Shown here: one piece after another, positions 1 to 64,000 of the stretch
Layout of the letters: each line of letters begins with the position of its first letter
How positions within the stretch are numbered: position 1 is the stretch's first letter
Assembly: GCA_905178155.1 (NCBI GenBank)
Contig: CAJINV010000001.1
Span: 3,029,675 to 3,093,674, forward strand
Reading direction: 5' to 3'
Length of the DNA stretch: 64,000 nt
DNA from: Amoebophrya sp. A120
Taxonomy: Eukaryota > Protista > Dinoflagellata
Translations under genes and position numbers: made by a program
The notes under the pieces: generated by a model
What the model was told of the DNA's origin: nothing
Databases searched by the model: none
What the model saw: the letters and a program-made list of their open reading frames with translations, nothing else

Positions 1-240
1 CGGTGGCCGGACAGCCCAGAAGGCATGCGCGCACAGCCGCGCATAGGAATTCGCGCTGCTCCCGCTGGTGCCACCGAAGGCCGCCAATTGGCACACGGAA
101 CGAGGGCGCGCGCGTCAGGGTAGAAGGGGCACAACCTGAAAAGGCCGGGGCGCTCTTGGGCCGCCCTTTCGTGCTTTTCTGCCCCGTTAGTTGCCGTTTT
201 GTTTTCATTTGGTCGGCGTTTAGGAGCCTTTTTCTTTGCT
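1..240. mobile_element. End of a GC-rich decayed repeat/TE relic (truncated by window edge)
   Basis: Visibly GC-rich, no credible ORF, composition similar to 2871-4878 and 45970-47350. Confidence 0.3.
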
Positions 241-305
241 AGGCCGATTTGTTCCTAACATTCTGCATCATCATGTTGTTGTGGTCGTACGAGAAGTGCT
301 ACGAC

Positions 306-1026
306 CTACAACAAAGCGGTGCCGTTGATCGCCGGAGCGTCATCGACAGAAGCTTCCTGGGACACGTCGCAGGGCATGATCATGTAGGACAAAGCGGAGT
401 CGATCCAGTAGTTGTCGCCCTTCTTATCGGCGGTGATCTCCGTGCACGTCGTGGAAGGCTTGCCGCCATCGCACACACCAACCTGGGAGATTTATAATTC
501 ATTCAAATGGATACAAATGGACATCAACGGAACAAGTATTGTGCCAGGGTTCGTGTTCCAGTGCTCATCCAGCATCAACGCGTACTGCTATCGCTTTCAA
601 CACGCCCGACAACTCAAATGATCAAGGAACAACAAGCCGTAATTATAATTAATACGCATTGAACTTCTCGTAGACGTACTGGATGATTTTTGACAACGTG
701 TTATCTACGTGATCTAGTACCTCGACGTTGTGCGGGTCCTTGGCTAGGCAGTCGTTGGGCAGGTAGATGACGACCTTCATGTTGACGCCGCAAACCTTCA
801 CGGACTCGAGCTTGTCCACCCGGCTGGTCTTGTAGCAGGTCTCCACGCTCTTGGATCCGCCCGCGAGCTCCGAGCCGAAAATTTCTTCCCCGTTGAACGA
901 AATTTTGTCGGACAAAGCGGCAACTTGGTTTTTGGTTTTGCTGTTGCGCATTTCCCGCAACTTGTGGAGCAGAGCGCTGCTGCCGTTGATGGCGGTGGAG
1001 AGGAAGAAGACGGTCTTGAGCATCAT
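306..1026 (-). CDS. Small putative secreted Cys-containing protein (160 aa), 2 exons (1026-721, 482-306)
   Basis: MMLKTVFFLSTAINGSSA signal-like start; GTAC...CAG intron 720-483 joins HNVE|VGVCDGGKPSTTCTE in frame; TAG at 306-308. Confidence 0.7.
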
Positions 1027-1346
1027 CTTTGCGGGGGATTGGTTCTTTTTTTGGTATCGCAAACGGCGAGACAATGAACTCTAAAGTTCAAAAGTCAAAG
1101 ACAAAGTAATAAAGAACGCTTGCGTGGGCAGAGGAGTAGAGCGAATCGATATGAAACTTAAAGCACGAAGACCGGTCCAGGAAGCTACAGTTTGAGAGAA
1201 GATAGTTGTGGGACTCGCCGAGATGCAGCAGCAGAAGCAGATGATGATGTCGGGCTTTGAAAACAAAAGTTGTGATGAACACCGAATACAAATCTGTTCA
1301 TTGATGTATCAGGCTAGATGTACAAAGAAAAAGCGTGCACAAATAA

Positions 1347-2582
1347 TACACCCAGAAACAAATCTGAAAATCGGTCCAATCGAACACCGCAAGCAGCAAG
1401 GGGTTTGTAGCGATTCAAGCTCGAGAGGGCTAATCTGACTTCATCCATGCTGTCAGCCTGAAGCAATTAGCAATTCAAAAAATCCACCATTTCCCGAAAA
1501 CGGGAACCACCCAAAGCTGGCAGATTACAAACAAAACCGATGGACTTTTCGCTTTTTTCTCACAGCAAAACTGTACCACCCAAAGCGGACCGAAATGCCA
1601 AAAGGCAAAATGTCTAAGCTGTCACTCTAAAAGTCAAGCGCTTGACAGAAAATTCCTACCGAAGCTATTATCAATAAGTGAGTTGCAGCACTGGTGAGAC
1701 CGAACAAAAGCTTTAACTTGCTTGCGATGTACCTACGTAAAATGAAACAAAAGACACTACTCTGCAGAAGGAAAAAGCAAATCTTTGCCTACCGCTAAAA
1801 CAAATAAAATCGCAAACATAAGGCTGCTAGTATGTACTAAGATAGACTACACCACAAAACACACACTATCACTTTCCACTTCATGCGCTGCCCCGTGCAA
1901 TCCGCTTCACACCGTGTGCGCCCACAAGCGGTTTCGTGTCGGGTTGTGTTGGGCACGTTTGCCGGACGACTGGCGCTGGGCGCGGGGGGGTCAATCGTCC
2001 GAGGCAACAGAGAATAGGTATAGGCCATGCGCGTGGCTTCCTCGTGGATGTAGGCAGTCCGGGCGCCATGAGTTTGATAGCTACGACTGGGGGGCTACAA
2101 TGGCTAAAACTATAGCTACACTAGATGAAACAAAGCGCATACAGGGATGCGCGACCTCCTACCAAAGCAAATACGCAGTCACGACTCCAAACCGTGAGAG
2201 TTGGCTAACCGTGCCGCTAAAAATACACCCAGAAACAAATCTGAAAATCGGTCCAATCGAACACCGCAAGCAGCAAGGGGTTTGTAGCGATTCAAGCTCG
2301 AGAGGGCTAATCTGACTTCATCCATGCTGTCAGCCTGAAGCAATTAGCAATTCAAAAAATCCACCATTTCCCGAAAACGGGAACCACCCAAAGCTGGCAG
2401 ATTACAAACAAAACCGATGGACTTTTCGCTTTTTTCTCACAGCAAAACTGTACCACCCAAAGCGGACCGAAATGCCAAAAGGCAAAATGTCTAAGCTGTC
2501 ACTCTAAAAGTCAAGCGCTTGACAGAAAATTCCTACCGAAGCTATTATCAATAAGTGAGTTGCAGCACTGGTGAGACCGAAC
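1347..2582. mobile_element. Non-autonomous element with ~367-bp direct terminal repeats (TRIM/Penelope-pLTR-like)
   Basis: Apparently identical repeats at 1345-1711 and 2222-2588; flanked by 18-bp direct repeat AAAAGCGTGCACAAATAA at 1329-1346 and 2583-2600; no credible coding capacity. Confidence 0.8.
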
Positions 2583-2870
2583 AAAAGCGTGCACAAATAA
2601 GTAAAGCAAATCCAATCAAGCCAAATTCCTTCAATTGCTTCCTGAGCACCACTGACGGAACATTCCTTCGTCTGAACCGTGTAGAAGATACGCAGAAGCA
2701 GCTTGCTCCTGGCTGACATGCAAGACCAATAGGTGTGACCGGCACTGCTCCCTCATCCACAAACCGCAAGCGCAACGGGAGCGGGACGCAGCGCACTGCT
2801 CCTGTATAAGGCAGACTGCCCGAGATCGGGCGCACAACACAAAATCTTGTTGAGCGAAACACAGTGAAAC

Positions 2871-4878
2871 TACACCCTAGGAACACTCGCCCACAAGGTG
2901 AGACACTTCGCCTGTAGCTGTAGATGTGTGGGCTATGCCCGTCAATGAGGGCTGCTAGGTATGCATGTAAATAATCTTGCAGCAGTTGCAAGCAACGCGG
3001 CCGCGCCAAAACATAACTCAAGCCCCGGGATGGCGGCGCCACGGAAAAGGGCTGGCAAAAAAGCAGAAAAGCTCGGGCGATACAGACGCCCCATGTCCTC
3101 CGGGCGACCAGAACCAGCGCCCATCGTACGGTCGAGCGCCCTGGCAATCGTGCGCCGAATGCCTTGGCGGACCTCTCTCGGGCGGGCCCCACCCACAATC
3201 AATCCACAAGAGGCTTGCCAGGCACGCACAGGGGCAGCCAGGAGGAGCCAGACCACCAACAAAGCCGCAATCGGCACCCGGGCCACCCAATGGGGCCGGG
3301 CGGCATGCGGAGGGGCCGGCAAAGCGAAACGACCGACGGGCCCCCCCTGGCCGCCCGCCTGCAAACGGCACAAAGAAGGGCGCTCACGTTTTTGGCACGG
3401 TCGGGCCGGCATTTGCGGAACCGGTGGAACCGTGGGAAAGTAAGACGTCCTTGGCGTTTTTGATAGCTTCATCTTCCTACGGCTGATGGCCGGCGCTCCT
3501 CCGCCCGGTGTTACACCCGCGGCGTCTTTGATATGATACGGGTTGCCGTATAGCGTCGCCCTATCGATAAGGATGCAGTTTTGCGGGCCGGGACATCCAC
3601 GCACCGCGATGCCCGACGGCACACATCGCGCGCGTGGCCTCGTCGTCCTTCCAATCGAATGACTCAAGTCGAGTGTCTTGATAAAAGGCAAAGGGCGGCG
3701 CCACACCCTCCCCCCGCCCCGGGGGCTGCGCGCCCAGGAAAGTCCTGCGCTGCCTTCGCGAGGCGGCTCGCCCCCTGCTTCTTCTAAGCTTCTGCCGCCG
3801 CCGGCATCAATCACCCCGCCGGCCGGAACTGGAAGCCAGAAGGACGAAAAAGCGGGCGCCCCTTCCGCGCGCCCCTCTTCTTCGCTTTCCCCGCCGGCGT
3901 CCCGCCGTCGCCCCACCGGGGGCGGGCGCCATCGGTCGCCTAGGTAGCCGCCCGGCGGAAGGCGGCGGCGCCGGCGCACTTGGGTGACGCGGGGGGGTAT
4001 TCAGCATGTCGGCGACGGCCGCAACACGGGCGACGGACCGAACCCCCGGAATGGGGGGGCGCGCCCCCATTCCGTGCCAAATGCCGTCGGTCCACGGACG
4101 TACTCCAGGGCAGTGGCCTTCATGCCCGCCCGGGCCCCAAGCACTGGCGCCCTCCTTGACATGCAGCCGGAGGCGTTATTCAGGCGGGCCCTTGATGTCG
4201 AAGGAGGAAGGTGGCCACTGTTGTACAAAGCCCGTCACTGCCGGCGAAGATAACGCCGCAACCCTTCCTATGAGGGCCACAGACGGGAAGCCTCAAAGCT
4301 TCGCAGGTACCAAGCGCATAGATTTTCGGCTTTTGCATTCCCGTCGTTCTCCCCTGGCGCGGGCCCAATCCCGCACGGGGTAAATAAATGACAGCAAGCC
4401 CGGGGCGTCGAGCGGGCGGGCCCGCTGCCTCCCTGCCTCCGGTAGGCCCTTGCGGCGCCGCGCGGGCACGCGGCGGCCGCCATCCCAGCAAACCGGCCAA
4501 GCGCGCCCGCCCCATACTTAGCCGGCGGGGCCACAGGGCTGCAGGCGCCGCGAATGTGGCGCGTTTCGGCAAATTCCTCCGGACACACCAAACACCCGCC
4601 GCGCCAACAGTTTAGTGCTTAAATGCCGGACGGACTTCAGCCGGGCGGCCCAATGGCGGCAACTGCCAAGGCGCAAGCAGTTCGCGAATGCCCGGCCGGC
4701 AAACGCTGAGCCCCTTCATTGCGACGCGCTGCAACACACTCGCCCACCAGGAGGCTACCCGCACCGGTTTCCACCAATAGGAACGCCGCGCATAACTGCC
4801 GCACTGGCCCTGGCCGAAGCTATTATCAGCACGCTGGAAATGATCGGGATATTAAGCATTGCTGTGCGCTTGGGGTAG
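2871..4878. mobile_element. GC-rich degenerate transposon relic with DUF4326-like and hAT-dimerisation-like fragments
   Basis: Sharp composition shift; minus-strand CILIDRATLYGNPYHI (~3530-3580); plus-strand frameshifted RWPLLYKA...TLPMRATDGKPQSFAGTKRIDFRL (~4205-4335); boundaries approximate. Confidence 0.4.
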
Positions 4879-5147
4879 AGAACACACAAGATAGAAGCTC
4901 CTCGCAATTTTTTTGGCCGAGCTTGCAGCTTTTTCAGTCGCGCACTTCTTCGCACTCAGTTTCTTTTGTTCTAGTTTATCAATCACAACACTTTCATTTC
5001 CTCCATCCAATACAGCCTTTGTGTTTCCTTCCTGAAAATAATGCGTGCACAGGTGTCTGTAAAATCTTCATCATGTTCATGCTCAGGTTGTGGTCATGTC
5101 GACGACATCGACCACAAACACATTACAGGGAAAGCACGCCAGCCTCT

Positions 5148-8100
5148 CTACGCCACGGCCGGATCAATGACCAGATCTTCGATCCCCTTCGAAAGCGTGA
5201 TCTGCCCGTCCACCAACATCCACTGTTCCGTGCACACCTTTTTCACGAACTCGTTGCTGTGCGAAATGCAAATCACGCCGCCCTTGAACCGCTGCAGCGC
5301 CAAGGTCAAAGAGTCCAGCGTCTCCATATCGATGTAGTTTGTCGGTTCGTCCAGTGCGATGACATGGGGTTTGGTCCAGAACGCTGCGGCAAGCGTAACT
5401 TTCGACTTCTGCCCTGCTGAAAACATTCCAATGTTCCTGTTCAATACTAGTTCCTCCGTTAAACCGAATTGTTCGAAATGCTTTGTAATTTCCCGCGCTG
5501 ACAATGGTCGCTGGTCAATCTGCGCGGTCTGTGCCGCCATCCGGTCGTCGTAGGCTAGCGCGTACGCCTCGATGCCGAGCAGCCGGAGCTTTTCTAAGTT
5601 TTCCCATGTGTTCTGTTTGGCATCGTCCAAGTTTTCCCAGCGGATCTCGTACCAGGGCTCCTTTCCGCGCATCTGCCTCCCAACCACATCATGCACCATG
5701 TTCCCGTATTTTCCGTGCTTACGCGCGCGCTCTTTTCGGTCCTCCAACTCTTCAGGGGATCTGAAGTTCGTACAACATGTAATTGAGTTTCTACTGTCTC
5801 TCGCACGGCCAACTCAATTACGTAGCACGCAAGTCATCACATCATCGTGTAACCGAGGTTACGCGATGGTAAGCTCGTTGCACAGAAAGAACAACTTCAA
5901 AAAGCTCTAATAATACCTGGGTAGTTTCAACCGGTCTTGGTAAGCCTGATCGTAGCCGTTTGCAAACCGCTTCTGGATGTAGATGTAGGGCGTGGTTTGC
6001 AAAAATTCCTGTAAGTGGAACATGTGATGCTGCGCTAGGTACGCCAACCGGCAGTTGCGGTGCTTTGCACACGTGCCTGCCTGCGGCACGGCCGATGCGT
6101 TCGCGTGGATCTCGCCGCAAATCAAATTCATCAACGTGGACTTCCCCGCCCCGTTCTTCCCGCGGATGGCGACGCGGGAGTTCATGGTGACTTTCTGCGA
6201 AATCCCCTTCAACACTTCTCCCTTCTCGGTGTTGTACGCGAAGCGCAAATCCTTGATCTCAATGACCGGCTTCGCCAGACTGGTCAGCCCCTGCACTTTC
6301 CCGGGAATCGGAAACACGATTTTTGCTTTTCTGTCCGGCGCTGCGGTCGTGCTCGTGCTGTCCTCGGACATCGCACTCGCGATCGAACTCGTCTTCGCCA
6401 TCGCGGAGGACTGCACGGAGGCGGTTTTCGCCAGTGCCTCGTCCGTAGTTTCCCCAGCTACTAATGGCGATTCCACCCCGCCGTCCCGGTTTCCCGCAGC
6501 TTGGGACGCCGGGGGTTCAGAGCTAGAAGTACCTCCGCCACCCAGAGGCTTTGTCACTGTTGTCATTGGGGATACCCCCGTCGCTGTTGACGGGGACCCT
6601 TCCCGCTGCACAACCGCAGTTCCGTTGGCGCCGCCCGACACTTCGATTTGTCCCGCGAGCAGCTCCTCGGCGTCCGCGTCGTTCAGGTTCAATTTTTCCT
6701 TGAAAGCGTCGAAATTCCCCTCGTAATACACCAACTTTTCGTTGGCGTAGTTGATGATTTTCGTACAGACCCGGTTCAAAAACAGCGGGTCGTGCGAAAT
6801 GACCATGATCGCAGTCTTATGTAACGACACGAGGTAGTCGCACAACCACTGGACAGCGGTGACGTCCAAGTGGTTCGTCGGTTCGTCGAGAAGCAACACG
6901 TCGGCGTGTTTCATCATGGAATTCGCGATCAGTAGCCGCATCCGCCACCCACCGGACAGCTCCCCAATCGCGACGTTCCACATGTCCGGCGGGAAGTGGA
7001 CCGCGGCGAGGGACTTCTCCAGTTCCTCCTTTTTCGCCGTGGGGTGCTCGTTCTTGATCCATTTCACGCACGTCACTTCCAAAAAGTCCTGCAGCACTTC
7101 CGGCTTCACGTGGACGCACTGGAGATCCGCAGGGATTTGCGACACACCGCCGGAAGCGATCAGGTTCATCAGCGTCGTCTTTCCCGCACCGTTCCGGCCC
7201 ACAACGCCGTATCTTTGGCCTTTCCGCAACTCGAAGATTGTATCTTTTAACAGCAAGTGGCCGCCACCGTACATCAGCATAAGGTTGTCCACCCGGCAAA
7301 TCAAATCCTCCCCGTGGTCAACATCACTTGCATCTTGCTCGTACCCTTCTAACGCTTTTTCAATGACTTCCTGTTTCACCATCCCGGATTGGAACAGCGG
7401 GTCGGTGGACAGCGCGGTGGTGATTTTCTCCACGCACAGATTTTCCAGCAGGAAGCTGAGCAGGGAGCTCTTCGCAAAGGGGCGGAGAAGTTGCTCGTCA
7501 AACGCGCCGAGGTTTTCATCCAGTACTTTCGCCGCTTGCTCGCCCAGGGACATCTGGGTTGGGCGTCGGGGGAGATTGGTAAGAATGGTGTCAATCTGCT
7601 GGATGGTGGCAGGGTCGGGAATTTTGTGACTGTTCAAAGAATCCCAGGGAATATCCACGAACACGTTGTCTTCCTGTTGTATTTTTTGGTTCATCTTGTT
7701 GTGATGCTCATGTTCTTTTACTTTTGTAATTGTATCGTGCTGATTGCCTCATAAATGCGCGGAGAAAAAAACCGGTGTGCCTATTCTTGTCTACGTGGTA
7801 TGTCTTTTACGTTTCATCTACTATACCGGATTCAAATTCCCACTGTTCAGCAGTTCCTTCGCAGTTTCCGACGTCTCTTCCCCCTCGTCCAGCACTTCCG
7901 CGAGACACCGCTTCGCGCTGTTTCTCTTGTTTTCGTTCGCGCTTTTCTGCATTTCCTGCAAGGTTGCCATCAACACCGGCAAAGTTTCCCTTTTCGCCTT
8001 CTGCCCGGATTGGATCCCCTCCTTCCACATCAGGCCGCATTGCCGCCGCACCGCCGGGTCCTCGTCGGCCCGACCGATCAGGAGCAGTAAAACGAGCTGG

Positions 8101-11100
8101 TAGCGGACTTTTAGCGAAGCGGAGGTCATGGAGAGGTTATGGAAGTGTCAGAATCGAAATTGACAAAATCGAAAAATTTCTGATGCACAAAATCGATGTC
8201 AGTTCGAGCCTCAGTTTCCAAGTAGCGCGTGACAAATTTCGGGAGCACCCAAATCCAGTCTGTCATGCTGTATGGGCAAAGAAGACTGCTCCTGTCGTGC
8301 TACTCTGGCAGCACATTGTATACCCCTAAACAGGCTTGCAATCGGTCTCATTTGCCTGCTCCCCAATACAGGCCTTCGGTGCCCTACATTTTACGCATCA
8401 CAAATTTTTCGATTTTGTCGATTTCGATCCTGACACATCCATAGAGGTAGTCTTGGCCGTACTTTTTCATCTCCGCGATCTTTTCCGCCTGCGCCGCGAC
8501 TAAGTCCATCGCCATCTCGTATCCTGTGCAAAAGTATCGTACTCGTACTAATTGCGTTTATGCATCACAATTTTTTTCTTAAGGCAAATCCGCATTACAA
8601 ATTTAATTTGTAATGCTAAGCCAATTTGTTATGCAATTTATACTAGTACGATGCTTTTGCAATGCATATCTCGCGCGCTTTTGCAATGCATTCGAAGGTG
8701 AGCACCGCCTCCGCGAGCGGGGGGAACAGGTCGGCGAAACGGGTGCCGCCAAACCTGCAAGGGAAAGGGTAAGGGTTTGTGAAGGCATTAGCATTGCGAA
8801 ATCACTGCACAACCGCAACAACCTGTAAAAAGTTAAAGTTGTATCCAGCACGCAGCAGCACGTGATAAACGAAACTGTCCTGGGAGCTCACGATGGAGAA
8901 AAGATGAAATGAAAATGAAAATTATGTTGAAAATGGAAATTTAGTAATACTCTTGAATGACGTCTTTTCCCGCCTGACAGGCCCTCTCATTCACCATGGC
9001 GTCCTCGTGCGTTAGGTTTTTCAGCACTGCGCACTATCCTGTGCAAAAGTATCGCACTCGTACTGATTGCAAATATGCATGACCAATCTCCTTCCTGAGG
9101 TAAAACAGCATTACAAATTCGAATTTTCTTGTTGCCAAAATTTGTGATGCAATTTATACTAGTACGATACTTTTGCAATGCATACACACCAGGCCTGGTC
9201 GACGTACCTTTCGAAAATGTCTGCTTTGCAGAGAAACGACACCGCCCACAGGGCGCCGTCGCGCTGGCGCGGGTTTCCCGTGAGTAATCTTGGAATCAAC
9301 ACGTGGTAGAAGACCGGCGCAAACAGCGGCGCCACCTGGTTCAAGACCTCTGACAGGGAGTGCCCAGCGCCGGTTCGGTCGTTCAGCGCCTGATGCTGGT
9401 CGGCGTCATTGGACTCTAGTTTGCTTAGAAGCCACGGGAGAATTCTCGTTTGGAGGAGATCCGGGAGATGCTTGGAAAGCGTTCCAAAGGCCTTCGCGGC
9501 CTCGCGTTGAATTTCAAAGGTCGGGTCCACTGCGAGTTCTTCCAGCTGTGGAATTTTTTGAAATAACTGGCGTATCTTTTTCATGCTCATCAGCTTCATG
9601 ATTCTAGACCGTGTACGCAAAGTGAAAGAACTTGCAGCTTGGCTGTGTAGCAAGAATGAGCAACATGAATGGCAATGAGAAGGCAAAAAACTTCGTTCAA
9701 TCGCAGCTTACCGTTGGCAAGAGCGCGGGCAGGTAGCTCATCAAAACATCTGGGTGCTCGATCAGGATGACGCACGCGCCGACGATTTGGATGCCGTTTT
9801 TCTTCGCATCGTGCTATCGCAAGAAAAAAGTGTTACAGTTACACATTGTGTTGTAGGCCGAGCAAGGCAGACAAGCTCTGTCATGCCGGATATGCATAGG
9901 AGCCTCGTTGCATAGGTGTTTTCCTTTTCATTTCCCGTAGCAGGGTCTGGGTTTCTGCATTACAAGTTTTTTCGCTCATGCAGAGAAATTTGTGTTAGTG
10001 TTGCTGAATTCACTACAAATGTGTAACTGTAACACTTTTTTCGTGGGATACGTGCTGTCTCTCCTTCATGGCTCGGTGGACAATTGGGAAGAGCAGGGCG
10101 AAGGACGCTGCGTCGACGTAGTGGAGAAACGTGGTGTTCTATGCAAGAAAAAAACTGTCTAAGTTTCTTGAGGAATAGCATCACAAGTTTGGGTTTGCTC
10201 TGCACGACACAGAAAACCTGGCATGCGTACTTAGGAGCAGCTAGTACTTGAAAACACGTACGAAAATAGCCTCTGATGTATGTCCAGCATGACAAGTGTA
10301 TACAGTTTTGCATTTTCTGCAAGACAAAGTTACACTTACACAGTTTTTTTTCTTGGATATGTTCGCGATTTTGTACAGTGTCTCGTTTGCGAGCTTCATG
10401 TTGCCAAAATCGAGCAGGCAGGAAATCAACGCCGGGGCCATGGTTCGGATCTCCGGGCATGTGACAATCTCGCCGACGCGGGTCAACAGCTTTGTGCCCT
10501 GCTCTTTCAATTCACCGCGCACTTCCGAGACTGCCCCGCGCAGAACAGGGACGATTTGGGGCAAAAAACTCGCCATCTGCTTGGGACAGTGTTCGCGCAG
10601 AAGATCGAGAATGGTCCCGCAAAGATCAAGGGCGACAAGCTGTTGAAGTAATATATTTGTGATGCTACAGGGTCTGCTTCAGTGCAAAATAATTTTGGGA
10701 CTGGATTTGCTATACTACAATCAAAAACAAAGATAAACAGCCGAAAACCTCCTACCTTGACTTTCCATTTCGACCCTGGCGGCTTTTCAATCGCGCCGAG
10801 TATTACCGGCAAGAATGCTGGCAACGCGTTTCCCCGTCCCGACTGCAGCACTGCCTCCAACACCTTCGTGACTTGGGCCGCGAGCTTCCCTTCGTGCGAT
10901 AGAGCTAGCAAGTCCAGATATACGGTCGACATCAGCGACGTGCAAAACGCAAGCTGCTCACAGACACTAATCGCGTTCGGAATCGCGTGTGGGGGTTTTT
11001 TCGTGGCTAGTGCCGTATTTATCTTCGCCGCGCTCGCGAGCACCAGATCCTTTTCGGAAACGGACCGCGCCATGGGTCCCAGGGCTTCCAAGTCCTTCTT

Positions 11101-11529
11101 TGAGCCTGTGTCAAGGATCTTTTGGATCTTATCCACCACCTCCTGCAAGCCAGCCTCTATTACCACCGGCGCTGGTGCGGGTTTGGTCTTCCCATCTGGC
11201 AGATCGGGCGTGGCAGACGTACTGGACGCCGCCGTCGACGCCCCTTCCTTGGAAGACGGCGTACTTCCGTTCGCGAGAGCTGCGCCATTGGCCGCTCCGT
11301 CTCCTGTTGGAGCGGCGGGTGCGGCTGGTTTACTGGCTTCATCTGTCTGCACGAGCTTCAGACACGCTTTGTATTGCGGTCCGTCTTTCAACTTTGCAAT
11401 TTCGTCCTGCAGCCCCTGTCGCTGCCGGGCGAATTTCTTCCCGGACAAGGACCCGCATTGCTCCAGCTTGTCTTTAATCTGCCCTTCGATCTTCGCAACA
11501 TACTTGTGGCTGTCTTCCAAAGAAAGCAT
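5148..11529 (-). CDS. YEF3: Elongation factor 3-like ABC-F ATPase (GCN1-type HEAT repeats, 2 ABC domains, chromo-like insert), ~1502 aa, 11 exons
   Basis: Walker A GRNGAGKTT and GKNGAGKST; LSGGWRMR and FSAGQKSK signatures; LDEPTN twice; YEIRWENL chromo-like segment; HEAT segments such as TTFLHYVDAASFALLFPIVHRAM. GT-AG introns 5761-5916, 7674-7826, 8755-8950, 9546-9711, 10640-10755 plus 5 introners; spliced length 4509 nt is in frame. Confidence 0.85.
8138..8443. mobile_element. Introner/MITE family B (306 bp), non-canonical intron in EF3-like gene
   Basis: ~55-bp TIR TATGGA(A/T)GTGTCAG...; TSD GAGGT at 8133-8137 and 8444-8448; removal gives GQDYL|SMTSASLK. Confidence 0.92.
8520..8668. mobile_element. 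Introner/MITE family A (149 bp)
   Basis: TATCCTGTGCAAAAGTATCGTACT...AGTACGATGCTTTTGCAATGCATA; TSD TCTCG at 8515-8519 and 8669-8673; removal gives IAKARE|MAMDL. Confidence 0.92.
9035..9184. mobile_element. Introner/MITE family A (150 bp)
   Basis: Same TIRs as 8520; TSD CGCAC/CACAC with 1 mismatch at 9030-9034 and 9185-9189; removal gives DQAWC|AVLKNL. Confidence 0.88.
9815..10050. mobile_element. Introner/MITE family E (236 bp)
   Basis: TIR TATC..A.GAAAAAAGTGTTACAGTTACACATT; TSD CGTGC at 9810-9814 and 10051-10055; removal gives MKERQH|DAKKNG. Confidence 0.92.
10140..10359. mobile_element. Introner/MITE related to family E (220 bp)
   Basis: TIR TAT(G/C)CAAGAAAAAAA(A)CTGT; TSD TGTTC at 10135-10139 and 10360-10364; removal gives YKIAN|TTFLHY. 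Confidence 0.9.
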
Positions 11530-12305
11530 TTCAGTGGGTGGAAGCACCGGGAAATCGAGTTTGATTGAAGAACAAGTAGTCGTGCGTAAACAAATCAACA
11601 AACCGTGTACGACGTCCAGAAGAGCTTGTTGTCAATTTCTATTTCTAGTAGTGGGGCATAGCGAAGTTGCTTGCGTTGCAATGTAATTTTCACGTTTCCT
11701 CTGCTTGCTGCAAGAGGTGGAGCAAATGCGAAAAAAACTTTTTAAGTAGCTAAGTAGGTGAAGTCATGTTCAAATAACGGTAGAATTGAAGGTGGATGCT
11801 GGGTGTACAGGCGTGCAAAGTCAACGTCGAAGACTTCGGACCTTCTGGGAGCCGGCGGGATCCGATCACCTTCGGACGCATAAGCGATACCATGATCCGG
11901 TTCATCTTTTTCATTGTCTTCCTTCGTTCCAAATCCAGTCTGCAAAGTTGTAGCGAACTGGAACTGCTTCGTTGATCTTCGTTTTCATCATGCGCCCAAG
12001 ATGCAACGTAGGAGAGCAGATCTGCTTCTCTTGGGATCAGAAGTTTAAATCCATCCTAAAAAAATACTTGTCCACCCGAACACAAGAAAAATGCGATCTT
12101 GGAGCCTCTGACTTGGGGATGAAGACGTGTTCGCTTCATCTGTTGGCGTGGTACTTATCTCCTTGTGGTACCTCGCGATGCCCACATAGTCATAGAGCAG
12201 CAGGACACCCGCGGCCTGTAGTACTGCTTCGGAGTTCGAGTTCTTTCTCTTCGTATTTTCTTCAACCATATCCCATCTTGAGCAGTGATGCCCGATCTAT
12301 CACTA

Positions 12306-14666
12306 TCATACAGCATCATCATCCTGAAAGAGCTCCGCGTGGAAGTCGCACTTCAACTTGGTTGCCTTGTCGCTGCTTTCCGCGCCGTCCAGCAGCTGTA
12401 GCTCCAATTCCAAATGGTCGCCGTGCTCCACGCCAGCCACGCCCTCCGGCGTTCCCGTCATGATAACGTCGCCAGGCATCAAGGGAAAAACCTTGCTAAT
12501 GTGCGCAATCAAAAAGGGAACGTCGAAAAGTAGATCCTTCGTCGAGGTGGACTGTCGCACTTTTCCATTCACTTTCAGCTCCAATCCGAACTCTGCGTGA
12601 GGAAGGGCGCTCTTGCAGGAGGCTGTTTTATTCAGTTATGTCGAAATGTATTCTTACATATACATCCAAAACTCAGTAAAACCTGCGAACGCAGTGATGA
12701 AAAAGTATGCTTTTTTTTAGTATGAGATCAACTATAAACCATAAGCAAAGAGAAGTAGTGCAGATCCTAGTGTTCAAGGAGGATTAAGATAGGTCTCTGC
12801 TCATCTCCTCCTCCGCCGCGGTTCAATGTGATCAGCATGCGTCTTCGGGACTTGTCCGACATCAATGCGGGGCCATCCGCAATGATGTTTTAGCAAGCCG
12901 AGGCTCCTCATCCTCATAGGTACGCAATCGCTCCACCCCGTCACGCTTGGGAAGACACAGCCAGGGTGCGCACGATCTTGCTACGCGAAGAAAGCGGGCA
13001 CCCAAGAGACTGATTTTGTCTTCGACTCCATTAGCCTCTGCTATGTCTTGGCGGCTGTGTCACTGTACCTGTCTCCTTGTGCCCTGTCGCCCAAGCTGAC
13101 TAGCACAAAACAAAGCTTTTCGTTGAATAAAAAAAGGGGATTGGAAGGCATGATCATCAGCGAGGAACGACAGTGGCGGACATTTTTGGAAAGAGCAATC
13201 ATGACGAGTTAGGATCTCTCGTCAGCGTAGCTAGTCTTCTTTCTGCCCTCTTCAGAGACAAAATCTGACTAGAGGAGACGGAAATTATCTCTAGAGGTCG
13301 CGCGCAAGGCACCTGCAAATTGAAGACACGTGACTGCTTTTCAACAAATAATGCCCATGGTAGCGGAAATTTCGGGACTAGGGGTCATCCTCTGCTTTCT
13401 TATCAAAGTGCGACATCTATATCTTCCGAAGAGAAGGAGCATAGGATGTTTCTTCTCTTCACCTTTGATATTGAAATTCTCAAGGTTCGTCCGTCACTTT
13501 CCACCCCCTTGAAGCCCCTCACTACCAATTGCAAAGAAGAGGAAAAATCTTATGAAGTCAAAAAAATGCCAACGGCAGAGCCGGAATCCCCAACCTTCCG
13601 CCGATATAGCACCCACTATGAAGTACTTACAGAGGGATATACGAAACTGCTGCCCTTAGAAAGAAAATACAGAAAAGAGACCGCTATCGTATTCGGGGGG
13701 AAAAAATCGAAGCAGGGTGCTATTTTTTGATTGAGAAATGAATTGAGTCATCCAGGGGCATCCGGGGAGGTATTTTATCAATGCGTCGAGAAACTGCTAT
13801 ACCACATCCCTTCATTTGCCCCTGGATGTTAATATCTGTTGTGCTCAGTAGTTATTGTTGTCCTTAGCCAATCGAACCACGGGCGCTAACGCAGGTAACC
13901 ACGATACGCCAACATGAATCGACGAAATTTCATCATCCTCCTACAACTCTATCGAAATTGGAGATGGTATGCTTGAAACTAAAATGCGTTGTTTAGCTCA
14001 CGTTCAACGAGGACTACGAGGACGACGAGGTCTGTACTTATAGTTATAATGGTAAATATTTTTACCGGCAAGACTGCCACCCGCGGCGTCACTTCCATTT
14101 GGCAAACACTCCGCAGTCGTCAGGTAGTTTCTCGGTAGAGGCAGAAAGTGAGGCCTCCCCTTAGCCACGTCCCACGGGTGTCCGTTGTCCTTCGCGGCGG
14201 TCTGTGGGTCCCGGGCCGTCATGTCCAACCCCACTGTAAAACCCCGCACGTACTGCAGCGCGTCTTGCTCCCTCACGTTGTATGCCTGCTTGCCTATTAT
14301 CACGGCCAGTTCAATCTCGTGGTGCACGGGGCCGCAGCTCTTCGGGTACATGATCGGCGAATCGAACACGAGGGAGGTTCTTGGTTTCTGAAACAGGATC
14401 GGGTCGTGGCTCGGGCGCGACTGTCGCGTTCTCGAGATTGGGTTCGACCCCGTGTGCAAATGACTCGGGTCGGTTTTCTGCTTTTTCGCTTTCGGCAGAT
14501 CCTTCTCGTACTTTTCCCACATTTCGTCGATGTGCTTGCTGTAATTTTTCCCAACACCAATGATGGTCTGCAGACCTGAAAGGTACTCCGGGTAGTCCTT
14601 CACGAAGGGAAGAGGCGGCAGTACCCTGCTCGCGGCGCCGCGAGACAGTTTGCTCGCTGCTAGCAT
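12306..14666 (-). CDS. FAHD1: Fumarylacetoacetate hydrolase-family protein (FAHD1-like), ~305 aa, 2 exons (14666-14066, 12622-12306)
   Basis: IIGVGKNYSKH, PILFQKP, HHEIELAVIIG, LDMTARDPQ, WDVAKG, LMPGDVIMTGTPEGV motifs; 1443-bp GT-AG intron 12623-14065; transit-peptide-like N-terminus. Confidence 0.88.
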
Positions 14667-15438
14667 GTCTGGAGACGAGGGTGACGGGGGCATCAACGAA
14701 CAGGTGGAACAAGGGCATGCAGGTTATTTCAATAGGTGTTGTGAGCAGCTTGTTGTCCTCTCACTCTACAAACTTGACTCTGCTGCAAGTGCAACCAAAA
14801 AAGATGTTGACAATCCCACAGCGGAAGTATGGAAGAAGATGTTCACGTATCGCTAAGGCAAAGTTCGAAGGCTGAAAATGCCAGAACTAAGAAGTGCTTC
14901 TTCATGAAGACAGAAGACTGATGATGCTTGTGCAGGATTATGTACAGCATGTTGATGACCATGTACCGAGGAGAACCAGACCGACTTTGCAAGTCGCTCT
15001 CGTAACGGCCTACTACACTCAGCATCCACCAGTATGGTCGTGCAGAGAACTAAGCGAGGCTCATTTGCAAGACCTGGAGAAACATGCGATCATCCACAGA
15101 CTGGATCCTTTCATCCACAAGCACAACCGTTGATATTTGCATTCATTTCGCCAATTTGGATTTTCTTCAAATGAAATAGTAGCAGACAGCTGCGAGCTGA
15201 GCTTGTACATTTGTGCAGAAAAATTGCAATGCGAGTTTCATTTTTGTCTTCGGATTCTTTCTACAGGACCCACGGAGACAGAAGTAGGTTACTAGTATCT
15301 ACGTATGGGTCGCTCTTGTGTACACTACCTCGAAAAAGCAAAACAGATTCATTCGCAGGCCTGTTCACAGACTGTATTCTCGAACAAAACTGAAAGTGAA
15401 ACATATCAAAACGGCACCTGCACAGCATTCTCCTACTG

Positions 15439-17985
15439 TCACAGCCCGTCGCCTTCTTCCGCGGCCAACTCCGCAAGTCTCCTCTTCCCGCGCTCCTCCT
15501 CCCGCCCGGACATTCGATACGCCCAGACCTTTTTTAGCAATCTTTCCAGTCTCGCCTTCACTGCTGGGTCGGTGCTGTACGGATGCCGTGGTAGGAGCCT
15601 CCACAGAGCCTCTGCGATGGAATCTAGCACTGAATCGGAACAGTAACCGATCAATTCCAACACACGCAACCGCACTTCGGACTCAACAGCTCGTACGAGA
15701 ATTAGCTCGAGCAAAGCAACGTGACCGTCGACCAGCTGTTGAATTTCATCGGATGGTGCACTAACCTCTCCGAAAGAAGAGATATCCCCGTCCGCGTCTT
15801 GATCTGGAAGACAAGGCGGAGTCTGATGTTCCGCTGCAACTGGGGAACAAGAAGATGCGGCTGTTGAGACTGATGCCATCGACGAAGGCGAAAATGTTGT
15901 GCACGAGGAAGTGCCGGCAGTAGCACCACAGGCTGTTAGTTGATCCTTGACCCCATGTTCATACACTGACACAGAAACTGAAAGAAGCCAGAATTGCACC
16001 CACGCCAGGTCATTCTCGTGCTTCGCAAGTTCCTTCTTCCATCTCACATGCAGCCGCGTGATCGAATCAAGCTGCCTCGGTGACGTAGATGTGGTGGCTG
16101 TTGATGTACTAGCGCCATCACCTATTTCACCAGAAGAGACTGATGGTTGCTGTGAAATAAGTGGCACACTAAGCCGCGAAGATGGAGTTCCACCTGGCAC
16201 CTGTTCTTCAACTCCTACTTTATCTCCGCCTAGTAGCTGCGGGATGCTTTGGTCAAGAAGATTCGTCAACGCACGCACATGCTGCCTCGTGAAGCCAAAA
16301 GTATCGGCGTAGAACCACTCCGGGCCGCAGCCGTAGCAGATGTTGTAGATGATCCGCCACAGGAGTTGCCTCTCGTGCTGAAGCTGATCATTTGCATTTG
16401 CCTCATCTTCCTCGCGGTTTTGCAGTTCTTGTGCCATCATCTCGTCCTCAACATCCCGCGCTTGCCGCGGCAGCTCCTCGTTGTCGGCTGGAATCATGTC
16501 TGTGTCGACGTCTTCAAGAACAACATGATCTTGCTCTTCAACCACCATGTCGGAGTCCTCTGCAGCGGTCCCAGTTCTAGACGTGGAGGCAAGTTCGATC
16601 CCAAGTTTTACAACGCTGTCCCGAATGAACCCCGCAAGTTCTCTCGCGAAACGCCGGTCGACACAGAAATTGCACGCTGCGGTCGAGAAGTTCGGCTGAG
16701 AGCCGTAAAACGGCACGCGCAAAAAGGCATCGCTGGAACGCGGAGGTGGGTGAACGGCCTCTTGTCCGAAGAGGCCCCGGTCACTTTTTCTCTTGCGCAG
16801 GAACGTCCCGTGATCGTTCCATCCAGGGTTGGTTGCAGCTGGTGGTGCTGCTGGTGCTGGTGGCGGTGGGTGCATAAGAACTTCATGATGATCTTCAGGA
16901 GCATGATCGTTGCCCTTATTTTTCTTGGGATTTGATGCCACGCTCCCATCTGGATTTCTCGGTTGTTCGCTTACTACGCACTGTCTTCTCCGACTCAGCA
17001 GCGCGCTTTCCTTCTCGTGCCCGAGCGAATTTTTCCAGCACAAACATGTCGTCTTTGGAGGACCGTGCGTAGTGTCCCTCGTCCCAGCACCTCCTTGGCA
17101 GCTAGTCCCTGATGAACTTCCAGAATTCGTTCTACGCGCAATGCGGTCCGCTGGAAGGACAAAATTTAGGCGCAAAATGGTCATCAACAAACTCGCCCTA
17201 CACGTGTGCGCGCAGCCAGAGTGATCCGCACACGACGACCGAATGGTGTGGAGGACGTTCCGCCCCCATTTTTCCTGCACGCGCGTGGCGTCAGCGTCCA
17301 CCACACTTTGCCTTGCAGCGGTGCGCGGGGAAGCAGATGAACTCGAAGATTCCGCTCTGGTGGCCGTCGGAAGCGGGATCGATGCACAGACTGGACGAGA
17401 GGCTATGCACCCGACGACCGGGCGGCATTTGTTCGCAGTGGAGGTTCTGTTGCAGGCACCTAATCCCTCAATAATCTCCCCTGCACTGAACCGGCGCAGT
17501 AGCGGTAGAATGTGGGTGCAGCTGAACGTTAGTGGCGACCGCTGCAATTCGTGACTGAGTGTTTTCAGCAACAATTTGCGTCCGGGTCTGTTTACGTCCA
17601 AAAAGTCCGCGTCCGGGCGAAATCGGTCCTGCCAGAGTTTCACCGCCTGCACAAAGTCCTGCCACGAGCGAGCCCCTTTCAGCTGTTTCTCCACATTTGC
17701 CCGAAAACTTCCCGGAAGATCGCTGTGCAACACCTGGTGGTGCAAAGCCGCCGTTGCGGTCGAGCCAGAGGCTAATTTCAGAAAGTCCCCAGTGCCAGCA
17801 GCTCGCGCAACGTTGTTGGAAAGGATCTCGGATGGGAGGAGAGAGAGAAGATTCACACAAAAACTTGCAGATGGTTCATTAGTGACGACTTCATTTGGAT
17901 CTAGTTGCTGCAGGAGCTCCTCGCCAGTCGACCAGTCTTCTTCCATCTCAATCGCCTTCGCGGCTCGTTCAGGCGTTGCAACCAT
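15439..17985 (-). CDS. Hypothetical protein with N-terminal F-box-like motif (~848 aa)
   Basis: Long intronless ORF; LLSLLPSEILSNNVARAAGTGDFLKLASGS resembles an F-box; start chosen at MVATPER. Confidence 0.6.
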   Translation of the reverse strand: MVATPERAAKAIEMEEDWSTGEELLQQLDPNEVVTNEPSASFCVNLLSLLPSEILSNNVARAAGTGDFLKLASGSTATAALHHQVLHSDLPGSFRANVEKQLKGARSWQDFVQAVKLWQDRFRPDADFLDVNRPGRKLLLKTLSHELQRSPLTFSCTHILPLLRRFSAGEIIEGLGACNRTSTANKCRPVVGCIASRPVCASIPLPTATRAESSSSSASPRTAARQSVVDADATRVQEKWGRNVLHTIRSSCADHSGCAHTCRASLLMTILRLNFVLPADRIARRTNSGSSSGTSCQGGAGTRDTTHGPPKTTCLCWKNSLGHEKESALLSRRRQCVVSEQPRNPDGSVASNPKKNKGNDHAPEDHHEVLMHPPPPAPAAPPAATNPGWNDHGTFLRKRKSDRGLFGQEAVHPPPRSSDAFLRVPFYGSQPNFSTAACNFCVDRRFARELAGFIRDSVVKLGIELASTSRTGTAAEDSDMVVEEQDHVVLEDVDTDMIPADNEELPRQARDVEDEMMAQELQNREEDEANANDQLQHERQLLWRIIYNICYGCGPEWFYADTFGFTRQHVRALTNLLDQSIPQLLGGDKVGVEEQVPGGTPSSRLSVPLISQQPSVSSGEIGDGASTSTATTSTSPRQLDSITRLHVRWKKELAKHENDLAWVQFWLLSVSVSVYEHGVKDQLTACGATAGTSSCTTFSPSSMASVSTAASSCSPVAAEHQTPPCLPDQDADGDISSFGEVSAPSDEIQQLVDGHVALLELILVRAVESEVRLRVLELIGYCSDSVLDSIAEALWRLLPRHPYSTDPAVKARLERLLKKVWAYRMSGREEERGKRRLAELAAEEGDGL

Positions 17986-18693
17986 ACTGCTGAAAAGAGT
18001 GGGTAATGAAGTGAAGAGCAGGAGCCGAAGGAGGCATGATTGCCAACACGCCCCAATCCAAAAAGGCAAAACAAAACGCATTTTTTTCTGAAACACTAAA
18101 TGCGAGAATCTGACAAAAAGATAGAAGTTGAAGTTCTTGCAATAAACTCCTATCTCGTTTATTTTGTGTAATGGATTGCTGACTGTGACTGCACAAGCGT
18201 GCCTGTCTTCTGTTTCAGCGATGCATGTTGTGCAGTTCCATGATCTTGTAGTTTTGAAAACTACATTTTCATTTTCTGCTGGACCTTCATTCTGAGTACC
18301 ACCTCCGATTATTCCATGAGTGCTTGTGCTGTCACCGCTGATCGTAAAACAGAACAAAAAACGCAAACTTGGGGCGCCCACAACACATGTAGTACGGGTT
18401 GATGTAATCGCTTTCTTTTATTTTGCTTTGTCCGCTTCATTCGCGGTGTATATTCCGTTTTTCATGGATGATGGTCGTCTGAATAAAAAAATGAGTTGTT
18501 TCGTGTCGCTTGGGTTGGTGTCACAAACGTCGCGCTTTTTATGCAGTCAGAAAGAGAAATAACTGTGGCATCGTCATCGCTGAGTCCGCGTAGCAGACAA
18601 GATCATGAGACCAGCGTGGAACCAAAAGTCCGCCCAGCAAACAGGGACAGCGGCTAGTCGGTGAGACCACAAGAACTACGAGCATCATCACCT

Positions 18694-21600
18694 TCACCGC
18701 CTCCCTCGATCGTTCCCCATCAAGCCTCCCTGGCGCGCGAACCCGGTGCCGTGGAGAATGTGGCGGTTGGCTGCTTTGAGGTTCACTTTCGGGCGGTTCC
18801 TCCCCTCGTCCTTGATGATCTCTGCTGCGGGAACAGGTGGCACCCAGCTCCGGCCGTTCACTGGGTCACAGACCGCGCAGTGCAGCACGTCTTCTGAAGG
18901 CACGGGTCGTGTGCACTGCTGGCACCGCCACCGTTTCTGCGCGCCCTGGGCCTTGGCGGTGAACCGGGGGTCGTACTGCTGTTTCTGTGGGAGCTGCGAG
19001 GACGCTGCGGTGTTCACCCCCGCCGCCTCGGGGCCGCGGTGCGCAATCCGGTCCTTTTCTCTCCCGGTCTTCAGTTTCAGCTTGTGCTTGCCGCTTTCTC
19101 GCTGATTGTGATTGTTGTTGTACTGGTCGTAATTATTGTTCTTTCCACCTGTTTGTTGGTCCTGCCTCCAGCTCGACGCTTGTTGCGGAGCAGCAGCAGG
19201 TTGTTGTCCCTCGATGTGCGTTCCAGCGCTGGGGGTCCAGACTATGTTGCGTCCCTTCGGATTGTGCATCTTCCCTGCGCTGCCCTTGCCACCTCCAGCG
19301 GGGTAGATGGAGGAACTTTGACCTTGTCCTTTCTGCGAAGAGAATTTGCCTTGCTGGTGCTGGTGGTCCTTGGACGACGCCGAATTTGCCGCGGGATTGT
19401 TGTTAGTAGCCATGCCCGGTGTCCAGGACTTATTCCCGCCCTTGTGCTGGTTCTTACTGTTACCTCCCTGGCTGTTTTTGTCCCACCAGTTTGTTTGATT
19501 CTTACCTCCGCCTTTAACTTTATTTCCGGCATTCTTGTTCCACGAGCTGCTACTGCTGGTGTTTTTTCCAGCACCGCCGGCGGCATTCTGATTCCACGGC
19601 TCGTCCTGTTTCCAGATTTTTTTCACCTCTCGTTTCAGTTCCTTCTCCACCTTTTTCTTCCGCTCTTCCCGCCAGTCGGCCCACTCTTTTTCCGTCCACT
19701 GGTCTTCCCACGCGCCTTCTTCCTGCTCTTGGTCACCCTGCTTTTGATTTTCGCTGGTCCGATTGTCGCTCCTGTTCCAAGCTGCGCTCGAAGATGAACT
19801 CGCTCCAGTTCCTACCTTGTTCGAAGCTGCATTTGCCGTGAGTGTCACTTTGTTTGCGTTCGCTGCCGCGACAGCCGACGCCGACAAGAGCGGTTTTTGC
19901 GCTAGGTTCTGGCTTTCACCAGTTTTTATCTCATACTGCAGGGGCTGCCTCAAGGTCCGCTGCTGCTCGAATAGCCGCTTTTCTTCTCGGATCTTGTCCA
20001 CCTCTGTCCGCATCGTCGCGTGGGTCTCTTTCCACTCTTCCTCTGCAAGGACCTTGTCCAAAACGACCCGCTTAAACACCTCCTGGTCAAAGGCCGCTAG
20101 TCGATACGCCTTCAGCCAGTAGTTGCTTGCCTGCATGCTGCTCTGGATTTCCGGTTGCGACCAGGTCAGCGCGCGGTGGCGCCAGTAGTCGGCACTGGTG
20201 CCGAAAATCTGCTTTTGGTCCTTCCCTGCCGGCCCAAACACCGGGTCGCTTGCAGCATCCCGTCGCGCCGGCGGTTGGTAGACGCGCAGCTGCCCCGCAG
20301 TCTGCGGCGACACCTTTAGACTCTGCGCCAGCGCGTTCGGCGTGCCCGGCTTGGCAGCCTCGGGACCCGGTGTGGACAGCCAGTACACCCCCTGCTTGCA
20401 CCACCGGTCCGCCGCGTGGGAAAAGCCGGTGCCGAATTGCGGCCGGAAACCGAACGACTCGGGAAGTTGCGTGTTGCGCCGGATGGTCACGTACCTGTAG
20501 AAGATTTTTGCGATTGATGTGTTTTCTCATTCGTTTTCCTTTTCCTGCTTGTAGTTCTGTTCACGTTTTTTAATCTTGGGAATTTTCGAAGTAGACGTGC
20601 TGTACGTATGTAAGTATGCAAGTATAGAACTGAACCAGTAGCAGGTAGTACAAGTACCTTGTGGTTGTTCCTCCTCGTGCTTCTGCGGGCCAAATATCGG
20701 CCGTTTCTGGGAAGTACACATTGTCCTGCGTGGGCTCGACAAAGGCGCAAACGTTGCTCTGACCACCGGTGGCGTCGGCTCCTCGGGGTGTGTGTGAGAT
20801 GTCCATCATGTCCTCATCGGCACTGCTACTGCTCGTAAAATTCTGGTTCTCTGGTTGCGCCATGTCCGGTTGGCCGAAGATCGGTGGCGGCATCGTGGTG
20901 GAGAACCCAATTTCGTGTTCTTGGTCGCCGTGCTGGGGTGGAAAAACGGTTCCTCCTGCTTCGCCCGTCGTGTTCTGTCCGCTTTCGCCTCCTGCGGCGC
21001 CGAATACTTCCTGTGTTTCGTTTCCTCCGCTCACTCCGGTCAGGAAGCTGGCGAGCCCGTCCCCCGTCCCCGTGGGGGCGGATGAAGAAGAAGCGGCGAA
21101 CATTCCGGGGCCGGAAGCGATCAGCGGCGCTTTCGCCCTCTCCGCAAAGTACTCTTCGTTCCTCGCTTGAAGGTCTGCGGCGGAGGCTCCCCGCAAATCC
21201 GCGTCCTCGTTCTTCTTCTTCTTTTGCTTTTTCTGCTTTTTGTTGTTGTCCCGGGCTGCGGACCGCGATCGGGATATAGAAGTTGCAGGAGGAGGAGCGC
21301 TATCTGTTCTTGCAGCCGCTGCTGCAGAAGTTGTAGTTCCGACGTGTTTTGAAGGTGACTTTGCTGAAGCAGCTGGCGTCGATGCAGCCGCCGGCACCGT
21401 GCTGGTGCCAAAGATGCTGCTAAAACTACCAGCTGCTGCGGATGAACTATCACCTCCTGGTTGCGCACTGCCAAAGATACTGGCTACGCTAGCGATAGGT
21501 TTGCTCAGATCGACAGAACTACCTGTGGCGGCCTTGGCGGCTTTGTCTTCCGTCTTAGCCGCACTAGACGCGTTGTCGGTTGTCGTAGTGCCAAAGACGC

Positions 21601-23230
21601 TGGTCGTGGCGCCCCCAAATATTGACGTGGACGAAGACGCGCCTCCAAGATTTCCAAATATTGACCCAGTCCCAGAACCTGCTCCCGCAGCCGGAATAGT
21701 CGATGCGGCGGGCGCGGGTCCTGTTGAAAAAATGTTGGAGGTCGTCCCAGCATCTCCCCCAGGAGTCGCTCCGCCTGCGGCAAATATTGAGGTAGTAGAG
21801 GGTCCGCCAAAGGCGAGAGCAGCTGCTGCATTTCCACTGATGTCTCCCGATTGTGGTGGGGCTCCTTCCTGCTCTGGATCATGAAATTGTTGCTCTACTA
21901 CCCCAGGCTCTGGCTCATCGTTACTTTCGTCTTCTACCTCCGAACTTTCTTCTTCCGAAAGATCCTGCAGAAAACGCTGGCGATGCTGCTCCACGAGTCG
22001 CTGCGGAAGCGGAGCAACAGAGGCATTTTCTGCTTGTTCGCTGTTAAAACCTCCCGAAGCAGGCCTCGTGTCTCGTGGTGGTGACAGCGATTCTTTCCTG
22101 TGTAATTCTTGTGGCTGAACTTGAAATCGTTCTTCCCCTACTTGATTTTCTAACGGCAATACAGGCGGCGCGTCGGTCAAGGCGCGTCCAAAAGAACCTC
22201 CTGAAGCTATCGCAACATTATCGACGAGCGGAACCTCCACAATTACGTCCGCCCAATCCGGGTCGTAAACCTGCTTTTGGATGATTCGGGCCGTCAAGTC
22301 GCGTTCAGGGTGGTTGTGGTCGTGGCTTGGCCTCCTTTTCAGGCGTTTCGCTGCTTTTTCGAAGTAGATTTGATCCGGATCGTCACGGTAGATACCTCTA
22401 CTACTGCCTGAGGTAGTTGCGTGTTGATGTGGCAGCAGATTTTTTGCAATCGCCGCAGTTGTTGCAGTCCGCCCAGGTACAACGGAAGTCGGGCCCAGCA
22501 AGTCTGGCTCAAGATCCGTCCGGTTCACAAAAACGGAGCCGCGCTTGTTGCTGTTGCTACTTCCACGTGGTTCTTGCGAGAATGGTTTACTTCTGCTGTT
22601 GGGATCTATTGCGTTCCTCGCCATGAGATTTGAGCGCTGGGAAGACGCTGTGGGAAGGAAAGGGAAAGCCGGCCGGGAAATAAACCCACACCGTTGGTTG
22701 TCCCTCGCTTGTTCTGCTGCCTCGATCTCGCTCTGCACGGCCGGACTCGCCGCGTGACTGCTGCAGAGGGACGAAGAGGAATGATGCAGCATGGCTCCTG
22801 GTAGTCGTTCTTGCTGCGAAGGGAGGACTTGGACTTCTGCAAGATGACCGTGTGGAGGTCGTCCTCCGCCTCCTCCACGCCCTTCGCCAACATTTCTGCT
22901 AGCTCTAGTTGCATGATCCACAACTGAGTGCAGCTGTGCGCGCCTTGTCCTGGACAGTGCATTGCTGGTCGCTGGTCCACCTTCTTGACGTATTATAGGA
23001 GCTCGAGATAAATTCTGGTCATTCACCTCCTCCTGGTCCTGCAGCTGCCCGACGACGCGACGCAACTTTGCAGGTCGTGAAGATGAGCTCGCAGTAGGTG
23101 CAGTCGCTTGCTGCCGCTCTTGGTGCGCTTGTCTTCGGTCTTGCTGGTGCTGTCGCGCCTGTTGCTGTTCTTGCGCATCGCCATCGCCGGCGACGGCGTT
23201 GCGAAAATAATTCGTCAAGGCTCTGAGCAT
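18694..23230 (-). CDS. Low-complexity FG-repeat protein with C-terminal C4 zinc finger (~1457 aa), 2 exons
   Basis: ORFs 20570-23230 and 18694-20490 joined in frame by GT-AG intron 20495-20657 (TTTR|YVTIRR); SIFG/SVFG/IFG repeats; KKQKKQKKKK; WRCQQC...CAVC. Confidence 0.7.
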
Positions 23231-26102
23231 GGTGCAGCTTTTCGAGTTGTCTAGCTGTAGCCCAAGTTCTTGTCCAGCACATTAAACAAGAGTTCAACTA
23301 CCTCTCTGCCTGGGCTGGCAGCTCCCTGGTCACCAGCACGATGCAATAAATTGGTGCACGATCATGACACTAGAATCGGACGACTCTGGTGAAGTTGTCC
23401 GTCCGACAGAAAATCGCCGCGGAGAAGTTGTTCTCGACGCTGGCGCCATATGTCGTCTTGTTATCGAAGCTCATCTGCTAGTACTTGGAGAAATTTCATC
23501 CTGCGTCCTCGTTTTCAGCGCCGCACTTGTCGACGCCAAAATCGTAGAGGCGAGGAAACACGAGACGGCGGCTCGTCTCGGTATGTTACTTCGATAATAC
23601 GTTATGTCCGCATCGTCCATGTCCTAAAGCTTGATGAGCTCGCTGGAAAAAAAAGTATCTACTTCGATTCCGAAACATATACTTATAAGCATCAAAGTAT
23701 GTAGGTCGTGCAAAAATTCTGAAAAAGAAGAGTGCTAGAAGTAGAAGGTACATCAAAGTGAAACACCAGAGATTTCTAGTCGCTGTCGGAATTACTTGGG
23801 AAAAAATCTATTTTCAATTCCTCGGCACCGGGCCTAGCCACGTTTGTTGCGAAAGATCTTGTGGACCCATGATGCATCTCGTGAATTGAATCGAAATCTA
23901 CTTTATTAGAGCCTCTAGAAGATATTTTTGAAGCAATTTTCTTTTCCACCACCCGCGACGAACAGACGAGGATCGTCACAAAGAGAAAAGTTGTGTACTA
24001 AAGATCCAGTGCTTCTCCATGTCATGGAAAACCTTTGCATGATTTGCTTCCTTGTTTTGCTTTCAATAGTCCTCCCTGAGCCTTGTTCACTTTCTAATTT
24101 TTTTGTGGTAGAGGTTGTGATTTCGTATCTTACTGGAACTAGTACACGGACGCAAGAGGATCAACGGGCTCAAATCCTCCAAGAGAACAGCTCTTGTCTT
24201 TCTTTATCCCATCTTCATCGAGAAACAACGCGTCGCTTCTTCCTTGCTTTCCCGACGCAAAGAAAGATGTGATTTTTTTCTGCGGTTTTTTCATGTGAAC
24301 GATGTTGGTCATGGTCGTGTTTTGTCTAAAAAAATGAATGCAATCATGGCTCAAAACATGTTTGTCTTTGTTCTGCTGTTCTGCTTCCGCTAATCTCGAG
24401 GTGTCATTCAATGCTACTTCAAGACTATCTGCGAGAAACAGAAACATCATGATCATTCTTCTCATGTTGGTTCATTTTGTCGTCGTGTTTGCCGAGTGCA
24501 GTCTGCTTGCAACTATTCTCGATCTTGTCTATATCATATGCTCTTGCTCTATGGTCGTATGCTGGTGCTCATTACTTCTAATATGCTAGTATGCAGGGTG
24601 TCTTGGTGTGCAATTTTTTGCTTCTCGCGACTACATCTTACATGTTGCTCAATAGAGCTAGAACCACTTCTGTATCTTGCAGTTTGCGGGTTTGTAACCT
24701 CTTCAGTGAGACGAGGAGATCACGCAACCGCGACACAATAGTAGAAGTTATTTATTTTTCTTTTTGGATCAATCATACATGTACATCAACTACAAATTAG
24801 TGCCTCTATAATTTTTTTCTATCTTGTTCTTCACTTGCTGAAACAGCAATCCGGCAAAAAATGAAGGAAGAGCGCTTCATTTAGCCGCGCTCCCCCGCAC
24901 CTTTGACGCCCTGATGTAGTTCATATTGCTGTCACAGATAATTGATTCTCAAGCAAAAAGTCCATCATAATATCAAGTATTTCAACTACAATCTCCAAGT
25001 ATTTTTTCTTTTTCTACTCTATATCACATAAAAGTATCACGATCGAACTTATCGAATATGCTACACGCATTCCTAAGTACACACTATTTTGCATTTTCGA
25101 GATCTTTCATTCATGAGTTGTTTACCCTGTCACTGACGCGCTCGCTGTTCAATCTCGTCCGCTAAAGGTTGATAATTTTCTACAGGTCTTACTCTTAGGT
25201 AACTTCGCATTCGATTACGAAACTAACACTAACTTCTGTTTTTACACAATTTTTTCAATGATAAAACAGACAACTTTTGAAGTGATTCGAAGCAGCTGCA
25301 GCTTCACATAACATCGAGATTGATCGACCACCTCCAGATCGTACAATAATGAATTCTATAATGTCCGATGTTAGTGCTGGAATCATCAGTTGAGCCGCTA
25401 CTTACGTGGTAAGTAATCCTGCCCACTTTGCTGCCGGGTGCTACCTACATCGCTGATTTTTATCTTGGCTTCGTCTTTCCTCCTGGAAGGACCTTGATAC
25501 GCCCCCGGGAAAGACTGTTTCATCTTTCATCACCCTAAGCAAAGGCAAAGCTCGTTTGTTAGTCGATTTCCGAGCTTGTAGTTTGCCTTCTACTTTGAAA
25601 AAATAAAAAGCATTGTATAGTTCAACTCGCGAGCGCGGTAGTTCGACAGGACAGGGTAAACTAGTACTTACTTTTGTCTCGTTTGATTTACATTTATTCA
25701 TTGTCCACGGTTGATAAATACTTTTTGCTATGGTAATCGTGATCCTTGCGGTCATTATTTCTTATTGTATACGCTTTCTACAAGTTTTTCTGGGAAGTTC
25801 TAAAGATAATGAATTGCAATTGAAACAGAAATCATAGACGTAGTAGAGCACGAGTAATTATTCTTTATGTCTTGTAGTGCCATTGTATTGCGCTGCCTTC
25901 ACATAGTTTTAGTTTGAGTTTCACATAGTTTGATTCCGCCAACATTCAAAGGGCCTTCTTGTCAAAATAACATCACAGTGGACAATTTGCGTCCATCGCG
26001 AAGATTTCCACCGCCCATTTTCGACGTGCCTGGCGAACAATTCTTAATACGGAAAATATTGCTTCATGACTTCACTGTGGTCGTAAAACAAGACGAAGTA
26101 GA

Positions 26103-28980
26103 TCACGGAATGGGTAGCTGCGGCTCGGAACGGCTTCCCTCGCGCGCAGCTGCCATGGTTCTTTTCCAGTCTGCGAACCACTGGGGCACCCAGGCCAACT
26201 TGCGCGAGAAGCTGGACGGGTCAACGTATTCTCTTGACGTCACGACGTGGACCCGTCTTCCTTCCTCGGCGTCCCAGCGCCAGCCCCACCTACGCTTCAT
26301 CACTTGCATTTGTGTTGTTAAACCTGCATGGCCCCCCGAGCCCGACGGCAGCTCGCGCTCACGCAGCAGAACCCAAGTGAGTTTCCCATTGCTGAAGAAT
26401 CCGGTCGTGGCCCGAGTAGCTGGAATGGGCTTGAATCCCTCCGCCCTGGGAACGTCCGAGAAGTACTTAGCTGCATCATCCGTGTCTTCGAAGCACCAGG
26501 CCTTCTTTTGCACCACATCCACAATCAGCAACAGCCTGTTCGCATTTTATCAAAACGAAAAATATCCCCTCCCCATATCAAAACGGAAATCTGTGATGCG
26601 GAATTTCTGTACACAAATCAAATCTGTCTTGCAGTAGAGCAATGCACGCAGATCGCAAGCCTAGACAGGGGCCTCTTGCTGTAGGCGCCTAGCATGGCAG
26701 ACGTCTGCCCTGTAGGCCCTACAGCATTACAAATCGCCTACATAACGCGGGGGACAGCCTAAAGTTGCCTTCTTGCATGACAAACCGGATTTGTGGTCAC
26801 AAATCTGCAACGCAAATTTCCAGGACGGTGCGTTTTCAATATGGGGAGGGGGGATTTTTCCTTACGATACATTTTTCAGAGCGTCCTGCGTGAAAGCGTC
26901 CGTATCATCGGGATCACACTGCATGATGTGTTCGTCTCTGGGAGGATGAGCACTTGCCCCTTGTTGTCCCCGTGGTGATCCATGTTCTTGCCCACCATGT
27001 TGCGGTTGCGGTCGCGGCGACGGCGGGCGCTGCGCAGCGCTTGCTGGCCGCCCCGCATGATGTGCTTGTTGCGCCTCGTCTTGTAGTAAAAACGAATGAT
27101 TTTCCCACTCCGATGAATCATCGTCGTGCAGTAAAGACGAATAATTTTCCCACTCCGAATCAGCTGAAGGCTGCAGAGACGACGAAACCCCAGTCGCAAT
27201 ATTACCTCCACCAACGCGAGAACCACCACCCCGACCACGGCTTTCACGATTCTGGCGTTCGACCGCGTGGCGGAAGGAGTGGCAGACTCGTGTGAAATCT
27301 GCCGGCAGCCGTTCGTCGAGCACCTCGATTTGGTCGAGCTGCGTGTCGATGAAGTCCGCGTTATGGAACTGTCAGGATTGAAATCGTCAAAGCTGAGATA
27401 GTTTGTCATGCATAAAATCCAAGGCATGAAGTGCCGGTCTTGCCGGGATGGCAAGTGAGGCAGATTGTGAGCCTATTTAGGGTTCGAAATAGAGCTGCTA
27501 AAAAAGTATGACAGAAGCAGTCCTCTGTGCCCAAACAGCATGACGAATTGGATTCCGGTTCTCCTATGATTTGTCATGCGCCGCTTGGAAATTGGGCTTC
27601 CAACTGGTATCCATTTTATGCATGGCAAACTATTTCAACTTTGACGATTTCAATCCTGACGCTTCCATACGCGTCGAGCAGCATGTAGTTCCACGGCTCC
27701 AGTGCGGTCTCCGCGGTCGGGTGGAGCCCGGCGCGCACAGCCTCCCGGACCCCAGCCTGGTCGAAAAAGCAGTCCACCCTCGCCTGCGAGAAGTCCACCA
27801 GCACCAAAGGTCGCGCGGTGATCGGCTGGTTGGTCAGCGGGTCCACCGGATTGCCGGCCTGGCAAGCGGGTTCGTACTGCCAAGAAGACCGACCTGAAGA
27901 AGGGAATAATGTTGATCCCCATGATGATGATCCTTGATCATGACCTTCCCCGAGGCCGCCGTGGTTGCTCATCAAGGTGCTTTGATGTTGATCAGCCAAA
28001 CCGCCGAATGGTTCCCCCGTCGAGGTCGCCTGTGGTTGCGCGACTTGTGCAGGAGGAGAAGCTGGACCAACATTCGTACTAGAGGACCGCCCGCTCCTCG
28101 TGCGACCACCCCGAGCAGGAGCTCCTGTAGTTGTGCTCCCGTGGCCTGCTGCTGCAGGTTTTGCGCGTGCAGGACGAGCCGGCTGTTGCGCTGGTCGTGG
28201 CTGCACTTGTTGCAGTCCTCCCGCTTCTGCTGCAGGGCCGCCGGTGAATTGATCGTAGGTCGGGTCTAGTAGTCTCAGCCTCTCCCTGCGCATGGCCTCG
28301 GGAGAACGTGCTCGATCTGGCAGTGTTAGGGCTCCTGAACCAGAGGATCGCGCAGCTGGCGTAGCTCCACCCCTTCTGGCCGCACGCGCAGCTGCTGCTG
28401 CCGAGTGAGTCCCTTGGTGAGGCGCTCCGCGGTGCTGACGCACCGGCCAACCGGCTTCTGCGAGCGCTGCGGGGGGTGGCGGCACTACGAAGTTATCGAG
28501 GCCCCCTCTTCGATGCAGTCCCCCGTATGTGTCCGAACGTCGTCGTTGTCCAGATGGTGTGCCAGAAGCTTTCGGAGCAGGCGCCGGTCGTCCTGGAGTG
28601 GGCGACGGAGATCTACTCGTTGGCTGTGACGAGCGGTTGTTCTGTGGCGACGACCACCACCAGTTCTGCCAGCGGCCCCAGCGATCTCGCCACCACTCCC
28701 CCACCCGCCAGCGCCACCCTTGCTGTGATGGATCAGCGTAGTGGTTGTGGTTGTATCCGCCTCCCGCGTTGCGCGGGAGGCGGGACGGTTCGGTTGTCGA
28801 GTCAGCTGCAACGGGCACAATCAAGTCGTTGCACCAGCAGCTGATGAAAGAGGTAGTGCTACAAACTGACGCAGCAACAAGAACTGCAGCTGACATCAGT
28901 TTGTATTGCCGGGCCGCAGCACTGCGCCGCACGTGGTCGCCTGAGCGGTTCTGGTTCATCTTCGCGTCGACCTTGTTCAT
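26103..28980 (-). CDS. Hypothetical protein with signal-like N-terminus and U-box-like segment (~745 aa), split by 2 introners
   Basis: Three ORFs fuse in frame after removing introners (LLDA|DFIDTQ; ALKN|ANRLLL); spliced length 2238 nt; DPLTNQPITARPLVLVD...FFDQAGVREAV. Confidence 0.7.
26548..26869. mobile_element. Introner/MITE family D (322 bp)
   Basis: TIR TAT......GAAAAAT...CCCCTCCCCATAT; TSD CATTT at 26543-26547 and 26870-26874. Confidence 0.92.
27086..27161. repeat. Coding tandem duplication, ~45-bp period
   Basis: GTAAA.ACGAAT.ATTTTCCCACTCCGA twice; encodes SEWENYSSLLHD / SEWENHSFLLQD. Confidence 0.8.
27362..27669. mobile_element. Introner/MITE family B (308 bp)
   Basis: ~57-bp TIR TATGGAA..GTCAGGATTGAAATCGTCAAAG; TSD CGCGT at 27357-27361 and 27670-27674. 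Confidence 0.92.
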
Positions 28981-30703
28981 TTTACACGTCGTGATCGGTC
29001 GTGGTCTCGATGTTCGGAGTCTATCGATCTGATGTTCTGTTCTCCACGTAAATAGATAGTATTTGTATTTCCTTTTCCGTATGTCGAAATATCCCTGGCG
29101 CTCCCCAAATTGTTGCCCGGAATGCTGTAGGTAGTTTCTGCAGCCGCGGTCCCGTTTATTGGAGTTCGATGTGATCCCAATCGATATGTGGTCTCATCTA
29201 TATTTCTTGTGCTGCGTGCCGTCGGCCTTTATTGCGCTTGCCATTGACGTCGCTGGAATTCTATGCGGCCCCGGGAGTTCGCGTTGTAGTTGTTTCTGAC
29301 AGGATGTTGGAATTTACTAAAGAATATTTCCGCCGCGCATTCTCTGCGACAACCCAACATGCACTTTCTGCTTGTGTGTTGTCTAAATGACGAGTGTTGT
29401 AAAAGTATTCTTCAGATTGTATTCCTCAATATCGAAACAATGTAAAAAGGAAATTTTGGTGTGTGAAACCAAAACTGTGGTAAGCGAATACACAATCTGC
29501 ACACTGAGTTTTTGTTTTTCTATATCACACAACCCTACATGATAAAATATCCTACTTCTTTACACGCACATAAGTACGCGCTAGGTGAAACAGGCTGTAG
29601 TTTTGAGGAAGCGATGGAATCATGAAAGAAAATCAACAGAGCAACGTCAAGAACAAGAATAGACAAGGAAAACTGAATCAGCAATCAGAAGCGGTTTTCG
29701 TACTTCTTCCTTTAGTTTGCAGGACCTTCAGCGCGTTAGCACGAGAAACGAAAATGAGAGATCTCCACGAAAAGAAGAAAAAGCGCAATAGCGTGTAAGT
29801 AGTACTATTTCAGGAATGATCTGCGGCGTCTTTTGGCATTTCTGAGCAGCCACATAGATAGTTGTCTTTAGTTTTCGTTTAGAAAATGCATATTTCGATC
29901 CAAGACCAAGGATCTCGCTCATCTTAATTACAATTACAGCTGGAGCTGCTTGACCTACTGCTGGAATGATCAACATGAAAGAACTCGGGATCTCCCTGCA
30001 CACAGATATTTCTTTCGGTGAACGAATCTTCACTTCAGGAAACCCAAGCAGAACCGTATCAGCGCGTGCATTTTCTCCTTCGTCATTGACACCGACTCGC
30101 ATTTCTTTTCTGCTTAGAAACCTTACCGTATATTTCCATCTTGCAGCGGGTTGAGTCAATTTATTCTCTGTCTTTCTGTGGTTAATCCAGAACCAAAGCA
30201 AACGAATACTGAACACTGAATACCACCAGAATGTAATGCAAATGTAGCAGAGTATTTATGTTCTTATTACAATTGGAAATTAGTAGTTTGACATGCAAAT
30301 AATCACATGACTCAAGGCCTGTGGAGTACAACATTGGGTCCATGGGAATAATGTTCATCTTCATGTTCTTTTACCATTGAATCTGTAATGCTGAGATTGG
30401 ATTTGTAATGCTATTTCTCGTCGTGTTCTTGTTTTGTTGTTGTCTTAAGATCTTCATAGCATTGGTCAATTTAGCATTCTGGATCGAGTGCTGAGCATTT
30501 TAGTTGGAGCATGAGCATATGCTGACACTTTCTTCAGTGTCAAGAATCATGATTTGGATTTTGTCTCGTAATCGCAACCCGTCGGGTGATCTTCTTTTAC
30601 TAGATGAGGGAGGAACGAGGAACAAATACAGCTAAAGGATCGATAAGAGCAAGTATCTGGTGCTGCGTGATCAAGAAAACGTCATGCGACGTACACTCCA
30701 ATT

Positions 30704-31899
30704 TTACTTCTTCGCCAGACCGCCAAGTGCGTTGGCCTTCCTGGTTTTTTCGAGCCAGGTTTCCACTCGTGGGATTTCTTGGTTTGGGTGACTCGTGGCG
30801 ATAGTGTGCACCAAGACACCTCTTTCCGCTTTCGAGTCCGGTAGCTGCGTGCGCATCTCGGGGTGTCGGTTGCGGATGCGCTTGCCGAAAAAGACGGAGT
30901 ATCAAATGTAAAAATGTCTGGGTCTGGAAGGATGCAAGATCTGTCATGCTTCTCTGGCATGACTGAAAAGTTTTGTGATGCGTATCCAAGAAGAGACCCT
31001 GGTGTTGCCTGTCATTCAAAACGCAGCTTGTCATGCGGAAAGCGCAACACTAAGTAGCGCAAATATTTCTCGTGCTTGGCTGTGCATTACAGAGAGTTCA
31101 CTCCTCACAACTCAGCATTACAAGTTTCCAGAGGACCCAGACATTTTTACATTTGATACGGAGAATTTTTGTTTCATTTTGATCACCGTGAGCTTGCCGA
31201 AATCCTGTTCGCGTATCAAGTGCAAAAATGTCTGGGTCTGGAAGAATGCAAGTTGAAGTTTGTCATGCTTGTCTCATATGACTCTTAAACTTGTCATGCA
31301 CATTACCCAAGAGCCCCATTTTTCTGTCATGCAGAAACGCAGTCCGTCATGCAGAATAGGCAACACCTCGAAGCTCAGAAACTTGTCATGCTGAGCCAGC
31401 ACTTGTGGCCTCTTCGTGATACGCCACCCAGCATAACAAGTTTCCAGACCCAGACATTTTTGCATTTGATATCGCGGTCGCGGCAGCAAGTCGAGGTAAG
31501 CTGCGCATTGTAGGCGTCCGGCGGCCCGAATTTTCTGAGCCAGTCCTGCAAGCTGTCCATCTTTGGCCCGAGGAAATCCTTGTCCCCCAGCTTTGGAACC
31601 GGTTCAGCGTCTTGCTCATCCGGAGGGGTCTTGTTATTTCCATCGGCATCTAGATGTTGCTCTCCCGCAACTTCGGCTGAAGGCGCTTGTTCTGGTGTGA
31701 TGCGAGTGCCGTACTTGTACTTTTTATTTTTGTACTCACGTTTCAAGTGCGGGTCGGTGCCGGGCTTGTGACGGAACACCATCTCTGCCTCTTCCTCGCG
31801 TACGCTGCCGTAGTGCGCCAACCAATCCTCGGGCTTTCGCATGGTTATACCCCGCTTCTGGAAGGCACCACTAGTCCACGTCTTGGGGAGGTAGGACAT
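30704..31899 (-). CDS. Hypothetical protein (222 aa), split by 2 introners
   Basis: Removing both elements gives CCRDRE|QDFGKLTVIKMKQKFS|VFFGKRIRNRHPEM...GGLAKK*; spliced length 669 nt. Confidence 0.75.
30900..31158. mobile_element. Introner/MITE family C (259 bp)
   Basis: TIR TATCAAATGTAAAAATGTCTGGGTC; TSD CGGAG at 30895-30899 and 31159-31163. Confidence 0.92.
31214..31471. mobile_element. Introner/MITE family C (258 bp)
   Basis: TIR TATCAA(G/A)TGCAAAAATGTCTGGGTCTGGAA; TSD TCGCG at 31209-31213 and 31472-31476. Confidence 0.92.
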
Positions 31900-32664
31900 T
31901 TTGTTCAGGAGACTAGTTGTACTATGGAGATTTTTAAAAAATGCGTATGGCGCTATAATTAATGTCGATGAAAAACTGTAGAAGCGCGATAAGGGGAAGA
32001 AGAAAATCCAGTGAACATAGACGAGAGCAAATACGAGACAGATAAAACCTGTAGTTGCGGAATCAGAGACTAGGGGGACGAGAGAGGTGGCAACAGAGAA
32101 GCAGATCTAGATTCAATTTTGAATCGCTGAAAGTAACCACACGAAAATAAGTGGCTGCAGCGCACTTTCGGTGCCTCTGGCGACGAGGGCCACTTCCACA
32201 ACGATGCCAAGTTATTGTTATGCTGGCTCGAGTTTTTGCAGCAAGTTGTTACACCGACAGGCGAACGCATTCCTTTTTCCTTTCAACCGACGATTCCTCT
32301 ATCAGATCTTCAGACCACACCGAAGTACCTATTGTTGTAGTTTTTTCCGAAGTGAAACCACGAGAAGCCGCCAACAAACCACACGAAAGGTTTTTGCGCA
32401 GGGTAAACCGAGTCTCTGGAAGCTCAGGGCCGCTGGGGCGAGGTAGTATGACAGAGAGGAAACCGATATGTAAGTAGTAGTTGAGCTTGAGGTGACAATG
32501 GCACCAAAGAACGATGATGTAGAAAACCTAACCAAGTGGTCCTGACTCAACTGAAATTCCATCGCGATGAATTTTAGGAATGATAACGATATTCAGGCAT
32601 TACCAGGTCGTTCCACTGCTTCTAGACAATGTGTACCAAGATAAAGTACTCCTCCAAAATTTAT

Positions 32665-35600
32665 TCATTTGTACTCCAAAAACACTCTCTGGAACGCGGG
32701 GTCGAAATTTCGGAGTTCGTTTTCCAAAATCTTGACTTTCTTCATCAACACGGGTTCGTTCCGCGCGACGAGATCCCGTTTCATCGTCATCCAATGCGCC
32801 ATCAAGCAGGCCTTGTCCTCCCGCACATTGGTCATGCCGTAACTGCAGGCGAACCCGGCGGGGGCCACGCCCTTCCGCGCATCCAGACTGACGGCTTTGT
32901 TCACGCGCGGCAGGGTCTCGTCGTTGTACCGGAATCCCGGGCCGTGCAGGGCTTTCCACTCTTTGTCGTGCGGATCGTTCACATTGTCGTCGCAGAAATC
33001 GATCATGTGATAGATCTCGTGGAAAAACGCGTTCTTCCGCCAGCCGCCCGGTGTCGACCAGTTCAGAAACACTTTTTTCGGCTTCTTCGGGCCTTGGTAG
33101 TAGGCCAAGCCGCCGCACGAAAAGCCGCCCATCTTCAGATCGTTCACCACGACTATCTCGTCCAGGCACTTTCGTTTCTTCAGAAACGAGCAGGGCACGC
33201 ACCGGAGCATGGACAGCAGGCTCGTCGGATCCGTTGGGGAGAGAAGCAGGTTCCGGTCGAACTGATCGAGCACTTTCCCCGCCATGATGCGTGCCTGTTT
33301 CGTGTCTTCCGGCGCCACGCCGTCCAACTTTAAGCGGATGCCGAACATGATCTCGAAACTCTTGATGCGGTCTTCCGGACTCATGGCCTCTATTCTGCTG
33401 ATCGGAAAGTGCGGGTCGGACTTGCACTCGTTCGGGTTGACTGGTGGGGGGCGGGGTGCGGGCTTCTGTGGCTGCTGTGCCGGTGGCTTCGCGGGGGAGG
33501 AAGATGAAGCACTAGCAGCTTTTTGTTGCTGCTGTAGTTGATTTTTTCTCCTCTGCTCCTCCTGAAATCGCCTTTCCAACTCAGCGACCCCTGCCTGATA
33601 TTTCCTCTCCTCCTCTTCCGCTCGCCTCTTTGCTTCCAGCGCTTTTTGTTGTTGCTGCTGCTGTAGTTGTTCTTGTTTTTTTTTCCTCGTCTGCTCCTCC
33701 TGATATTGCCTTTCTAGCTCAGCAATTTCCGCCTGATATTTCCTCTCCTCCTCTTCCGCTCGCCTTTTTGCTTCCAGCGCTTTTTGTTGTTGCTGCTGCT
33801 GTAGTTGTTTTTTTTGCTTCTGCTCCTCGTCATAAATCCTTTGCAGCTCAGCAATTTCCGCCTGATACTCCCTCTCCTCCTTTTCCGCTCGCCTCTTTGC
33901 TTCCAGCGCTTCTTGTTGCTGCTGCTGCTGCACTTGTTGTTTTTGCTTCTGCTCCTCGTCATAAATCCTTTGCAGCTCAGCGATCTCCGCCTGGTATTCC
34001 GCCTCCGCCTCGTCCTCCTTCCTCTTCCGTTCCAAATACTCTGCGATCTCCCGCTCATACTGCCTCCTCTCCTCCTCTTGCAACCTTTTTCTCGCTTCGG
34101 CCTGCTTGCGTCGCTGCGCCTCCCGCCCGGCCTCCGCCTGCTGGGCCTTTGCCTGCGCTTCCGCTTCCGCCGCGCGCTTGGCGTCCTCCCGCGCCTTCGC
34201 AATCCGCGCTTCACTGGCCCGGACCTCCGCTTCCGCCTTTTTCTTTGCCTCGGCGGCCACCTTCGCGGCGGCTTCCGCCTCTTTCTGCGCCGCCTCGGCG
34301 GCTTTTTTTTCCGCTTCCACGGCTTTCTTTTGGGCCTCCTCTGCGGCTTTTTTTTTCCTCTCCAACTCCGCTCGCGCTTTCTCGGCCGCCTCGCGCTTCG
34401 CTTTCGCCTCGGCCTCTCGTTTCGCCTTCTCCTCCGCCTCCTTCTTCGCTCGCTCCTCCGCCAGTTTCTTCATTTCTGCCGCCTCGGCCGCTGCCGCACC
34501 TGCGGGTGGAGCTGGACTCGCGGCAACCAACATCGCTCCAGCTCCTCCGAATGAATCATCATCGTCGTCGCCATCGAATAACCACGGCTCCACACCGGCG
34601 TCATCTGCGATGTCGTCGGGTAGTCCCTTCAGCATTTCTTCGAGGTTCGCGCCTTGGCACAATTGAAGGTCCCGCAGCGCCTGCAGCGCCTTGTCCGGAC
34701 GACCGAGCAGAATCGTGTCAAACTCCTGCCGCGTCAAGCTTTTCCCCGGGTCGGTTTTGTCCCGGTCCTTGATCATCGCCACAAGCATTCCCTCCGGGAA
34801 ACCCAGGCTGTCCTCGCGGTCCTTCAACTGCGCTATTACATCGTTCAGACACAGGGCTGAAGAGCTCTTCGAAGATGTAGATGCTCCAGGAGGAGCTCCA
34901 CCTTCTGGAACAACATCTTCAAAGGCGTTTTTGTTCACGGCCCAGACGTACAAGGCCGCCGCCTTCATCATTTGCAAAAAGTCGCGAACTTGCGTCAAGT
35001 TCAGGCTTCCCTTGTCCTCGTCGTCGAAGAATTTCAACACGTGGGGGGCGATATGCATTGCAAAAGTATCGCAGCACTCGTATAAATGCATTACAAATTT
35101 CCTCAGCATGAGAAACAGAAGCTGTGATGCGGATTTGCCTTAAGAGCAAGATTTGTAATGCAAGACTTGCATTTATACGAATACGATACTTTTGCACAGG
35201 ATAGGCGAGAGCCTCGCTCTGTCCCGCGTAGTACATCAGTTTCTTCAACTCGGCCTCGCCGTTCACCTCGCCATTTTATCCTGTGCAAAAGTATCGCACT
35301 CGTACTAATTGCAAATATGCATGGCAAATATGTTTCCTAGGGCAAAACAGCATTACAAATTCCACTTTCCTTCTTGCCAAAATATGTCATGCAATTTATA
35401 CTAATACGACTAGTAGTACGATACTTTTGCAGTGCATACATTTCCGTCCTCGTCAATAAGGTCCATCGCCTCGTTCAGTTCCGCGATTTCCCAGGGCTCC
35501 AACGCCACCCCGCCGACTCCGGAGATATCAAATGCAAAAATGTCTGGGTCTGGAAGATTTCTAGATTTGTCATGCATATTTTCCATGACCCGCGATGTCT

Positions 35601-36264
35601 GTGAGGCATGCCGTAGCATCACAGATTTTTCGATTGCTTTGTGATACCTCTACCGCATCAGAAACGCCCTCTCCGCGTAGCACAAAGTGGAGTCCTCTTG
35701 CTGGCCATGCAATACAAATTTTTTTAGAATCCAGACACAGCATCACAAGTTTAGAATGTTCCAGACCCAGACATATTTGCAATTCATAGGATAGCATCTC
35801 GAACAAGTTTTCGTACGTGATGGCGCCTTCGTGATACTATGCATTGCAAAAGTATCGTACTCGTACTAATTGCGTTTATGCATTACAAATCTCTTTATTA
35901 AGGCGAATCCGCATTACAAATTTAATTTGTAATGCTAAGTGAATTTGTAATGCAATTTATACTAGTACGATACTTTTGCACAGGATAGATACAAGTGTTC
36001 TGTGAAGGAAAGGAATTCACCCTCCAGGATCTCCGCGTTCGGGCCATAGTAGTTTTTCACGAACCCCTTCAACTCACTCGGCTTGCCCTGGTACGTCTTC
36101 CCGGTCTGGAGTTCCTCCAAATCGATGCCCAGAATTTCGCACGCGTTCTCAAGCTCGGAGCCCGTCAACTTGCCGTCGTGATTCTCGTCCATGGTGCGAA
36201 AAATGGCGGCGCCGACCTCAGGCGCCCACGGGAGACCAGCCTGCGCGCCGGAACCGGTCGGCAT
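32665..36264 (-). CDS. EF-hand + coiled-coil + HEXXH zinc-metallopeptidase-like protein (~950 aa), split by 4 introners
   Basis: EF loops DENHDGKLTGSE, DEDGNGEVNGEAE, DDEDKGSLNLTQ, DKTDPGKSLTRQE; HEIYH and YGMTNVREDKA; spliced length 2853 nt in frame. Confidence 0.82.
33530..34010. repeat. Coding tandem repeat (~3 units of ~130-140 bp)
   Basis: Repeated YQAEIAEL...QQQQQQKALEAKRRAEEEERK. Confidence 0.85.
35052..35203. mobile_element. Introner/MITE family A (152 bp), inverted relative to 8520
   Basis: TATGCATTGCAAAAG...CTTTTGCACAGGATA; TSD GGCGA at 35047-35051 and 35204-35208; removal gives SEALA|PHVLKF. Confidence 0.92.
35277..35438. mobile_element. Introner/MITE family A (162 bp)
   Basis: TATCCTGTGCAAAAG...CTTTTGCAGTGCATA; TSD CATTT at 35272-35276 and 35439-35443; interrupts EF loop DEDGN|GEVN. 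Confidence 0.92.
35526..35788. mobile_element. Introner/MITE family C (263 bp)
   Basis: Colinear with 60827-61089; TSD GGAGA/GGATA with 1 mismatch at 35521-35525 and 35789-35793; removal gives FEMLS|GVGG. Confidence 0.9.
35838..35987. mobile_element. Introner/MITE family A (150 bp), ends swapped relative to interior
   Basis: TSD GATAC at 35833-35837 and 35988-35992; removal gives EHLY|HEGAITY. Confidence 0.92.
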
Positions 36265-37067
36265 GGTCTTAGCAAGTTTGTACCTTTAGTGCAGGAAAAA
36301 TGAAAATCTTGGGCGTCGCAGATGTAGATGTACACAGACTTATTAAATGATGATGCTCAAACAAGCGATCGTGATGTAAATGTAAATGTTGTAGGTGTAG
36401 ACAGCTACGCAGATGAAAGAGCAGTTTTCTCCACAAACGATGTCGTCTGGAACAGAATTGCTGGACGAGGACTATGGTGTTACTACAGGTTTGCGGGAAC
36501 TGATATTGTGGTTTAGGAAAAGACAATGTTTTTTTCAGCATTGCCATGCCGTCAATATGAAAAACAGAAAACAATAGAAAAGCCGACACGACCAATGCAG
36601 CATCATCACGTTCGAAAACCGAGTCGACAGCGCTTCCACGAGCATGAGCAAACGCACAACAAACCGACACACAGAATGAGACTGATATTCTTCGTAGTCT
36701 TTTGTACGAGCCAAATGGAAACAGATCGGCGGAAGGACGACTAACATAGAACGGCACGACCGATACGTGGTAGGTGTAGCTTGACGCACAGGAAGCAAAA
36801 GCTAAAGCAATACTTAGGACCGTGAGCTGTATTTCATCTACGCCGATTATTTCATCATCATCCTAATCAACGTCGTCGATACAACCGATACTTACCGAAG
36901 GCAGAGACCGTTGGGGTACGAAACAGTATTGCCCGGAAGTGGGAATAGTGCCGCCTTTGCATTTCTTTTTTCTTGATATTGAGCCGGAAGATCCGAATGC
37001 TTTTCTTTCATCGCTGCTGCTGTCAAAGTCAACACTCCTGACCCTGAGGCTGAGCCAATCTGTTCAA

Positions 37068-40000
37068 TCATAAGAGAAAGTCTGCGCTCCGCAGTTGTTC
37101 TCGGGTGAAAAGCGAGGATTGAGCTGCTGACGCCGTGTGAAACCGCGTCTCTAAGGTTTTCCGGGAGTACCCAACGATCTTGCTGCCTCGTACTGCACCA
37201 TCGGCATCCTCGGGACGAGGATCGCCATCAGCTTCACCACTCAGCAGACAATAGGACTCGTTGTCAATGATGCGGATGTCTCGCAGCACAACGCGCAGAG
37301 AGGTTTTGTACCGCAGGCAAAGCGTGTGGAGGTCGTTCACGCTCCGGAAAGTAAGAGCGGCACGATCCAGGTTCGCCAATAAAGCTGCACTAGTACCAGA
37401 ACCAGCAGGTAAAAACGGTAACGTCGACGCCAACTCGTGTCTAACGTGTTTCTCAACGTGATTCAAGTCTGCCTTTGCAACGAATACCAGGTCAAAGTCA
37501 CCGTAATACACGAGATCGTAGTCGAAAGCCTGCAGGAGTTCAAGGAGCGCCCGAGCCGAAGACGCGAACATCAAGTGAGAGTGATCACTTTTGTCTTCGT
37601 CGTTGTGGTTCTCGTTGTTGTCTTGCTGAGAAGCAGCGTGTTCATCTTTATTTCTGGTGATGCCGTCCTCGTCCTTGTTTTCATCTACTCTTTTTTGCTC
37701 GGAATCGGATCCAAAACTCCTCCTCGACTTCGGCACCAGCCAGTGGTCAAGCGGAACCACGACGTTGGGCCACGCATATCCGTGCACATGCTCAACCACG
37801 ATAACCCGCGGGCGAAAGCTGCGCTTGTTGGTGTTTTTACCAAGCTGCGAAAGCAGGATTTTCCTGACGACGTGGTAATCCTGGCCGTCGATGTCCAAGG
37901 AAAGCAGTTCGAAGTTCTCCGGCACATCGTGTTTCGCCAAAATCTCCAACACGTTCTCCTCTGTCACGATCTCCTGGTGCAAATTGACCCGCGGTAAGCC
38001 GTAGTGACTGTCGAGTAAGACCCCGTGCCAACCCTGAAAAGTGCGAAGAAACCTCGTGTTGTGCTCGATGGCGCTCGCACCAACGCCAATTTCCACGTAG
38101 AAGCACGGATTTGTATTTGTTTTGGACGTGTTGGTGTTTCTACTACTAGCTGCTCTTTCGTAACATTCGTCTTCTCCTGCGCTGCGACGTAAAATTTCTA
38201 GAATTTTCACCAACACAAAATCCTTAAAATCCTCGGCCAAGTCGGCGTTTTGCGCTTCTTGGACCACCTGGCTCGTGCCACGCCAATGGGGTGCAGCTGC
38301 CACGTGGTCATCTGTGGCTTCAACTTCATCATTGCTTTTCATATCCTGCAGTTCTGTTTGCGGCGTTGGATTATACGCGACGGAAATCTGGAAGGACGGT
38401 CCTGGTGTTGCAGAAGCAGCACCAGGAGGTTCCTCCTTAGCAACATTTGACGAGACGGACGAGGCTACACTATTCACCAACAACATCGGAAAACTCAACG
38501 CCGGCGTTTCGGCAGCGATTAGATATTGCACGCGTGCGTAGTGTGTGAAGTGTTGCCTGCTGTGCTGCTGAAGGTTCGTGACGAGGGACGTTGGCTCCAG
38601 GCTCCAGAGGTCAAATAAGTCGTTCCACTGAGTGGCTCGCTGTGATAGGTCCGAGAACAAAGGTAGAAGCTCGGAGTCCGTACCCTCGTCCTTCGCCGAC
38701 GAAATGCTTCTGCTTGCACTGGCTCCATCCGCGCTCATGTTGTTGTCACTCGGCTGTCTTCGATGCGCAGCACCGAGTCGCCGCAGTTCACATTCCGCTT
38801 GAATTAGCTTACTGAGGTGTCTCGCTTCGTGATTGAGACAAAGCTGTCGATCAACCAGAACCGCCTTGCCCTGCTCGTAGTATACGGGGGACAGGCCCTT
38901 CTGCTGCTTCAAGAGTCCAACCAAATGCCCCAAGAGCGCGCTGACGTAGTCCGCCCAGGGGCGCTTCCTAACCTTGGTCGAATCCGTTCGCTCACGCAAA
39001 TCAGTTCTTCGTGCTGCGATCAGCGATCCAGTAATAGCCTGGTAACCCCGCAACACGATCTCGGGATAGATTCCAAACGCACGAATGGCTTGAAAGCCAA
39101 GCACCAACGTCTCAACGACATTGCGGGTTGTAGAATCTGGATTGGTGGTCTTCTTGTTCACCTTCACGGTAGAAATTTTTATTCTATTTGTAATTGTATC
39201 CTGTTCACCATTCTCTTGTTCCCCTTCGAACACGAGCTGCTTCGCCAGCCCGTTTCCAAACCCAGTCAGGAAGTCGTACGCGTGTCTGCGGGCGGCGAAA
39301 TTTTCGCGCATATTTGGCGCCGGGTGCAGTGGCGCGCCAAATTTCCAGGTGCTTAGATCCTGAAAAGCAAAGGCCAGGGTTGCGTTTCGGAGGTCGAGGC
39401 GCTGCGTAAATAGCTTGGCGAAGTGCTCGATCAGCCCGTGCCGATTCGCGGCCCGCCTGTGTTCGTCAAAATCCGGCCTCTGAATCAGAGACGATTGCAA
39501 GTACTGGCTTATTTCCCTCGCCGGTAGGAATTTCAAGTGTTTCTCCACCTCCTCCTCCGTTTTCGTCGGGTCGTTGTGCAGCGTGCGTTCCCGCAGTGCG
39601 TCGACAAAACCGTCGATTAGGAATTTTGGAACGACCAGACCTTGCGCTAGCCGGTCGAAGGTTCTGGTTGAAATGTTCTCCATAGAGCTCCGGAAAGAGG
39701 TGCGCTTGAATCCCTCGGCGTCGATGAAAAGAATTTTCTGCGACCCGGAGCGCGTCTGTTGGATATGCGCTATAGAGTGGAGAAGATTCAAGTTTTTAAG
39801 GAGCTCTTCGTGCAGCTTCTGTTGTGTTGAGAGTGGCTTGCTCTGGTCGTCGTTCCGATTGGATTCTACTTCGTGCGCACGAGACAAAGTTGCAGAAATC
39901 CGGTCCGCAATGCGGTGCTGCACAATCGACGCGACATTTTCTCGCCCAACACCACTTGAAGCCCGAACGTCCTCGTAATTGAGTTCCCCGGTGACAGAAG

Positions 40001-41012
40001 TATCCTCTTCGACAAACAAGGTGCGCGCCCCAGCCAACCGCTGGGCTCGCTCGTTTTCGAAACGCAGAAGGGCTCGCTCCACAGCTAGGCCAAGAAGGGT
40101 CGCGAATGACAGACGGCGGAGATAGCGGAGAACCGCATCAAGGTGCCTTTCGTTTCCTGACTCAATTCGTGGTTCTTTTTCGCTGGTGGAAACACACCGG
40201 CGAATGATTTTGTGCCTCCGGGTCCGGAGGTCGTCGGTGATGATTGTGCTGCTCGTCGAAGAATGATCTTGATGCGCAACAACAGAACTGAGGCCGCGGC
40301 TCGTCCCGACCACTCCGTCTTTCGGATCTTCGCGCTCTTCCGGGTCCTCATCGTCATCCAAAGATGACAGAACAACTGCGCGCTGTGCTGGGTCGTTGCC
40401 GCCAGCACTGGGTGCAGCAGTCTCCATCAAATTTTTCTGCTGCAACTCAGCCATCGCATCTCCGAGCAAAGCAACCTCGTCAAGAACCTGGTGGAGGTTG
40501 GGGGAAAACGCGTCTCCGCACTCATAGTAGTGGGCGATTTCGCGTAGAAGGCGGCCCGCATAGCTCAGTGGTGCAGCTTGTTCTAGGTTGTATATGTTGC
40601 CCCCTGCTGCTCCAGTGACGGTGTGTTGCTCGAAGATGCTGTCACAAACCAATTCAGGTGCGGCCTTCGTCTCCTTCTCGTCCTCGTCGACGCTGAGAGC
40701 TGCACGCAGCCCGCTATCGCCAAAAGCAGGTTTTTCGTCTTCTGCCGTGGACGGTGGTAGTGCGTTCCTCTCGTTGTCCGCCACAAAAGAAACATCGCCG
40801 TTCTCACCGAACGTTGCAGCCGCCCACGCGTTTGCAAGTTCCTCTCGCCCGAACAACCGCGCAATCTCCTGCTCTGGAACCAATCCGCTGATTCCGGGTG
40901 GACAAGCTTGCTTCGCGTCTTCAACAGGGTCATGATTTTCTCCAGATGAAGCGCCTGCTGCTGCGAGCGACAAGATGCTGTAAAATAGACGAACTGTGGC
41001 CCTGCTTCGCAT
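37068..41012 (-). CDS. Large putative secreted protein with C-terminal FkbM/Methyltransf_21-like domain (~1314 aa)
   Basis: Signal-like MRSRATVRLFYSILSLAAAGA; FYVEIGVG...NTRFL...GWHGVLLD...FELLSLDIDGQDYHV...RPRVIVVE. Confidence 0.8.
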   Translation of the reverse strand: MRSRATVRLFYSILSLAAAGASSGENHDPVEDAKQACPPGISGLVPEQEIARLFGREELANAWAAATFGENGDVSFVADNERNALPPSTAEDEKPAFGDSGLRAALSVDEDEKETKAAPELVCDSIFEQHTVTGAAGGNIYNLEQAAPLSYAGRLLREIAHYYECGDAFSPNLHQVLDEVALLGDAMAELQQKNLMETAAPSAGGNDPAQRAVVLSSLDDDEDPEEREDPKDGVVGTSRGLSSVVAHQDHSSTSSTIITDDLRTRRHKIIRRCVSTSEKEPRIESGNERHLDAVLRYLRRLSFATLLGLAVERALLRFENERAQRLAGARTLFVEEDTSVTGELNYEDVRASSGVGRENVASIVQHRIADRISATLSRAHEVESNRNDDQSKPLSTQQKLHEELLKNLNLLHSIAHIQQTRSGSQKILFIDAEGFKRTSFRSSMENISTRTFDRLAQGLVVPKFLIDGFVDALRERTLHNDPTKTEEEVEKHLKFLPAREISQYLQSSLIQRPDFDEHRRAANRHGLIEHFAKLFTQRLDLRNATLAFAFQDLSTWKFGAPLHPAPNMRENFAARRHAYDFLTGFGNGLAKQLVFEGEQENGEQDTITNRIKISTVKVNKKTTNPDSTTRNVVETLVLGFQAIRAFGIYPEIVLRGYQAITGSLIAARRTDLRERTDSTKVRKRPWADYVSALLGHLVGLLKQQKGLSPVYYEQGKAVLVDRQLCLNHEARHLSKLIQAECELRRLGAAHRRQPSDNNMSADGASASRSISSAKDEGTDSELLPLFSDLSQRATQWNDLFDLWSLEPTSLVTNLQQHSRQHFTHYARVQYLIAAETPALSFPMLLVNSVASSVSSNVAKEEPPGAASATPGPSFQISVAYNPTPQTELQDMKSNDEVEATDDHVAAAPHWRGTSQVVQEAQNADLAEDFKDFVLVKILEILRRSAGEDECYERAASSRNTNTSKTNTNPCFYVEIGVGASAIEHNTRFLRTFQGWHGVLLDSHYGLPRVNLHQEIVTEENVLEILAKHDVPENFELLSLDIDGQDYHVVRKILLSQLGKNTNKRSFRPRVIVVEHVHGYAWPNVVVPLDHWLVPKSRRSFGSDSEQKRVDENKDEDGITRNKDEHAASQQDNNENHNDEDKSDHSHLMFASSARALLELLQAFDYDLVYYGDFDLVFVAKADLNHVEKHVRHELASTLPFLPAGSGTSAALLANLDRAALTFRSVNDLHTLCLRYKTSLRVVLRDIRIIDNESYCLLSGEADGDPRPEDADGAVRGSKIVGYSRKTLETRFHTASAAQSSLFTREQLRSADFLL

Positions 41013-41387
41013 AATGACATCTTGTGTTTTTTTGTTGCTTTGTGTTGACACACACAGGAACGAAGATCTAGGAAGAATGCTGACCACCACACGCACGCTC
41101 TAATTGATCCGTGATGTTGTGATCAAGATCATATATGTCGATGACAATCTGCACAATGAGACGAGCCTAGAAGTCTACTAGAAGACCGAAAAAAACGTCA
41201 TGGCTTCTTGCGCCATGCTGTGTTTAGCAGCCCACGCGAACACTGCGGTCTAGCCGGGAGGAAGGACAAGACGGAGCGCCCGGTTGTCCAACAGAAGACG
41301 AGACGAGTAGGTATTTCTATTTTTTACAGAGACGCGGGCGAGGCTCAACACCTGACTCTGCTAGTACCGCGGAGCTGCTACCAATTA

Positions 41388-42528
41388 TTACGTGCTTGTC
41401 ACAATCGAAGAGGAGTTGATCCCTGGAGCAGTAGTAGCCAGTGCAGTAGTTTGAGATTCGTTTTGTACGCCTGGGGCTGGTAGCTGCAGCTGTGGCGGTC
41501 CCCCTGCCAATGCCGCACCGGTATCTTCCGCAAAGGGTCGCACTTCGGTGGTTGTTACCGTCTGCGCAGCTGCTGCGCCACCTACACCTCCTGCTGGCAC
41601 GGCGTAGCTCTGCGAGATGCTGCCAGGTGCGCCAAACTGCGCAGAACTGGTCATCGAGAGATTCATGGCACCAAAATTCACGTTCTGCGAAGGTGCGCCG
41701 CCACCTCCGTGCATGGGCGACATCATGACCATCTGTGCTGGTTGCACGCTTTGGCCCCGTATTCTCCAATTGGCCACGGTGCGCTGCACGGCAGGGATGT
41801 GGTGGCAGGGGCAGCACCACATGCAGATAAAATCCTCAAGAACCTCGCCGGATCCGATGCCGGTAAAACTCCCGACCGAACTCTTCCACCGCATCAGAAA
41901 AATCCCGCACACCGCGGATACCAGTATTGTCGCGAGCACCGTGATGTCATAGAGTGCGGCGCTGCTGTAGAAAAATCCCTCCAGAGCGCGAATTGTGTCC
42001 GCAATCCACCTGTGGTGAGTTGTGATTTTGATGTTATTTCATTTTGATACTCTCCTTCCTTACACCGGGTCCGTCAAGAGACAGACTCGCAGTGTCGTCA
42101 ACCTCGTCTACCAGCACAAAAGGTAAAAGTGAATACCTGACAAAGACGCAGACACCTATTGCGTAAGTGTGAAATTTGGCCCCCACGAGTTTCATATCTA
42201 GCGATATCTGGTCTACTACCAAACACGGGCATGCGCAACTTAGCCAACAGTCCATCGAGCACTCCGCGCAGATTCTCGGCCGATCCCAGGTGAGAGGCAA
42301 ACCCTGCGCGTTCGGGCTGGTTGGGGACGCGCCCGGTTGCACCATCATCATGACGGGCTGGGGGTAGGCAGACGGCATCGAGGGGCCTGTGGCCAGCATC
42401 GGCGCTCCCACCACCATGGTGGAGGATGCGGACGAGGAGAAGGATTGCGATTGTGGACCCGCATACGGGGCCGCCTGCTGCCCTGCGTAGTTCGGAAATA
42501 CCTTAGGACTGTTCGGATTGTTCTGCAT
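41388..42528 (-). CDS. PLAC8-family Cys-rich membrane protein (~337 aa), 2 exons
   Basis: CWLSCACPCLVVDQI and EDFICMWCCPC motifs; GT-AG intron 42010-42136 (VFVR|WIADT). Confidence 0.78.
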
Positions 42529-43843
42529 CTTTTTGCAAGATACAACTTTATTTGAGACTAAACGCTACAACATAATCACGATTGCCGCGAGTAGCACAAC
42601 CAGGCGCTAGAACCGAAGGAGCCGATCTTCCGATTAAGCTTGTGCTTGTCCACGTCTACGCTTTTTCTGAATTAACATTAAGTATTTGTTCATCTAACGA
42701 ACACGAACAGGAGATAGATATCAATGCCACAGGAGCAAGTAAAGCAATAATGCAGGAGACCTGGGTTGGAGTTCGAGTTTGTATACCGATATATCGAGTT
42801 TGAGTTTGTTGCTCATGAACGTCTGTCTTCCTCTTGCACAACGGCCACAAACATGAAAAAGTCGGACATCAATTTATGTGAGTCAATAAAAATAAGCCAA
42901 CAAGAAGGAGACCGACTCAGACCGAGGATGAGGCTGGAGCGCATATTTTTGGTAGACAAAGAAAGGCGAACATACAAGACCATGAAAAGAAAAAAGTTCG
43001 TCTTGAAACGAAAAGCCGCAGCTTGTGCCTCTGCACCATTCCGAACATGCTCATTGTCATTCCTTTCTTCATTTGATTTGAAATGTGGCTTGTTTTTACT
43101 TTTTCTTGATGTGGTGCGTCTTGTCATCAACCATTCTCATTATTTTTGCGATGAAAAGTCCACTCAATTGACACATCGGCGCAAGCACAAAGGAAAATCT
43201 GACGAAACGCGGTGCAGCCACCCCTCCCGCACAGAAACCAACCATTCTCCTTCATCCGCATACCTTTCCTTATTTCTCTCATCGTGCGGCGGTTGGTTGG
43301 CTTTATCTTTGTTTTTGCGGTTCCACGTGCTGGCGCTGGGAGCTCTCGTTGCTTTTTTGTTAGGCTTAATCGCAGGAACACCAGCGCCTTAGTCTTTCTG
43401 GTGAAGTCTGTTGTCGCAATAAAGGTAGGAGTTTTACACCGCGTTTTTCGTCGCGGCAGGAGAACGAGAAGGGAGAGTGGCTTTGGCTAGCAGGAGAGGT
43501 TTTTGGAACATCATCTGCGAAGATGCGGGACAGGTTACAGTGACACTTACTTTGTCGTTTCCGGTGGTACTTAATAAATACGTCACGCGTTCGATTTCTT
43601 AGAAACAAGAAAGTAACTTTGCGTCGTTCATTCGGATGTTGATGTTCCTGCCGGCATGAAGGCATGAGAACAACCTGGTCGTGCTTTTATGATCGTTCTG
43701 GTTCAGAAAAAGGCGGTGGCTGGCTACTGGTGTGAAGATCGGGTCGTGCGGCGCGTCGTCTACAACAATCAGGCTCAGTCGCGTCAAAACTTCAAAGGGT
43801 TTCTCTTTCTGCACGGGCCGTCGAAGAAGAGATATCACAAGTG

Positions 43844-45077
43844 TCAGGACGTTAGTCCGCTTCGTGGTTTGATGGGCAAGCTTCGTTTCACAGTCGGGCT
43901 CGTAGCGGTTGGCGACAAGGCGACACCCGCTAAAAACCTCTTGGCCGGCTTCTTAACCACGGCACCCTTTTGCAGGCCTAAATTTTTTTTGTGCTTCACA
44001 GTTCAGCAGAATGCTGATGATGGCTATGGAAAGCTGAGTCAATTCTTCGAAGCGTGCTGGTCTGCGCAAATCTTCATACCTGCCTACCATGCTCTTGACA
44101 TCAAATTCAAAAAGAAAAATGGCAACCAAAAATAAAAAAACAGTACCTGCTTCTAGCCTTCGGAGCAGCTCCTCTAGTGGGCCGAACGGGTCCACTATGG
44201 GTCGTAAGCTCTTCACGTAGGCGAGCGTTTCGTCAAACCCGAGGTTGTTCGCGTACATGCAGTACGCCACGCCGGTGGTTCCCGCCCGGTGCGCTCCCGC
44301 GAGACAGTGGATGAGGACCGACTTTCCCTCTTCTATCTGCGTGTCTATCCATTTGAACGGCTCGAGGAAGTAACGGAGCACGTTCTCCGGCTTGTCCATC
44401 CCGGGCTCTCGCCACCTGGGAGAAGAGCAAAAATGTAAATGAGGATGGATTTTTTCTTACAGCAACATTAAACAGCACATACAAGGTGGTGAGCCCGTTG
44501 TTTTGTGGCACACTTGTTCGACTTCGCGTTCGCTTTCACGACTCATGCAACATCACCATCCCATGCGCGAAAAGAAAATGAAAAACATGAATACGTATTT
44601 GATACCAATGTGATATTGGGAAGCGGTAGTAGTCAAACTCTTTGGCCTTCTCGTGGTAATTTTCCGTCGTGACATCCTGGCAATTTACCTGATGAAGAAG
44701 CCACGTAGTGAATCTCGCTTCATGACTGCATTCGCCACGGCAGTGGATTCTTCTCAGCGACAACTGATACTGAAGTAGAACTAGTCGAAATCAAAATGCA
44801 AATTTCAAGTTCAACAAACGAACGACCAGATACGAGCGAATGCGAAAACACTGAAACTGAAAGAATGTCCTGATACTATTCTGAAAATGTCGTGCTTTTC
44901 CAGTATGGTCCTCGTCTGCGCGGCCACTAAGTTTCCGATGTACACCTTCCCACCGCTGCTCGGGTGCTGGTATACCGCATCGAGCTCGTTATACCTTCGT
45001 AAGCCTGGGGAACCGGCGGAACCTTGCTGGCGGAGCAAGTCCACCCCGGCCTTGTGATAATCCACCGAGCCGAACAT
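43844..45077 (-). CDS. Dual-specificity protein phosphatase (~228 aa), 4 exons
   Basis: VYIGN...A, IVNCQD, catalytic VLIHCLAGAHRAGT; GT-AG introns 44689-44876, 44416-44605, 43978-44146. Confidence 0.88.
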
Positions 45078-45969
45078 AACGACAGCCTTTTTGAGCGCGA
45101 TGACCTTGACCCCCTATCGCGTAAGAGGTAGACAGACTTCCACAAGCAGTGCCTTGTATCAACGTCGCGAGAGCAGCACAATGTAAGGACGGAGGGACGA
45201 GAAGCTGGTGGATGACGATGACAGTAGCGCTCAATATTGTGTGACGGGCGTTAGCAGCGGCTTCGGTCCTACGAAAATCATCGGACTTAGAAAGTCCTTT
45301 GTTGGGAGAGTTGAAGATGTCGAACTTGGCATAAAATATATCGTTCGAACGGTTAAGTACGAGCCAATTCTACTGGTCCTATTGTCTGTCACTTTTTTTT
45401 ATATTGTCCTAGTGCGTCTGTATAGACACGAGATAGTATTAGGCATTCGAGAAGTCTGCAGTACGACGTGGAACTGATTGTTACGAGGACTTCATTATCA
45501 TTTGACATTCTTTTTCTTGTACTTAGTCTTGGGTCCTGTAGAGGTATACCGAAATGCGCAAGCGAGTAATCAAGGTGAATTCCATGGCCGTTTGACTCTC
45601 AGCTCCTGACGTGAGCAACAACTTTGCTTTATTCGAGGGCGCCCTCTCATGTTGACACTTCACGGTAGTAAAGCACAGGCAGCTGTCATCATCATTCTCA
45701 TTGTCGTATTGGTATTTTGAAATACTTGCATGAGAAGAAGAACGCACACTTGCAGAACTCGAATGTGAGGCTGTCTAATATGCGCAAACCTGTTAGACGC
45801 GCGGCCACGTGTTTCAGTCACAGGCGACGCAGTCACAGATGATGGAGCAAGTAGCAGTTCATCTTTTACAGCAGTGCGCTTCTTTTAGCTCGCCTCGGAG
45901 TCGCAGTTTTCTCTTTTCTGCAGCTCACTCTTAGTTAGACACGCAGGAGGTGTTTCTGTTTTCGCGGGC

Positions 45970-47350
45970 GCTACATTATCGCGCTAGTGCCCGCTGACCA
46001 TGAGTCTTGTGAAGGCAACCGGCAAGACACCACCAGCGTCAGCAGCTGAAAGACAACGAATGAAGGATGCCGGCAGAAGAGGGCCGCGGAAGCACAGTCA
46101 TAGGCAAGAGTGCCCCAGCAACACGCCGCGCCAGCGACGAGACGCAATGCACGTAGCTGGCGCTGCGCGACGGGCCCGCCCCGTTCGATGCGGCCGGTGC
46201 GTGAGGGCGCGGGCGGAAAGGCCGACGAGGGGGCGGGCGCGCGCCCGCGAGCGACATGCAGCCGGCCGGCCCATTGCAACTAATGCCAACTCCCTCGCGC
46301 CCGCGGAGGGGTCACGGAAGATTAACACACGACGATCGAACACGCCGGAGCGGCCGACCGACCGGGCACGCGCCTACCCTAGCCGCGCTGCCTGGCCCTG
46401 CGAGGCCGCGGGGGCTCGCTGCGCCCCGCGGCGGCCCCCAAGGGAAATAATAGAGCGCGGCGCCCGCCGGCCTGCGGGGCCGGCCCCCTTTGGTGGCTTT
46501 CAGACTAAACGAGCACGCCCGGCCCGGCCCGCCCCCACTCGCCCGAAAGTGCCGTCGCCTAAGTGATCCGCGCGCCTGTCCGACCATTCCTTCGGCGTCG
46601 TCGATTTTCCCAGGCCGGATTCCTCCGCGCGCCCCGGTCGCTCGAGTGGATCGGGCCCGGCAGGCGCACCCCCGGGTCGCACAGGGGCAGAAGGCAGGCC
46701 GCCCGCTGGGCCGGGCAGGCGGGGGGGGCGGAGGAAATCGGGCGGCGGGCGGCCAAAAGCTGCCCCAATCGCGGCACGGACAGGGGGGCGCCCGCTGGCC
46801 CCCCCCCCGCGGCTCGGCGCCGCCGATGCGCGCCTCCTCGTCCGCGATCCGCCGCGAGTATAAAAGCTGCGCGGGGTAAAGTTTCGCGGGGTAATGTTCC
46901 GCGGGGTCATGCCCAAGCTGGGCGGCGTCGCCAAGCAATCGGCGCCACACCGGCCCCCGCCTTGCTTTTCACCATCCCCGGGGGATGCGCCGGAACTCCG
47001 CAGCGCTGGGGCCACGGCATGCTTGGCAGGGCGCGGCGCCTTTGAAGCTGTTGCCGTTTGCGGCTGAAGTTCGAGGCGGAGAGGTGATGCGCCTTGGCAA
47101 TGTTCCGCATCGCCTCCGGAACATCCCCGATCGCCTGGATCCCCTTAAACCGTTCTGAAGCCGCTGGCCCGAGCGAGTCGAGCCGCTCCTTGCCTTCAAG
47201 GATTATTTGCTCATTAACTTCAGAACATCTTCGGCCAGAGCCTTCCTCCATCCGTATGGCAGCTCCCGCGATTTTGTTGCTCCCGTCCTTAGCAAGCCCG
47301 GGCAAAAGGCGCCCGAGCCATTTGCCATCGCATCAGGCTGAGGCCTGAAC
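45970..47350. mobile_element. GC-rich degenerate TE relic (possibly MULE-like)
   Basis: Composition shift; three 15-bp-period repeats CGCGGGGT(A/C)A.G.. at ~46870-46913; minus-strand fragment SASNFSRKRQQLQRRRALPSMP; boundaries approximate. Confidence 0.35.
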
Positions 47351-47729
47351 TCTCGAAATGGAAGATCAGTTAGGTTGCGCCGGTACTTCCGCACGGCAGA
47401 AAAACTAGAAGAGCATGACGGAGAATGAACACAATCCATGACCATCACCATGTCCCTGCGAACAACAATTTCGAAGGCCTTTTTGTACACATCAGAGTAG
47501 TAGATCGCATGTAGCTAAAGTCAAGGTCGTCAGAGAGATTGGGATTCCCAACTACATTCCGTTCCAACTATATCTATAGTAAGTCTTCATCGGTTTGAGT
47601 AGTTGCTAATATTGTGCAGGAGGGAGATCCACGGGCAATTATCATCAGGTAAGATTGCCGTGCGGGCGGCACCAGCTCTTTGTTTGATACGGAAAATCGC
47701 GCATCAGCATCATTCATATATGATCATCG

Positions 47730-50700
47730 TCAGTAAAAGTGCATCCTCAAATCGCGCAGCGGTTTCGGGAAGTAACAGCCACTCGCGTTACAGTCCACCA
47801 CTCCATCGAGGAAATCTGTCAACAACATGCGCATTTCCGCGACGTCGAAAAACGGGAGCTGCTGTGCCAGGTTGTCGGCCGACATTCCCGGGCATTTGGA
47901 CAGCAAATTCCACACGCGCACTTGCAACACGTTCAGCAGATGCAGATTCAGCGACCCATCCACTTTCGTCCAGGCGCTTGGCGGGATGTACGTAAAGGGG
48001 AGGATCTCCAGGTTCAGGTTGGTCTCCTGGATGAATTTGTTTTTGCTGCACTTCTGGAGCACCTTGGTCGCAAGATCGCGGAGGAACTTTTCGTTGATCG
48101 CGGGGGCGCCATAGAGGCGGGCAAATCGACCCTTCACGTCCGGAACAAATTGCAACTTTGGTTTGTTTCGCTGAAGACCACTTTGCGGAGCGACCGTAGC
48201 TTGCTGTTGCTGCACGAGGACCTGGTCCTCCTGCAGGAGCTTACTCCCAGCTGCCCCGCCGCCAGACCCCAATCCTGACGGTATCGTTCGTTGCTGGCAG
48301 TACTTTTTTGCCAGGTGCGCCGGCACCGCGAAGAGGTAGCTGGAGTCGGCGACCAGCGTGCCGGGGAAAAAGCAGACGATGAGACGCAGCTTCTCCAAGT
48401 CCTCCAGCAGTTTGTCGTCGGAAAAGTCCATTTTTACCTGCGCCTCCCGGGCCTTCACCAACTGCACCAACCGCTTCGCGAGAACGGATTCGTTGGTCTC
48501 GCTCAGTTTCACTTCGTCGATCGCATCGTACTTTTCGTCTTCATCCGCAACAACAGAAGAAATGACCGAAGAACTAGACACAGCTGCTTGTCTCGTTTGT
48601 TGTTCCACTTTCCGACGCTTCCCGGCCGGTCCTTCTTCATCCACCTGTTGTTCTGATGCAGGCGAGGACTCTTCACTCGAAGCTGCCTGCAGTCTCTTCA
48701 TCGCCGCACCGGAACTACTAGCAAAGCGCGACCTTGCGACGCGCTGCACGAAGTCCAGTGGTGCGTTGTACGGATCCAATGCGTCGTGGATCTTACTCGT
48801 TGGCAAAACCCTCCGCATCCTCGCGACTGCGTCGAACACCGGGCGCCCGGTTTGCGCCTCTTCGTCCTTCAGTATCTGGTGGCAGAAAGACTCTTCGTGC
48901 TGCAGCCACAAGCTGTCGGACGCGTCCAGATCAAATTTTGTCGTGAAGTTTTTGTCGTGATAATCCAACTGTACCAGCTGTGGGAAGTCTTTGGTCGTTT
49001 GTAAATGCAGAGAAACGCCCTTCCCGATTTTCTTGATGCGGGACATCTTTTTTCCGCCAGGTAGTTTGTTTTCGTTACTTTGCAGCTGATGACCTGCTCC
49101 GCTTTTATTTTTATTTCCCGCAGCGAACTGCTCCTTCTCAAGATCCTCCTCGGCCGAAAAATCATCATCATCTGCCGAAGATTGGAAGTCCTCGTCTTCG
49201 TTTTCCTGTTCCGATTCATCTTCCGACGAGGCGGAATTTTCGTTATCACTGTCGGATGACCCTCCTGTCTCATTATCCTCGGCGTCTTTCTTTTTACCCT
49301 GTGGGTTACGTTCCCCTTCGACGTCAGAGCTGTCGCTATTACCGCTCTCTTCTTCATCCGAAGAGCCGTCTTCGCTGCTAGTACTGCTGCCATCATCCTG
49401 GTCGTCGCTGTCGTCCGCGCCATCTTCGCCGACATCCCTTGGGGCAATTGTTCCTGCGGCTATTGACCCGTCGCTTCCTTTCCTCGGCTTTTTGATATTC
49501 CCGGCAGCTGTAGTGGTACTTGGTACTTGCTCGTGGTTGTCTTCTCCTTCACTGCTGCTCTCTTCATCCTCATATAACCCCGTCTCGTCGTCCGAGCTGC
49601 TGTACGTTTCAAGCTCTTCGATCAACTCTTTCACCTTCTCCTTCTCCCAATAATCAACATCGAGCAACTCCGGTTGCGCATATGCCTGCTTAGAACTAAC
49701 TGCAGAAGCTGTTGGTGCAGCTGCTTTCGCCACCGCGGACGCTGAAGCAGCGTCTTTTTTTTTCATCTTCTTCGAAGCTGCTTTAGCTGCTTTGCCAGCT
49801 GCTTTTGGCAGCTGCGCGACCTTTATTTCCTCCTGCTGCTCTCCGGATGACTTACTAGCATTCCCACCTTCGCTTCCAGACGCCGAGGCGCTGCTGCTTC
49901 CAACGACCCCCGGGGACCCCCTTTTTGCCAACCTTTGGACGATCGCGCTTTGCTCGCTGAGCAGCACCTGCGCCACGCATTCCATGTACTCGCCGGAAAG
50001 TGACCCCTCAAAGTGGTCCACGGTTCCCGACGCTTCGAAATCGTCGCGCGCGAATCGGAAATGCGCGGAGAACCGAAGCAGGTCGGATCTTTTCCCGAAC
50101 AGCGTCAGGCGGCTCCGGTGCGACAGCATCCACTTAGGTCGATCGCCCAAATCTGGCGCGGCAGGTTGCACGAGGACAGAACTCGAGCGGGGAGCCTGTG
50201 GCACACCTGCGCCAGCACCCGTAGATGCCTGTTGCTGCATTTCCTTCGCCCGGGCTGCGGCGACGCCGCTCCGCTTGTTATTGCAAGGAAAAATCCCCCC
50301 TCCCCATATCAAAACGATATTTCTGATGCTGAATTTGGGTAAACAAATCAGCTCTGTATTGCAGAAAGGCACCGCAGCCAGATCCCCAGGCTAGGTAGAG
50401 GGGCGCATGGGTCTAGTTGCTCAGCATGGCAAACAGGTCACATTTAGGTCCAACAGCTTGACAAATCGCTTCCATAGTGGGGCAGAAGCTTCTGCCCTTG
50501 TCTTCTTGCAATACAAACGTGATTTGCGACCTCAAATCAGCAACACAAATTTTCGGAAACATACCTTTTCGATATGGGGAGGGGGGATTTTTCACTTTGA
50601 TACTTGTACTGCGTGACCCAGCCGCGCTTGGAGAAGGATTCCTGCACGGCTTCGATTATGGGGCTCTCAAACGTTACATTCTCAACTGTTACATGATTTG

Positions 50701-53700
50701 TCATCCAAAATGACCACGAGCCGCAAGACGATCAAGCCGCTTCGCATGACAAATTCTCGCAGGGCTAAATAGCACTAGAATCCGCACCAAATCTGTAATG
50801 CAAGACGCGCAGGGTTCTCCCTCTGACCTGTGCTATTCTTGCATTGCAATTTCATGTAACAGTTGAGAATGTAACGTTTGAGAACGCCATATCGATCATA
50901 TTCCGGTTGTACCCGAGCAGCGCGTCCCGCGCCGTCTTCGAGTTGTATTCGTGCAGAGGCATGCCCAGCAAAATCGATTTCAGGTGCCCAGCGCAGCTCG
51001 CGGCCTTCGCGTCGACCACCTGCACCGCACTGCAGTCGGAGCTCCACACCCCGAAGTAGTCGGCCAGCGTCAGCCGGTTTACCGCGTGCGTCGCGGAACA
51101 GTCGGCGACGACGTCCCGGACCTGCTTCGGGGGCAGATTGGTCATTTTCCCGAGCACGCACCACAAGACCGACTCGGTCGGCTGGAGCCGCGCGCCCTGC
51201 GACCCGATGTGCTTCGCGAGCGGGCCGCTCGCCAGGCTGCTCCCGTGCGCACCGACGCCTCCGGACACGACGGATCCGAACGTGCTCGTGGGCACGTTGC
51301 TGGCGCGGCCGGCCAGCGCGTACAGCCGCAGCCACTCCGCGATGGACTTCTGCTTTTTCAGTTTCTTCGTCTGCAGCTCCAACAAATCCTCGTGGCGCCG
51401 CATCAGGTTGTGGCCCGTTGTACCCGAAGATGATCCAGCAGACCGGTGTTTATTATTCCCCAGCAGCCGGCGCCGGCGGAACCGCACCGACCGGCCGTCC
51501 GGCAGCGTGAAGGGGACCTGCGGCTTCGGCTTCTGGTTTTGCTGCACCTGCTCCAAATACTCCGGCATTGTGTATTCCGCCTCGTCGGCGGGTAAGTCCA
51601 TGTTGTGCACCTTTTTGTAGTGGTCTATGATCCCGCGTTTCAAACTGAACATGTAGTTCGTCTTAACGTTGTTCTGCTGCACGACCGTGCCAGTGGCGGA
51701 GGGGACGGCAACCGCGAACGGAGCAGGAGGAAGCCCTGCAGTTGAGGAGGAACTAGAAGAGCCACCGACAACTGCAGAGGTATTGCTCCCAACTGGTTGC
51801 GCCAACAACTGTTGGTTCGCTGCACCAGCAACTCCTCCTGCTGCGCCGGTTCGCGCCAGGCCGTCGCAGATCGGGCAGCGGTAGCGGACTTCGCGAATGA
51901 ACCGAATGTCGAATTTGCGACTGGCATCCACCAAAGTCGCGTTCCGCTTCTCGATGTAGGACAGCACCCGCTCGGAATCCAGGCCGGTGGCGCTGACCAT
52001 CTGCAAGACCGAAGGGCTGCCGTGGGAGAGCAGGGGCAGTTCGGAGCTGTTCTGGTTCTCCCGCAACAGCTGCTCCACTCGGTCCTCCAGAATCTGCCGC
52101 TGGACGTGCGTGATGCGGAGCTCGTTGCTGTTCCACTGGTTCGGCTGGAACGCCCACGGAAGGCCGGGCAGTGCGTAATCTGTGAACGAGTGAAGAAAGT
52201 GAACAGTAGAGAAGCTCATGTCGAAGTTGTACATAGGATTGAAGAAGAACGAAACTGAAACACATATGCTTGTATTAACTAGGAATTGATGACAACCGAA
52301 AACTACGACTACCTCAAACTCTAAGTACCTCCTAGAATCAAGACACTATTCTACCGATCGCCTTCGCGCTGGCGTGTTTGTTGCGCTGCCGCCTGGTTGC
52401 TGCACTGGCGAAGGCTGTTCCAGCACCTTGCGCCACCTGATTCTCCTCCTCGTCGCCGGCATCGCCACCTTCGTCATCGAGAAACTCCTGGTCTTCCTCC
52501 ACCATGCGATTGAACGAGCTTTTTCTGCTCGACACGCGACCGTCTCCAAAGGGGTTCATACCACCGGCGACGTCTCCTTTTTCTCGCCTGGTCGCGAGCC
52601 CTGGGACCATGCCGATGCTGGCGTTTCGGTGGGCTTCCACCCACTGCAGACACTGGGACCGCAGCTGCCGCCAGTAGCTAGCGTGCCCGGCGGGTTGCGT
52701 GAAGTCGTAAGAAGAGGTCGGAATGGTTTTGTCCTCCGCTAGCTGCTTTTTCAGTTTTGCGTGGTCCAAAAGTGCTGGAACTACACTTCCTGTCGTTTCC
52801 ACCACAGCAAGAACTTCTCCCTCTAGAACTTGCTCGCCCTCTTCCTCCTCCGCCATATTAGAGTCTTTGGACAGTTTTCGCTTGTTGCCCTTCGCTCGTG
52901 CCACCGCCATCTTCATTTTCATGGGCTTGGTCGTTGCAGCAGCAGCAGGGGCGCCACTGCTGCTGGAGGCCGCTAGTTGCTGTATCCCCGCTGTTGATGT
53001 ACTACCAGCCACTTTCGTATGATTCTCCGCAACAGAAGTAGCACGACCAAACTCCTCACCGTCCGCCAGGTACTGATCTAAAATACTGCAAAACAGCCGC
53101 ACGGTCCCGGTATCGTGGATCCGGTAGCGGACCCGCATACTCTGCACGTTGCCCCGTGCGGCATCCTCCGCGTTGTCGTACGCGACCAAGCCCAGCTTGA
53201 TCAAGTGTTGCATCTGCTGTCGGAACTGCTGCACGTCCCGCTTCAGGTTCCGGGCCTGCATCGCCACGCAGGACTTCACGGGCATCTCCTTCATCCGGAC
53301 GGTGAAACGGGGCTCGGTGAAGGACGAGGAATGGTTCTTTTTGCTTGGCTTCATCTTGGTCGACGTCGTCTGCAGCTGCTCTACTTGTTGACCGTCTTGC
53401 TCGTTACTTTCACTTTTTCCGTTCGCTATAGCACGTGCCAGTTGCGCGTCAACTCCACCGTCGTCCGATAGCACCGACGACCCGGAGCCTGCGGGTGAGC
53501 TCGAGTCCGTCGCCAATGGATCCGGCTTGAATTTCCTCTTATCCAACTGCGCTGTCGCCTCTGCGGTGAGTTCCTGTGCCTTAACCGCAACTATCGCCGA
53601 GGCCTCTGTAGCTCCCCTGTCGACCGGTGCCAGCGCTGCGGCAACTTGCGCGCTGGCGCTGGAGAAGCTGAAGTCAATGTTGTTCATGGCCGCCGTCCCG

Positions 53701-56700
53701 GTGCGGTTCGTGATCTTTGACGTGGACACCTTCGCGGCCTTTTGCTCGTCGGTCAACCGCCCCAGGATGTAGTTCTGGATGAAATCGCACTTGACGCCGA
53801 CGCCCAGCAACTGCAGGTAGCTCGTGAGTTCCATCTCGTCGACCAGCTGCTTCGTCTCGAACACCCATTGCTTCTTCTCCCCGCACAGGTCGAGCAAGTA
53901 CCGGTGCAGCAGGTAGAGCCGGACCATCTGGGGCCGCACGTACCCGTAAAACGCCGCGACCTGCGGGTCGAAGGTGTGCCACCGGCTCGCGGTAGACCCC
54001 TTCTTTAAATTCGCGGAGACGAGCGCGTTGTACGTCTCGGTGGACAGCTCCACGTCGTCGGCAGAGACCTGTTGCACGACGTTTCGGACGTTTTTGTCCA
54101 CGAGCAGGGGATTCGGCTGATCACGCGACTGCGTCAGAAACGCCGGCACTTTGCTGCTAGAAGCAGCAGTGGCGGTAGTTGTTCCAGCTACTTGAGGTGC
54201 AACTGCTTCGTCTGTGGAAAAGGAAACTTTGCGAAATGTTGCTGAAGAACCTAGTACCGCAGAGGAGCTGTCGTGCTCAGTAGAGAGGATTCGACGCCGC
54301 TTCGCAGTGGACGCTGCAGATCCTTGCTGTTGTACTGCAGATTCTTGCTGTTGATCATCCGCGCCCCTTGTGCCTGGCGCCGTGCCGCCGCGGCCTACCT
54401 CATCTTGGACGTTGTTGCTTTCAACAAGCACATCAACTCTGCTTGCGTCACCACCTCTACTGCGTTTGTTTGCCGTCGTCGGCACTACGGCGACGGGTGC
54501 AAACGACGCGCCGTACTTCTCTTCGTAGAGCTGACCGACGAGGTCCGTGGCCTCCTCCAAGGAGCAACGGCCCGCGTGCCACACGAAGTTGATCTCGAAG
54601 CGGCGTTTTGTGCGGCCGATCCGGAGGTCCGGGCGGAGTTCCAGCGCCAGGTCCAGAATGAACCGCATCGTGCGCGCGTCGCTCGGCTCGGGGTGGCATT
54701 GCCGCCGGAGCACATTAAATGTCTCGACCTGCACGTCCGGGCGCTCGTCGAAATAAGCCACAACTTGCTTCGCTCTCGTTTCCGACGTCAGGTTGCGCCG
54801 CCGCTTGCTGTCCTGCGCAGTTGTAGTCCCGTCTTTATTGGCATTTTGCGATACTACTGGTGCAGAAGATGCCTGCTGCTGCTGTTGCGAAGTCGACTTC
54901 ATGTTGTTCTGCTGCTGAACAAACGCTGGTGTGGTCGATCCATTATAAAACGCTGGTGTGGTCGACCCGTAGTAGTTGTCGTCGTCTGCGCCACCAGATT
55001 CTTCAAAGCCCGGCGTTCTACTTTGGGACATCAAATCCTTGTCTTTTACACCCTTTTTGTTCTGCCGCCCTTTGGGAGGTGCTACAACCGCAATCGGCGG
55101 CGGAGTTCGTCCATCGTCGTCCATGTTCAGGCCGTCCGCGTCGGGGTACTCATCTTGCACATATGCTGGTGTTGTACTTCCAACATCGAAATTGTAAGCT
55201 TCAGCTTGATCGTTGTTCCCTTCTTCTGATGAAAGTAGTTCCTGCTCTACTTGATTCCCGGCGCCCGAGAGTTGTTGCAACTGAGAGGACTCGTCCCTTG
55301 TGTCCTTGGGTGCAAGGGACGCCGCGAAGTACCGGTTAGAGTGGATCTTTCCCGATGATTCTAACACCTTGCCAACCACGCCCATCTTCTCCAATTGCGT
55401 CATCAAGTTCTGCGCCTCGCGCTGCCGGAGACCAAGCACGGTTTCCAGCATGTGCATATTCGCGCCCTCCGCGCCCTTCTCCTGAACCAGCAGTATCGCT
55501 TGCTCGGGCACGGTGGGCTGGCCCATCAGGGTCGCATTCGTCAAGTCTGATCCCGGGTGGGCCACCGGGCGCCCGGGCCGGACGTCCAGCAGCGATTTCT
55601 GGGAGGAGATGAACCGCCGAATCTGCCGAAGGCGTTCAGGAGTCGCAGCACTTTGCTGGCTGTCGTACAGATTCTTCTTCGAAGTGGACTTTTGGATAGA
55701 CAGGGACTGAGCTCGGGCTTTCATCTCCGCCTCCGCCTGTTCCGCGGGGCTGAAGTCCATGTTGTGAAAGCTGTCGTCAATAGTCCCGCCGGGCGATATA
55801 GTTGTTGCGCCAGCAGGAGCTGCTGCACTCAGCAAGTAAGACGGCTCTTGTTGCTTCAAATAGGAGCCTTCTGCTCCCGCAGTTGCACCACCACTTCTAC
55901 TTGTCCTGTAATTCCCACCAGATGTTGACGACGCCGCGGCCGCGCTGCTGCCGGAAATCTGGCGCGCCGTTGGTGGCGCGGCAGCCAACTCGATACTGGC
56001 AGACCGTGGGTGCGAAGAGCCAATCACGAAGGGTTGTAGGTTGATATCGCTACTTGTCCCAACACCCGTTGCGTTTGAGGTTCCCGCCATACTTTCGCTG
56101 CCCTTGCGCCCGGTCTTCGTTCGCAAGAGTAGTGCTTGCTTGAACTCCCCGGGCTTACTTTCGTCTTTCAGGCGGACGCAGTCGATCTTTCTCTCTCGCA
56201 CGAGCTGTGCGCGCATGGTTTTGTACACGGTGGAGAACCCACGCCGCGGCAGGCCGAGTTGCGGGAGAAGCTGGCGCAAAATGACGAACAGGTCGTCTTC
56301 CAGGAGAATCCCCTTCTTCGTCCCCTGCAGCAAAGCGAGCACTTTTTTCTCGCAAAACTCTTCGACGTCCTGGAACTTGTGCTCCTGCATCCCCGCCGAA
56401 AACAGATCTTCCTCGTTCTCGCTTTCTTGCGGGACAACTACGCTTGTTGAGATCATGCCCAGGTCGTTCAGATGTACTTGCGAAGATTCCACGGCTCCCT
56501 GAAGATTCTCTGATGAAGCTCCACCTCCGCCTGGTGCAAGTGGTACTATGGTGCTTTTTTCTTTTCCCGTTTCGTCTCCAGCATCGATCCTTCTCGTCGC
56601 AGTTGAGGCGACTGGCAAAAACGCGGACGAGCTACCATGGGTAGTTCCTCGTCCTGGCGAAGACGCCGAGGATCCACTGGCAGCTGCCAGCACGGTGCCG

Positions 56701-58310
56701 GTTTGATTTGTCGTTCTCTCGTTGCTTTTCTCCCGTTCTTTCTCACTTTTCTTGTCCTTACTTCGGCTTTTTCTGCTCTGACCCGCGGCCTCGGTTTTAT
56801 TTGCCGTCGACGTGTCGAAGTGGTCGGCTAGTAGGTCTTTGAAATCTTTATCCTCGGTCTCGGCCACGACCGGCTCTAGATTCAGCTCCCGGTAGAAGAT
56901 GTTCAGCAGGAACAGGCTGCTTTGGTTGCTCTTCCACAGAGCCACGCCGGATTTTTGGGCGTGCTTCCGCGTGAGCGGGATCTGGAAAAACAGGCCCACG
57001 TCCACCAACTTTCGGCGAATGTGGTCGATGTCGTGCGCCCGCTGCTTCAGTGCCTGCCCGATGTCCGGCCCGGAAATGCCTTCGTGCCGAGACTTCGCCA
57101 CCACCTGGATCAGACGCTTCGCGACCCGCGCCGCGCCCGCCGAGGCCGAATCCAGGAAGCTGAGATGGAGGCCGCCGAGGAGCTCCTTCTCACGCAGCTC
57201 GGGCTCGAGGTCGAACATCAGCCGAAAGTGCCGGTCAAAAAAGGCACAGGGATTGTCCGGATCGTGGAATTCCGAGGAAAGAGGATGCCGTTGCTTCTGT
57301 ACTAGCAACTTCTCGGCCAGCATCGTGAAATATGCCAAGGTCCGGGAAGTACTAGACGAGCTACCGTCACCAGAATTCAAGTCTCCACCGCCCTGGAAGT
57401 GATCTACAACTCCTGCTGCTGCTGCTTTATTTGTGGTGCCAGCCGCTTTCGCTTTTTTCTTTGCTGCAGGCGAAGACGCTTTCGGCTGGCTCTTCGATCT
57501 ACTAGTACTGCTCTCCTTGTTGCTCGTGCTGGCCTTGGACTTGGCTTTGCTGCTGCTCTTATTCTTCGAGCTGGTTGTAATCACAGCTGCTGAAGCTGCG
57601 TTTTTTTTCATCCCTGTTGTTGCCTGTGCTGGAGGTTCCTTGCTTTTCGGCGAGGATGCTGCACGATGCTCCTGCTCTCGCTGAGATTTATTGCCGCCAG
57701 GCCTCACGTTCTCCACCAAGTCCCGAATAGCGTCCAGTTCTCTATCCTTCAAAGTTTCAAGGACCGGGGCATCAGAGTCAGCGCTTGCTTTCGCAGTCGA
57801 TCCAACGAGGCCGCCATCAGGCCCAACAACTACATCACTAGAGGTCTGCATTACGTCGTGTCCAGCAAATGCACCGGCACCAAACGAGGCTCGCAACTGT
57901 TTACTCTTGGTGCTCTTAAGATGAATCCCCGCAGTGCTGCTGCTGGACCCGCCGCCCTGCAGACTGCCCGAAGCAGCAGCCGCAGGTGGAGCTGCACCTC
58001 CAGCAGGTGTACCAAGATGCTGCGTATCAACACCTCCTGGCACAGCAGCACTACCTCCAGCACTATGATGCAACACGGGCAGGGGTTCGGAGACCGAGCG
58101 GCGCGACTTCTTGAATTTTTTCACGACCTTCTTCGAGTTGAGCAGTGCCTGAAAAGCGGTGAACTGAAAGTCCACATCCCAACTCTCCGGAATCCCCTTG
58201 CGGCCCCGCTCCGGCCGCTCCAGCAGCCTCTGGCGCAGGTCGCCGAGCGACAGCGCCTCGCCTTCGTACGCGAGCTCCTCGATGAGGACGCGCAACACCA
58301 TTTCCAGCAT
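47730..58310 (-). CDS. GTF3C1: TFIIIC B-block-binding subunit (Tfc3/GTF3C1-like), ~3278 aa, 4 exons
   Basis: B-block-like LIQVVAKSRHEGISGPDIGQALKQRAHDIDHIRRKLVDVGL; further winged-helix-like segments (LVQEKGAEGANMHMLETVLGL; VWNLLSKCPGMSADNL); GT-AG intron 52180-52354 plus 2 introners; spliced length 9837 nt. Confidence 0.7.
50279..50602. mobile_element. Introner/MITE family D (324 bp)
   Basis: TIR containing GAAAAATCCCCCCTCCCCATATC; TSD CTTGT at 50274-50278 and 50603-50607; removal gives TQYK|RSGV. Confidence 0.92.
50657..50891. mobile_element. Introner/MITE family F (235 bp)
   Basis: 40-bp TIR TATGG.G.TCTCAAACGTTACATTCTCAACTGTTACATGA; TSD TCGAT at 50652-50656 and 50892-50896; removal gives NMIE|AVQES. 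Confidence 0.92.
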
Positions 58311-59678
58311 CGGTGCCTCCACGACGGCGGCCCGCTCGGCTGTTTTGCGTCAACCGTGGGGAAAGTGGTGAAACTACATAAACAGGCAATAATTTTTCCG
58401 AATAGTCTGCGGCTTTGCTCTTCATCCTGCCATGGTGGTTTTGGAATGTATCTCGTGGGGGTTCATCGACATCAAGAAAAGAGAAAGGGAAACAAAGCGA
58501 CTGTAGTGTAAACGGAAGGCAAGCAAGGCGGGAGTTGTACTTGCAATACGAATACTTTCAAAAACTTCAAACTCACTGTACTTAACGTAAACAGGGCCTA
58601 ATTTTTTTATTGTCCTTTCTAAAACTAAACGTAGGTATACTGCTGCGAAGTATCAAATGAAGTGGGCACACTGCGACCGTGTTGATGCTATTGGCGATAT
58701 TTGGTGCCAATACGCGGCAAGCCAGATGATTAGAGAAATAGAACCATTCACACTCATAATTACGCTCAAGAATCTGCATCGATTCTGATTTCCAGTAACA
58801 AGAAACATGATCGGCAAAACTTTTTTGCGTACAACAACAGCTGCAGCTTATTCCTTCAGGTTGCGTCGCCTTTTTGTTGAGGATCGAACTGCTCTTGCAG
58901 CACACAGCACGACATCCATGCCGTGCCGGGAGTGTAAGTAGTAGTCGTGGAGCATCACGCCTTCACAAAGATCTACAAATTGAGTGCCGCAATCATCTAA
59001 ACATTTCTGCAGCGACGGTATTTTTTGCAATGGAAGCCGAACAACAGGACACGGACACCCGCTTGCAGCTACAGAACGTTGCTTGCGCGTTGGGTTTTCG
59101 TGCTTACCGCACTACGTCCCAACCTATGCAGCCCTTTCTGCAGTAGTTGTGACTTAGGTCGCGTTCTGTTGATTGTTGGTAGATGTGCGTCGATATGTTG
59201 TAACTGCACGGGGGGTGGAGCATCAGCTTCGTTTTCAGTTTCTACATATGACAACATACTCGCGGGGGCCCAAGGGTCATTCTCGATGTCACAACGCAAC
59301 GCGCGCGAGACAAGAGCTGTTGCACCGTACTAAAAAGTACCTCCCATCTTTGTCTTGTAGTACAACTACGAGAAAATTCTCTTGGAGCAAGCAGTTGAAA
59401 TCGATGAACCTACTCTACTCGACATTAAGAAACCTCCTTGTCCATGCTGCGCAACACGACCAAAAGCGCGTGCAGCTCCTCCCACAATAAATCCTCTTTG
59501 CATCGCCGGATGAAACAACCCTTGTTCCGAAAGGTTGACTAATCCCTTCCGCAAAAATGATAGCCACTTACCGACAAATTTGACCGTCCTACACCAGCAG
59601 AGTTGCATCCACAGCTTTCAAAGAAGTTCTTGATCTTGTATCGATGACAGCAGGCTCACCCTCCTCGGAGAACTATAC

Positions 59679-61862
59679 TTACAACTCAACGTCGACAGCG
59701 GCCTCGTCCTCTCCCACATCCTGCTCCTCCTCGGTGCCAAAGAGGCCTTCCTCGCCCTCACCCTCTCCTTCCCCTTGTTCCGGATTGAAATCTTCGAAAT
59801 CGTCCTCTTCTTCCGGCTTTTCTTCGTCGTCCGCCCGGCGCCCGATGCGTTCCTTGCCGCCCTTCTTCGTGCCGTCATCTTCGCTCGCGGTCACCTTCTC
59901 CGCGCCGCCGCGGCTGGGTCTCTTGACCACCTTCGGCTTGGACGGGATCACGCGCACCTCGGGCCTCTTGTTCGCAACCTTCCAACTCTCCTCGCCGCCC
60001 GCAGCGCACTTTTCCAAAAACTGCCGCGGGGCGTCGCCTGTAGTCAATCGAGTTATTTTTGTTCAGCTGCACACTTAAGTAGTTAGCAGCTACGTCAAGC
60101 AAAAAGGACGCAGTCGCGCCTACAGGTTTCAAAGAAGTCACAATCCGCCGTCAATGTTTTGCAAAAAGAAGAATTGAACATTGATCACACACCAACAATT
60201 AACTTTCTTTTTACCTTCCCAGCTGTCCAGATACGCGATCCTGTACTTCTTGACCTTCTTGTTCTTCTCGTCCTTTTTCTCCTCCTCCTTTTTGCCGTCC
60301 TTACCGTCCTTGAAGGCTTTCTTTGCCTCGGCTCGCTTCTCTTCCTCCGTCTTTGCCTTTTCCTCCGCCTTCTCGTCTTCCTCCTCGTCGGGCTCTGGGC
60401 CGCCCGCTGTCGGCTCCTTCACCACGCACATAGCTGTGCCAAACTCGCTGTCTTCCTCCGGCGCCGGCAACGCCTTCACGAACTCTTCGTCCAGTTGGTT
60501 CACCTGTTAAAAAACATCAAAGGACAAGTTGTATACGTGAAAATTTGTCACGCTCATGGCGCATGAAGATGTAGATGTTGCGAGACAAATAAAGCACCAG
60601 ACCGCCGGATTTACGTCGAAGCACCAGCACACCGCCAGATCTAAGACAACATTTTTGCTGATGTTGACCAAGGCATAATGCATCTCGTCCTCTTCAATTT
60701 CTTTTTCTTTATACCTCCCAGAAGCTAGTGTCGACGGTAGCGATCTTGGTTTTCCTGTAATTCTTCACTTCCGGACTGAACACAGCGTGCATGTTGTTCA
60801 ATTTTGGGTGGGTTTTCCCGCCGAGCTATCAAATGCAAAAATGTCTGGGTCTGAAAGATTCTGAGACTTGTCATGCATGTTCTGCATGTCCCAGAATGTC
60901 TGTAATGCACGACCAGGCATCACAGATTTTTAGAGGGCTTCCTGATGCCTATTCCGCATTACAAATGCCCTCTCCACGTAGCACAGTCTGGGCTCCTCTT
61001 CCTGGTCATGCAATACAGATTTTTTTAGAGTCCAAAGATAGCATGACAAGTTTGGATCCTTCCAGACCCAGACATTTTTACATTTCATACGAGCAGCAGG
61101 AAGCTGCGCTTCTTTTTGATTTTGTCCCAGTCCTTCTTGTACACGATTTTGGTGATGCCGGTTTTCAGCATGGGCTTGATCTGCTTCGCGACGTATTCTG
61201 CGGACTGCAGGTAGTTCAGCTGCACTGGCGGATCCTCGTTCGCAAATACCGCCACAAAACCTTCGTTCTTCCCAAAGCTAAATCGCTCGGCGATGGTCTT
61301 GCCCGAGCTCATGGGCTTGAAGCAATTTGCGGTGATGAACTGCAGTATAAAGTTATTTGTCGTGTGTCGAATGATTATAGTGGTTGTGGTGCCGGTGAAT
61401 GTGCATGTCGTGTCATGATGACAGCAGAGCGGAAGGTTTCTTTTTTTTTGGGTACTTACGTACTTGCAGCACCATCTGAGGCAACTTCATCAATGCCGTC
61501 ATAAAGACAGTCGTGGTGCGGAATAAGCACAAGCACTAAATCTGAAACTACATTATCACACGAAGAAAGCGCTCGCGCGATGGTTAAATGACAATGAGTA
61601 CCTTGGTATCTCCAGCTTTTTTGTCCTTCTGTATCATTCGAGCCAGATCCACTACTACTTTTGGTGTTGGTGCGAGCTCCGTCTTCTCACCCGTGCAGTA
61701 GAGCACGTGTGGATCTCCACCGAAGAATGCTTCCTTCAGTTTTGCATCCTCACTGGCGACGTCTACGTAATGTACACCGGCATTCGCAACGTTTGCCACG
61801 CCCAGCAAGTTAGAAAGCATCAACCCGAACTGGAAAATACTGATGCCGCCGACAAGAAACAT
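59679..61862 (-). CDS. Putative ER-lumenal protein (signal peptide, acidic tail, C-terminal DVEL), ~421 aa, 5 exons
   Basis: GT-AG introns 61340-61601, 60504-60714, 60038-60214 and one introner; spliced length 1266 nt; hydrophobic N-terminus; KDEL-like end. Confidence 0.72.
60827..61089. mobile_element. Introner/MITE family C (263 bp)
   Basis: TSD CGAGC at 60822-60826 and 61090-61094; removal gives SFLLL|GGKTHP. Confidence 0.92.
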
Positions 61863-63110
61863 AAATCCAAGCCCATACCTGTTGTAGATAATCACGAAGA
61901 ATATGATATATATTTGCAGTGGAGTGCAGCGAGGGAGATGCGGGTGAAAAATAAAGAATTAAATTCTGCACAGTCTATCATTCGGTCATGATACTCATTC
62001 ATGACGAGAAGTCTGAGCAAGCAGCAGATCGATCGCAACACTGTTCTTCTGGTACCAGAACTGTTTTTGCGTTAGCAATGACGCGCTGTTCAGGGCTGCA
62101 TTTTCCTGCTTCTTCAGTGCCCGCTTGCTCATCGCCGCGGCCGCGGCGTTTGATCGATTGCTTGGCATGGTGAAATGAGGTGGATGGCGAGGGATTAGCT
62201 AGCAGTTTTTCGGCGTTTTCACAAGTGCTGAAGTAAATTCCTCGTCCTGGCTTGCGCAGCACCAGAAAGGAATCGCACCACGATCAATATCTTTTTCAAG
62301 TGCTATCCAAACTTCAACATGAACTAGAATTGACTCATCAAGGACATGATCAAGGACTAGGACCTAGGAGATGCTTATATCCTAGCAAAGAATCATAAGA
62401 GTAAAGCTCTACTACTGAACGAATTCGAAAGTGCTGTTGTTTGGCGCCTGTTGCGTTTCGTGTGCAAAAAGAAAAGTTTATTATTTAATTTTAAATTTCC
62501 TTATATTAAACTGCCGAGGAGAAAAAAATTCCCCTCCTGCTGGGACACACGCCATCAAGGAGCGATAGTTCAACCGATAGCGAAGATACAGATAAATCGA
62601 GTTGGATAATTCAGAGCTTGTTGGAGGAATTGATCTTTGTCTTCGCAGCACTGCGTGCGTTTTAGATCGAACTGCGTTTGCGTTGTCTCTGTAATTGCTG
62701 CAATGATCACACTCACGGTGAAAATGCATATTAGATAGAAGCTGCGCAAAAAAGTCGTGCTTCTTCGTCAAAACCAGAGCACTTTCTTCTCGTCCTGAAA
62801 ATGTTCGACCGTCCGGGAACGCGATCAGTCCTGTTAACCATCCAAGAAGAAGAACCAGTGTGACATTGAAAGTAGGACCGGCACCGGTTGCAGCCAGGAC
62901 ATAAAGAACCAGGCAACGAAGATGAGAACACTTGCTTGTATACTTCTGCGTCGCCGGCAAGAGGCCGAAAAAACAGAGACAGACGAAGTAGACCACTTTG
63001 GAAGACAGAGGACTTGTTCGATTTTATGGATAATAAGCGTCGCAGATCTAGTGCACTTGAGCTGTAAAGAGTTGTCGTCTCGTTGCAAAAGGAAACGAAA
63101 ATTAATTTTC

Positions 63111-64000
63111 TCACGCTTGCGGCGTAGCGCGAGCGAGCGCGTGCCACTTCTCCTCGTCGTTAAACGTCGCGAAAGTGAGTGGTTCCCACCTGAATGCTTT
63201 GGTCCTGGTTGCTCCGACCGAGTCGTTATGTCCTTCCGCACGCCCGCTGCCAAAGAACCCGTTCTCGTCGTGAGCCTCCTCCTGGTCCTCGTGGTCCTCT
63301 TCAATGTTTTCGTTTTCTTGGGCCCCGTCCTGTTTGTTTGTAGTCCCTGCGACGCTGGAAGTAGATCCATGCTGGGTTGGCCTTAAAAATACCGCGGCGG
63401 GATCGAAGGCAAAATACGCGGATGAGAAAACAGCGTCCCTTGCCAAAACCGCGTCGCGGCAGGAACTACTACCGTAGGAGCAGGCGACCAGACCACGGTT
63501 GCCGCCGATGCAGCGCACCAAGGGCTTTCTTCGTCCCGTTTTTGCGCCGCAGGCGCCACAGTGCCACAGTGATTCGGGACGTTCGAAACTGGTTTCGTCC
63601 AGGTGCTTAGCGGACAGGCACGTCACAAATGGGTTGGTCGTTGAAGTCGTAGCTGGTGCTGTCCTCGTGGCCTCTAAACTGGATTCTGGTTCTGCAATAT
63701 TAAGATGAACACCTCGTCCGCTCTCAATCTCCTCTGTTTTTCGTTCGAAAATGAACATCGAGTGGCAGGTTGTGGCCCATTGCGCGGGCAGAGGAACGAT
63801 CTTCCGCAAAGAAAACTCCTTGAGCAGCGTCGCGTGAAATTTCCAGTCGGCCGTCATGCCGGTCGCCCATTCCCCCACGTAGACGACCCACCGGCCATTG
63901 AACTTTTGCAAACAGTTCGCAGCCATCGGTTCGGACGGCGGCGGGAAGCACAGAAACAGACAAGTACGGTGTTCGTTGAGAGAAGATGCAACTGCAGACT
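63111..64000 (-). CDS. 3' part of a class I SAM-methyltransferase-like protein with a Cys-rich (MYND-like) segment; 5' end beyond window
   Basis: CLFLCFPPPSEPMAANCLQKFNGRWVVYVGEW...TADWKFH; WHCGACG...RC...ACS...SCR. Confidence 0.6.
   Translation of the reverse strand, partial: SAVASSLNEHRTCLFLCFPPPSEPMAANCLQKFNGRWVVYVGEWATGMTADWKFHATLLKEFSLRKIVPLPAQWATTCHSMFIFERKTEEIESGRGVHLNIAEPESSLEATRTAPATTSTTNPFVTCLSAKHLDETSFERPESLWHCGACGAKTGRRKPLVRCIGGNRGLVACSYGSSSCRDAVLARDAVFSSAYFAFDPAAVFLRPTQHGSTSSVAGTTNKQDGAQENENIEEDHEDQEEAHDENGFFGSGRAEGHNDSVGATRTKAFRWEPLTFATFNDEEKWHALARATPQA

Follow-up and report, generated by a model that had tools for sequence, protein, structure and literature searches.

In the window, the 64,000-nucleotide stretch of Amoebophrya sp. 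A120 DNA that we analyzed, sixteen elements with TAT...ATA ends interrupt six genes. Their excision from the RNA is likely precise, with the paired ends and not GT-AG splice sites as the guide. When we scanned for TAT...ATA ends that have both a terminal inverted repeat (TIR) and a direct repeat of 5 bp, 25 raw pairings emerged: 16 of these are non-overlapping elements, and the other nine are cross-pairings or inner matches between copies. The first-pass annotation had also counted sixteen elements in six genes, and all six hosts lie on the minus strand (Table 1). The elements are 149-324 bp long, the TIR starts with TAT in 16/16, and they form five multi-copy families and one single. The TIRs, described earlier as long, do reach 57 bp, but those of element 5 (15 bp) and element 10 (20 bp) are not long. 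Similarly, the 5-bp target-site duplication (TSD) claimed for every element is perfect in 14 of the 16, while elements 3 (9035) and 12 (35526) each have a single mismatch, which is synonymous by codon reading in both. The elements show the features of MITEs: they are short, non-coding and multi-copy, have a TIR and a TSD of fixed length, and are found in either orientation. No transposase was matched by Pfam among the 44 proteins and ORFs scanned, and an Rfam search of the window gave no match. Mobilization would occur in trans by a transposase, with the TAT ends and an internal TGTnATGC motif as likely recognition sites. A scan for elements with inverted and direct repeats but other ends gave seven weak candidates in the window.

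Table 1. Host genes and TAT...ATA elements in the window
Feature	Positions	Strand	Description
Host gene 1	5148..11529	-	eEF3/ABC-F-like, 1502 aa; HEAT repeats, two ABC domains, chromo; 5 elements and 5 GTA-AG introns; identical to P0001
Host gene 2	26103..29193	-	elements 6, 7; 816 codons without a stop once the elements are removed; start uncertain; no Pfam match
Host gene 3	30682..31898	-	elements 8, 9; about 222 aa; no Pfam match on exons
Host gene 4	32665..36267	-	EF-hand protein, 951 aa; elements 10-13
Host gene 5	47730..52236	-	elements 14, 15; 1313 codons without a stop once the elements are removed; no Pfam match
Host gene 6	59690..62170	-	element 16; unnamed but conserved family; approximate ends taken from the sequence
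Element 1	8138..8443		family B, 306 bp, TIR 56 bp, TSD GAGGT; P0001 removes 311 nt
Element 2	8520..8668		family A, 149 bp, TSD TCTCG; P0001 removes 154 nt
Element 3	9035..9184		family A, 150 bp, TSD CGCAC/CACAC; P0001 removes 155 nt, not 152
Element 4	9815..10050		family D, 236 bp, TSD CGTGC, within HEAT_EF3_GNC1; P0001 removes 241 nt, not 238
Element 5	10140..10359		family D-like, 220 bp, TIR 15 bp, TSD TGTTC, within HEAT_EF3_GNC1; P0001 removes 225 nt
Element 6	26548..26869		family E, 322 bp, TSD CATTT
Element 7	27362..27669		family B, orientation opposite to element 1, 308 bp, TIR 57 bp, TSD CGCGT
Element 8	30900..31158		family C, 259 bp, TSD CGGAG
Element 9	31214..31471		family C, 258 bp, TSD TCGCG
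Element 10	35052..35203		family A, orientation opposite to 2, 3, 11, 13; 152 bp, TSD GGCGA; gapless vs A25 orthologue P0121
Element 11	35277..35438		family A, 162 bp, TSD CATTT, EF-hand loop; gapless vs P0121
Element 12	35526..35788		family C, 263 bp, TSD GGAGA/GGATA (one mismatch)
Element 13	35838..35987		family A, 150 bp, TSD GATAC
Element 14	50279..50602		family E, 324 bp, TSD CTTGT; sole element without exact TGTnATGC
Element 15	50657..50891		family F (single copy in window), 235 bp, TIR 40 bp, TSD TCGAT
Element 16	60827..61089		family C, 263 bp, TSD CGAGC; in-frame GT-AG option
Family A remnant	30376..30416		41 bp, 83% identity, in non-coding DNA

The window elements are the A120 introner class already published and not a new discovery, since Farhat et al. 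(2021, PMC7789003) described A120 introners that start with TAT and have non-canonical ends as well as direct repeats. The accessible part of that paper gives inverted repeats of 8-20 nt, direct repeats of 3-5 nt, a hairpin and, in the legend of Fig. S19, a 5-bp example, and it reports that no transposase was found in A120. About 30,000 such introns are supported by RNA-seq in A120. The identification as Amoebophrya introners with inverted and direct repeats, proposed earlier from the window alone, is supported by an identical protein labelled A120, the TAT inverted repeats and the 5-bp direct repeat. There is no difference in kind between the introners in the accessible text and those in the window, although the TIRs here extend to 57 bp. 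That text does not describe the orientation independence, the shared motif, the TSD asymmetry or the bypass of an available GT-AG. In the 21 of 58 A120 rows available from Gozashti et al. 2025 (PMC12130899, sd07), TIR DNA elements of 149, 252-260, 305 and about 320 bp have mostly non-canonical sites, and fam17, fam12, fam16/21 and fam160/183 match families A, C, B and E by length only. In those data, the automated calls put the TSD at anywhere from 2 to 5 bp. When we anchored 20 family A copies by the TIR alone, 15 of them showed a perfect repeat of 5 bp but none of 3, 4 or 6-9 bp. The MITE introners of Micromonas and Aureococcus, as far as the available accounts go, are similar in TIR, TSD, loss of one TSD copy with the intron and gene-biased insertion. 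However, those introners bring one canonical splice site with them and recruit the second from the TSD, while a precise GT-AG is possible in only 9/157 elements related to the window class, whose orientation is free.

One protein encoded in the window matches a deposited sequence from Amoebophrya sp. A120 (P0001) at 100% identity. The gaps in the P0001 gene model (311, 154, 155, 241, and 225 nt) each equal the element plus 5 nt at elements 1-5. The A120 gene models were built by their authors on transcript alignments; the P0001 model, a product of the 2021 pipeline, does not count as evidence independent of PMC7789003. Homologues are gapless at elements 4 and 5 (47/47), element 3 (42/47) and element 1 (44/47). 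At element 2, most homologues are two residues shorter, so the alignment does not test that junction. The EF-hand gene matched an A25 orthologue (P0121), with no A120 model among the matches, and P0121 is gapless across elements 10-13. For element 16, the precise form scored higher against 7 of 10 homologues, tied with one and scored lower against two, and the GT-AG form opens an extra gap against the two closest homologues, P0122 and P0124. In the run X3, which is RNA-like and may be RNA, transcript-like contigs extend over host gene 1 and skip two GT-AG introns. A contig of depth 33 predicts the bin depths of 28.0 and 16.3 exactly, and the bin 9328-9991 has a depth of 20.2, lower than the 24.8 required if element 4 were retained. 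The window's letter has depth zero at 18 of the 24 listed places in elements 1-7 and a depth below 33 at 23 of them. The X3 depths thus fit transcripts that lack the element plus 5 nt, a support drawn from contigs with filtered holes and not from reads crossing junctions; the joints listed (15 of 422) are all from the DNA-like run and include no junction-spanning read. Two raw RNA data sets assigned to this species contributed 0 and 3 mapped reads, too few to bear on removal.

Deleting each element with one TSD copy gives stop-free frames of 816, 222, 951 and 1313 codons in genes 2-5 and, at element 16, a pair of exons without a stop, and genes 1-5 have no further frame breaks after removal. 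Elements 4 and 5 are within Pfam HEAT_EF3_GNC1 (residues 349-435), and element 11 interrupts the EF-hand loop at codon 134. The P0001 protein and the open frames bear out the earlier claim that such deletion restores the frame even inside HEAT repeats and an EF-hand loop. However, undoing any transposon insertion restores the frame, so frame restoration alone is not a proof of splicing. The first-pass annotation was also right that the same genes carry GTA...AG introns (7/7 other introns examined, five of them in host gene 1). We also considered an N/TAT...ATA/N removal that adds one codon and is in frame for any 5-bp TSD; the P0001 model and the homologues contradict it.

A second assembly contains 194 related elements in 90 of 104 loci. 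Family A copies lie in the same orientation as the transcript 47 times and in the opposite orientation 42 times. TSD mismatches by position number 10, 15, 11, 6 and 2 in transcript sense (25:8, p=0.005), a count of 33 informative mismatches from one other assembly with computed strand calls, and the asymmetry is weaker at strict thresholds (p=0.05-0.09). The family A mismatches number 7, 8, 6, 3 and 1 in transcript sense and are flat in element sense (5, 5, 6, 6, 3). This skew in transcript sense points to an RNA step rather than DNA excision. Synonymous changes make up 17 of 39 TSD mismatches, which fits one free copy, and a stop at position 2 of the 3' TSD copy in locus L026 fits retention of the 5' copy. 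The internal TGTnATGC motif is common to all families, with 46 matches in 3.8 kb vs 8 in 60 kb. Its reverse complement, GCATnACA, was rejected as a branch site: although two matches lie upstream of canonical acceptors, by 26 and 34 nt, there is no strand bias outside elements (21:28), and 31/157 elements have no sense copy. The shared motif was the only candidate examined for an oriented branch site, and it failed this test. The predicted folding z scores range from -2.2 to -13.1 in 16/16 elements; in the predicted terminal pairing, the first 7-9 base pairs are weak in elements 10 and 14.

On balance, we lean toward removal by an altered, probably U2-type spliceosome, in which the hairpin guides the departure of the element and one TSD copy from the pre-mRNA. 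The transcript is predicted to fold into a long hairpin that brings both ends together and, since the hairpin is near-palindromic, may work in both orientations. The register of the cuts would be determined at the RNA level: the 5' cut probably lies no more than about two bases from the 5' TAT, and the downstream TSD copy would therefore leave with the element. At elements 1-5 the mature product lacks exactly the element plus 5 nt, as the deposited transcript-guided model shows and the RNA-like contigs indirectly indicate; the same would hold at elements 10-13 and 16, judged by homology, and at the rest, judged by open frames. The weakest step is the catalyst, where the hairpin would take the place of 5' splice-site recognition by the spliceosome. 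U2, U4, U5, U6 and most spliceosomal proteins are present, and U1 was not found in A25 and A120, while both U1 and canonical introns are present in Amoebophrya sp. Kv. Among Amoebophrya strains, the loss of U1 goes together with non-canonical introns, a pattern that points to the spliceosome. Fritillaria borealis is, in the available account, a precedent for an adapted spliceosome and, like the window, has MITE-derived introns with non-canonical ends. It differs in its preferred AG-AC and AG-AT ends and in its adapted U2 spliceosome, whereas the role of a spliceosome in Amoebophrya is putative.

Excision of the RNA without a spliceosome is possible, though we favor it less. A structure-specific endonuclease with a ligase, or a domesticated transposon protein, would read the hairpin with its TAT/ATA ends. 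This route would work in both orientations, as in family A (47:42), and it is consistent with TSD letters at background, GT-AG that is not enriched, a shared motif without branch-site signal and strong predicted hairpins. Full indifference to orientation and end dinucleotides is easier to imagine with a structure-specific nuclease and ligase than with an altered spliceosome. In the accessible parts of PMC12501133 and PMC11282704, such a route is proposed for euglenid nonconventional introns, which lie beside conventional ones, have non-GT-AG ends that are base-paired as a code, TIRs and TSD-like repeats as in the window, and are released as circles. Those introns differ in an N3CDG...CH'GN5-6 signature and a purine at the exon start, while the window ends are TAT...ATA by inspection. 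On the other side, the enzyme is putative, and the loss of U1 follows the non-canonical introns across strains. The stronger form is slightly less likely: a second, non-spliceosomal RNA splicing system that would read the TAT...ATA hairpin and TGTnATGC in either orientation, cut close to the edge of the 5' TIR in a constant register, remove one TSD copy, beat an available GT-AG and silence tens of thousands of exon insertions. The first-pass annotation had inferred a second excision system. Its precise non-GT-AG removal is supported by the transcript-guided P0001 model and the gapless homologues, but its interpretation as a whole is supported in part: a separate system is an overstatement because the altered spliceosome fits as well, and IES-like DNA excision is disfavored.

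It is very improbable that the ordinary spliceosome acts at GT-AG or GC-AG sites close to the elements and thereby alters the protein slightly, in frame. In-frame GT/GC..AG pairs do lie close to 13 of the 16 elements, and 15% of canonical A120 introns have the inverted- and direct-repeat structure according to the accessible text of PMC7789003. However, no such pair is near elements 1, 10 and 12. The earlier statement that sliding the junction never yields GT-AG is correct, as neither GT-AG nor GC...AG ends occur at any of the six equivalent cut positions (0/16). Chance alone would be expected to give 0/16, since a precise GT-AG is possible in only 9/157 related elements (5/157 on the antisense strand). 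The earlier note overlooked that an in-frame GT-AG intron, shorter by 3 nt, is available at elements 3, 4 and 16. This one-codon option is not enriched among related elements (14/157 vs 10 antisense), and where it exists the P0001 model and the homologues prefer the precise form; judged from these sequences, precise removal fits better at the three elements. A hint of a GT donor in the last TSD base (G 8, A 4, C 4, T 0 in the window) was dropped, as the 157 others are near background (A46 C29 G52 T30).

Transposon-derived IES have TA-rich palindromic ends and insert in exons. The window elements resemble them in both respects, and orientation independence would fit, but IES-like precise excision from the DNA before expression is highly unlikely. 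Contigs of the DNA-like run X1 run from exon into element at depth 41-45, which is single-copy depth, so in this one sample (15 of 422 joints listed), rare element-free alleles aside, the elements are not absent from the expressed DNA. The TSD divergence is asymmetric with respect to transcription, whereas a symmetric DNA cut predicts none. Amoebophrya is not known to have separate germline and somatic nuclei. That the host genes are dead and the elements are unspliced insertions is barely credible: frame restoration is expected for any insertion and expression is seen for gene 1 alone, but gene 1 is covered in X3 and annotated whole, genes 1-5 have no other frame breaks, and about 30,000 such introns have RNA-seq support.

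The class is published, and its interest lies in how these roughly 30,000 elements leave A120 transcripts. The window provides concrete material for testing this: a GT-AG route competes at three elements, at two elements a marked TSD would reveal where the cut falls, one family includes pairs in opposite orientations, and TGTnATGC is a candidate cis motif. If the hairpin alone defines the intron whichever way it is oriented, a TIR transposon would need no more than the right ends to become a harmless intron. If true, this would explain explosive intron gain and show that splicing is able to move far from GT-AG.

A search of the window for TAT...ATA sequences bounded by terminal inverted repeats (TIRs) and by a direct repeat of 5 bp produced 25 pairings, resolving into 16 elements of 149-324 bp with TIRs of 15-57 bp. 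The target-site duplication (TSD) is perfect in 14 elements and carries a single mismatch in two. The first-pass annotation of sixteen such elements in six genes was correct. They form sequence families A (elements 2, 3, 10, 11, 13), B (1, 7), C (8, 9, 12, 16), D (4, 5), E (6, 14) and F (15); outside them, family sequence is limited to a single 41-bp remnant. All 16 lie in coding sequence, which covers about 58% of the element-free window on an approximate gene map (p ~0.0002), and each of the six host genes is read from the minus strand. Spacing is below 100 nt in seven of 15 neighbour pairs, a density that none of 20,000 random placements reached. In contrast to this clustering, no elements occur in ORFs of 3-6 kb. 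The family A motif led to 104 loci (194 elements) in one other assembly, where gaps below 30 nt are absent and many are 30-70 nt. Adding such a gap to the family A length (150 bp) gives roughly the length of one nucleosome repeat; other introners reportedly insert with a bias to linkers.

Features of the window and their positions
Feature	Position	Observation
Elements 1-16	8138-61089	Overall span
Element clusters	8138-10359; 30900-31471; 35052-35987; 50279-50891	Exons of 44-84 nt separate neighbours of different families
Direct repeat	1342-1711; 2219-2588	370 bp, 99.7% identical, non-coding
GC-rich stretches	near 2900-4800; near 46000-47300	No Pfam match; may be transposon remains
Long intron	12623-14065	1443 nt, GTA...AG, fumarylacetoacetate-hydrolase-family gene; multi-copy sequence inside (raised depth in DNA-like run X1), possibly an unrelated repeat
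Decayed family A element	30232-30416	Non-coding; 41-bp remnant and three TGTnATGC-motif matches
Intronless ORF	52338-58349	2003 codons, TFIIIC B-block-binding domain match, no elements

Deleting an element with one TSD copy had been proposed to restore the frame, and this is borne out at elements 1-5 of gene 1 (eEF3/ABC-F-like). P0001, a deposited protein labelled Amoebophrya sp. A120 and 100% identical to an exon of gene 1, maps with gaps of 311, 154, 155, 241 and 225 nt, each equal to the element plus one TSD copy. Homologues (47 chosen among the 120 matches listed) are gapless in 44/47 at element 1, 42/47 at element 3 and 47/47 at elements 4 and 5; the element 2 junction lies in a variable loop where their alignment is uninformative. 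The EF-hand protein of gene 4 (951 aa) aligns with its orthologue in strain A25 without a gap across elements 10-13. At element 16, the precise form scored better than a GT-AG form against seven of 10 homologues, equal against one and worse against two. In genes 2, 3 and 5 removal is read from open frames; in the short gene 3, removal of the element plus 4 nt is likewise stop-free at both sites.

Of the 194 second-assembly elements, 142 have perfect TSDs and 52 one mismatch. The coding score was positive in 173 and the strand confident in 157, by a method correct for 16/16 window elements, partly on its own training genes. Family A lies with the transcript in 47 cases and against it in 42. Mismatches by TSD position in transcript sense number 10, 15, 11, 6 and 2 (25:8 between the two outer pairs, p=0.005). 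Five different thresholds give the same direction, with p from 0.0007 to 0.09, and orienting family A by element rather than transcript abolishes the skew. This suggests a cut at TSD positions 4-5, with both copies mattering there. Synonymous mismatches (17/39, against 29% expected if free) fit one free copy, and two constrained copies at dN/dS <=0.2 are rejected. The asymmetry is a lead only, because it comes from one assembly and computed frames.

The claim that sliding through the TSD never gives GT-AG stands for the window (0/16 over all equivalent cut positions), but the count is unremarkable. Among the 157 strand-confident elements a precise GT-AG intron is possible in only 9 (antisense 5), and 14 allow the one-codon option (10 on the antisense strand); there is thus no selection for either form. 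The other introns are normal as described, with GTA...AG in all seven examined. In locus L026 of the second assembly, a mutated 3' TSD copy gives a precise GT-AG intron, with a stop codon if that copy is retained; this may be an introner becoming canonical.

Two raw RNA runs placed 0 and 3 reads on the window. X3, a set of contigs guessed to be RNA, skips two GT-AG introns and therefore behaves as spliced RNA. Its depth-33 contig exactly predicted two exon-only bins (28.0 and 16.3). Bin 9328-9991 has depth 20.2, against 15.8 expected from exons alone and 24.8 if element 4 were kept; other copies can only raise depth. At listed places inside elements 1-7, the window's own letter is at zero depth in 18/24. 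These values support absence of the elements from transcripts, as read from contig depth with no junction in view, and the holes may reflect filtering. X1 contigs cross from unique exons into the elements, and their depth of 41-45 matches that of single-copy DNA.

The 3,757 nt of element sequence hold 46 copies of TGTnATGC or its complement, spread over 15/16 elements, with a mean of 0.46 and a maximum of 4 in shuffles; the remaining 60,243 nt hold 8. In the second assembly 188/194 elements carry it, with 507 occurrences in total. TGTnATGC/GCATnACA is common to all TIR families and ~90-fold denser inside elements than outside, with T as the middle letter in only 3/414. It failed a branch-site test, so it more probably serves as a putative subterminal binding site for the mobilising protein or belongs to the hairpin. 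The sections consulted on Amoebophrya introners do not describe it, and a literature search on such motifs, lariats and DNA elimination in A120 gave no paper; figures S19-S25 of PMC7789003 may show it.

The class is already published and the elements are real. Introners with non-canonical ends are indeed reported from A120: in the available parts of Farhat et al. 2021 (PMC7789003), non-canonical introns exceed 60% of RNA-seq-supported introns, TAT starts the introner IR motifs, direct repeats are 3-5 nt, and 29,850 A120 introns are such repeats. Standard tools could not handle these introns, so the authors based their gene models on aligned transcripts. Frequent A120 end pairs in its Table S4 include GT-AC, AT-AG, GT-AA and AT-AC, which are the window elements' ends if cut one base before TAT. 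The accessible A120 TIR families of Gozashti et al. 2025 (PMC12130899; 21 of 58 A120 rows) match the window families in length, the property compared.

As far as the available text of PMC7789003 goes, U1 was not found and its authors left the removal mechanism open; "lariat" and "excision" are absent from the main text. All 16 elements are predicted to form much more stable structures than their shuffled versions (z -2.2 to -13.1), and in most of them the ends pair. To work in either orientation, the signals must be palindromic; the hairpin and the TAT/ATA ends would supply such signals. Removal by an altered spliceosome is probably the best reading, by a modest preference: the spliceosomal parts are present, U1 was not found in A25 or A120 but is present in strain Kv, whose introns are canonical (PMC12005148, in part), and Fritillaria offers a precedent (PMC11282704, in part). 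The second excision system first proposed, by RNA or DNA, survives as an RNA route, euglenid-like non-spliceosomal removal (PMC12501133, in part), which comes close behind in probability. Use of cryptic GT-AG sites is very unlikely: a G before TAT and after ATA at elements 3, 4 and 16 makes an in-frame GT-AG intron available at the cost of one codon, and the P0001 model passes it over at elements 3 and 4. Excision from DNA is about as unlikely, as a symmetric process predicts no transcript-sense TSD skew, and that the host genes are dead is the least probable reading. The window does not reveal the machinery; the removal step is of high interest, and the added constraints make it more testable.

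Follow-up and report, generated by a model that had tools for sequence, protein, structure and literature searches.

Introners of an Amoebophrya A120 locus are probably removed from RNA in either orientation while their outer ends are swapped and overwritten

Amoebophrya-type genomes carry tens of thousands of non-canonical introns, whose removal route was posed as an open question (Farhat et al. 2021, PMC7789003). In the text and legends of that paper, the introners of A120 are described as having inverted repeats that open with TAT and continue with seven looser bases and a run of at least three A, flanked by short direct repeats (3-5 nt; 5 bp in the legend of Fig. S19), with non-canonical ends, a predicted hairpin and co-oriented genes; orientation, end swapping, overwriting and a transcript-polar cut go unmentioned there. 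A literature search on orientation or end exchange in Amoebophrya introners found no reports, and the paper on Galileo yielded no statement about conversion. Among related systems, and as far as the portions drawn on here describe them, the introners of Polarella glacialis and Aureococcus (Roy et al., 10.1101/2020.10.14.339549) are similarly transposon-derived, produce target duplications and act as introns in both orientations. Nonconventional introns of euglenids (PMC11282704) also resemble the present elements, in that inverted repeats join the ends, junctions are non-canonical, duplication-like repeats occur and the pairing is set further from the 3' end than from the 5' end, through a mechanism described as unsettled. 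Euglenids are an unrelated lineage, however, and their CAG/CTG pairing motif and junction consensus, in the sections cited, were not seen in the elements studied here.

The 64,000-nt window (the whole stretch of A120 DNA analyzed) contains 16 elements (Table 1), each bounded by TAT…ATA inverted repeats and flanked by a target duplication of 5 bp. They match the published A120-type introners, sharing the TAT inverted repeat, the direct repeat, non-canonical removal and membership in repeated, hairpin-forming families. TAT starts both ends of all 16, and an A run following TAT and looser bases is visible in families A, C and D as well as in two further ones, while being indistinct in family B and the family of 50657. 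The duplication is exact at 14 elements and has one mismatch at two, in a search that made a 5-bp duplication a requirement; among copies from a relative, for which no duplication was demanded, 120/127 had at most one mismatch. Terminal inverted repeats, fixed-length duplications, occurrence in both orientations and absence of coding capacity are features that the elements also share with MITEs, or non-autonomous cut-and-paste transposons. No transposase was found among the 13 window ORFs scanned, and viral contigs searched for the elements gave no matches. An Rfam search of the whole 64 kb had no match at gathering score, and hence none to a curated self-splicing or tRNA-type intron.

Table 1. 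Introners, related elements and host features in the window (positions in nt)
Feature	Position	Strand	Remark	Evidence
Host region, HEAT-like repeat and ABC domains, five introners	5907..11631 (extent approximate)	-		Pfam, frames, RNA-like contigs
Family B introner	8138..8443		inverted relative to 27362	skipped as 311 nt, X5 and X6
Family A introner, usual ends (TATCCTG left, TATGCAT right)	8520..8668		duplication TCTCG; transcript reads 5' TATGCAT	skipped as 154 nt, run X6
Family A introner, usual ends	9035..9184		mismatched duplication CGCAC/CACAC, limits cut position	skipped as 155 nt, one X3 contig
Ordinary GT-AG intron	9546..9711	-	ends GTAAGC…CCACAG	skipped in X3, X5, X6
TAT…ATA introner, other family	9815..10050			skipped as 241 nt, X3 and X6
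TAT…ATA introner, other family	10140..10359			skipped as 225 nt, X3, X5, X6
Family D element	26548..26869			long minus frame restored on removal
Family B element	27362..27669		opposite orientation to 8138	sequence comparison, frame analysis
Family C-like element	30900..31158		perfect ends	sequence comparison, frame analysis
Family C-like element	31214..31471			sequence comparison, frame analysis
Host gene with EF-hand motifs, four introners	32665..36264	-		~957 codons open after introner removal
Family A introner, fully inverted against 8520	35052..35203		duplication GGCGA	skipped as 157 nt, X3 record 9
Family A introner, usual ends	35277..35438		duplication CATTT; 12-nt insertion in right arm	skipped as 167 nt, X3 record 9
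Family C introner	35526..35788		mismatched duplication GGAGA/GGATA; gene shared with 35838	skipped as 268 nt by record coordinates
Family A introner, outer ends swapped	35838..35987		duplication GATAC	skipped as 155 nt by record coordinates
Family D element	50279..50602		interior sense as 26548; ends resemble crossed layout	long minus frame restored on removal
TAT…ATA element, other family	50657..50891			element search, frame analysis
Family C element	60827..61089		78% to 35526	sequence comparison

The initial annotation held that one introner family sits in both orientations, and the window does contain forward, inverted and end-swapped copies of family A. TATCCTG forms the left end of the copies at 8520, 9035 and 35277, as had been stated. 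The copy at 35052 is a full inversion (its interior is 71% identical to that of 8520 as the reverse complement and 44% in the same sense), while the interior of 35838 shares the sense of 8520 (86.7% identity, against 47% reversed) and its ends are exchanged: the outer 7 bp match those of 8520 at 7/7 and 7/7 positions when crossed but at 4/7 on the same side. The exchange point falls within arm positions 8-24, where the two arms share 17 identical bases. A similar swap proposed for family D (26548 versus 50279) holds in that the interiors have the same sense (70%) and crossed ends are favored (first 10 nt, 8/10 and 8/10 crossed, 6/10 and 6/10 same-side), though this is the weaker case, with two copies only.

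All host genes had been placed on the minus strand, and this agrees with Pfam matches on that strand, removal of a minus-strand GT-AG intron and a best coding frame on the minus strand at 16/16 junctions, called with a model trained on this window. The EF-hand match (E 8e-6) lies slightly below the Pfam cut-off, and the host region at 5907..11631, judged by its HEAT-like repeat and ABC domains, appears to be eEF3-like. Evidence for removal comes from assembled contigs, which can register a skip but not its efficiency, of runs X3-X6, whose RNA label is a tool's guess, none being on record as RNA. Since the GT-AG intron is skipped in X3, X5 and X6, these runs behave as spliced minus-strand RNA, and five further introners are skipped along with this control. 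For all nine of the 16 window elements that RNA-like contigs cover, the element plus 5 nt is missing. In record 9 of X3, five pieces of exon are connected over the positions of 35052, 35277, 35526 and 35838, and the four pieces listed contain no extra letters, such that forward, inverted and end-swapped family A copies are all removed within one transcript. Splicing is thus not confined to one orientation, with usual, inverted and swapped arrangements all absent from RNA-like contigs. In run X4 a joint at the locus was looked for and none was seen, and exon depth at the locus was 0 in the raw RNA runs X9 and X10.

Neither allowed cut yields GT-AG at any of the nine junctions, which places them outside the canonical U2 pattern GT/GC…AG. 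The Polarella and Aureococcus introners differ in this respect, recruiting GT/GC/GA and AG from the element or its duplication (Roy et al., in the portions drawn on here), whereas duplication sequence in the present elements is free, without strong base preference among 82 strand-called copies. The two mismatched duplications (9035 and 35526) suggest that the cut is polar relative to the transcript, a result from two junctions, one of them a single X3 contig of depth 2.2, in which the 9035 junction keeps the right-hand duplication copy, and the other read off record coordinates. The TATCCTG end might have supplied a cryptic TTTTGCACAG acceptor, but RNA-like contigs make no use of one in 8520, 9035 or 35277. 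A preference for TATCCTG at the 5' side of the intron (35 vs 19, p 0.04; 30 vs 11, p 0.004) shrank with a refined caller (31 vs 21, p 0.21), and the strand calls behind it conflicted inside one contig group.

Fold-back recognition, as initially proposed, is compatible with these data, since either strand of all 16 elements folds into a hairpin (z from -2.3 to -12.5), but a shared motif could serve as a sequence signal: GCATNACAA is found at 34 places within the 3,757 element bases and at 4 in the remaining 60,243, on both strands. The argument that splicing in both orientations excludes strand-specific signals does not follow, because TAT…ATA, the arm core and GCATNACAA read alike from either strand, leaving sequence signals possible, and because the cut looks polar. 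Removal of forward, inverted and swapped copies from one transcript instead limits candidate signals to features common to both strands. Such signals (TAT…ATA, the A-rich arm core and GCATNACAA) might be read by a modified U2-type spliceosome, with the hairpin a by-product of transposon ends, an explanation we consider rather unlikely. In its favor, GCATNACAA is common to nearly all families, conservation reaches 97-99% at TAT and at arm positions 9-13 (171 partner-arm readings), Amoebophrya is reported to have most spliceosome parts, and the Fritillaria spliceosome, in the portion of that work drawn on here, handles introns made of transposon ends. Yet the 3' boundary falls in arbitrary duplication sequence, arms vary among families while 9/9 covered copies are removed, and in 6/6 testable copies a mutated TAT does not prevent an open, in-phase frame from being restored, though this is a weak, frame-only test, passed by 72/100 intact copies.

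Our preferred reading, which we consider moderately probable, is that these inverted-repeat introns are cut precisely in either orientation by virtue of hairpin shape, and that their outer 7 bases are swapped or overwritten through template switching or conversion. The element, with the help of a putative enzyme, inserts in either orientation and makes a 5-bp duplication; element and one duplication copy would then be removed without GT-AG, as at the nine covered elements. The stem base would set the cuts: read along the transcript, the 5' cut would lie flush with the first T or 1 nt upstream of it, and the 3' cut 4-5 nt beyond the last A, a placement suggested by the two mismatched duplications. 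An altered spliceosome or another nuclease-ligase might make these cuts. We regard as possible but doubtful the stronger version, a splicing route blind to splice-site sequence and orientation that measures its cuts from the stem base, is tuned to undo the 5-bp duplication and may use a non-spliceosomal nuclease and ligase. If it exists, any transposon with such ends would be a harmless intron on landing, with ends free to trade. Because copies with like ends, a mutated TAT or mismatched duplications occur naturally, existing types of RNA data could be used to test the mechanism.

The ends themselves are less regular than the constant pairing of one TATCCTG with one TATGCA(T/C) end that was first described. 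Among 125 oriented family A copies in the relative's independent assembly, 89 have usual ends, 22 two TATG-type ends, 5 (at 4 loci) swapped ends, 3 two TATCCTG-type ends and 6 are unclear, giving like ends in 25/125. The ratio of 89 usual to 5 swapped copies also contradicts the idea that interiors flip independently of the ends. Exchange between the terminal repeats, which the initial annotation had invoked to invert the interior, is supported, but chiefly as one-way overwriting (the 22 and 3 like-ended copies), reciprocal swaps being rarer. On a tree of 103 columns, for which support is unsettled, six swapped copies require five changes and two-TATG copies at least 11. Swaps recur and are not artefacts, with apparently five origins on this rough tree. 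Single-base variants of the left end bear the TATG-type base in 21/24 cases (10.7 expected), and sites in the shared repeat are barely linked to the interior (mean r2 0.009-0.04, compared with 0.06-0.10 for inner pairs by distance class).

That a swapped copy is an assembly artefact, or that elements are excised from DNA rather than RNA, is very improbable and largely refuted already. Among the contigs listed, with 302 further joints falling outside that listing, none ties the left end of 35838 to the locus, which leaves this reading some room. Against it, swapped copies are also present in the relative's independent assembly, exact DNA-run contigs cross unbroken from exon into element at 35052 and 35987, and the runs that skip elements also skip the GT-AG intron. 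An exact DNA-run contig (35961-36400) further ties the right end of 35838 to its flank.

Template switching at imperfect inverted repeats yields arm homogenization and spacer inversion from one process, repeatedly at one site (PMC8604942, in the portion drawn on here), and likely explains both swaps and overwriting. A switch or crossover within positions 8-24 would invert the interior against the ends (rare, ~3-4% of copies), and one-way copying would produce like or patchwork ends (~20% like), mainly with TATG-type replacing TATCCTG. That such exchange at positions 4-7 is tolerated suggests these positions are free for splicing. In the yeast coding cases of that source, arms measure 10-16 bp and spacers 2-5 bp. 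Those spacers are far shorter than the ~100 bp spacer here, which counts against this explanation, and bias towards one end type is a further difference. A known mutational process is thus the probable source of the end exchange, although its rate here is high and its bias lacks an explanation.

Swaps could instead arise from two successive one-way overwrites, or from parallel point mutation in a tolerant zone, without true inversion. This is rather unlikely, and a little more so than the sequence-signal alternative above. One-way changes outnumber swaps five to one, swapped L032 is sister on the tree to L119 (two TATG ends), as two successive overwrites would predict, and in every family almost all copies have C or G at position 4. 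However, left and right changes are associated: swaps exceed the expectation from two independent overwrites (Fisher p 0.015; 0.041 minus one allelic duplicate), an excess carried by four loci and three copies, one having a hybrid end. Moreover, the ends of 35838 match those of its nearest copy, 8520, exactly (7/7) when crossed, which would take six point changes.

Where the copied sequence comes from bears on a further alternative. In P-element replacement, gap repair fills in between the ends left behind, using a different copy that may enter either way round. End changes may likewise come from exchange between different copies, for instance by gap repair after excision, although we think this unlikely overall. 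Identical ends occur in 8/22 two-TATG copies, a modest excess (4.0-4.4 expected, p 0.02-0.04) that speaks against it, while the other 14 differ in their ends and speak for it. Within-element concordance is absent at arm positions 16 and 21; this, together with the 8/22, indicates that copying inside one element is not the sole route. Right-end subtypes change 37 times on the tree versus 47 when shuffled, and the DNA run holds a great many copies, both in favor of exchange between copies. In contrast, r2 among interior sites shows no drop with distance, two-TATG copies cannot arise by refilling alone, and like-ended copies are more diverged from their nearest copy (83.9 vs 86.7%, p 0.008), as expected of slow change in place. 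Duplication mismatch, tried as an age clock for changed ends, gave no difference (15/49 vs 13/69, p 0.19). The 22:3 bias toward TATG-type over TATCCTG-type like ends counts against our preferred reading. At the right end of the relative's family A copies, TATGAAC is as frequent as TATGCAT.

Introners of every orientation and end arrangement represented among the window's family A copies were removed from RNA. A search of the window for elements that start with TAT or TAC, have matching arms and are flanked by a 5-bp repeat recovered 16, each 149-324 nt long and of TAT…ATA form; the duplication, itself a search criterion, was exact in 14 and carried one mismatch in two. Five belong to family A. 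With 45 nt removed at each element end, the interior of 35052 matched the reverse complement of 8520 at 71% (same-sense, 44%), and that of 35838 matched 8520 same-sense at 86.7% (reversed, 47%). The outer 7 nt of 35838 matched those of 8520 at 7/7 and 7/7 when crossed versus 4/7 on the same side. Together these comparisons support the initial annotation's description of 35052 as a full inversion and of 35838 as an 8520-sense interior with swapped 7-bp ends. Mismatches between the two arms of 35838 fall at positions 4, 6 and 7 and then not before 25, and the identity of the arms across 8-24 places the exchange point within those positions. The swap also proposed for family D is seen in a weaker form, at 8/10 and 8/10 crossed versus 6/10 and 6/10 same-side.

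Elements and other features of the window and of the relative's loci
Feature	Position or locus	Observation
Family A	8520, 9035, 35052, 35277, 35838	All removed from RNA (5/5)
Family B	8138, 27362	Found in both orientations
Family C	35526, 60827	TATC left, TATG right
Family D	26548, 50279	Ends weakly crossed
Family A copies, mutated terminal TAT	L001, L004, L007, L053, L060, L082, L086, L089, L120	Duplication intact or nearly so
GTA/CTA/GCA-like short tandem insertions	35408-35419 region, 35072-35074, many loci	Cluster at arm positions 18-30
Direct repeat	1342-1641, 2219-2518	Exact, 300 nt, 877 nt apart
Tandem repeats in EF-hand host gene	33520-34073	Four, coding, ~129-138 nt
Long frames without introns	52338-58349 and 37068-41099 (minus)	Weak Pfam matches: TFIIIC B-block subunit, FkbM methyltransferase

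Removal of 35052, 35277, 35526 and 35838, each with one duplication copy, yields a minus-strand open frame of ~957 codons whose product has EF-hand similarity. Seven of 11 sequencing runs were aligned to the window. One 1,729-nt contig from the RNA-like run X3 aligns to 35988-36400, 35439-35520, 35204-35271 and 34500-35046 with no extra letters; 44 unlisted letters of its record equal 35789-35832, giving skips of 155, 268, 167 and 157 nt, each the element plus 5. Within 7700-10700, skips of 311, 154, 155, 241 and 225 nt likewise equal element plus 5 (runs X3, X5 and X6; two samples). These runs also skip a 166-nt intron there (GTAAGC…CCACAG on the minus strand), and this GT-AG control identifies them as spliced RNA, the run label itself being a guess. 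All nine elements covered by RNA-like contigs, of the 16 in the window, were removed, including the inverted 35052 and the swapped 35838, so splicing was not confined to one orientation. In the DNA-like run X1, exact contigs cross the exon-element boundary at 35052 and 35987; the contig at 35987 includes one base diagnostic of the right arm and covers the right end of 35838. At 8664-8666, loose ends from X3, X4 and X5 mark RNA-like contigs from other loci that keep family A arms with abnormal last bases, possibly unspliced damaged copies. Relative to the window, an X6 contig carries an additional A behind 10562, which could be an allele or an indel error in the window, and the raw RNA run X9 has a family C end from another locus in 92 reads (35524-35559), without this gene's exons.

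An exact duplication leaves six equivalent cut positions per element. RNA retains the transcript-upstream duplication copy at position 4 for 9035 (one contig, depth 2.2) and at position 2 for 35526 (from piece limits), and at 10140 the joint cannot lie inside the element. Under one common rule, these two junctions suggest that the removed RNA would begin at the first T or 1 nt earlier and end 4-5 nt past the last A. GT-AG occurred at either allowed cut position in none of the nine RNA-covered elements, and each of the five duplication positions holds a mixture of bases (82 of 118 copies, those with a strand call). Polarella and Aureococcus introners are also known in either orientation but use ordinary splice sites (10.1101/2020.10.14.339549); the nearest mechanistic analogue is the euglenid nonconventional introns (PMC11282704).

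Removal in both orientations had been taken to exclude strand-specific signals, which does not follow. Each of the 16 elements forms a fold on either strand, in which 19-30 of its first 30 bases pair with the far end (fold z of -8.1 for 35838), and GCATNACAA has 34 matches in 3,757 element bases versus 4 in 60,243 outside, on both strands. Since shape and motifs are alike on either strand, orientation-blind removal is compatible with sequence signals. GCATNACAA and its reverse recur in otherwise unrelated families among the 16 elements, which makes the motif a candidate binding site of a shared transposase or splicing factor. Recognition by shape fits the free duplication sequence, the family-specific arms, the free positions 4-7 and the mutated-TAT copies that restore frame. 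Nine such family A copies were found and all six testable ones restore frame, a weak test in that intact copies pass in 72/100; the nine are natural tests of the TAT requirement. In the relative, the elements often lie either way round with respect to the gene; an orientation bias seen in one analysis was not upheld in a second.

A pattern scan of metagenome contigs found at least 155 loci; the 80 listed come from one assembly, that of a relative. Among the matches listed, the longest between relative and window are elements only. Among the listed loci are 130 distinct family A copies that have TAT at each end, of which 125 were classified (three left out for length, two because their orientation was unclear). 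When interiors were oriented as in 8520, 89 had the usual ends (TATCCTG-type left, TATG-type right), 22 two TATG-type ends, five swapped ends and three two TATCCTG-type ends, with six unclear. Two of the five swapped copies are alleles of one locus and one is divergent; their presence in an independent assembly shows that swapping is real and no artefact of the window. Two broader claims of the initial annotation fared less well: ends are far from independent of the interior (89:5 usual to swapped, p 6e-21; listed loci), and 25 of the 125 copies have like ends rather than always one of each. In a tree built from 130 interiors (103 columns, rough support), six swapped copies need five changes, and two-TATG copies need 19, at least 11 of them forced by well-supported branches. 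The family C relatives closest to 35526 and 60827 have the reverse end arrangement in 4/9. Family C (35526, 60827; L017, L046, L047, L067, L069, L072, L009) shows TATC and TATG ends in both arrangements, and also like ends.

The element type was described for strain A120 by Farhat et al. 2021 (PMC7789003), who report that U1 snRNA was not found and leave the splicing mechanism open; diverse introners in A120 are also mentioned by Gozashti et al. 2025. We found no report on orientation or end exchange of A120-type elements, although relevant data may exist in figures or preprint supplements. The element type is known; its precise non-canonical removal whatever the orientation, and the repeated exchange of its outer ends, are real and apparently unreported.

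Single-base left-end variants carry the TATG-type base in 21/24 cases versus 10.7 expected, a sequence pattern that suggests patchwise copying of the opposite end type; limits on tolerance at position 4 could contribute to this excess. Two-TATG copies lie further from their closest relatives (83.9% versus 86.7% identity, p 0.008), and 8/22 have identical ends, a modest excess over the 4.0-4.4 expected. Because the other 14 have non-identical ends and no within-element agreement was found at arm positions 16 and 21, repeated events or exchange among copies must play a part. Swaps exceed the prediction of two independent overwrites (p 0.015; 0.041 without the allele; small numbers), in keeping with the proposal that exchange between TIRs inverts the interior, but most change was one-way overwriting (22 + 3 versus five swapped). 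Template switching at imperfect inverted repeats can produce both arm homogenisation and spacer inversion (PMC8604942). Such switching, or an equivalent conversion with occasional crossover, is the likely cause of the end changes; the 22:3 bias toward two-TATG over two-TATCCTG copies is unexplained by this process. Gap repair after excision, as in P-element replacement, could be one route for exchange between copies. The swapped copy at L032:401-565 lacks a clean target duplication; repeats of the element's last five bases come after its right end and may be a repair scar.

Follow-up and report, generated by a model that had tools for sequence, protein, structure and literature searches.

The introners described from Amoebophrya sp. 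A120 carry at their ends TAT followed by seven less conserved bases and at least three A, and they are reported with direct repeats of 3–5 nt, a mean length of about 240 nt, a hairpin, co-oriented genes and no transposase (PMC7789003, PMC12130899). Farhat et al. took the lack of a transposase in A120 to exclude general mobilisation by transposase, and the same article, in which U1 was undetected in A120, states the movement of introners and their GT-AG-free removal without U1 or a known transposase as open (PMC7789003). The other source places the majority of A120 families under "TIR DNA, unknown", and none is finally classed as hAT among 33 of the 58 rows; the label hAT5 appears in its table, and family 38 is filed in its supplement as Ginger with "5-bp TSD, TA/TA termini" (PMC12130899). 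Inverted-repeat paired ends, the lack of GT-AG and border repeats resembling a target site duplication (TSD) are also found in the nonconventional introns of euglenids and the MITE-derived introns of Fritillaria, for which that source, as far as consulted, describes no internal array of spaced motifs (PMC11282704).

The window, i.e. the whole analysed stretch of 64,000 nt, contains 16 TAT...ATA elements (3,757 bases in total), which can be divided by their ends into six groups (A–F) and whose target duplications are perfect in 14 cases and match in 4 of 5 bases in two. These elements fit the A120 introners in their ends (TAT, seven variable bases, A-run), 5-bp repeats, GT-AG-free removal (five elements, by a length sum) and multicopy occurrence. 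The internal motif and spacing code considered here are not described in the consulted text of the A120 introner literature, logo figures S19–S25 aside, and neither are a TSD fixed at 5 bp for all families and a three-part end (PMC7789003, PMC12130899).

The first-pass annotation had claimed that one subterminal word, GCATNACA, recurs in all six families, and this was borne out, since 15 of the 16 elements, to which no strand is assigned, carry it at least once. Group A is represented by 8138..8443 (306 nt; TSD GAGGT; motif at 8261(-) and 8395(+)) and 27362..27669 (308 nt; TSD CGCGT; two sites, the first at element position 43). Group B includes 8520..8668 (149 nt; TSD TCTCG; motif at 8562(+), 8592(+), 8609(-) and 8627(-)), 9035..9184 (150 nt; TSD CGCAC/CACAC; 9108(+) and 9143(-)), 35052..35203 (152 nt; TSD GGCGA; three sites), 35277..35438 (162 nt; TSD CATTT; two sites) and 35838..35987 (150 nt; TSD GATAC; four sites with spacings of 31 nt and 18 nt), the elements at 35052 and 35277 lying in one predicted gene in opposite orientations. 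Group C consists of 9815..10050 (236 nt; TSD CGTGC; 9879(-) and 9957(+)) and a second subtype, 10140..10359 (220 nt; TSD TGTTC; 10178(+) and 10287(+)). To group E belong 30900..31158 (259 nt; TSD CGGAG; five sites at element positions 43, 75, 130, 185 and 216), 31214..31471 (258 nt; TSD TCGCG; five sites), 35526..35788 (263 nt; TSD GGAGA/GGATA; three sites) and 60827..61089 (263 nt; TSD CGAGC; five sites; predicted to fold into a single long rod), and to group F 50657..50891 (235 nt; TSD TCGAT; two sites). Group D comprises 26548..26869 (322 nt; TSD CATTT; three sites) and 50279..50602 (324 nt; TSD CTTGT), where the exact motif is absent and variants only are present, as had been said of it. 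The quoted examples were also exact: element positions 41–50 are TCTGTCATGC for 30900 and TTTGTCATGC for 27362.

Five of these elements, together with five GT-AG introns, interrupt an eEF3/ABC-F-like gene (5152..11646, minus strand; Pfam: two ABC_tran domains and a chromo domain), whose computed spliced length of 4,450 equals that of the matching spliced contig, with an open frame of 1,478 codons. By this length sum, which covers the five elements of one gene taken together, each element is absent from the mature RNA together with one TSD; one GT-AG junction is directly visible in spliced sequence of the window. The depth over elements was hundreds to thousands of times that of the flanks, and 446 element copies were collected in 676 kb.

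In the window GCATNACA was matched 54 times against 7.8 expected (maximum 14 among 100 shuffles), and 46 of these matches lie inside the elements, where 1.17 were expected by per-element shuffling (maximum 7 of 1,000). GC-matched non-element DNA of the window contained 4 matches per 20,250 bases; this comparison, chosen beforehand as the refuting test, thus showed the motif to be clearly commoner in elements. Related contigs supplied another 440 elements, in which it occurred 1,192 times versus 31 expected and was present in 426, or in 279 of 288 when the family used as bait was left aside; these counts come from the window and related contigs, less than 1 Mb in total. It was retained in 51 of the 53 clusters defined by element ends and was the best gapped word in all 13 clusters with at least three members, its fuller form being the 11-letter GCA(T/A)BACARRT. 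Across all 456 elements it was matched 1,238 times, whereas its reversed and its complemented forms gave 12 matches each, and a typical element carries 2–7 copies behind the terminal block. A search of viral_contigs with the family-B end gave no match, and the two-site pattern gave 15 rows there (14 loci), none within a TAT element.

The motif array is therefore considered here as a double-stranded DNA binding site of one mobilising protein shared by all TAT...ATA families, a reading to which a probability of roughly 55% can be given from the sequence data. The shared protein would bind the array and gather the element into a transposition complex; it may be the transposase itself, acting through an accessory domain that binds DNA, or a partner that transposition cannot do without, and probably an oligomer that requires a pair of sites separated by some three turns of the helix. 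Precedents are the transposase of Muta1, which binds subterminal repeats (PMC5499845), and the BED domains of Hermes on their phased sites (PMC10368747). The proposal of one factor for all families stands well with the retention of the motif in nearly all clusters, the constrained core and a spacing code common to unrelated spacers.

The ends of the families had been called dissimilar, which is correct for one part of them. All ends share TAT, with C or G at position 4 in 98% (53 clusters) and an A-run at positions 11–14 (A in 79–92% at 11–13 in the 53-cluster profile), from which groups A and F partly depart, while block 15–30 is family-specific and identical at both element ends. Two clusters align end to end at 70%, so that "otherwise unrelated" was an overstatement; under the shared mobilising protein the families probably have a deep common origin and have diverged at all places but the motif sites. 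In 467 elements collected without using the TSD as a criterion the 5-bp TSD was perfect in 349, had one mismatch in 96, two in 16 and more in 6; the sixth base matched in 98 of 369 (chance level), and the duplicated 5 bp showed no sequence preference.

Block 15–30 is itself constrained (3.5% private change versus 6.4% in spacers), which hints at several specificities and counts against the reading with one protein. In two clusters its copies at the two ends differ jointly from one subfamily to the next (z 5.7 and 7.9). Such a family-specific, symmetric and concertedly changing block could be read by family-specific transposases, the motif binding a co-opted general host protein of DNA architecture, for which IHF sites in prokaryotic elements are an enhancer-like precedent and with which the motif copies in non-coding DNA outside elements would agree. 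However, this requires many transposases, none of which was found in ORF scans or, in the text of the A120 genome report, by others (PMC7789003), and outside elements the motif hardly exceeds background in exons (25 versus 19 expected) and is enriched just 2-fold between genes (17 versus 8.5). The explanation is thus quite improbable as a separate one, and it overlaps with the shared mobilising protein, where a partner is allowed.

The positions of the motif were said to be subterminal, about 40–52 nt from an end. A site starting 34–53 nt from an end is present in 13 of the 16 window elements, and among the 1,238 sites 585 lie 33–52 nt from the nearer end; the statement was nevertheless too strong, since 650 lie deeper. 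The sites begin sharply at position 33, directly behind the 30-nt terminal repeat, and fill the interior too, 3 being within the first 32 nt. First sites reading inward fall at 33–34 in 101 ends, at 41–45 in 174 and between in 36, the orientation relative to the end varying by family. Direct pairs are spaced by 31–32 or 18 nt, convergent pairs by 18, 36, 49 or 67 nt, and divergent pairs by 14–15 or 46–47 nt. The direct spacing of 31 nt was counted in 168 pairs (20 clusters) and that of 32 nt in 69 (18 clusters), as against 2 pairs at 22–29 nt, and a spacing of 30–32 nt was found in 25.5 clusters, while in 200 random layouts even the best window never exceeded 17. Spacer sequences are unrelated across families while the spacing persists. 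Positional conservation, the lack of which had been named as refuting, is accordingly evident from the sharp start and the recurring spacings. A general 10.5-nt periodicity was weak (R not above 0.22); the profile used for it had become palindromic, strict motif patterns being applied afterwards. The spacings of 18 and 36 nt, being non-integral helical turns, count against helical phasing.

In family alignments conservation was 0.89 in the motif core, 0.71 in spacers and 0.70 at the motif's variable base, which is A in 1%. Private changes affected 124 of 4,694 core positions (2.6%) and 1,549 of 24,190 spacer positions (6.4%), the change rate of the core being 2.4-fold below that of spacers and the variable base. 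These facts bear on the idea that the motif has no function and is left over from a single ancestral element, within which duplication and fold-back multiplied it. Short modules common to the family consensus sequences, the two clusters homologous end to end and the partly palindromic interior would agree with such a history; the lower change of the core, the spacing kept across unrelated spacers and the sharp stop at position 33 speak against it, and the relic must be regarded as very improbable and largely refuted.

The two TSD copies differ by 5.5% per base (467 elements), which corresponds to 2.8–5.5% change since insertion. The private rate of the core is about the size of this post-insertion change, which would follow from selection on the sites during movement and little afterwards, an argument with wide limits in view of the redundancy of several sites per element. 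Within the 11 closest pairs (at least 94%) core and spacer changes were equal (15/276 versus 68/1,254), as neutral decay would give, but many of the changes lead to the tolerated variant GCATGAGA.

The first-pass annotation left the shared factor as either the transposase or an excision factor, and the data lean to a DNA-level protein on the transposition side over an RNA excision factor, so that the excision role is less favoured. Within 257 exonic elements 359 sites are sense and 355 antisense relative to the host gene, and both element orientations occur in 8 of 8 families tested. At the variable base no excess of matches was seen in six of seven pair classes, the exception being convergent 18-nt pairs (33/43 versus 25.9 expected; 3 of 1,000 shuffles, in one of 21 tests); the end stem gave no RNA-pairing signature (G-U 380 versus A-C 350), and sense and antisense folding were equal (p 0.99; 120 elements). 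Half of the paired motif bases in the folds pair with another motif copy; base pairing, however, cannot be the source of a direct-repeat spacing of 31–32 nt. Because there is no strand bias, almost no covariation and no branch-point position, a site in double-stranded DNA is the best reading.

The branch-point position deserves separate mention. The branch-point consensus is yUnAy, which GCAU-N-A-C resembles, and a branch point lies on the sense strand only, about 15–45 nt upstream of the 3' splice site; a mirrored motif would provide one in either orientation. This was suggested by two RNA-supported minus-strand GT-AG introns of the window, 10640..10755 (one copy at 10658-10665) and 7674..7826 (one copy at 7700-7707), in which GCATCACA stands 18 and 26 nt, respectively, upstream of the AG at the intron end, and all 8 non-element matches of the window are on the gene strand. 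It failed, however, on 71 predicted, clean GT-AG introns, having no detectable element remains (7 sense and 6 antisense sites, mostly distant from the 3' end), and on the 257 exonic elements, where the nearest sense site is 30–220 nt from the 3' end and 45 have none; the variable base, moreover, is A in just 1%. The branch point was dropped as scarcely credible.

The motif could still mark the element for removal from transcripts, a host factor, bound to the DNA while it is transcribed or to the folded RNA in either orientation, recruiting the splicing machinery. Elements must be removed exactly, their length plus 5 being spread over all three frames (80/77/100 in exonic elements), and 257 of the 285 classed elements are exonic while exons make up 55% of bases. 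Predicted rods with paired ends occur in 118 of 120 elements, and the motif is enriched 6-fold in the clean GT-AG introns (13 versus 2.1 expected), exceeding the intergenic value. A Rfam search of the window gave nothing and no snRNA, and A120 is a genome without detectable U1 in the report cited above (PMC7789003). Against a mark for removal stand the absence of strand bias, the 37–45 of 257 exonic elements without a sense site, the exact site missing from 58 of 71 clean introns, the direct spacing that pairing does not explain, and core changes no rarer in exonic copies (3.3%, 77/2,332) than in 15 non-exonic copies (2.4%, 5/207; a small control). This function is therefore possible, although doubtful; under the shared mobilising protein, removal from transcripts would depend on the paired ends and not on the motif.

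As to the class of that protein, membership in hAT had been suggested and was not upheld. The usual TSD is 8 bp in hAT elements and long, 8–10 bp, in MULEs, so that the 5-bp TSD departs from the usual hAT rule and fits just the hAT5 subgroup, with YA..TR ends and a 5-bp TSD. With Hermes, Ac and Tol2 the elements share short TIRs, repeated subterminal sites in both orientations, end asymmetry and rigid phasing, the BED domains of Hermes binding rigidly phased subterminal sites (PMC10368747). They differ from hAT in a motif of 8–11 bp instead of 4–6 bp, which spans families with different TIRs and fills the whole interior, and in that the 30 window and 230 locus ORFs scanned gave no hAT transposase with BED, DDE and dimerisation domains, and that 5-bp hairpin footprints were not in excess: in non-coding DNA, footprints as long as the TSD and complemented at the junction base numbered 139 versus 133 at 5 bp and 33 versus 36 for the double type. 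The 6-bp footprint class was enriched there (197 versus 39). As a separate observation, duplications of 6 and 3 bp with a complemented junction base are in excess, exons included.

The TA..TA ends suit IS3EU/GingerRoot as well as hAT, and Ginger2 has a 4–5-bp TSD; the TSD of IS3EU/GingerRoot is, however, 6 bp, Ginger has TG..CA ends, and the consulted parts of these sources describe no motif arrays for IS3EU/GingerRoot or Ginger2 (PMC10045372, PMC6839031). In the foldback MULE Muta1 repeated subterminal sites enhance transposase binding and excision is mostly precise, with one TSD (PMC5499845), while the long TSDs of MULEs and the lack of a MULE transposase among the ORFs scanned here are differences. 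Transposase families were absent among 30 window ORFs and 230 of 292 locus ORFs (the 62 shortest left out; less than 1 Mb of sequence) and in 11 ORFs, ten from inserts of longer copies and one from the window's intronic repeat; no integrase-like transposase was among the ORFs scanned, a small sample. One insert ORF (L034) had a single unnamed look-alike, with domains absent. A long TAT...ATA element with a DDE ORF, which had been proposed for the search, was not found among pairs of ends as far as 12 kb apart. Of the six such pairs above 500 nt, three arose by chance or by merging, and the other three are normal elements that carry inserts.

In summary, the shared motif with its fixed spacings is likely the docking site of the protein that copies these elements around the genome. 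A bolder extension, which is unlikely at present, is that one oligomeric protein serves tens of thousands of introns, reading the spacing code, moving the elements and licensing their exact GT-AG-free removal, and that the same machinery lineage leaves frame-preserving 3- and 6-bp hairpin footprints driving the fast protein evolution of the parasite. The motif can be used as bait to catch the mobilising protein by pull-down and as a signature for the autonomous parent element, mutating it would cleanly separate a role in mobilisation from one in splicing, and it helps to recognise decayed copies, including those turned into GT-AG introns. The many "families" of A120 would form a single system that follows a common recognition rule, given by one universal, constrained word and its spacing code.

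The elements, TAT...ATA mobile introns (introners) with a 5-bp target duplication (TSD), were searched in two ways, as TAT...ATA sequences with flanking direct repeats and, separately, as any inverted repeat within a 5-bp direct repeat. Sixteen elements of 149–324 nt were identified in the window, falling into six groups (A–F) by their ends, and the TSD was perfect in 14 of them and matched at 4 of 5 positions in the other 2. All 16 are located in predicted exons of minus-strand genes, according to a small purpose-made gene model that is rough: some of the introns it recovers were in its training set, and it misplaced one RNA-shown intron. For the ABC-F-like gene (5152–11646, minus strand) a spliced-library contig, with a record of 4,450 bases, displays the pieces 5324–5760, 5917–7672, and 10756–11646; subtraction of five elements (each with one duplication) and five GT-AG introns leaves exactly 4,450 bases with a spliced frame open for 1,478 codons, element removal being here a length sum in which single element junctions are not displayed. 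Other genes of the window, all on the minus strand, encode an FAA hydrolase, a dual-specificity phosphatase, and a TFIIIC B-block protein. The anatomy of the elements matches that of Amoebophrya sp. A120 introners in the available text of PMC7789003; by all four features tested they belong to the A120-type introners and are themselves already known.

The motif shared by the elements, GCA(T/A)BACARRT, was searched as GCATNACA and gave 54 matches in the window versus 7.8 expected. The first-pass annotation quoted two examples, which are exact in the sequence, and its observation is confirmed: 15 of the 16 elements, which together span 3,757 bases, hold 46 of the 54 matches (1.17 in shuffles), versus 4 in 20,250 GC-matched non-element bases. 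Three motif copies at 30230–30411, an intergenic position, have no recognisable ends and are likely a decayed element.

For a larger sample metagenome_contigs was scanned with the group-B end, which resulted in at least 149 loci (L001–L149) on JACKZZ01... contigs, 676 kb without overlaps. They share the window families at about 67–85% identity and have no window exon in common, and thus come from elsewhere in the genome of the same species or of a close one. Among the loci listed 446 elements were found in 676 kb, six of which, longer than 520 nt, were excluded from motif counts; the sample is skewed to group B (157 of 456 elements, the window's included). A duplication-blind search returned 467 elements with 0, 1, 2, 3, and 4 mismatches over 5 bp in 349, 96, 16, 4, and 2, respectively. 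The motif is present in 426 of the 440 counted elements among the loci listed (1,192 matches versus 31 expected) and in 279 of 288 outside group B; its variable base is almost never A, the extended word in these elements being GCATBACARRT. End-based clustering gave 53 clusters, of which 17 have at least two members; the figure of 53 overstates independence, since many singletons derive from larger families and are merely damaged. In 51 clusters at least half of the members carry the motif, which ranks first among all 4+3 gapped words and is present in 13/13 clusters of three or more. The families are less unrelated than described: one pair of clusters can be aligned over the full length at 70%, and others have common 44–74-nt modules at 73–80%, mostly built of motif pairs.

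In eight family alignments conservation was 0.89 for the fixed bases (core), 0.71 for the spacers between sites, and 0.70 for the variable base, a comparison that is partly circular because sites were taken from the consensus. Polarised private changes, free of that circularity, were counted in 293 elements with two close neighbours and amounted to 2.6% in the core, 6.4% in spacers, 6.5% at variable bases, 3.5% in the family-specific block at element positions 15–30, and 2.0% in the A-run at 11–14. Judged by these rates, the motif is under constraint, and its interpretation as a relic is improbable. Between the two TSD copies the difference per base is 5.5%, so that change since insertion is bracketed by 2.8–5.5%; the core private rate, 3.3% in exonic and 5/207 in non-exonic elements, is compatible, within wide limits, with little selection after insertion.

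Each end consists of TAT, then C/G (98%), a loose stretch up to position 10, the A-run, and the block 15–30, in which a short internal 5–7-nt repeat is usually visible by eye (e.g., groups B, C, D, and E). Motif sites start directly behind this block, with 3 of 1,238 within 32 nt of the end, 585 at 33–52, and 650 deeper; the term "subterminal" overstates the case. First sites reading inward as TGT.ATGC are clustered at 33–34 and 41–45, and those of group B, in opposite orientation, at 34–35 and 43. Pair spacings, counted with the pattern GCA[AT][CGT]ACA, are quantised: direct pairs prefer 31 (168 pairs, 20 clusters), 32 (69, 18), and 18 nt (41, 9), with only 2 pairs at 22–29, while convergent pairs occupy 18, 36, 49, and 67 and divergent pairs 14–15 and 46–47. 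With one member per cluster the 30–32 spacing occurs in 25.5 clusters, versus a mean of 13.7 and a maximum of 17 for the best 3-nt window of random layouts; the spacers are unlike between families. The motif is real, constrained, and universal and has a spacing code; the mobile introns that carry it belong to a known class. In the literature searched, including the accessible portions of PMC7789003, PMC12130899, PMC11282704, and PMC12005148, no description of the word or its spacing was found; figures S19–S25 of PMC7789003 and Roy et al. 2023 (Curr Biol) may bear on it.

The proposal that one protein, transposase or excision factor, services all families is retained for transposition, with a probability of about 0.55: one protein would bind the motif on double-stranded DNA as an oligomer and assemble the element, where binding, protein, and transposition chemistry are what we infer. 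The commonest footprint would be two direct sites three turns apart, the oligomer on the array would gather the element for transposition, and RNA removal would then depend on paired ends. Such assembly resembles that by Hermes BED domains on phased subterminal repeats (PMC10368747) and by Muta1 on its own subterminal repeats (PMC5499845), as far as the consulted sections of these papers describe. Several transposases with a host architecture protein would be an unlikely arrangement.

The other half of the proposal, an excision mark, is less probable. Gene models place 257 of 295 elements in exons, and these 257 hold 359 sense versus 355 antisense sites; 45 of them have no exact sense site (37 under a relaxed pattern). 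Insertion in both orientations was seen in each of the eight families tested (with a skew of 3:13 in one, p 0.02), element length plus 5 represents all frames, and target bases at insertion sites show no preference. Both strands fold equally, into long rods with paired ends, and end stems contain 380 G-U versus 350 A-C mismatches. Covariation of the variable base between partners was absent in six of seven spacing classes, but the convergent 18-nt class does covary (33/43 versus 25.9). The main argument in favour of a general role in introns comes from 71 predicted GT-AG introns free of element remains, which still hold motif sites at six times chance; an alternative source is old decayed elements, since 32 of 103 predicted GT-AG introns retain element similarity. 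These same 71 introns bear on a branch-point function, suggested by two window introns: of the sites, 7 are sense and 6 are antisense, most of them distant from the 3' end, and this reading was rejected as very improbable.

In its way of working the element resembles non-autonomous TIR elements that carry arrays of subterminal binding sites. The suggested hAT affiliation was not adopted, because no transposase was found in 30 window ORFs or in 230 of 292 locus ORFs and the excision footprint expected of a 5-bp hAT was not enriched (139 versus 133). In the accessible part of PMC12130899 the label "TIR DNA, unknown" is given to most A120 families and "Ginger, 5-bp TSD, TA/TA termini" to one, and a hAT class to none among 33 of 58 rows; a general rule for classing non-autonomous elements is given in PMC4455052, likewise available in part. 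IS3EU/GingerRoot elements share the TA..TA ends but have 6-bp duplications, unlike the 5-bp ones here (PMC10045372, PMC6839031, portions consulted).

Some longer copies contain inserts. A roughly 800-nt GC-rich sequence, without protein family match, lies inside elements from two distinct families (L009 505–1608, L062 8359–9506, and L019 from 2492), each time beginning a few bases past the GCAT of a motif-like site, and is possibly a second mobile element targeting the motif. The copy at L049 821–1792 is retro-insertion-like, with an A-rich tail and a 19-bp direct repeat that spans a motif site. The copy at L034 6184–6998 (815 nt), without integrase similarity, has nearly the size of the A120 families 38 and 196 in the consulted part of PMC12130899. 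The locus L007 (1–2672) carries a gene with a C-5 cytosine DNA methylase domain. In the window a repeat at 12816–13880, within intron 12623–14065, has roughly 2–8 times the depth of its flanks, without TAT ends or Pfam match.

Where an element is flanked on either side by a G from the duplication, it reads G-TAT...ATA-G, that is GT...AG, as in predicted introns of L062 and L037, and 9 of the 32 GT-AG introns with element similarity end in ATAG. Non-canonical introns could become canonical by this route.

Among indels that distinguish close element copies, lengths of 3 nt (66) and 6 nt (35) predominate, versus 8, 17, and 5 for 2, 4, and 5 nt, and most are duplications with a complemented junction base (28/32 and 15/15). 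The 6-bp form consists of 5 bases, 1 base, and the same 5 bases, the junction base being the complement of its outer neighbour, a rule scoring 57 versus 8 versus 6 where models differ; window examples are at 24776, 25187, 25812, 29900, 30354, 37022, and 38318, with others in L001–L149. It is enriched five- to eightfold in non-coding DNA (197 versus 39 in 105 kb of locus DNA; 49 versus 6 in the window) and about twofold in exons (222 versus about 109 after codon shuffling, with a flat control class); in non-coding DNA 4- and 5-bp units show no such excess and 7-bp units only a slight one, and the 3-bp form exceeds an order-3 model 1.3-fold (2,400 versus 1,832). Hairpin-type excision footprints have this shape (PMC5873905, in its available part), but the sizes here are 3 and 6 bp and not the 5-bp duplication of the elements under the standard model. 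The data show that hairpin-footprint-like events are frequent in this genome and do not link them to these elements. Insertions of 3 and 6 bp keep the frame and may bear on the reported fast protein evolution of these parasites.
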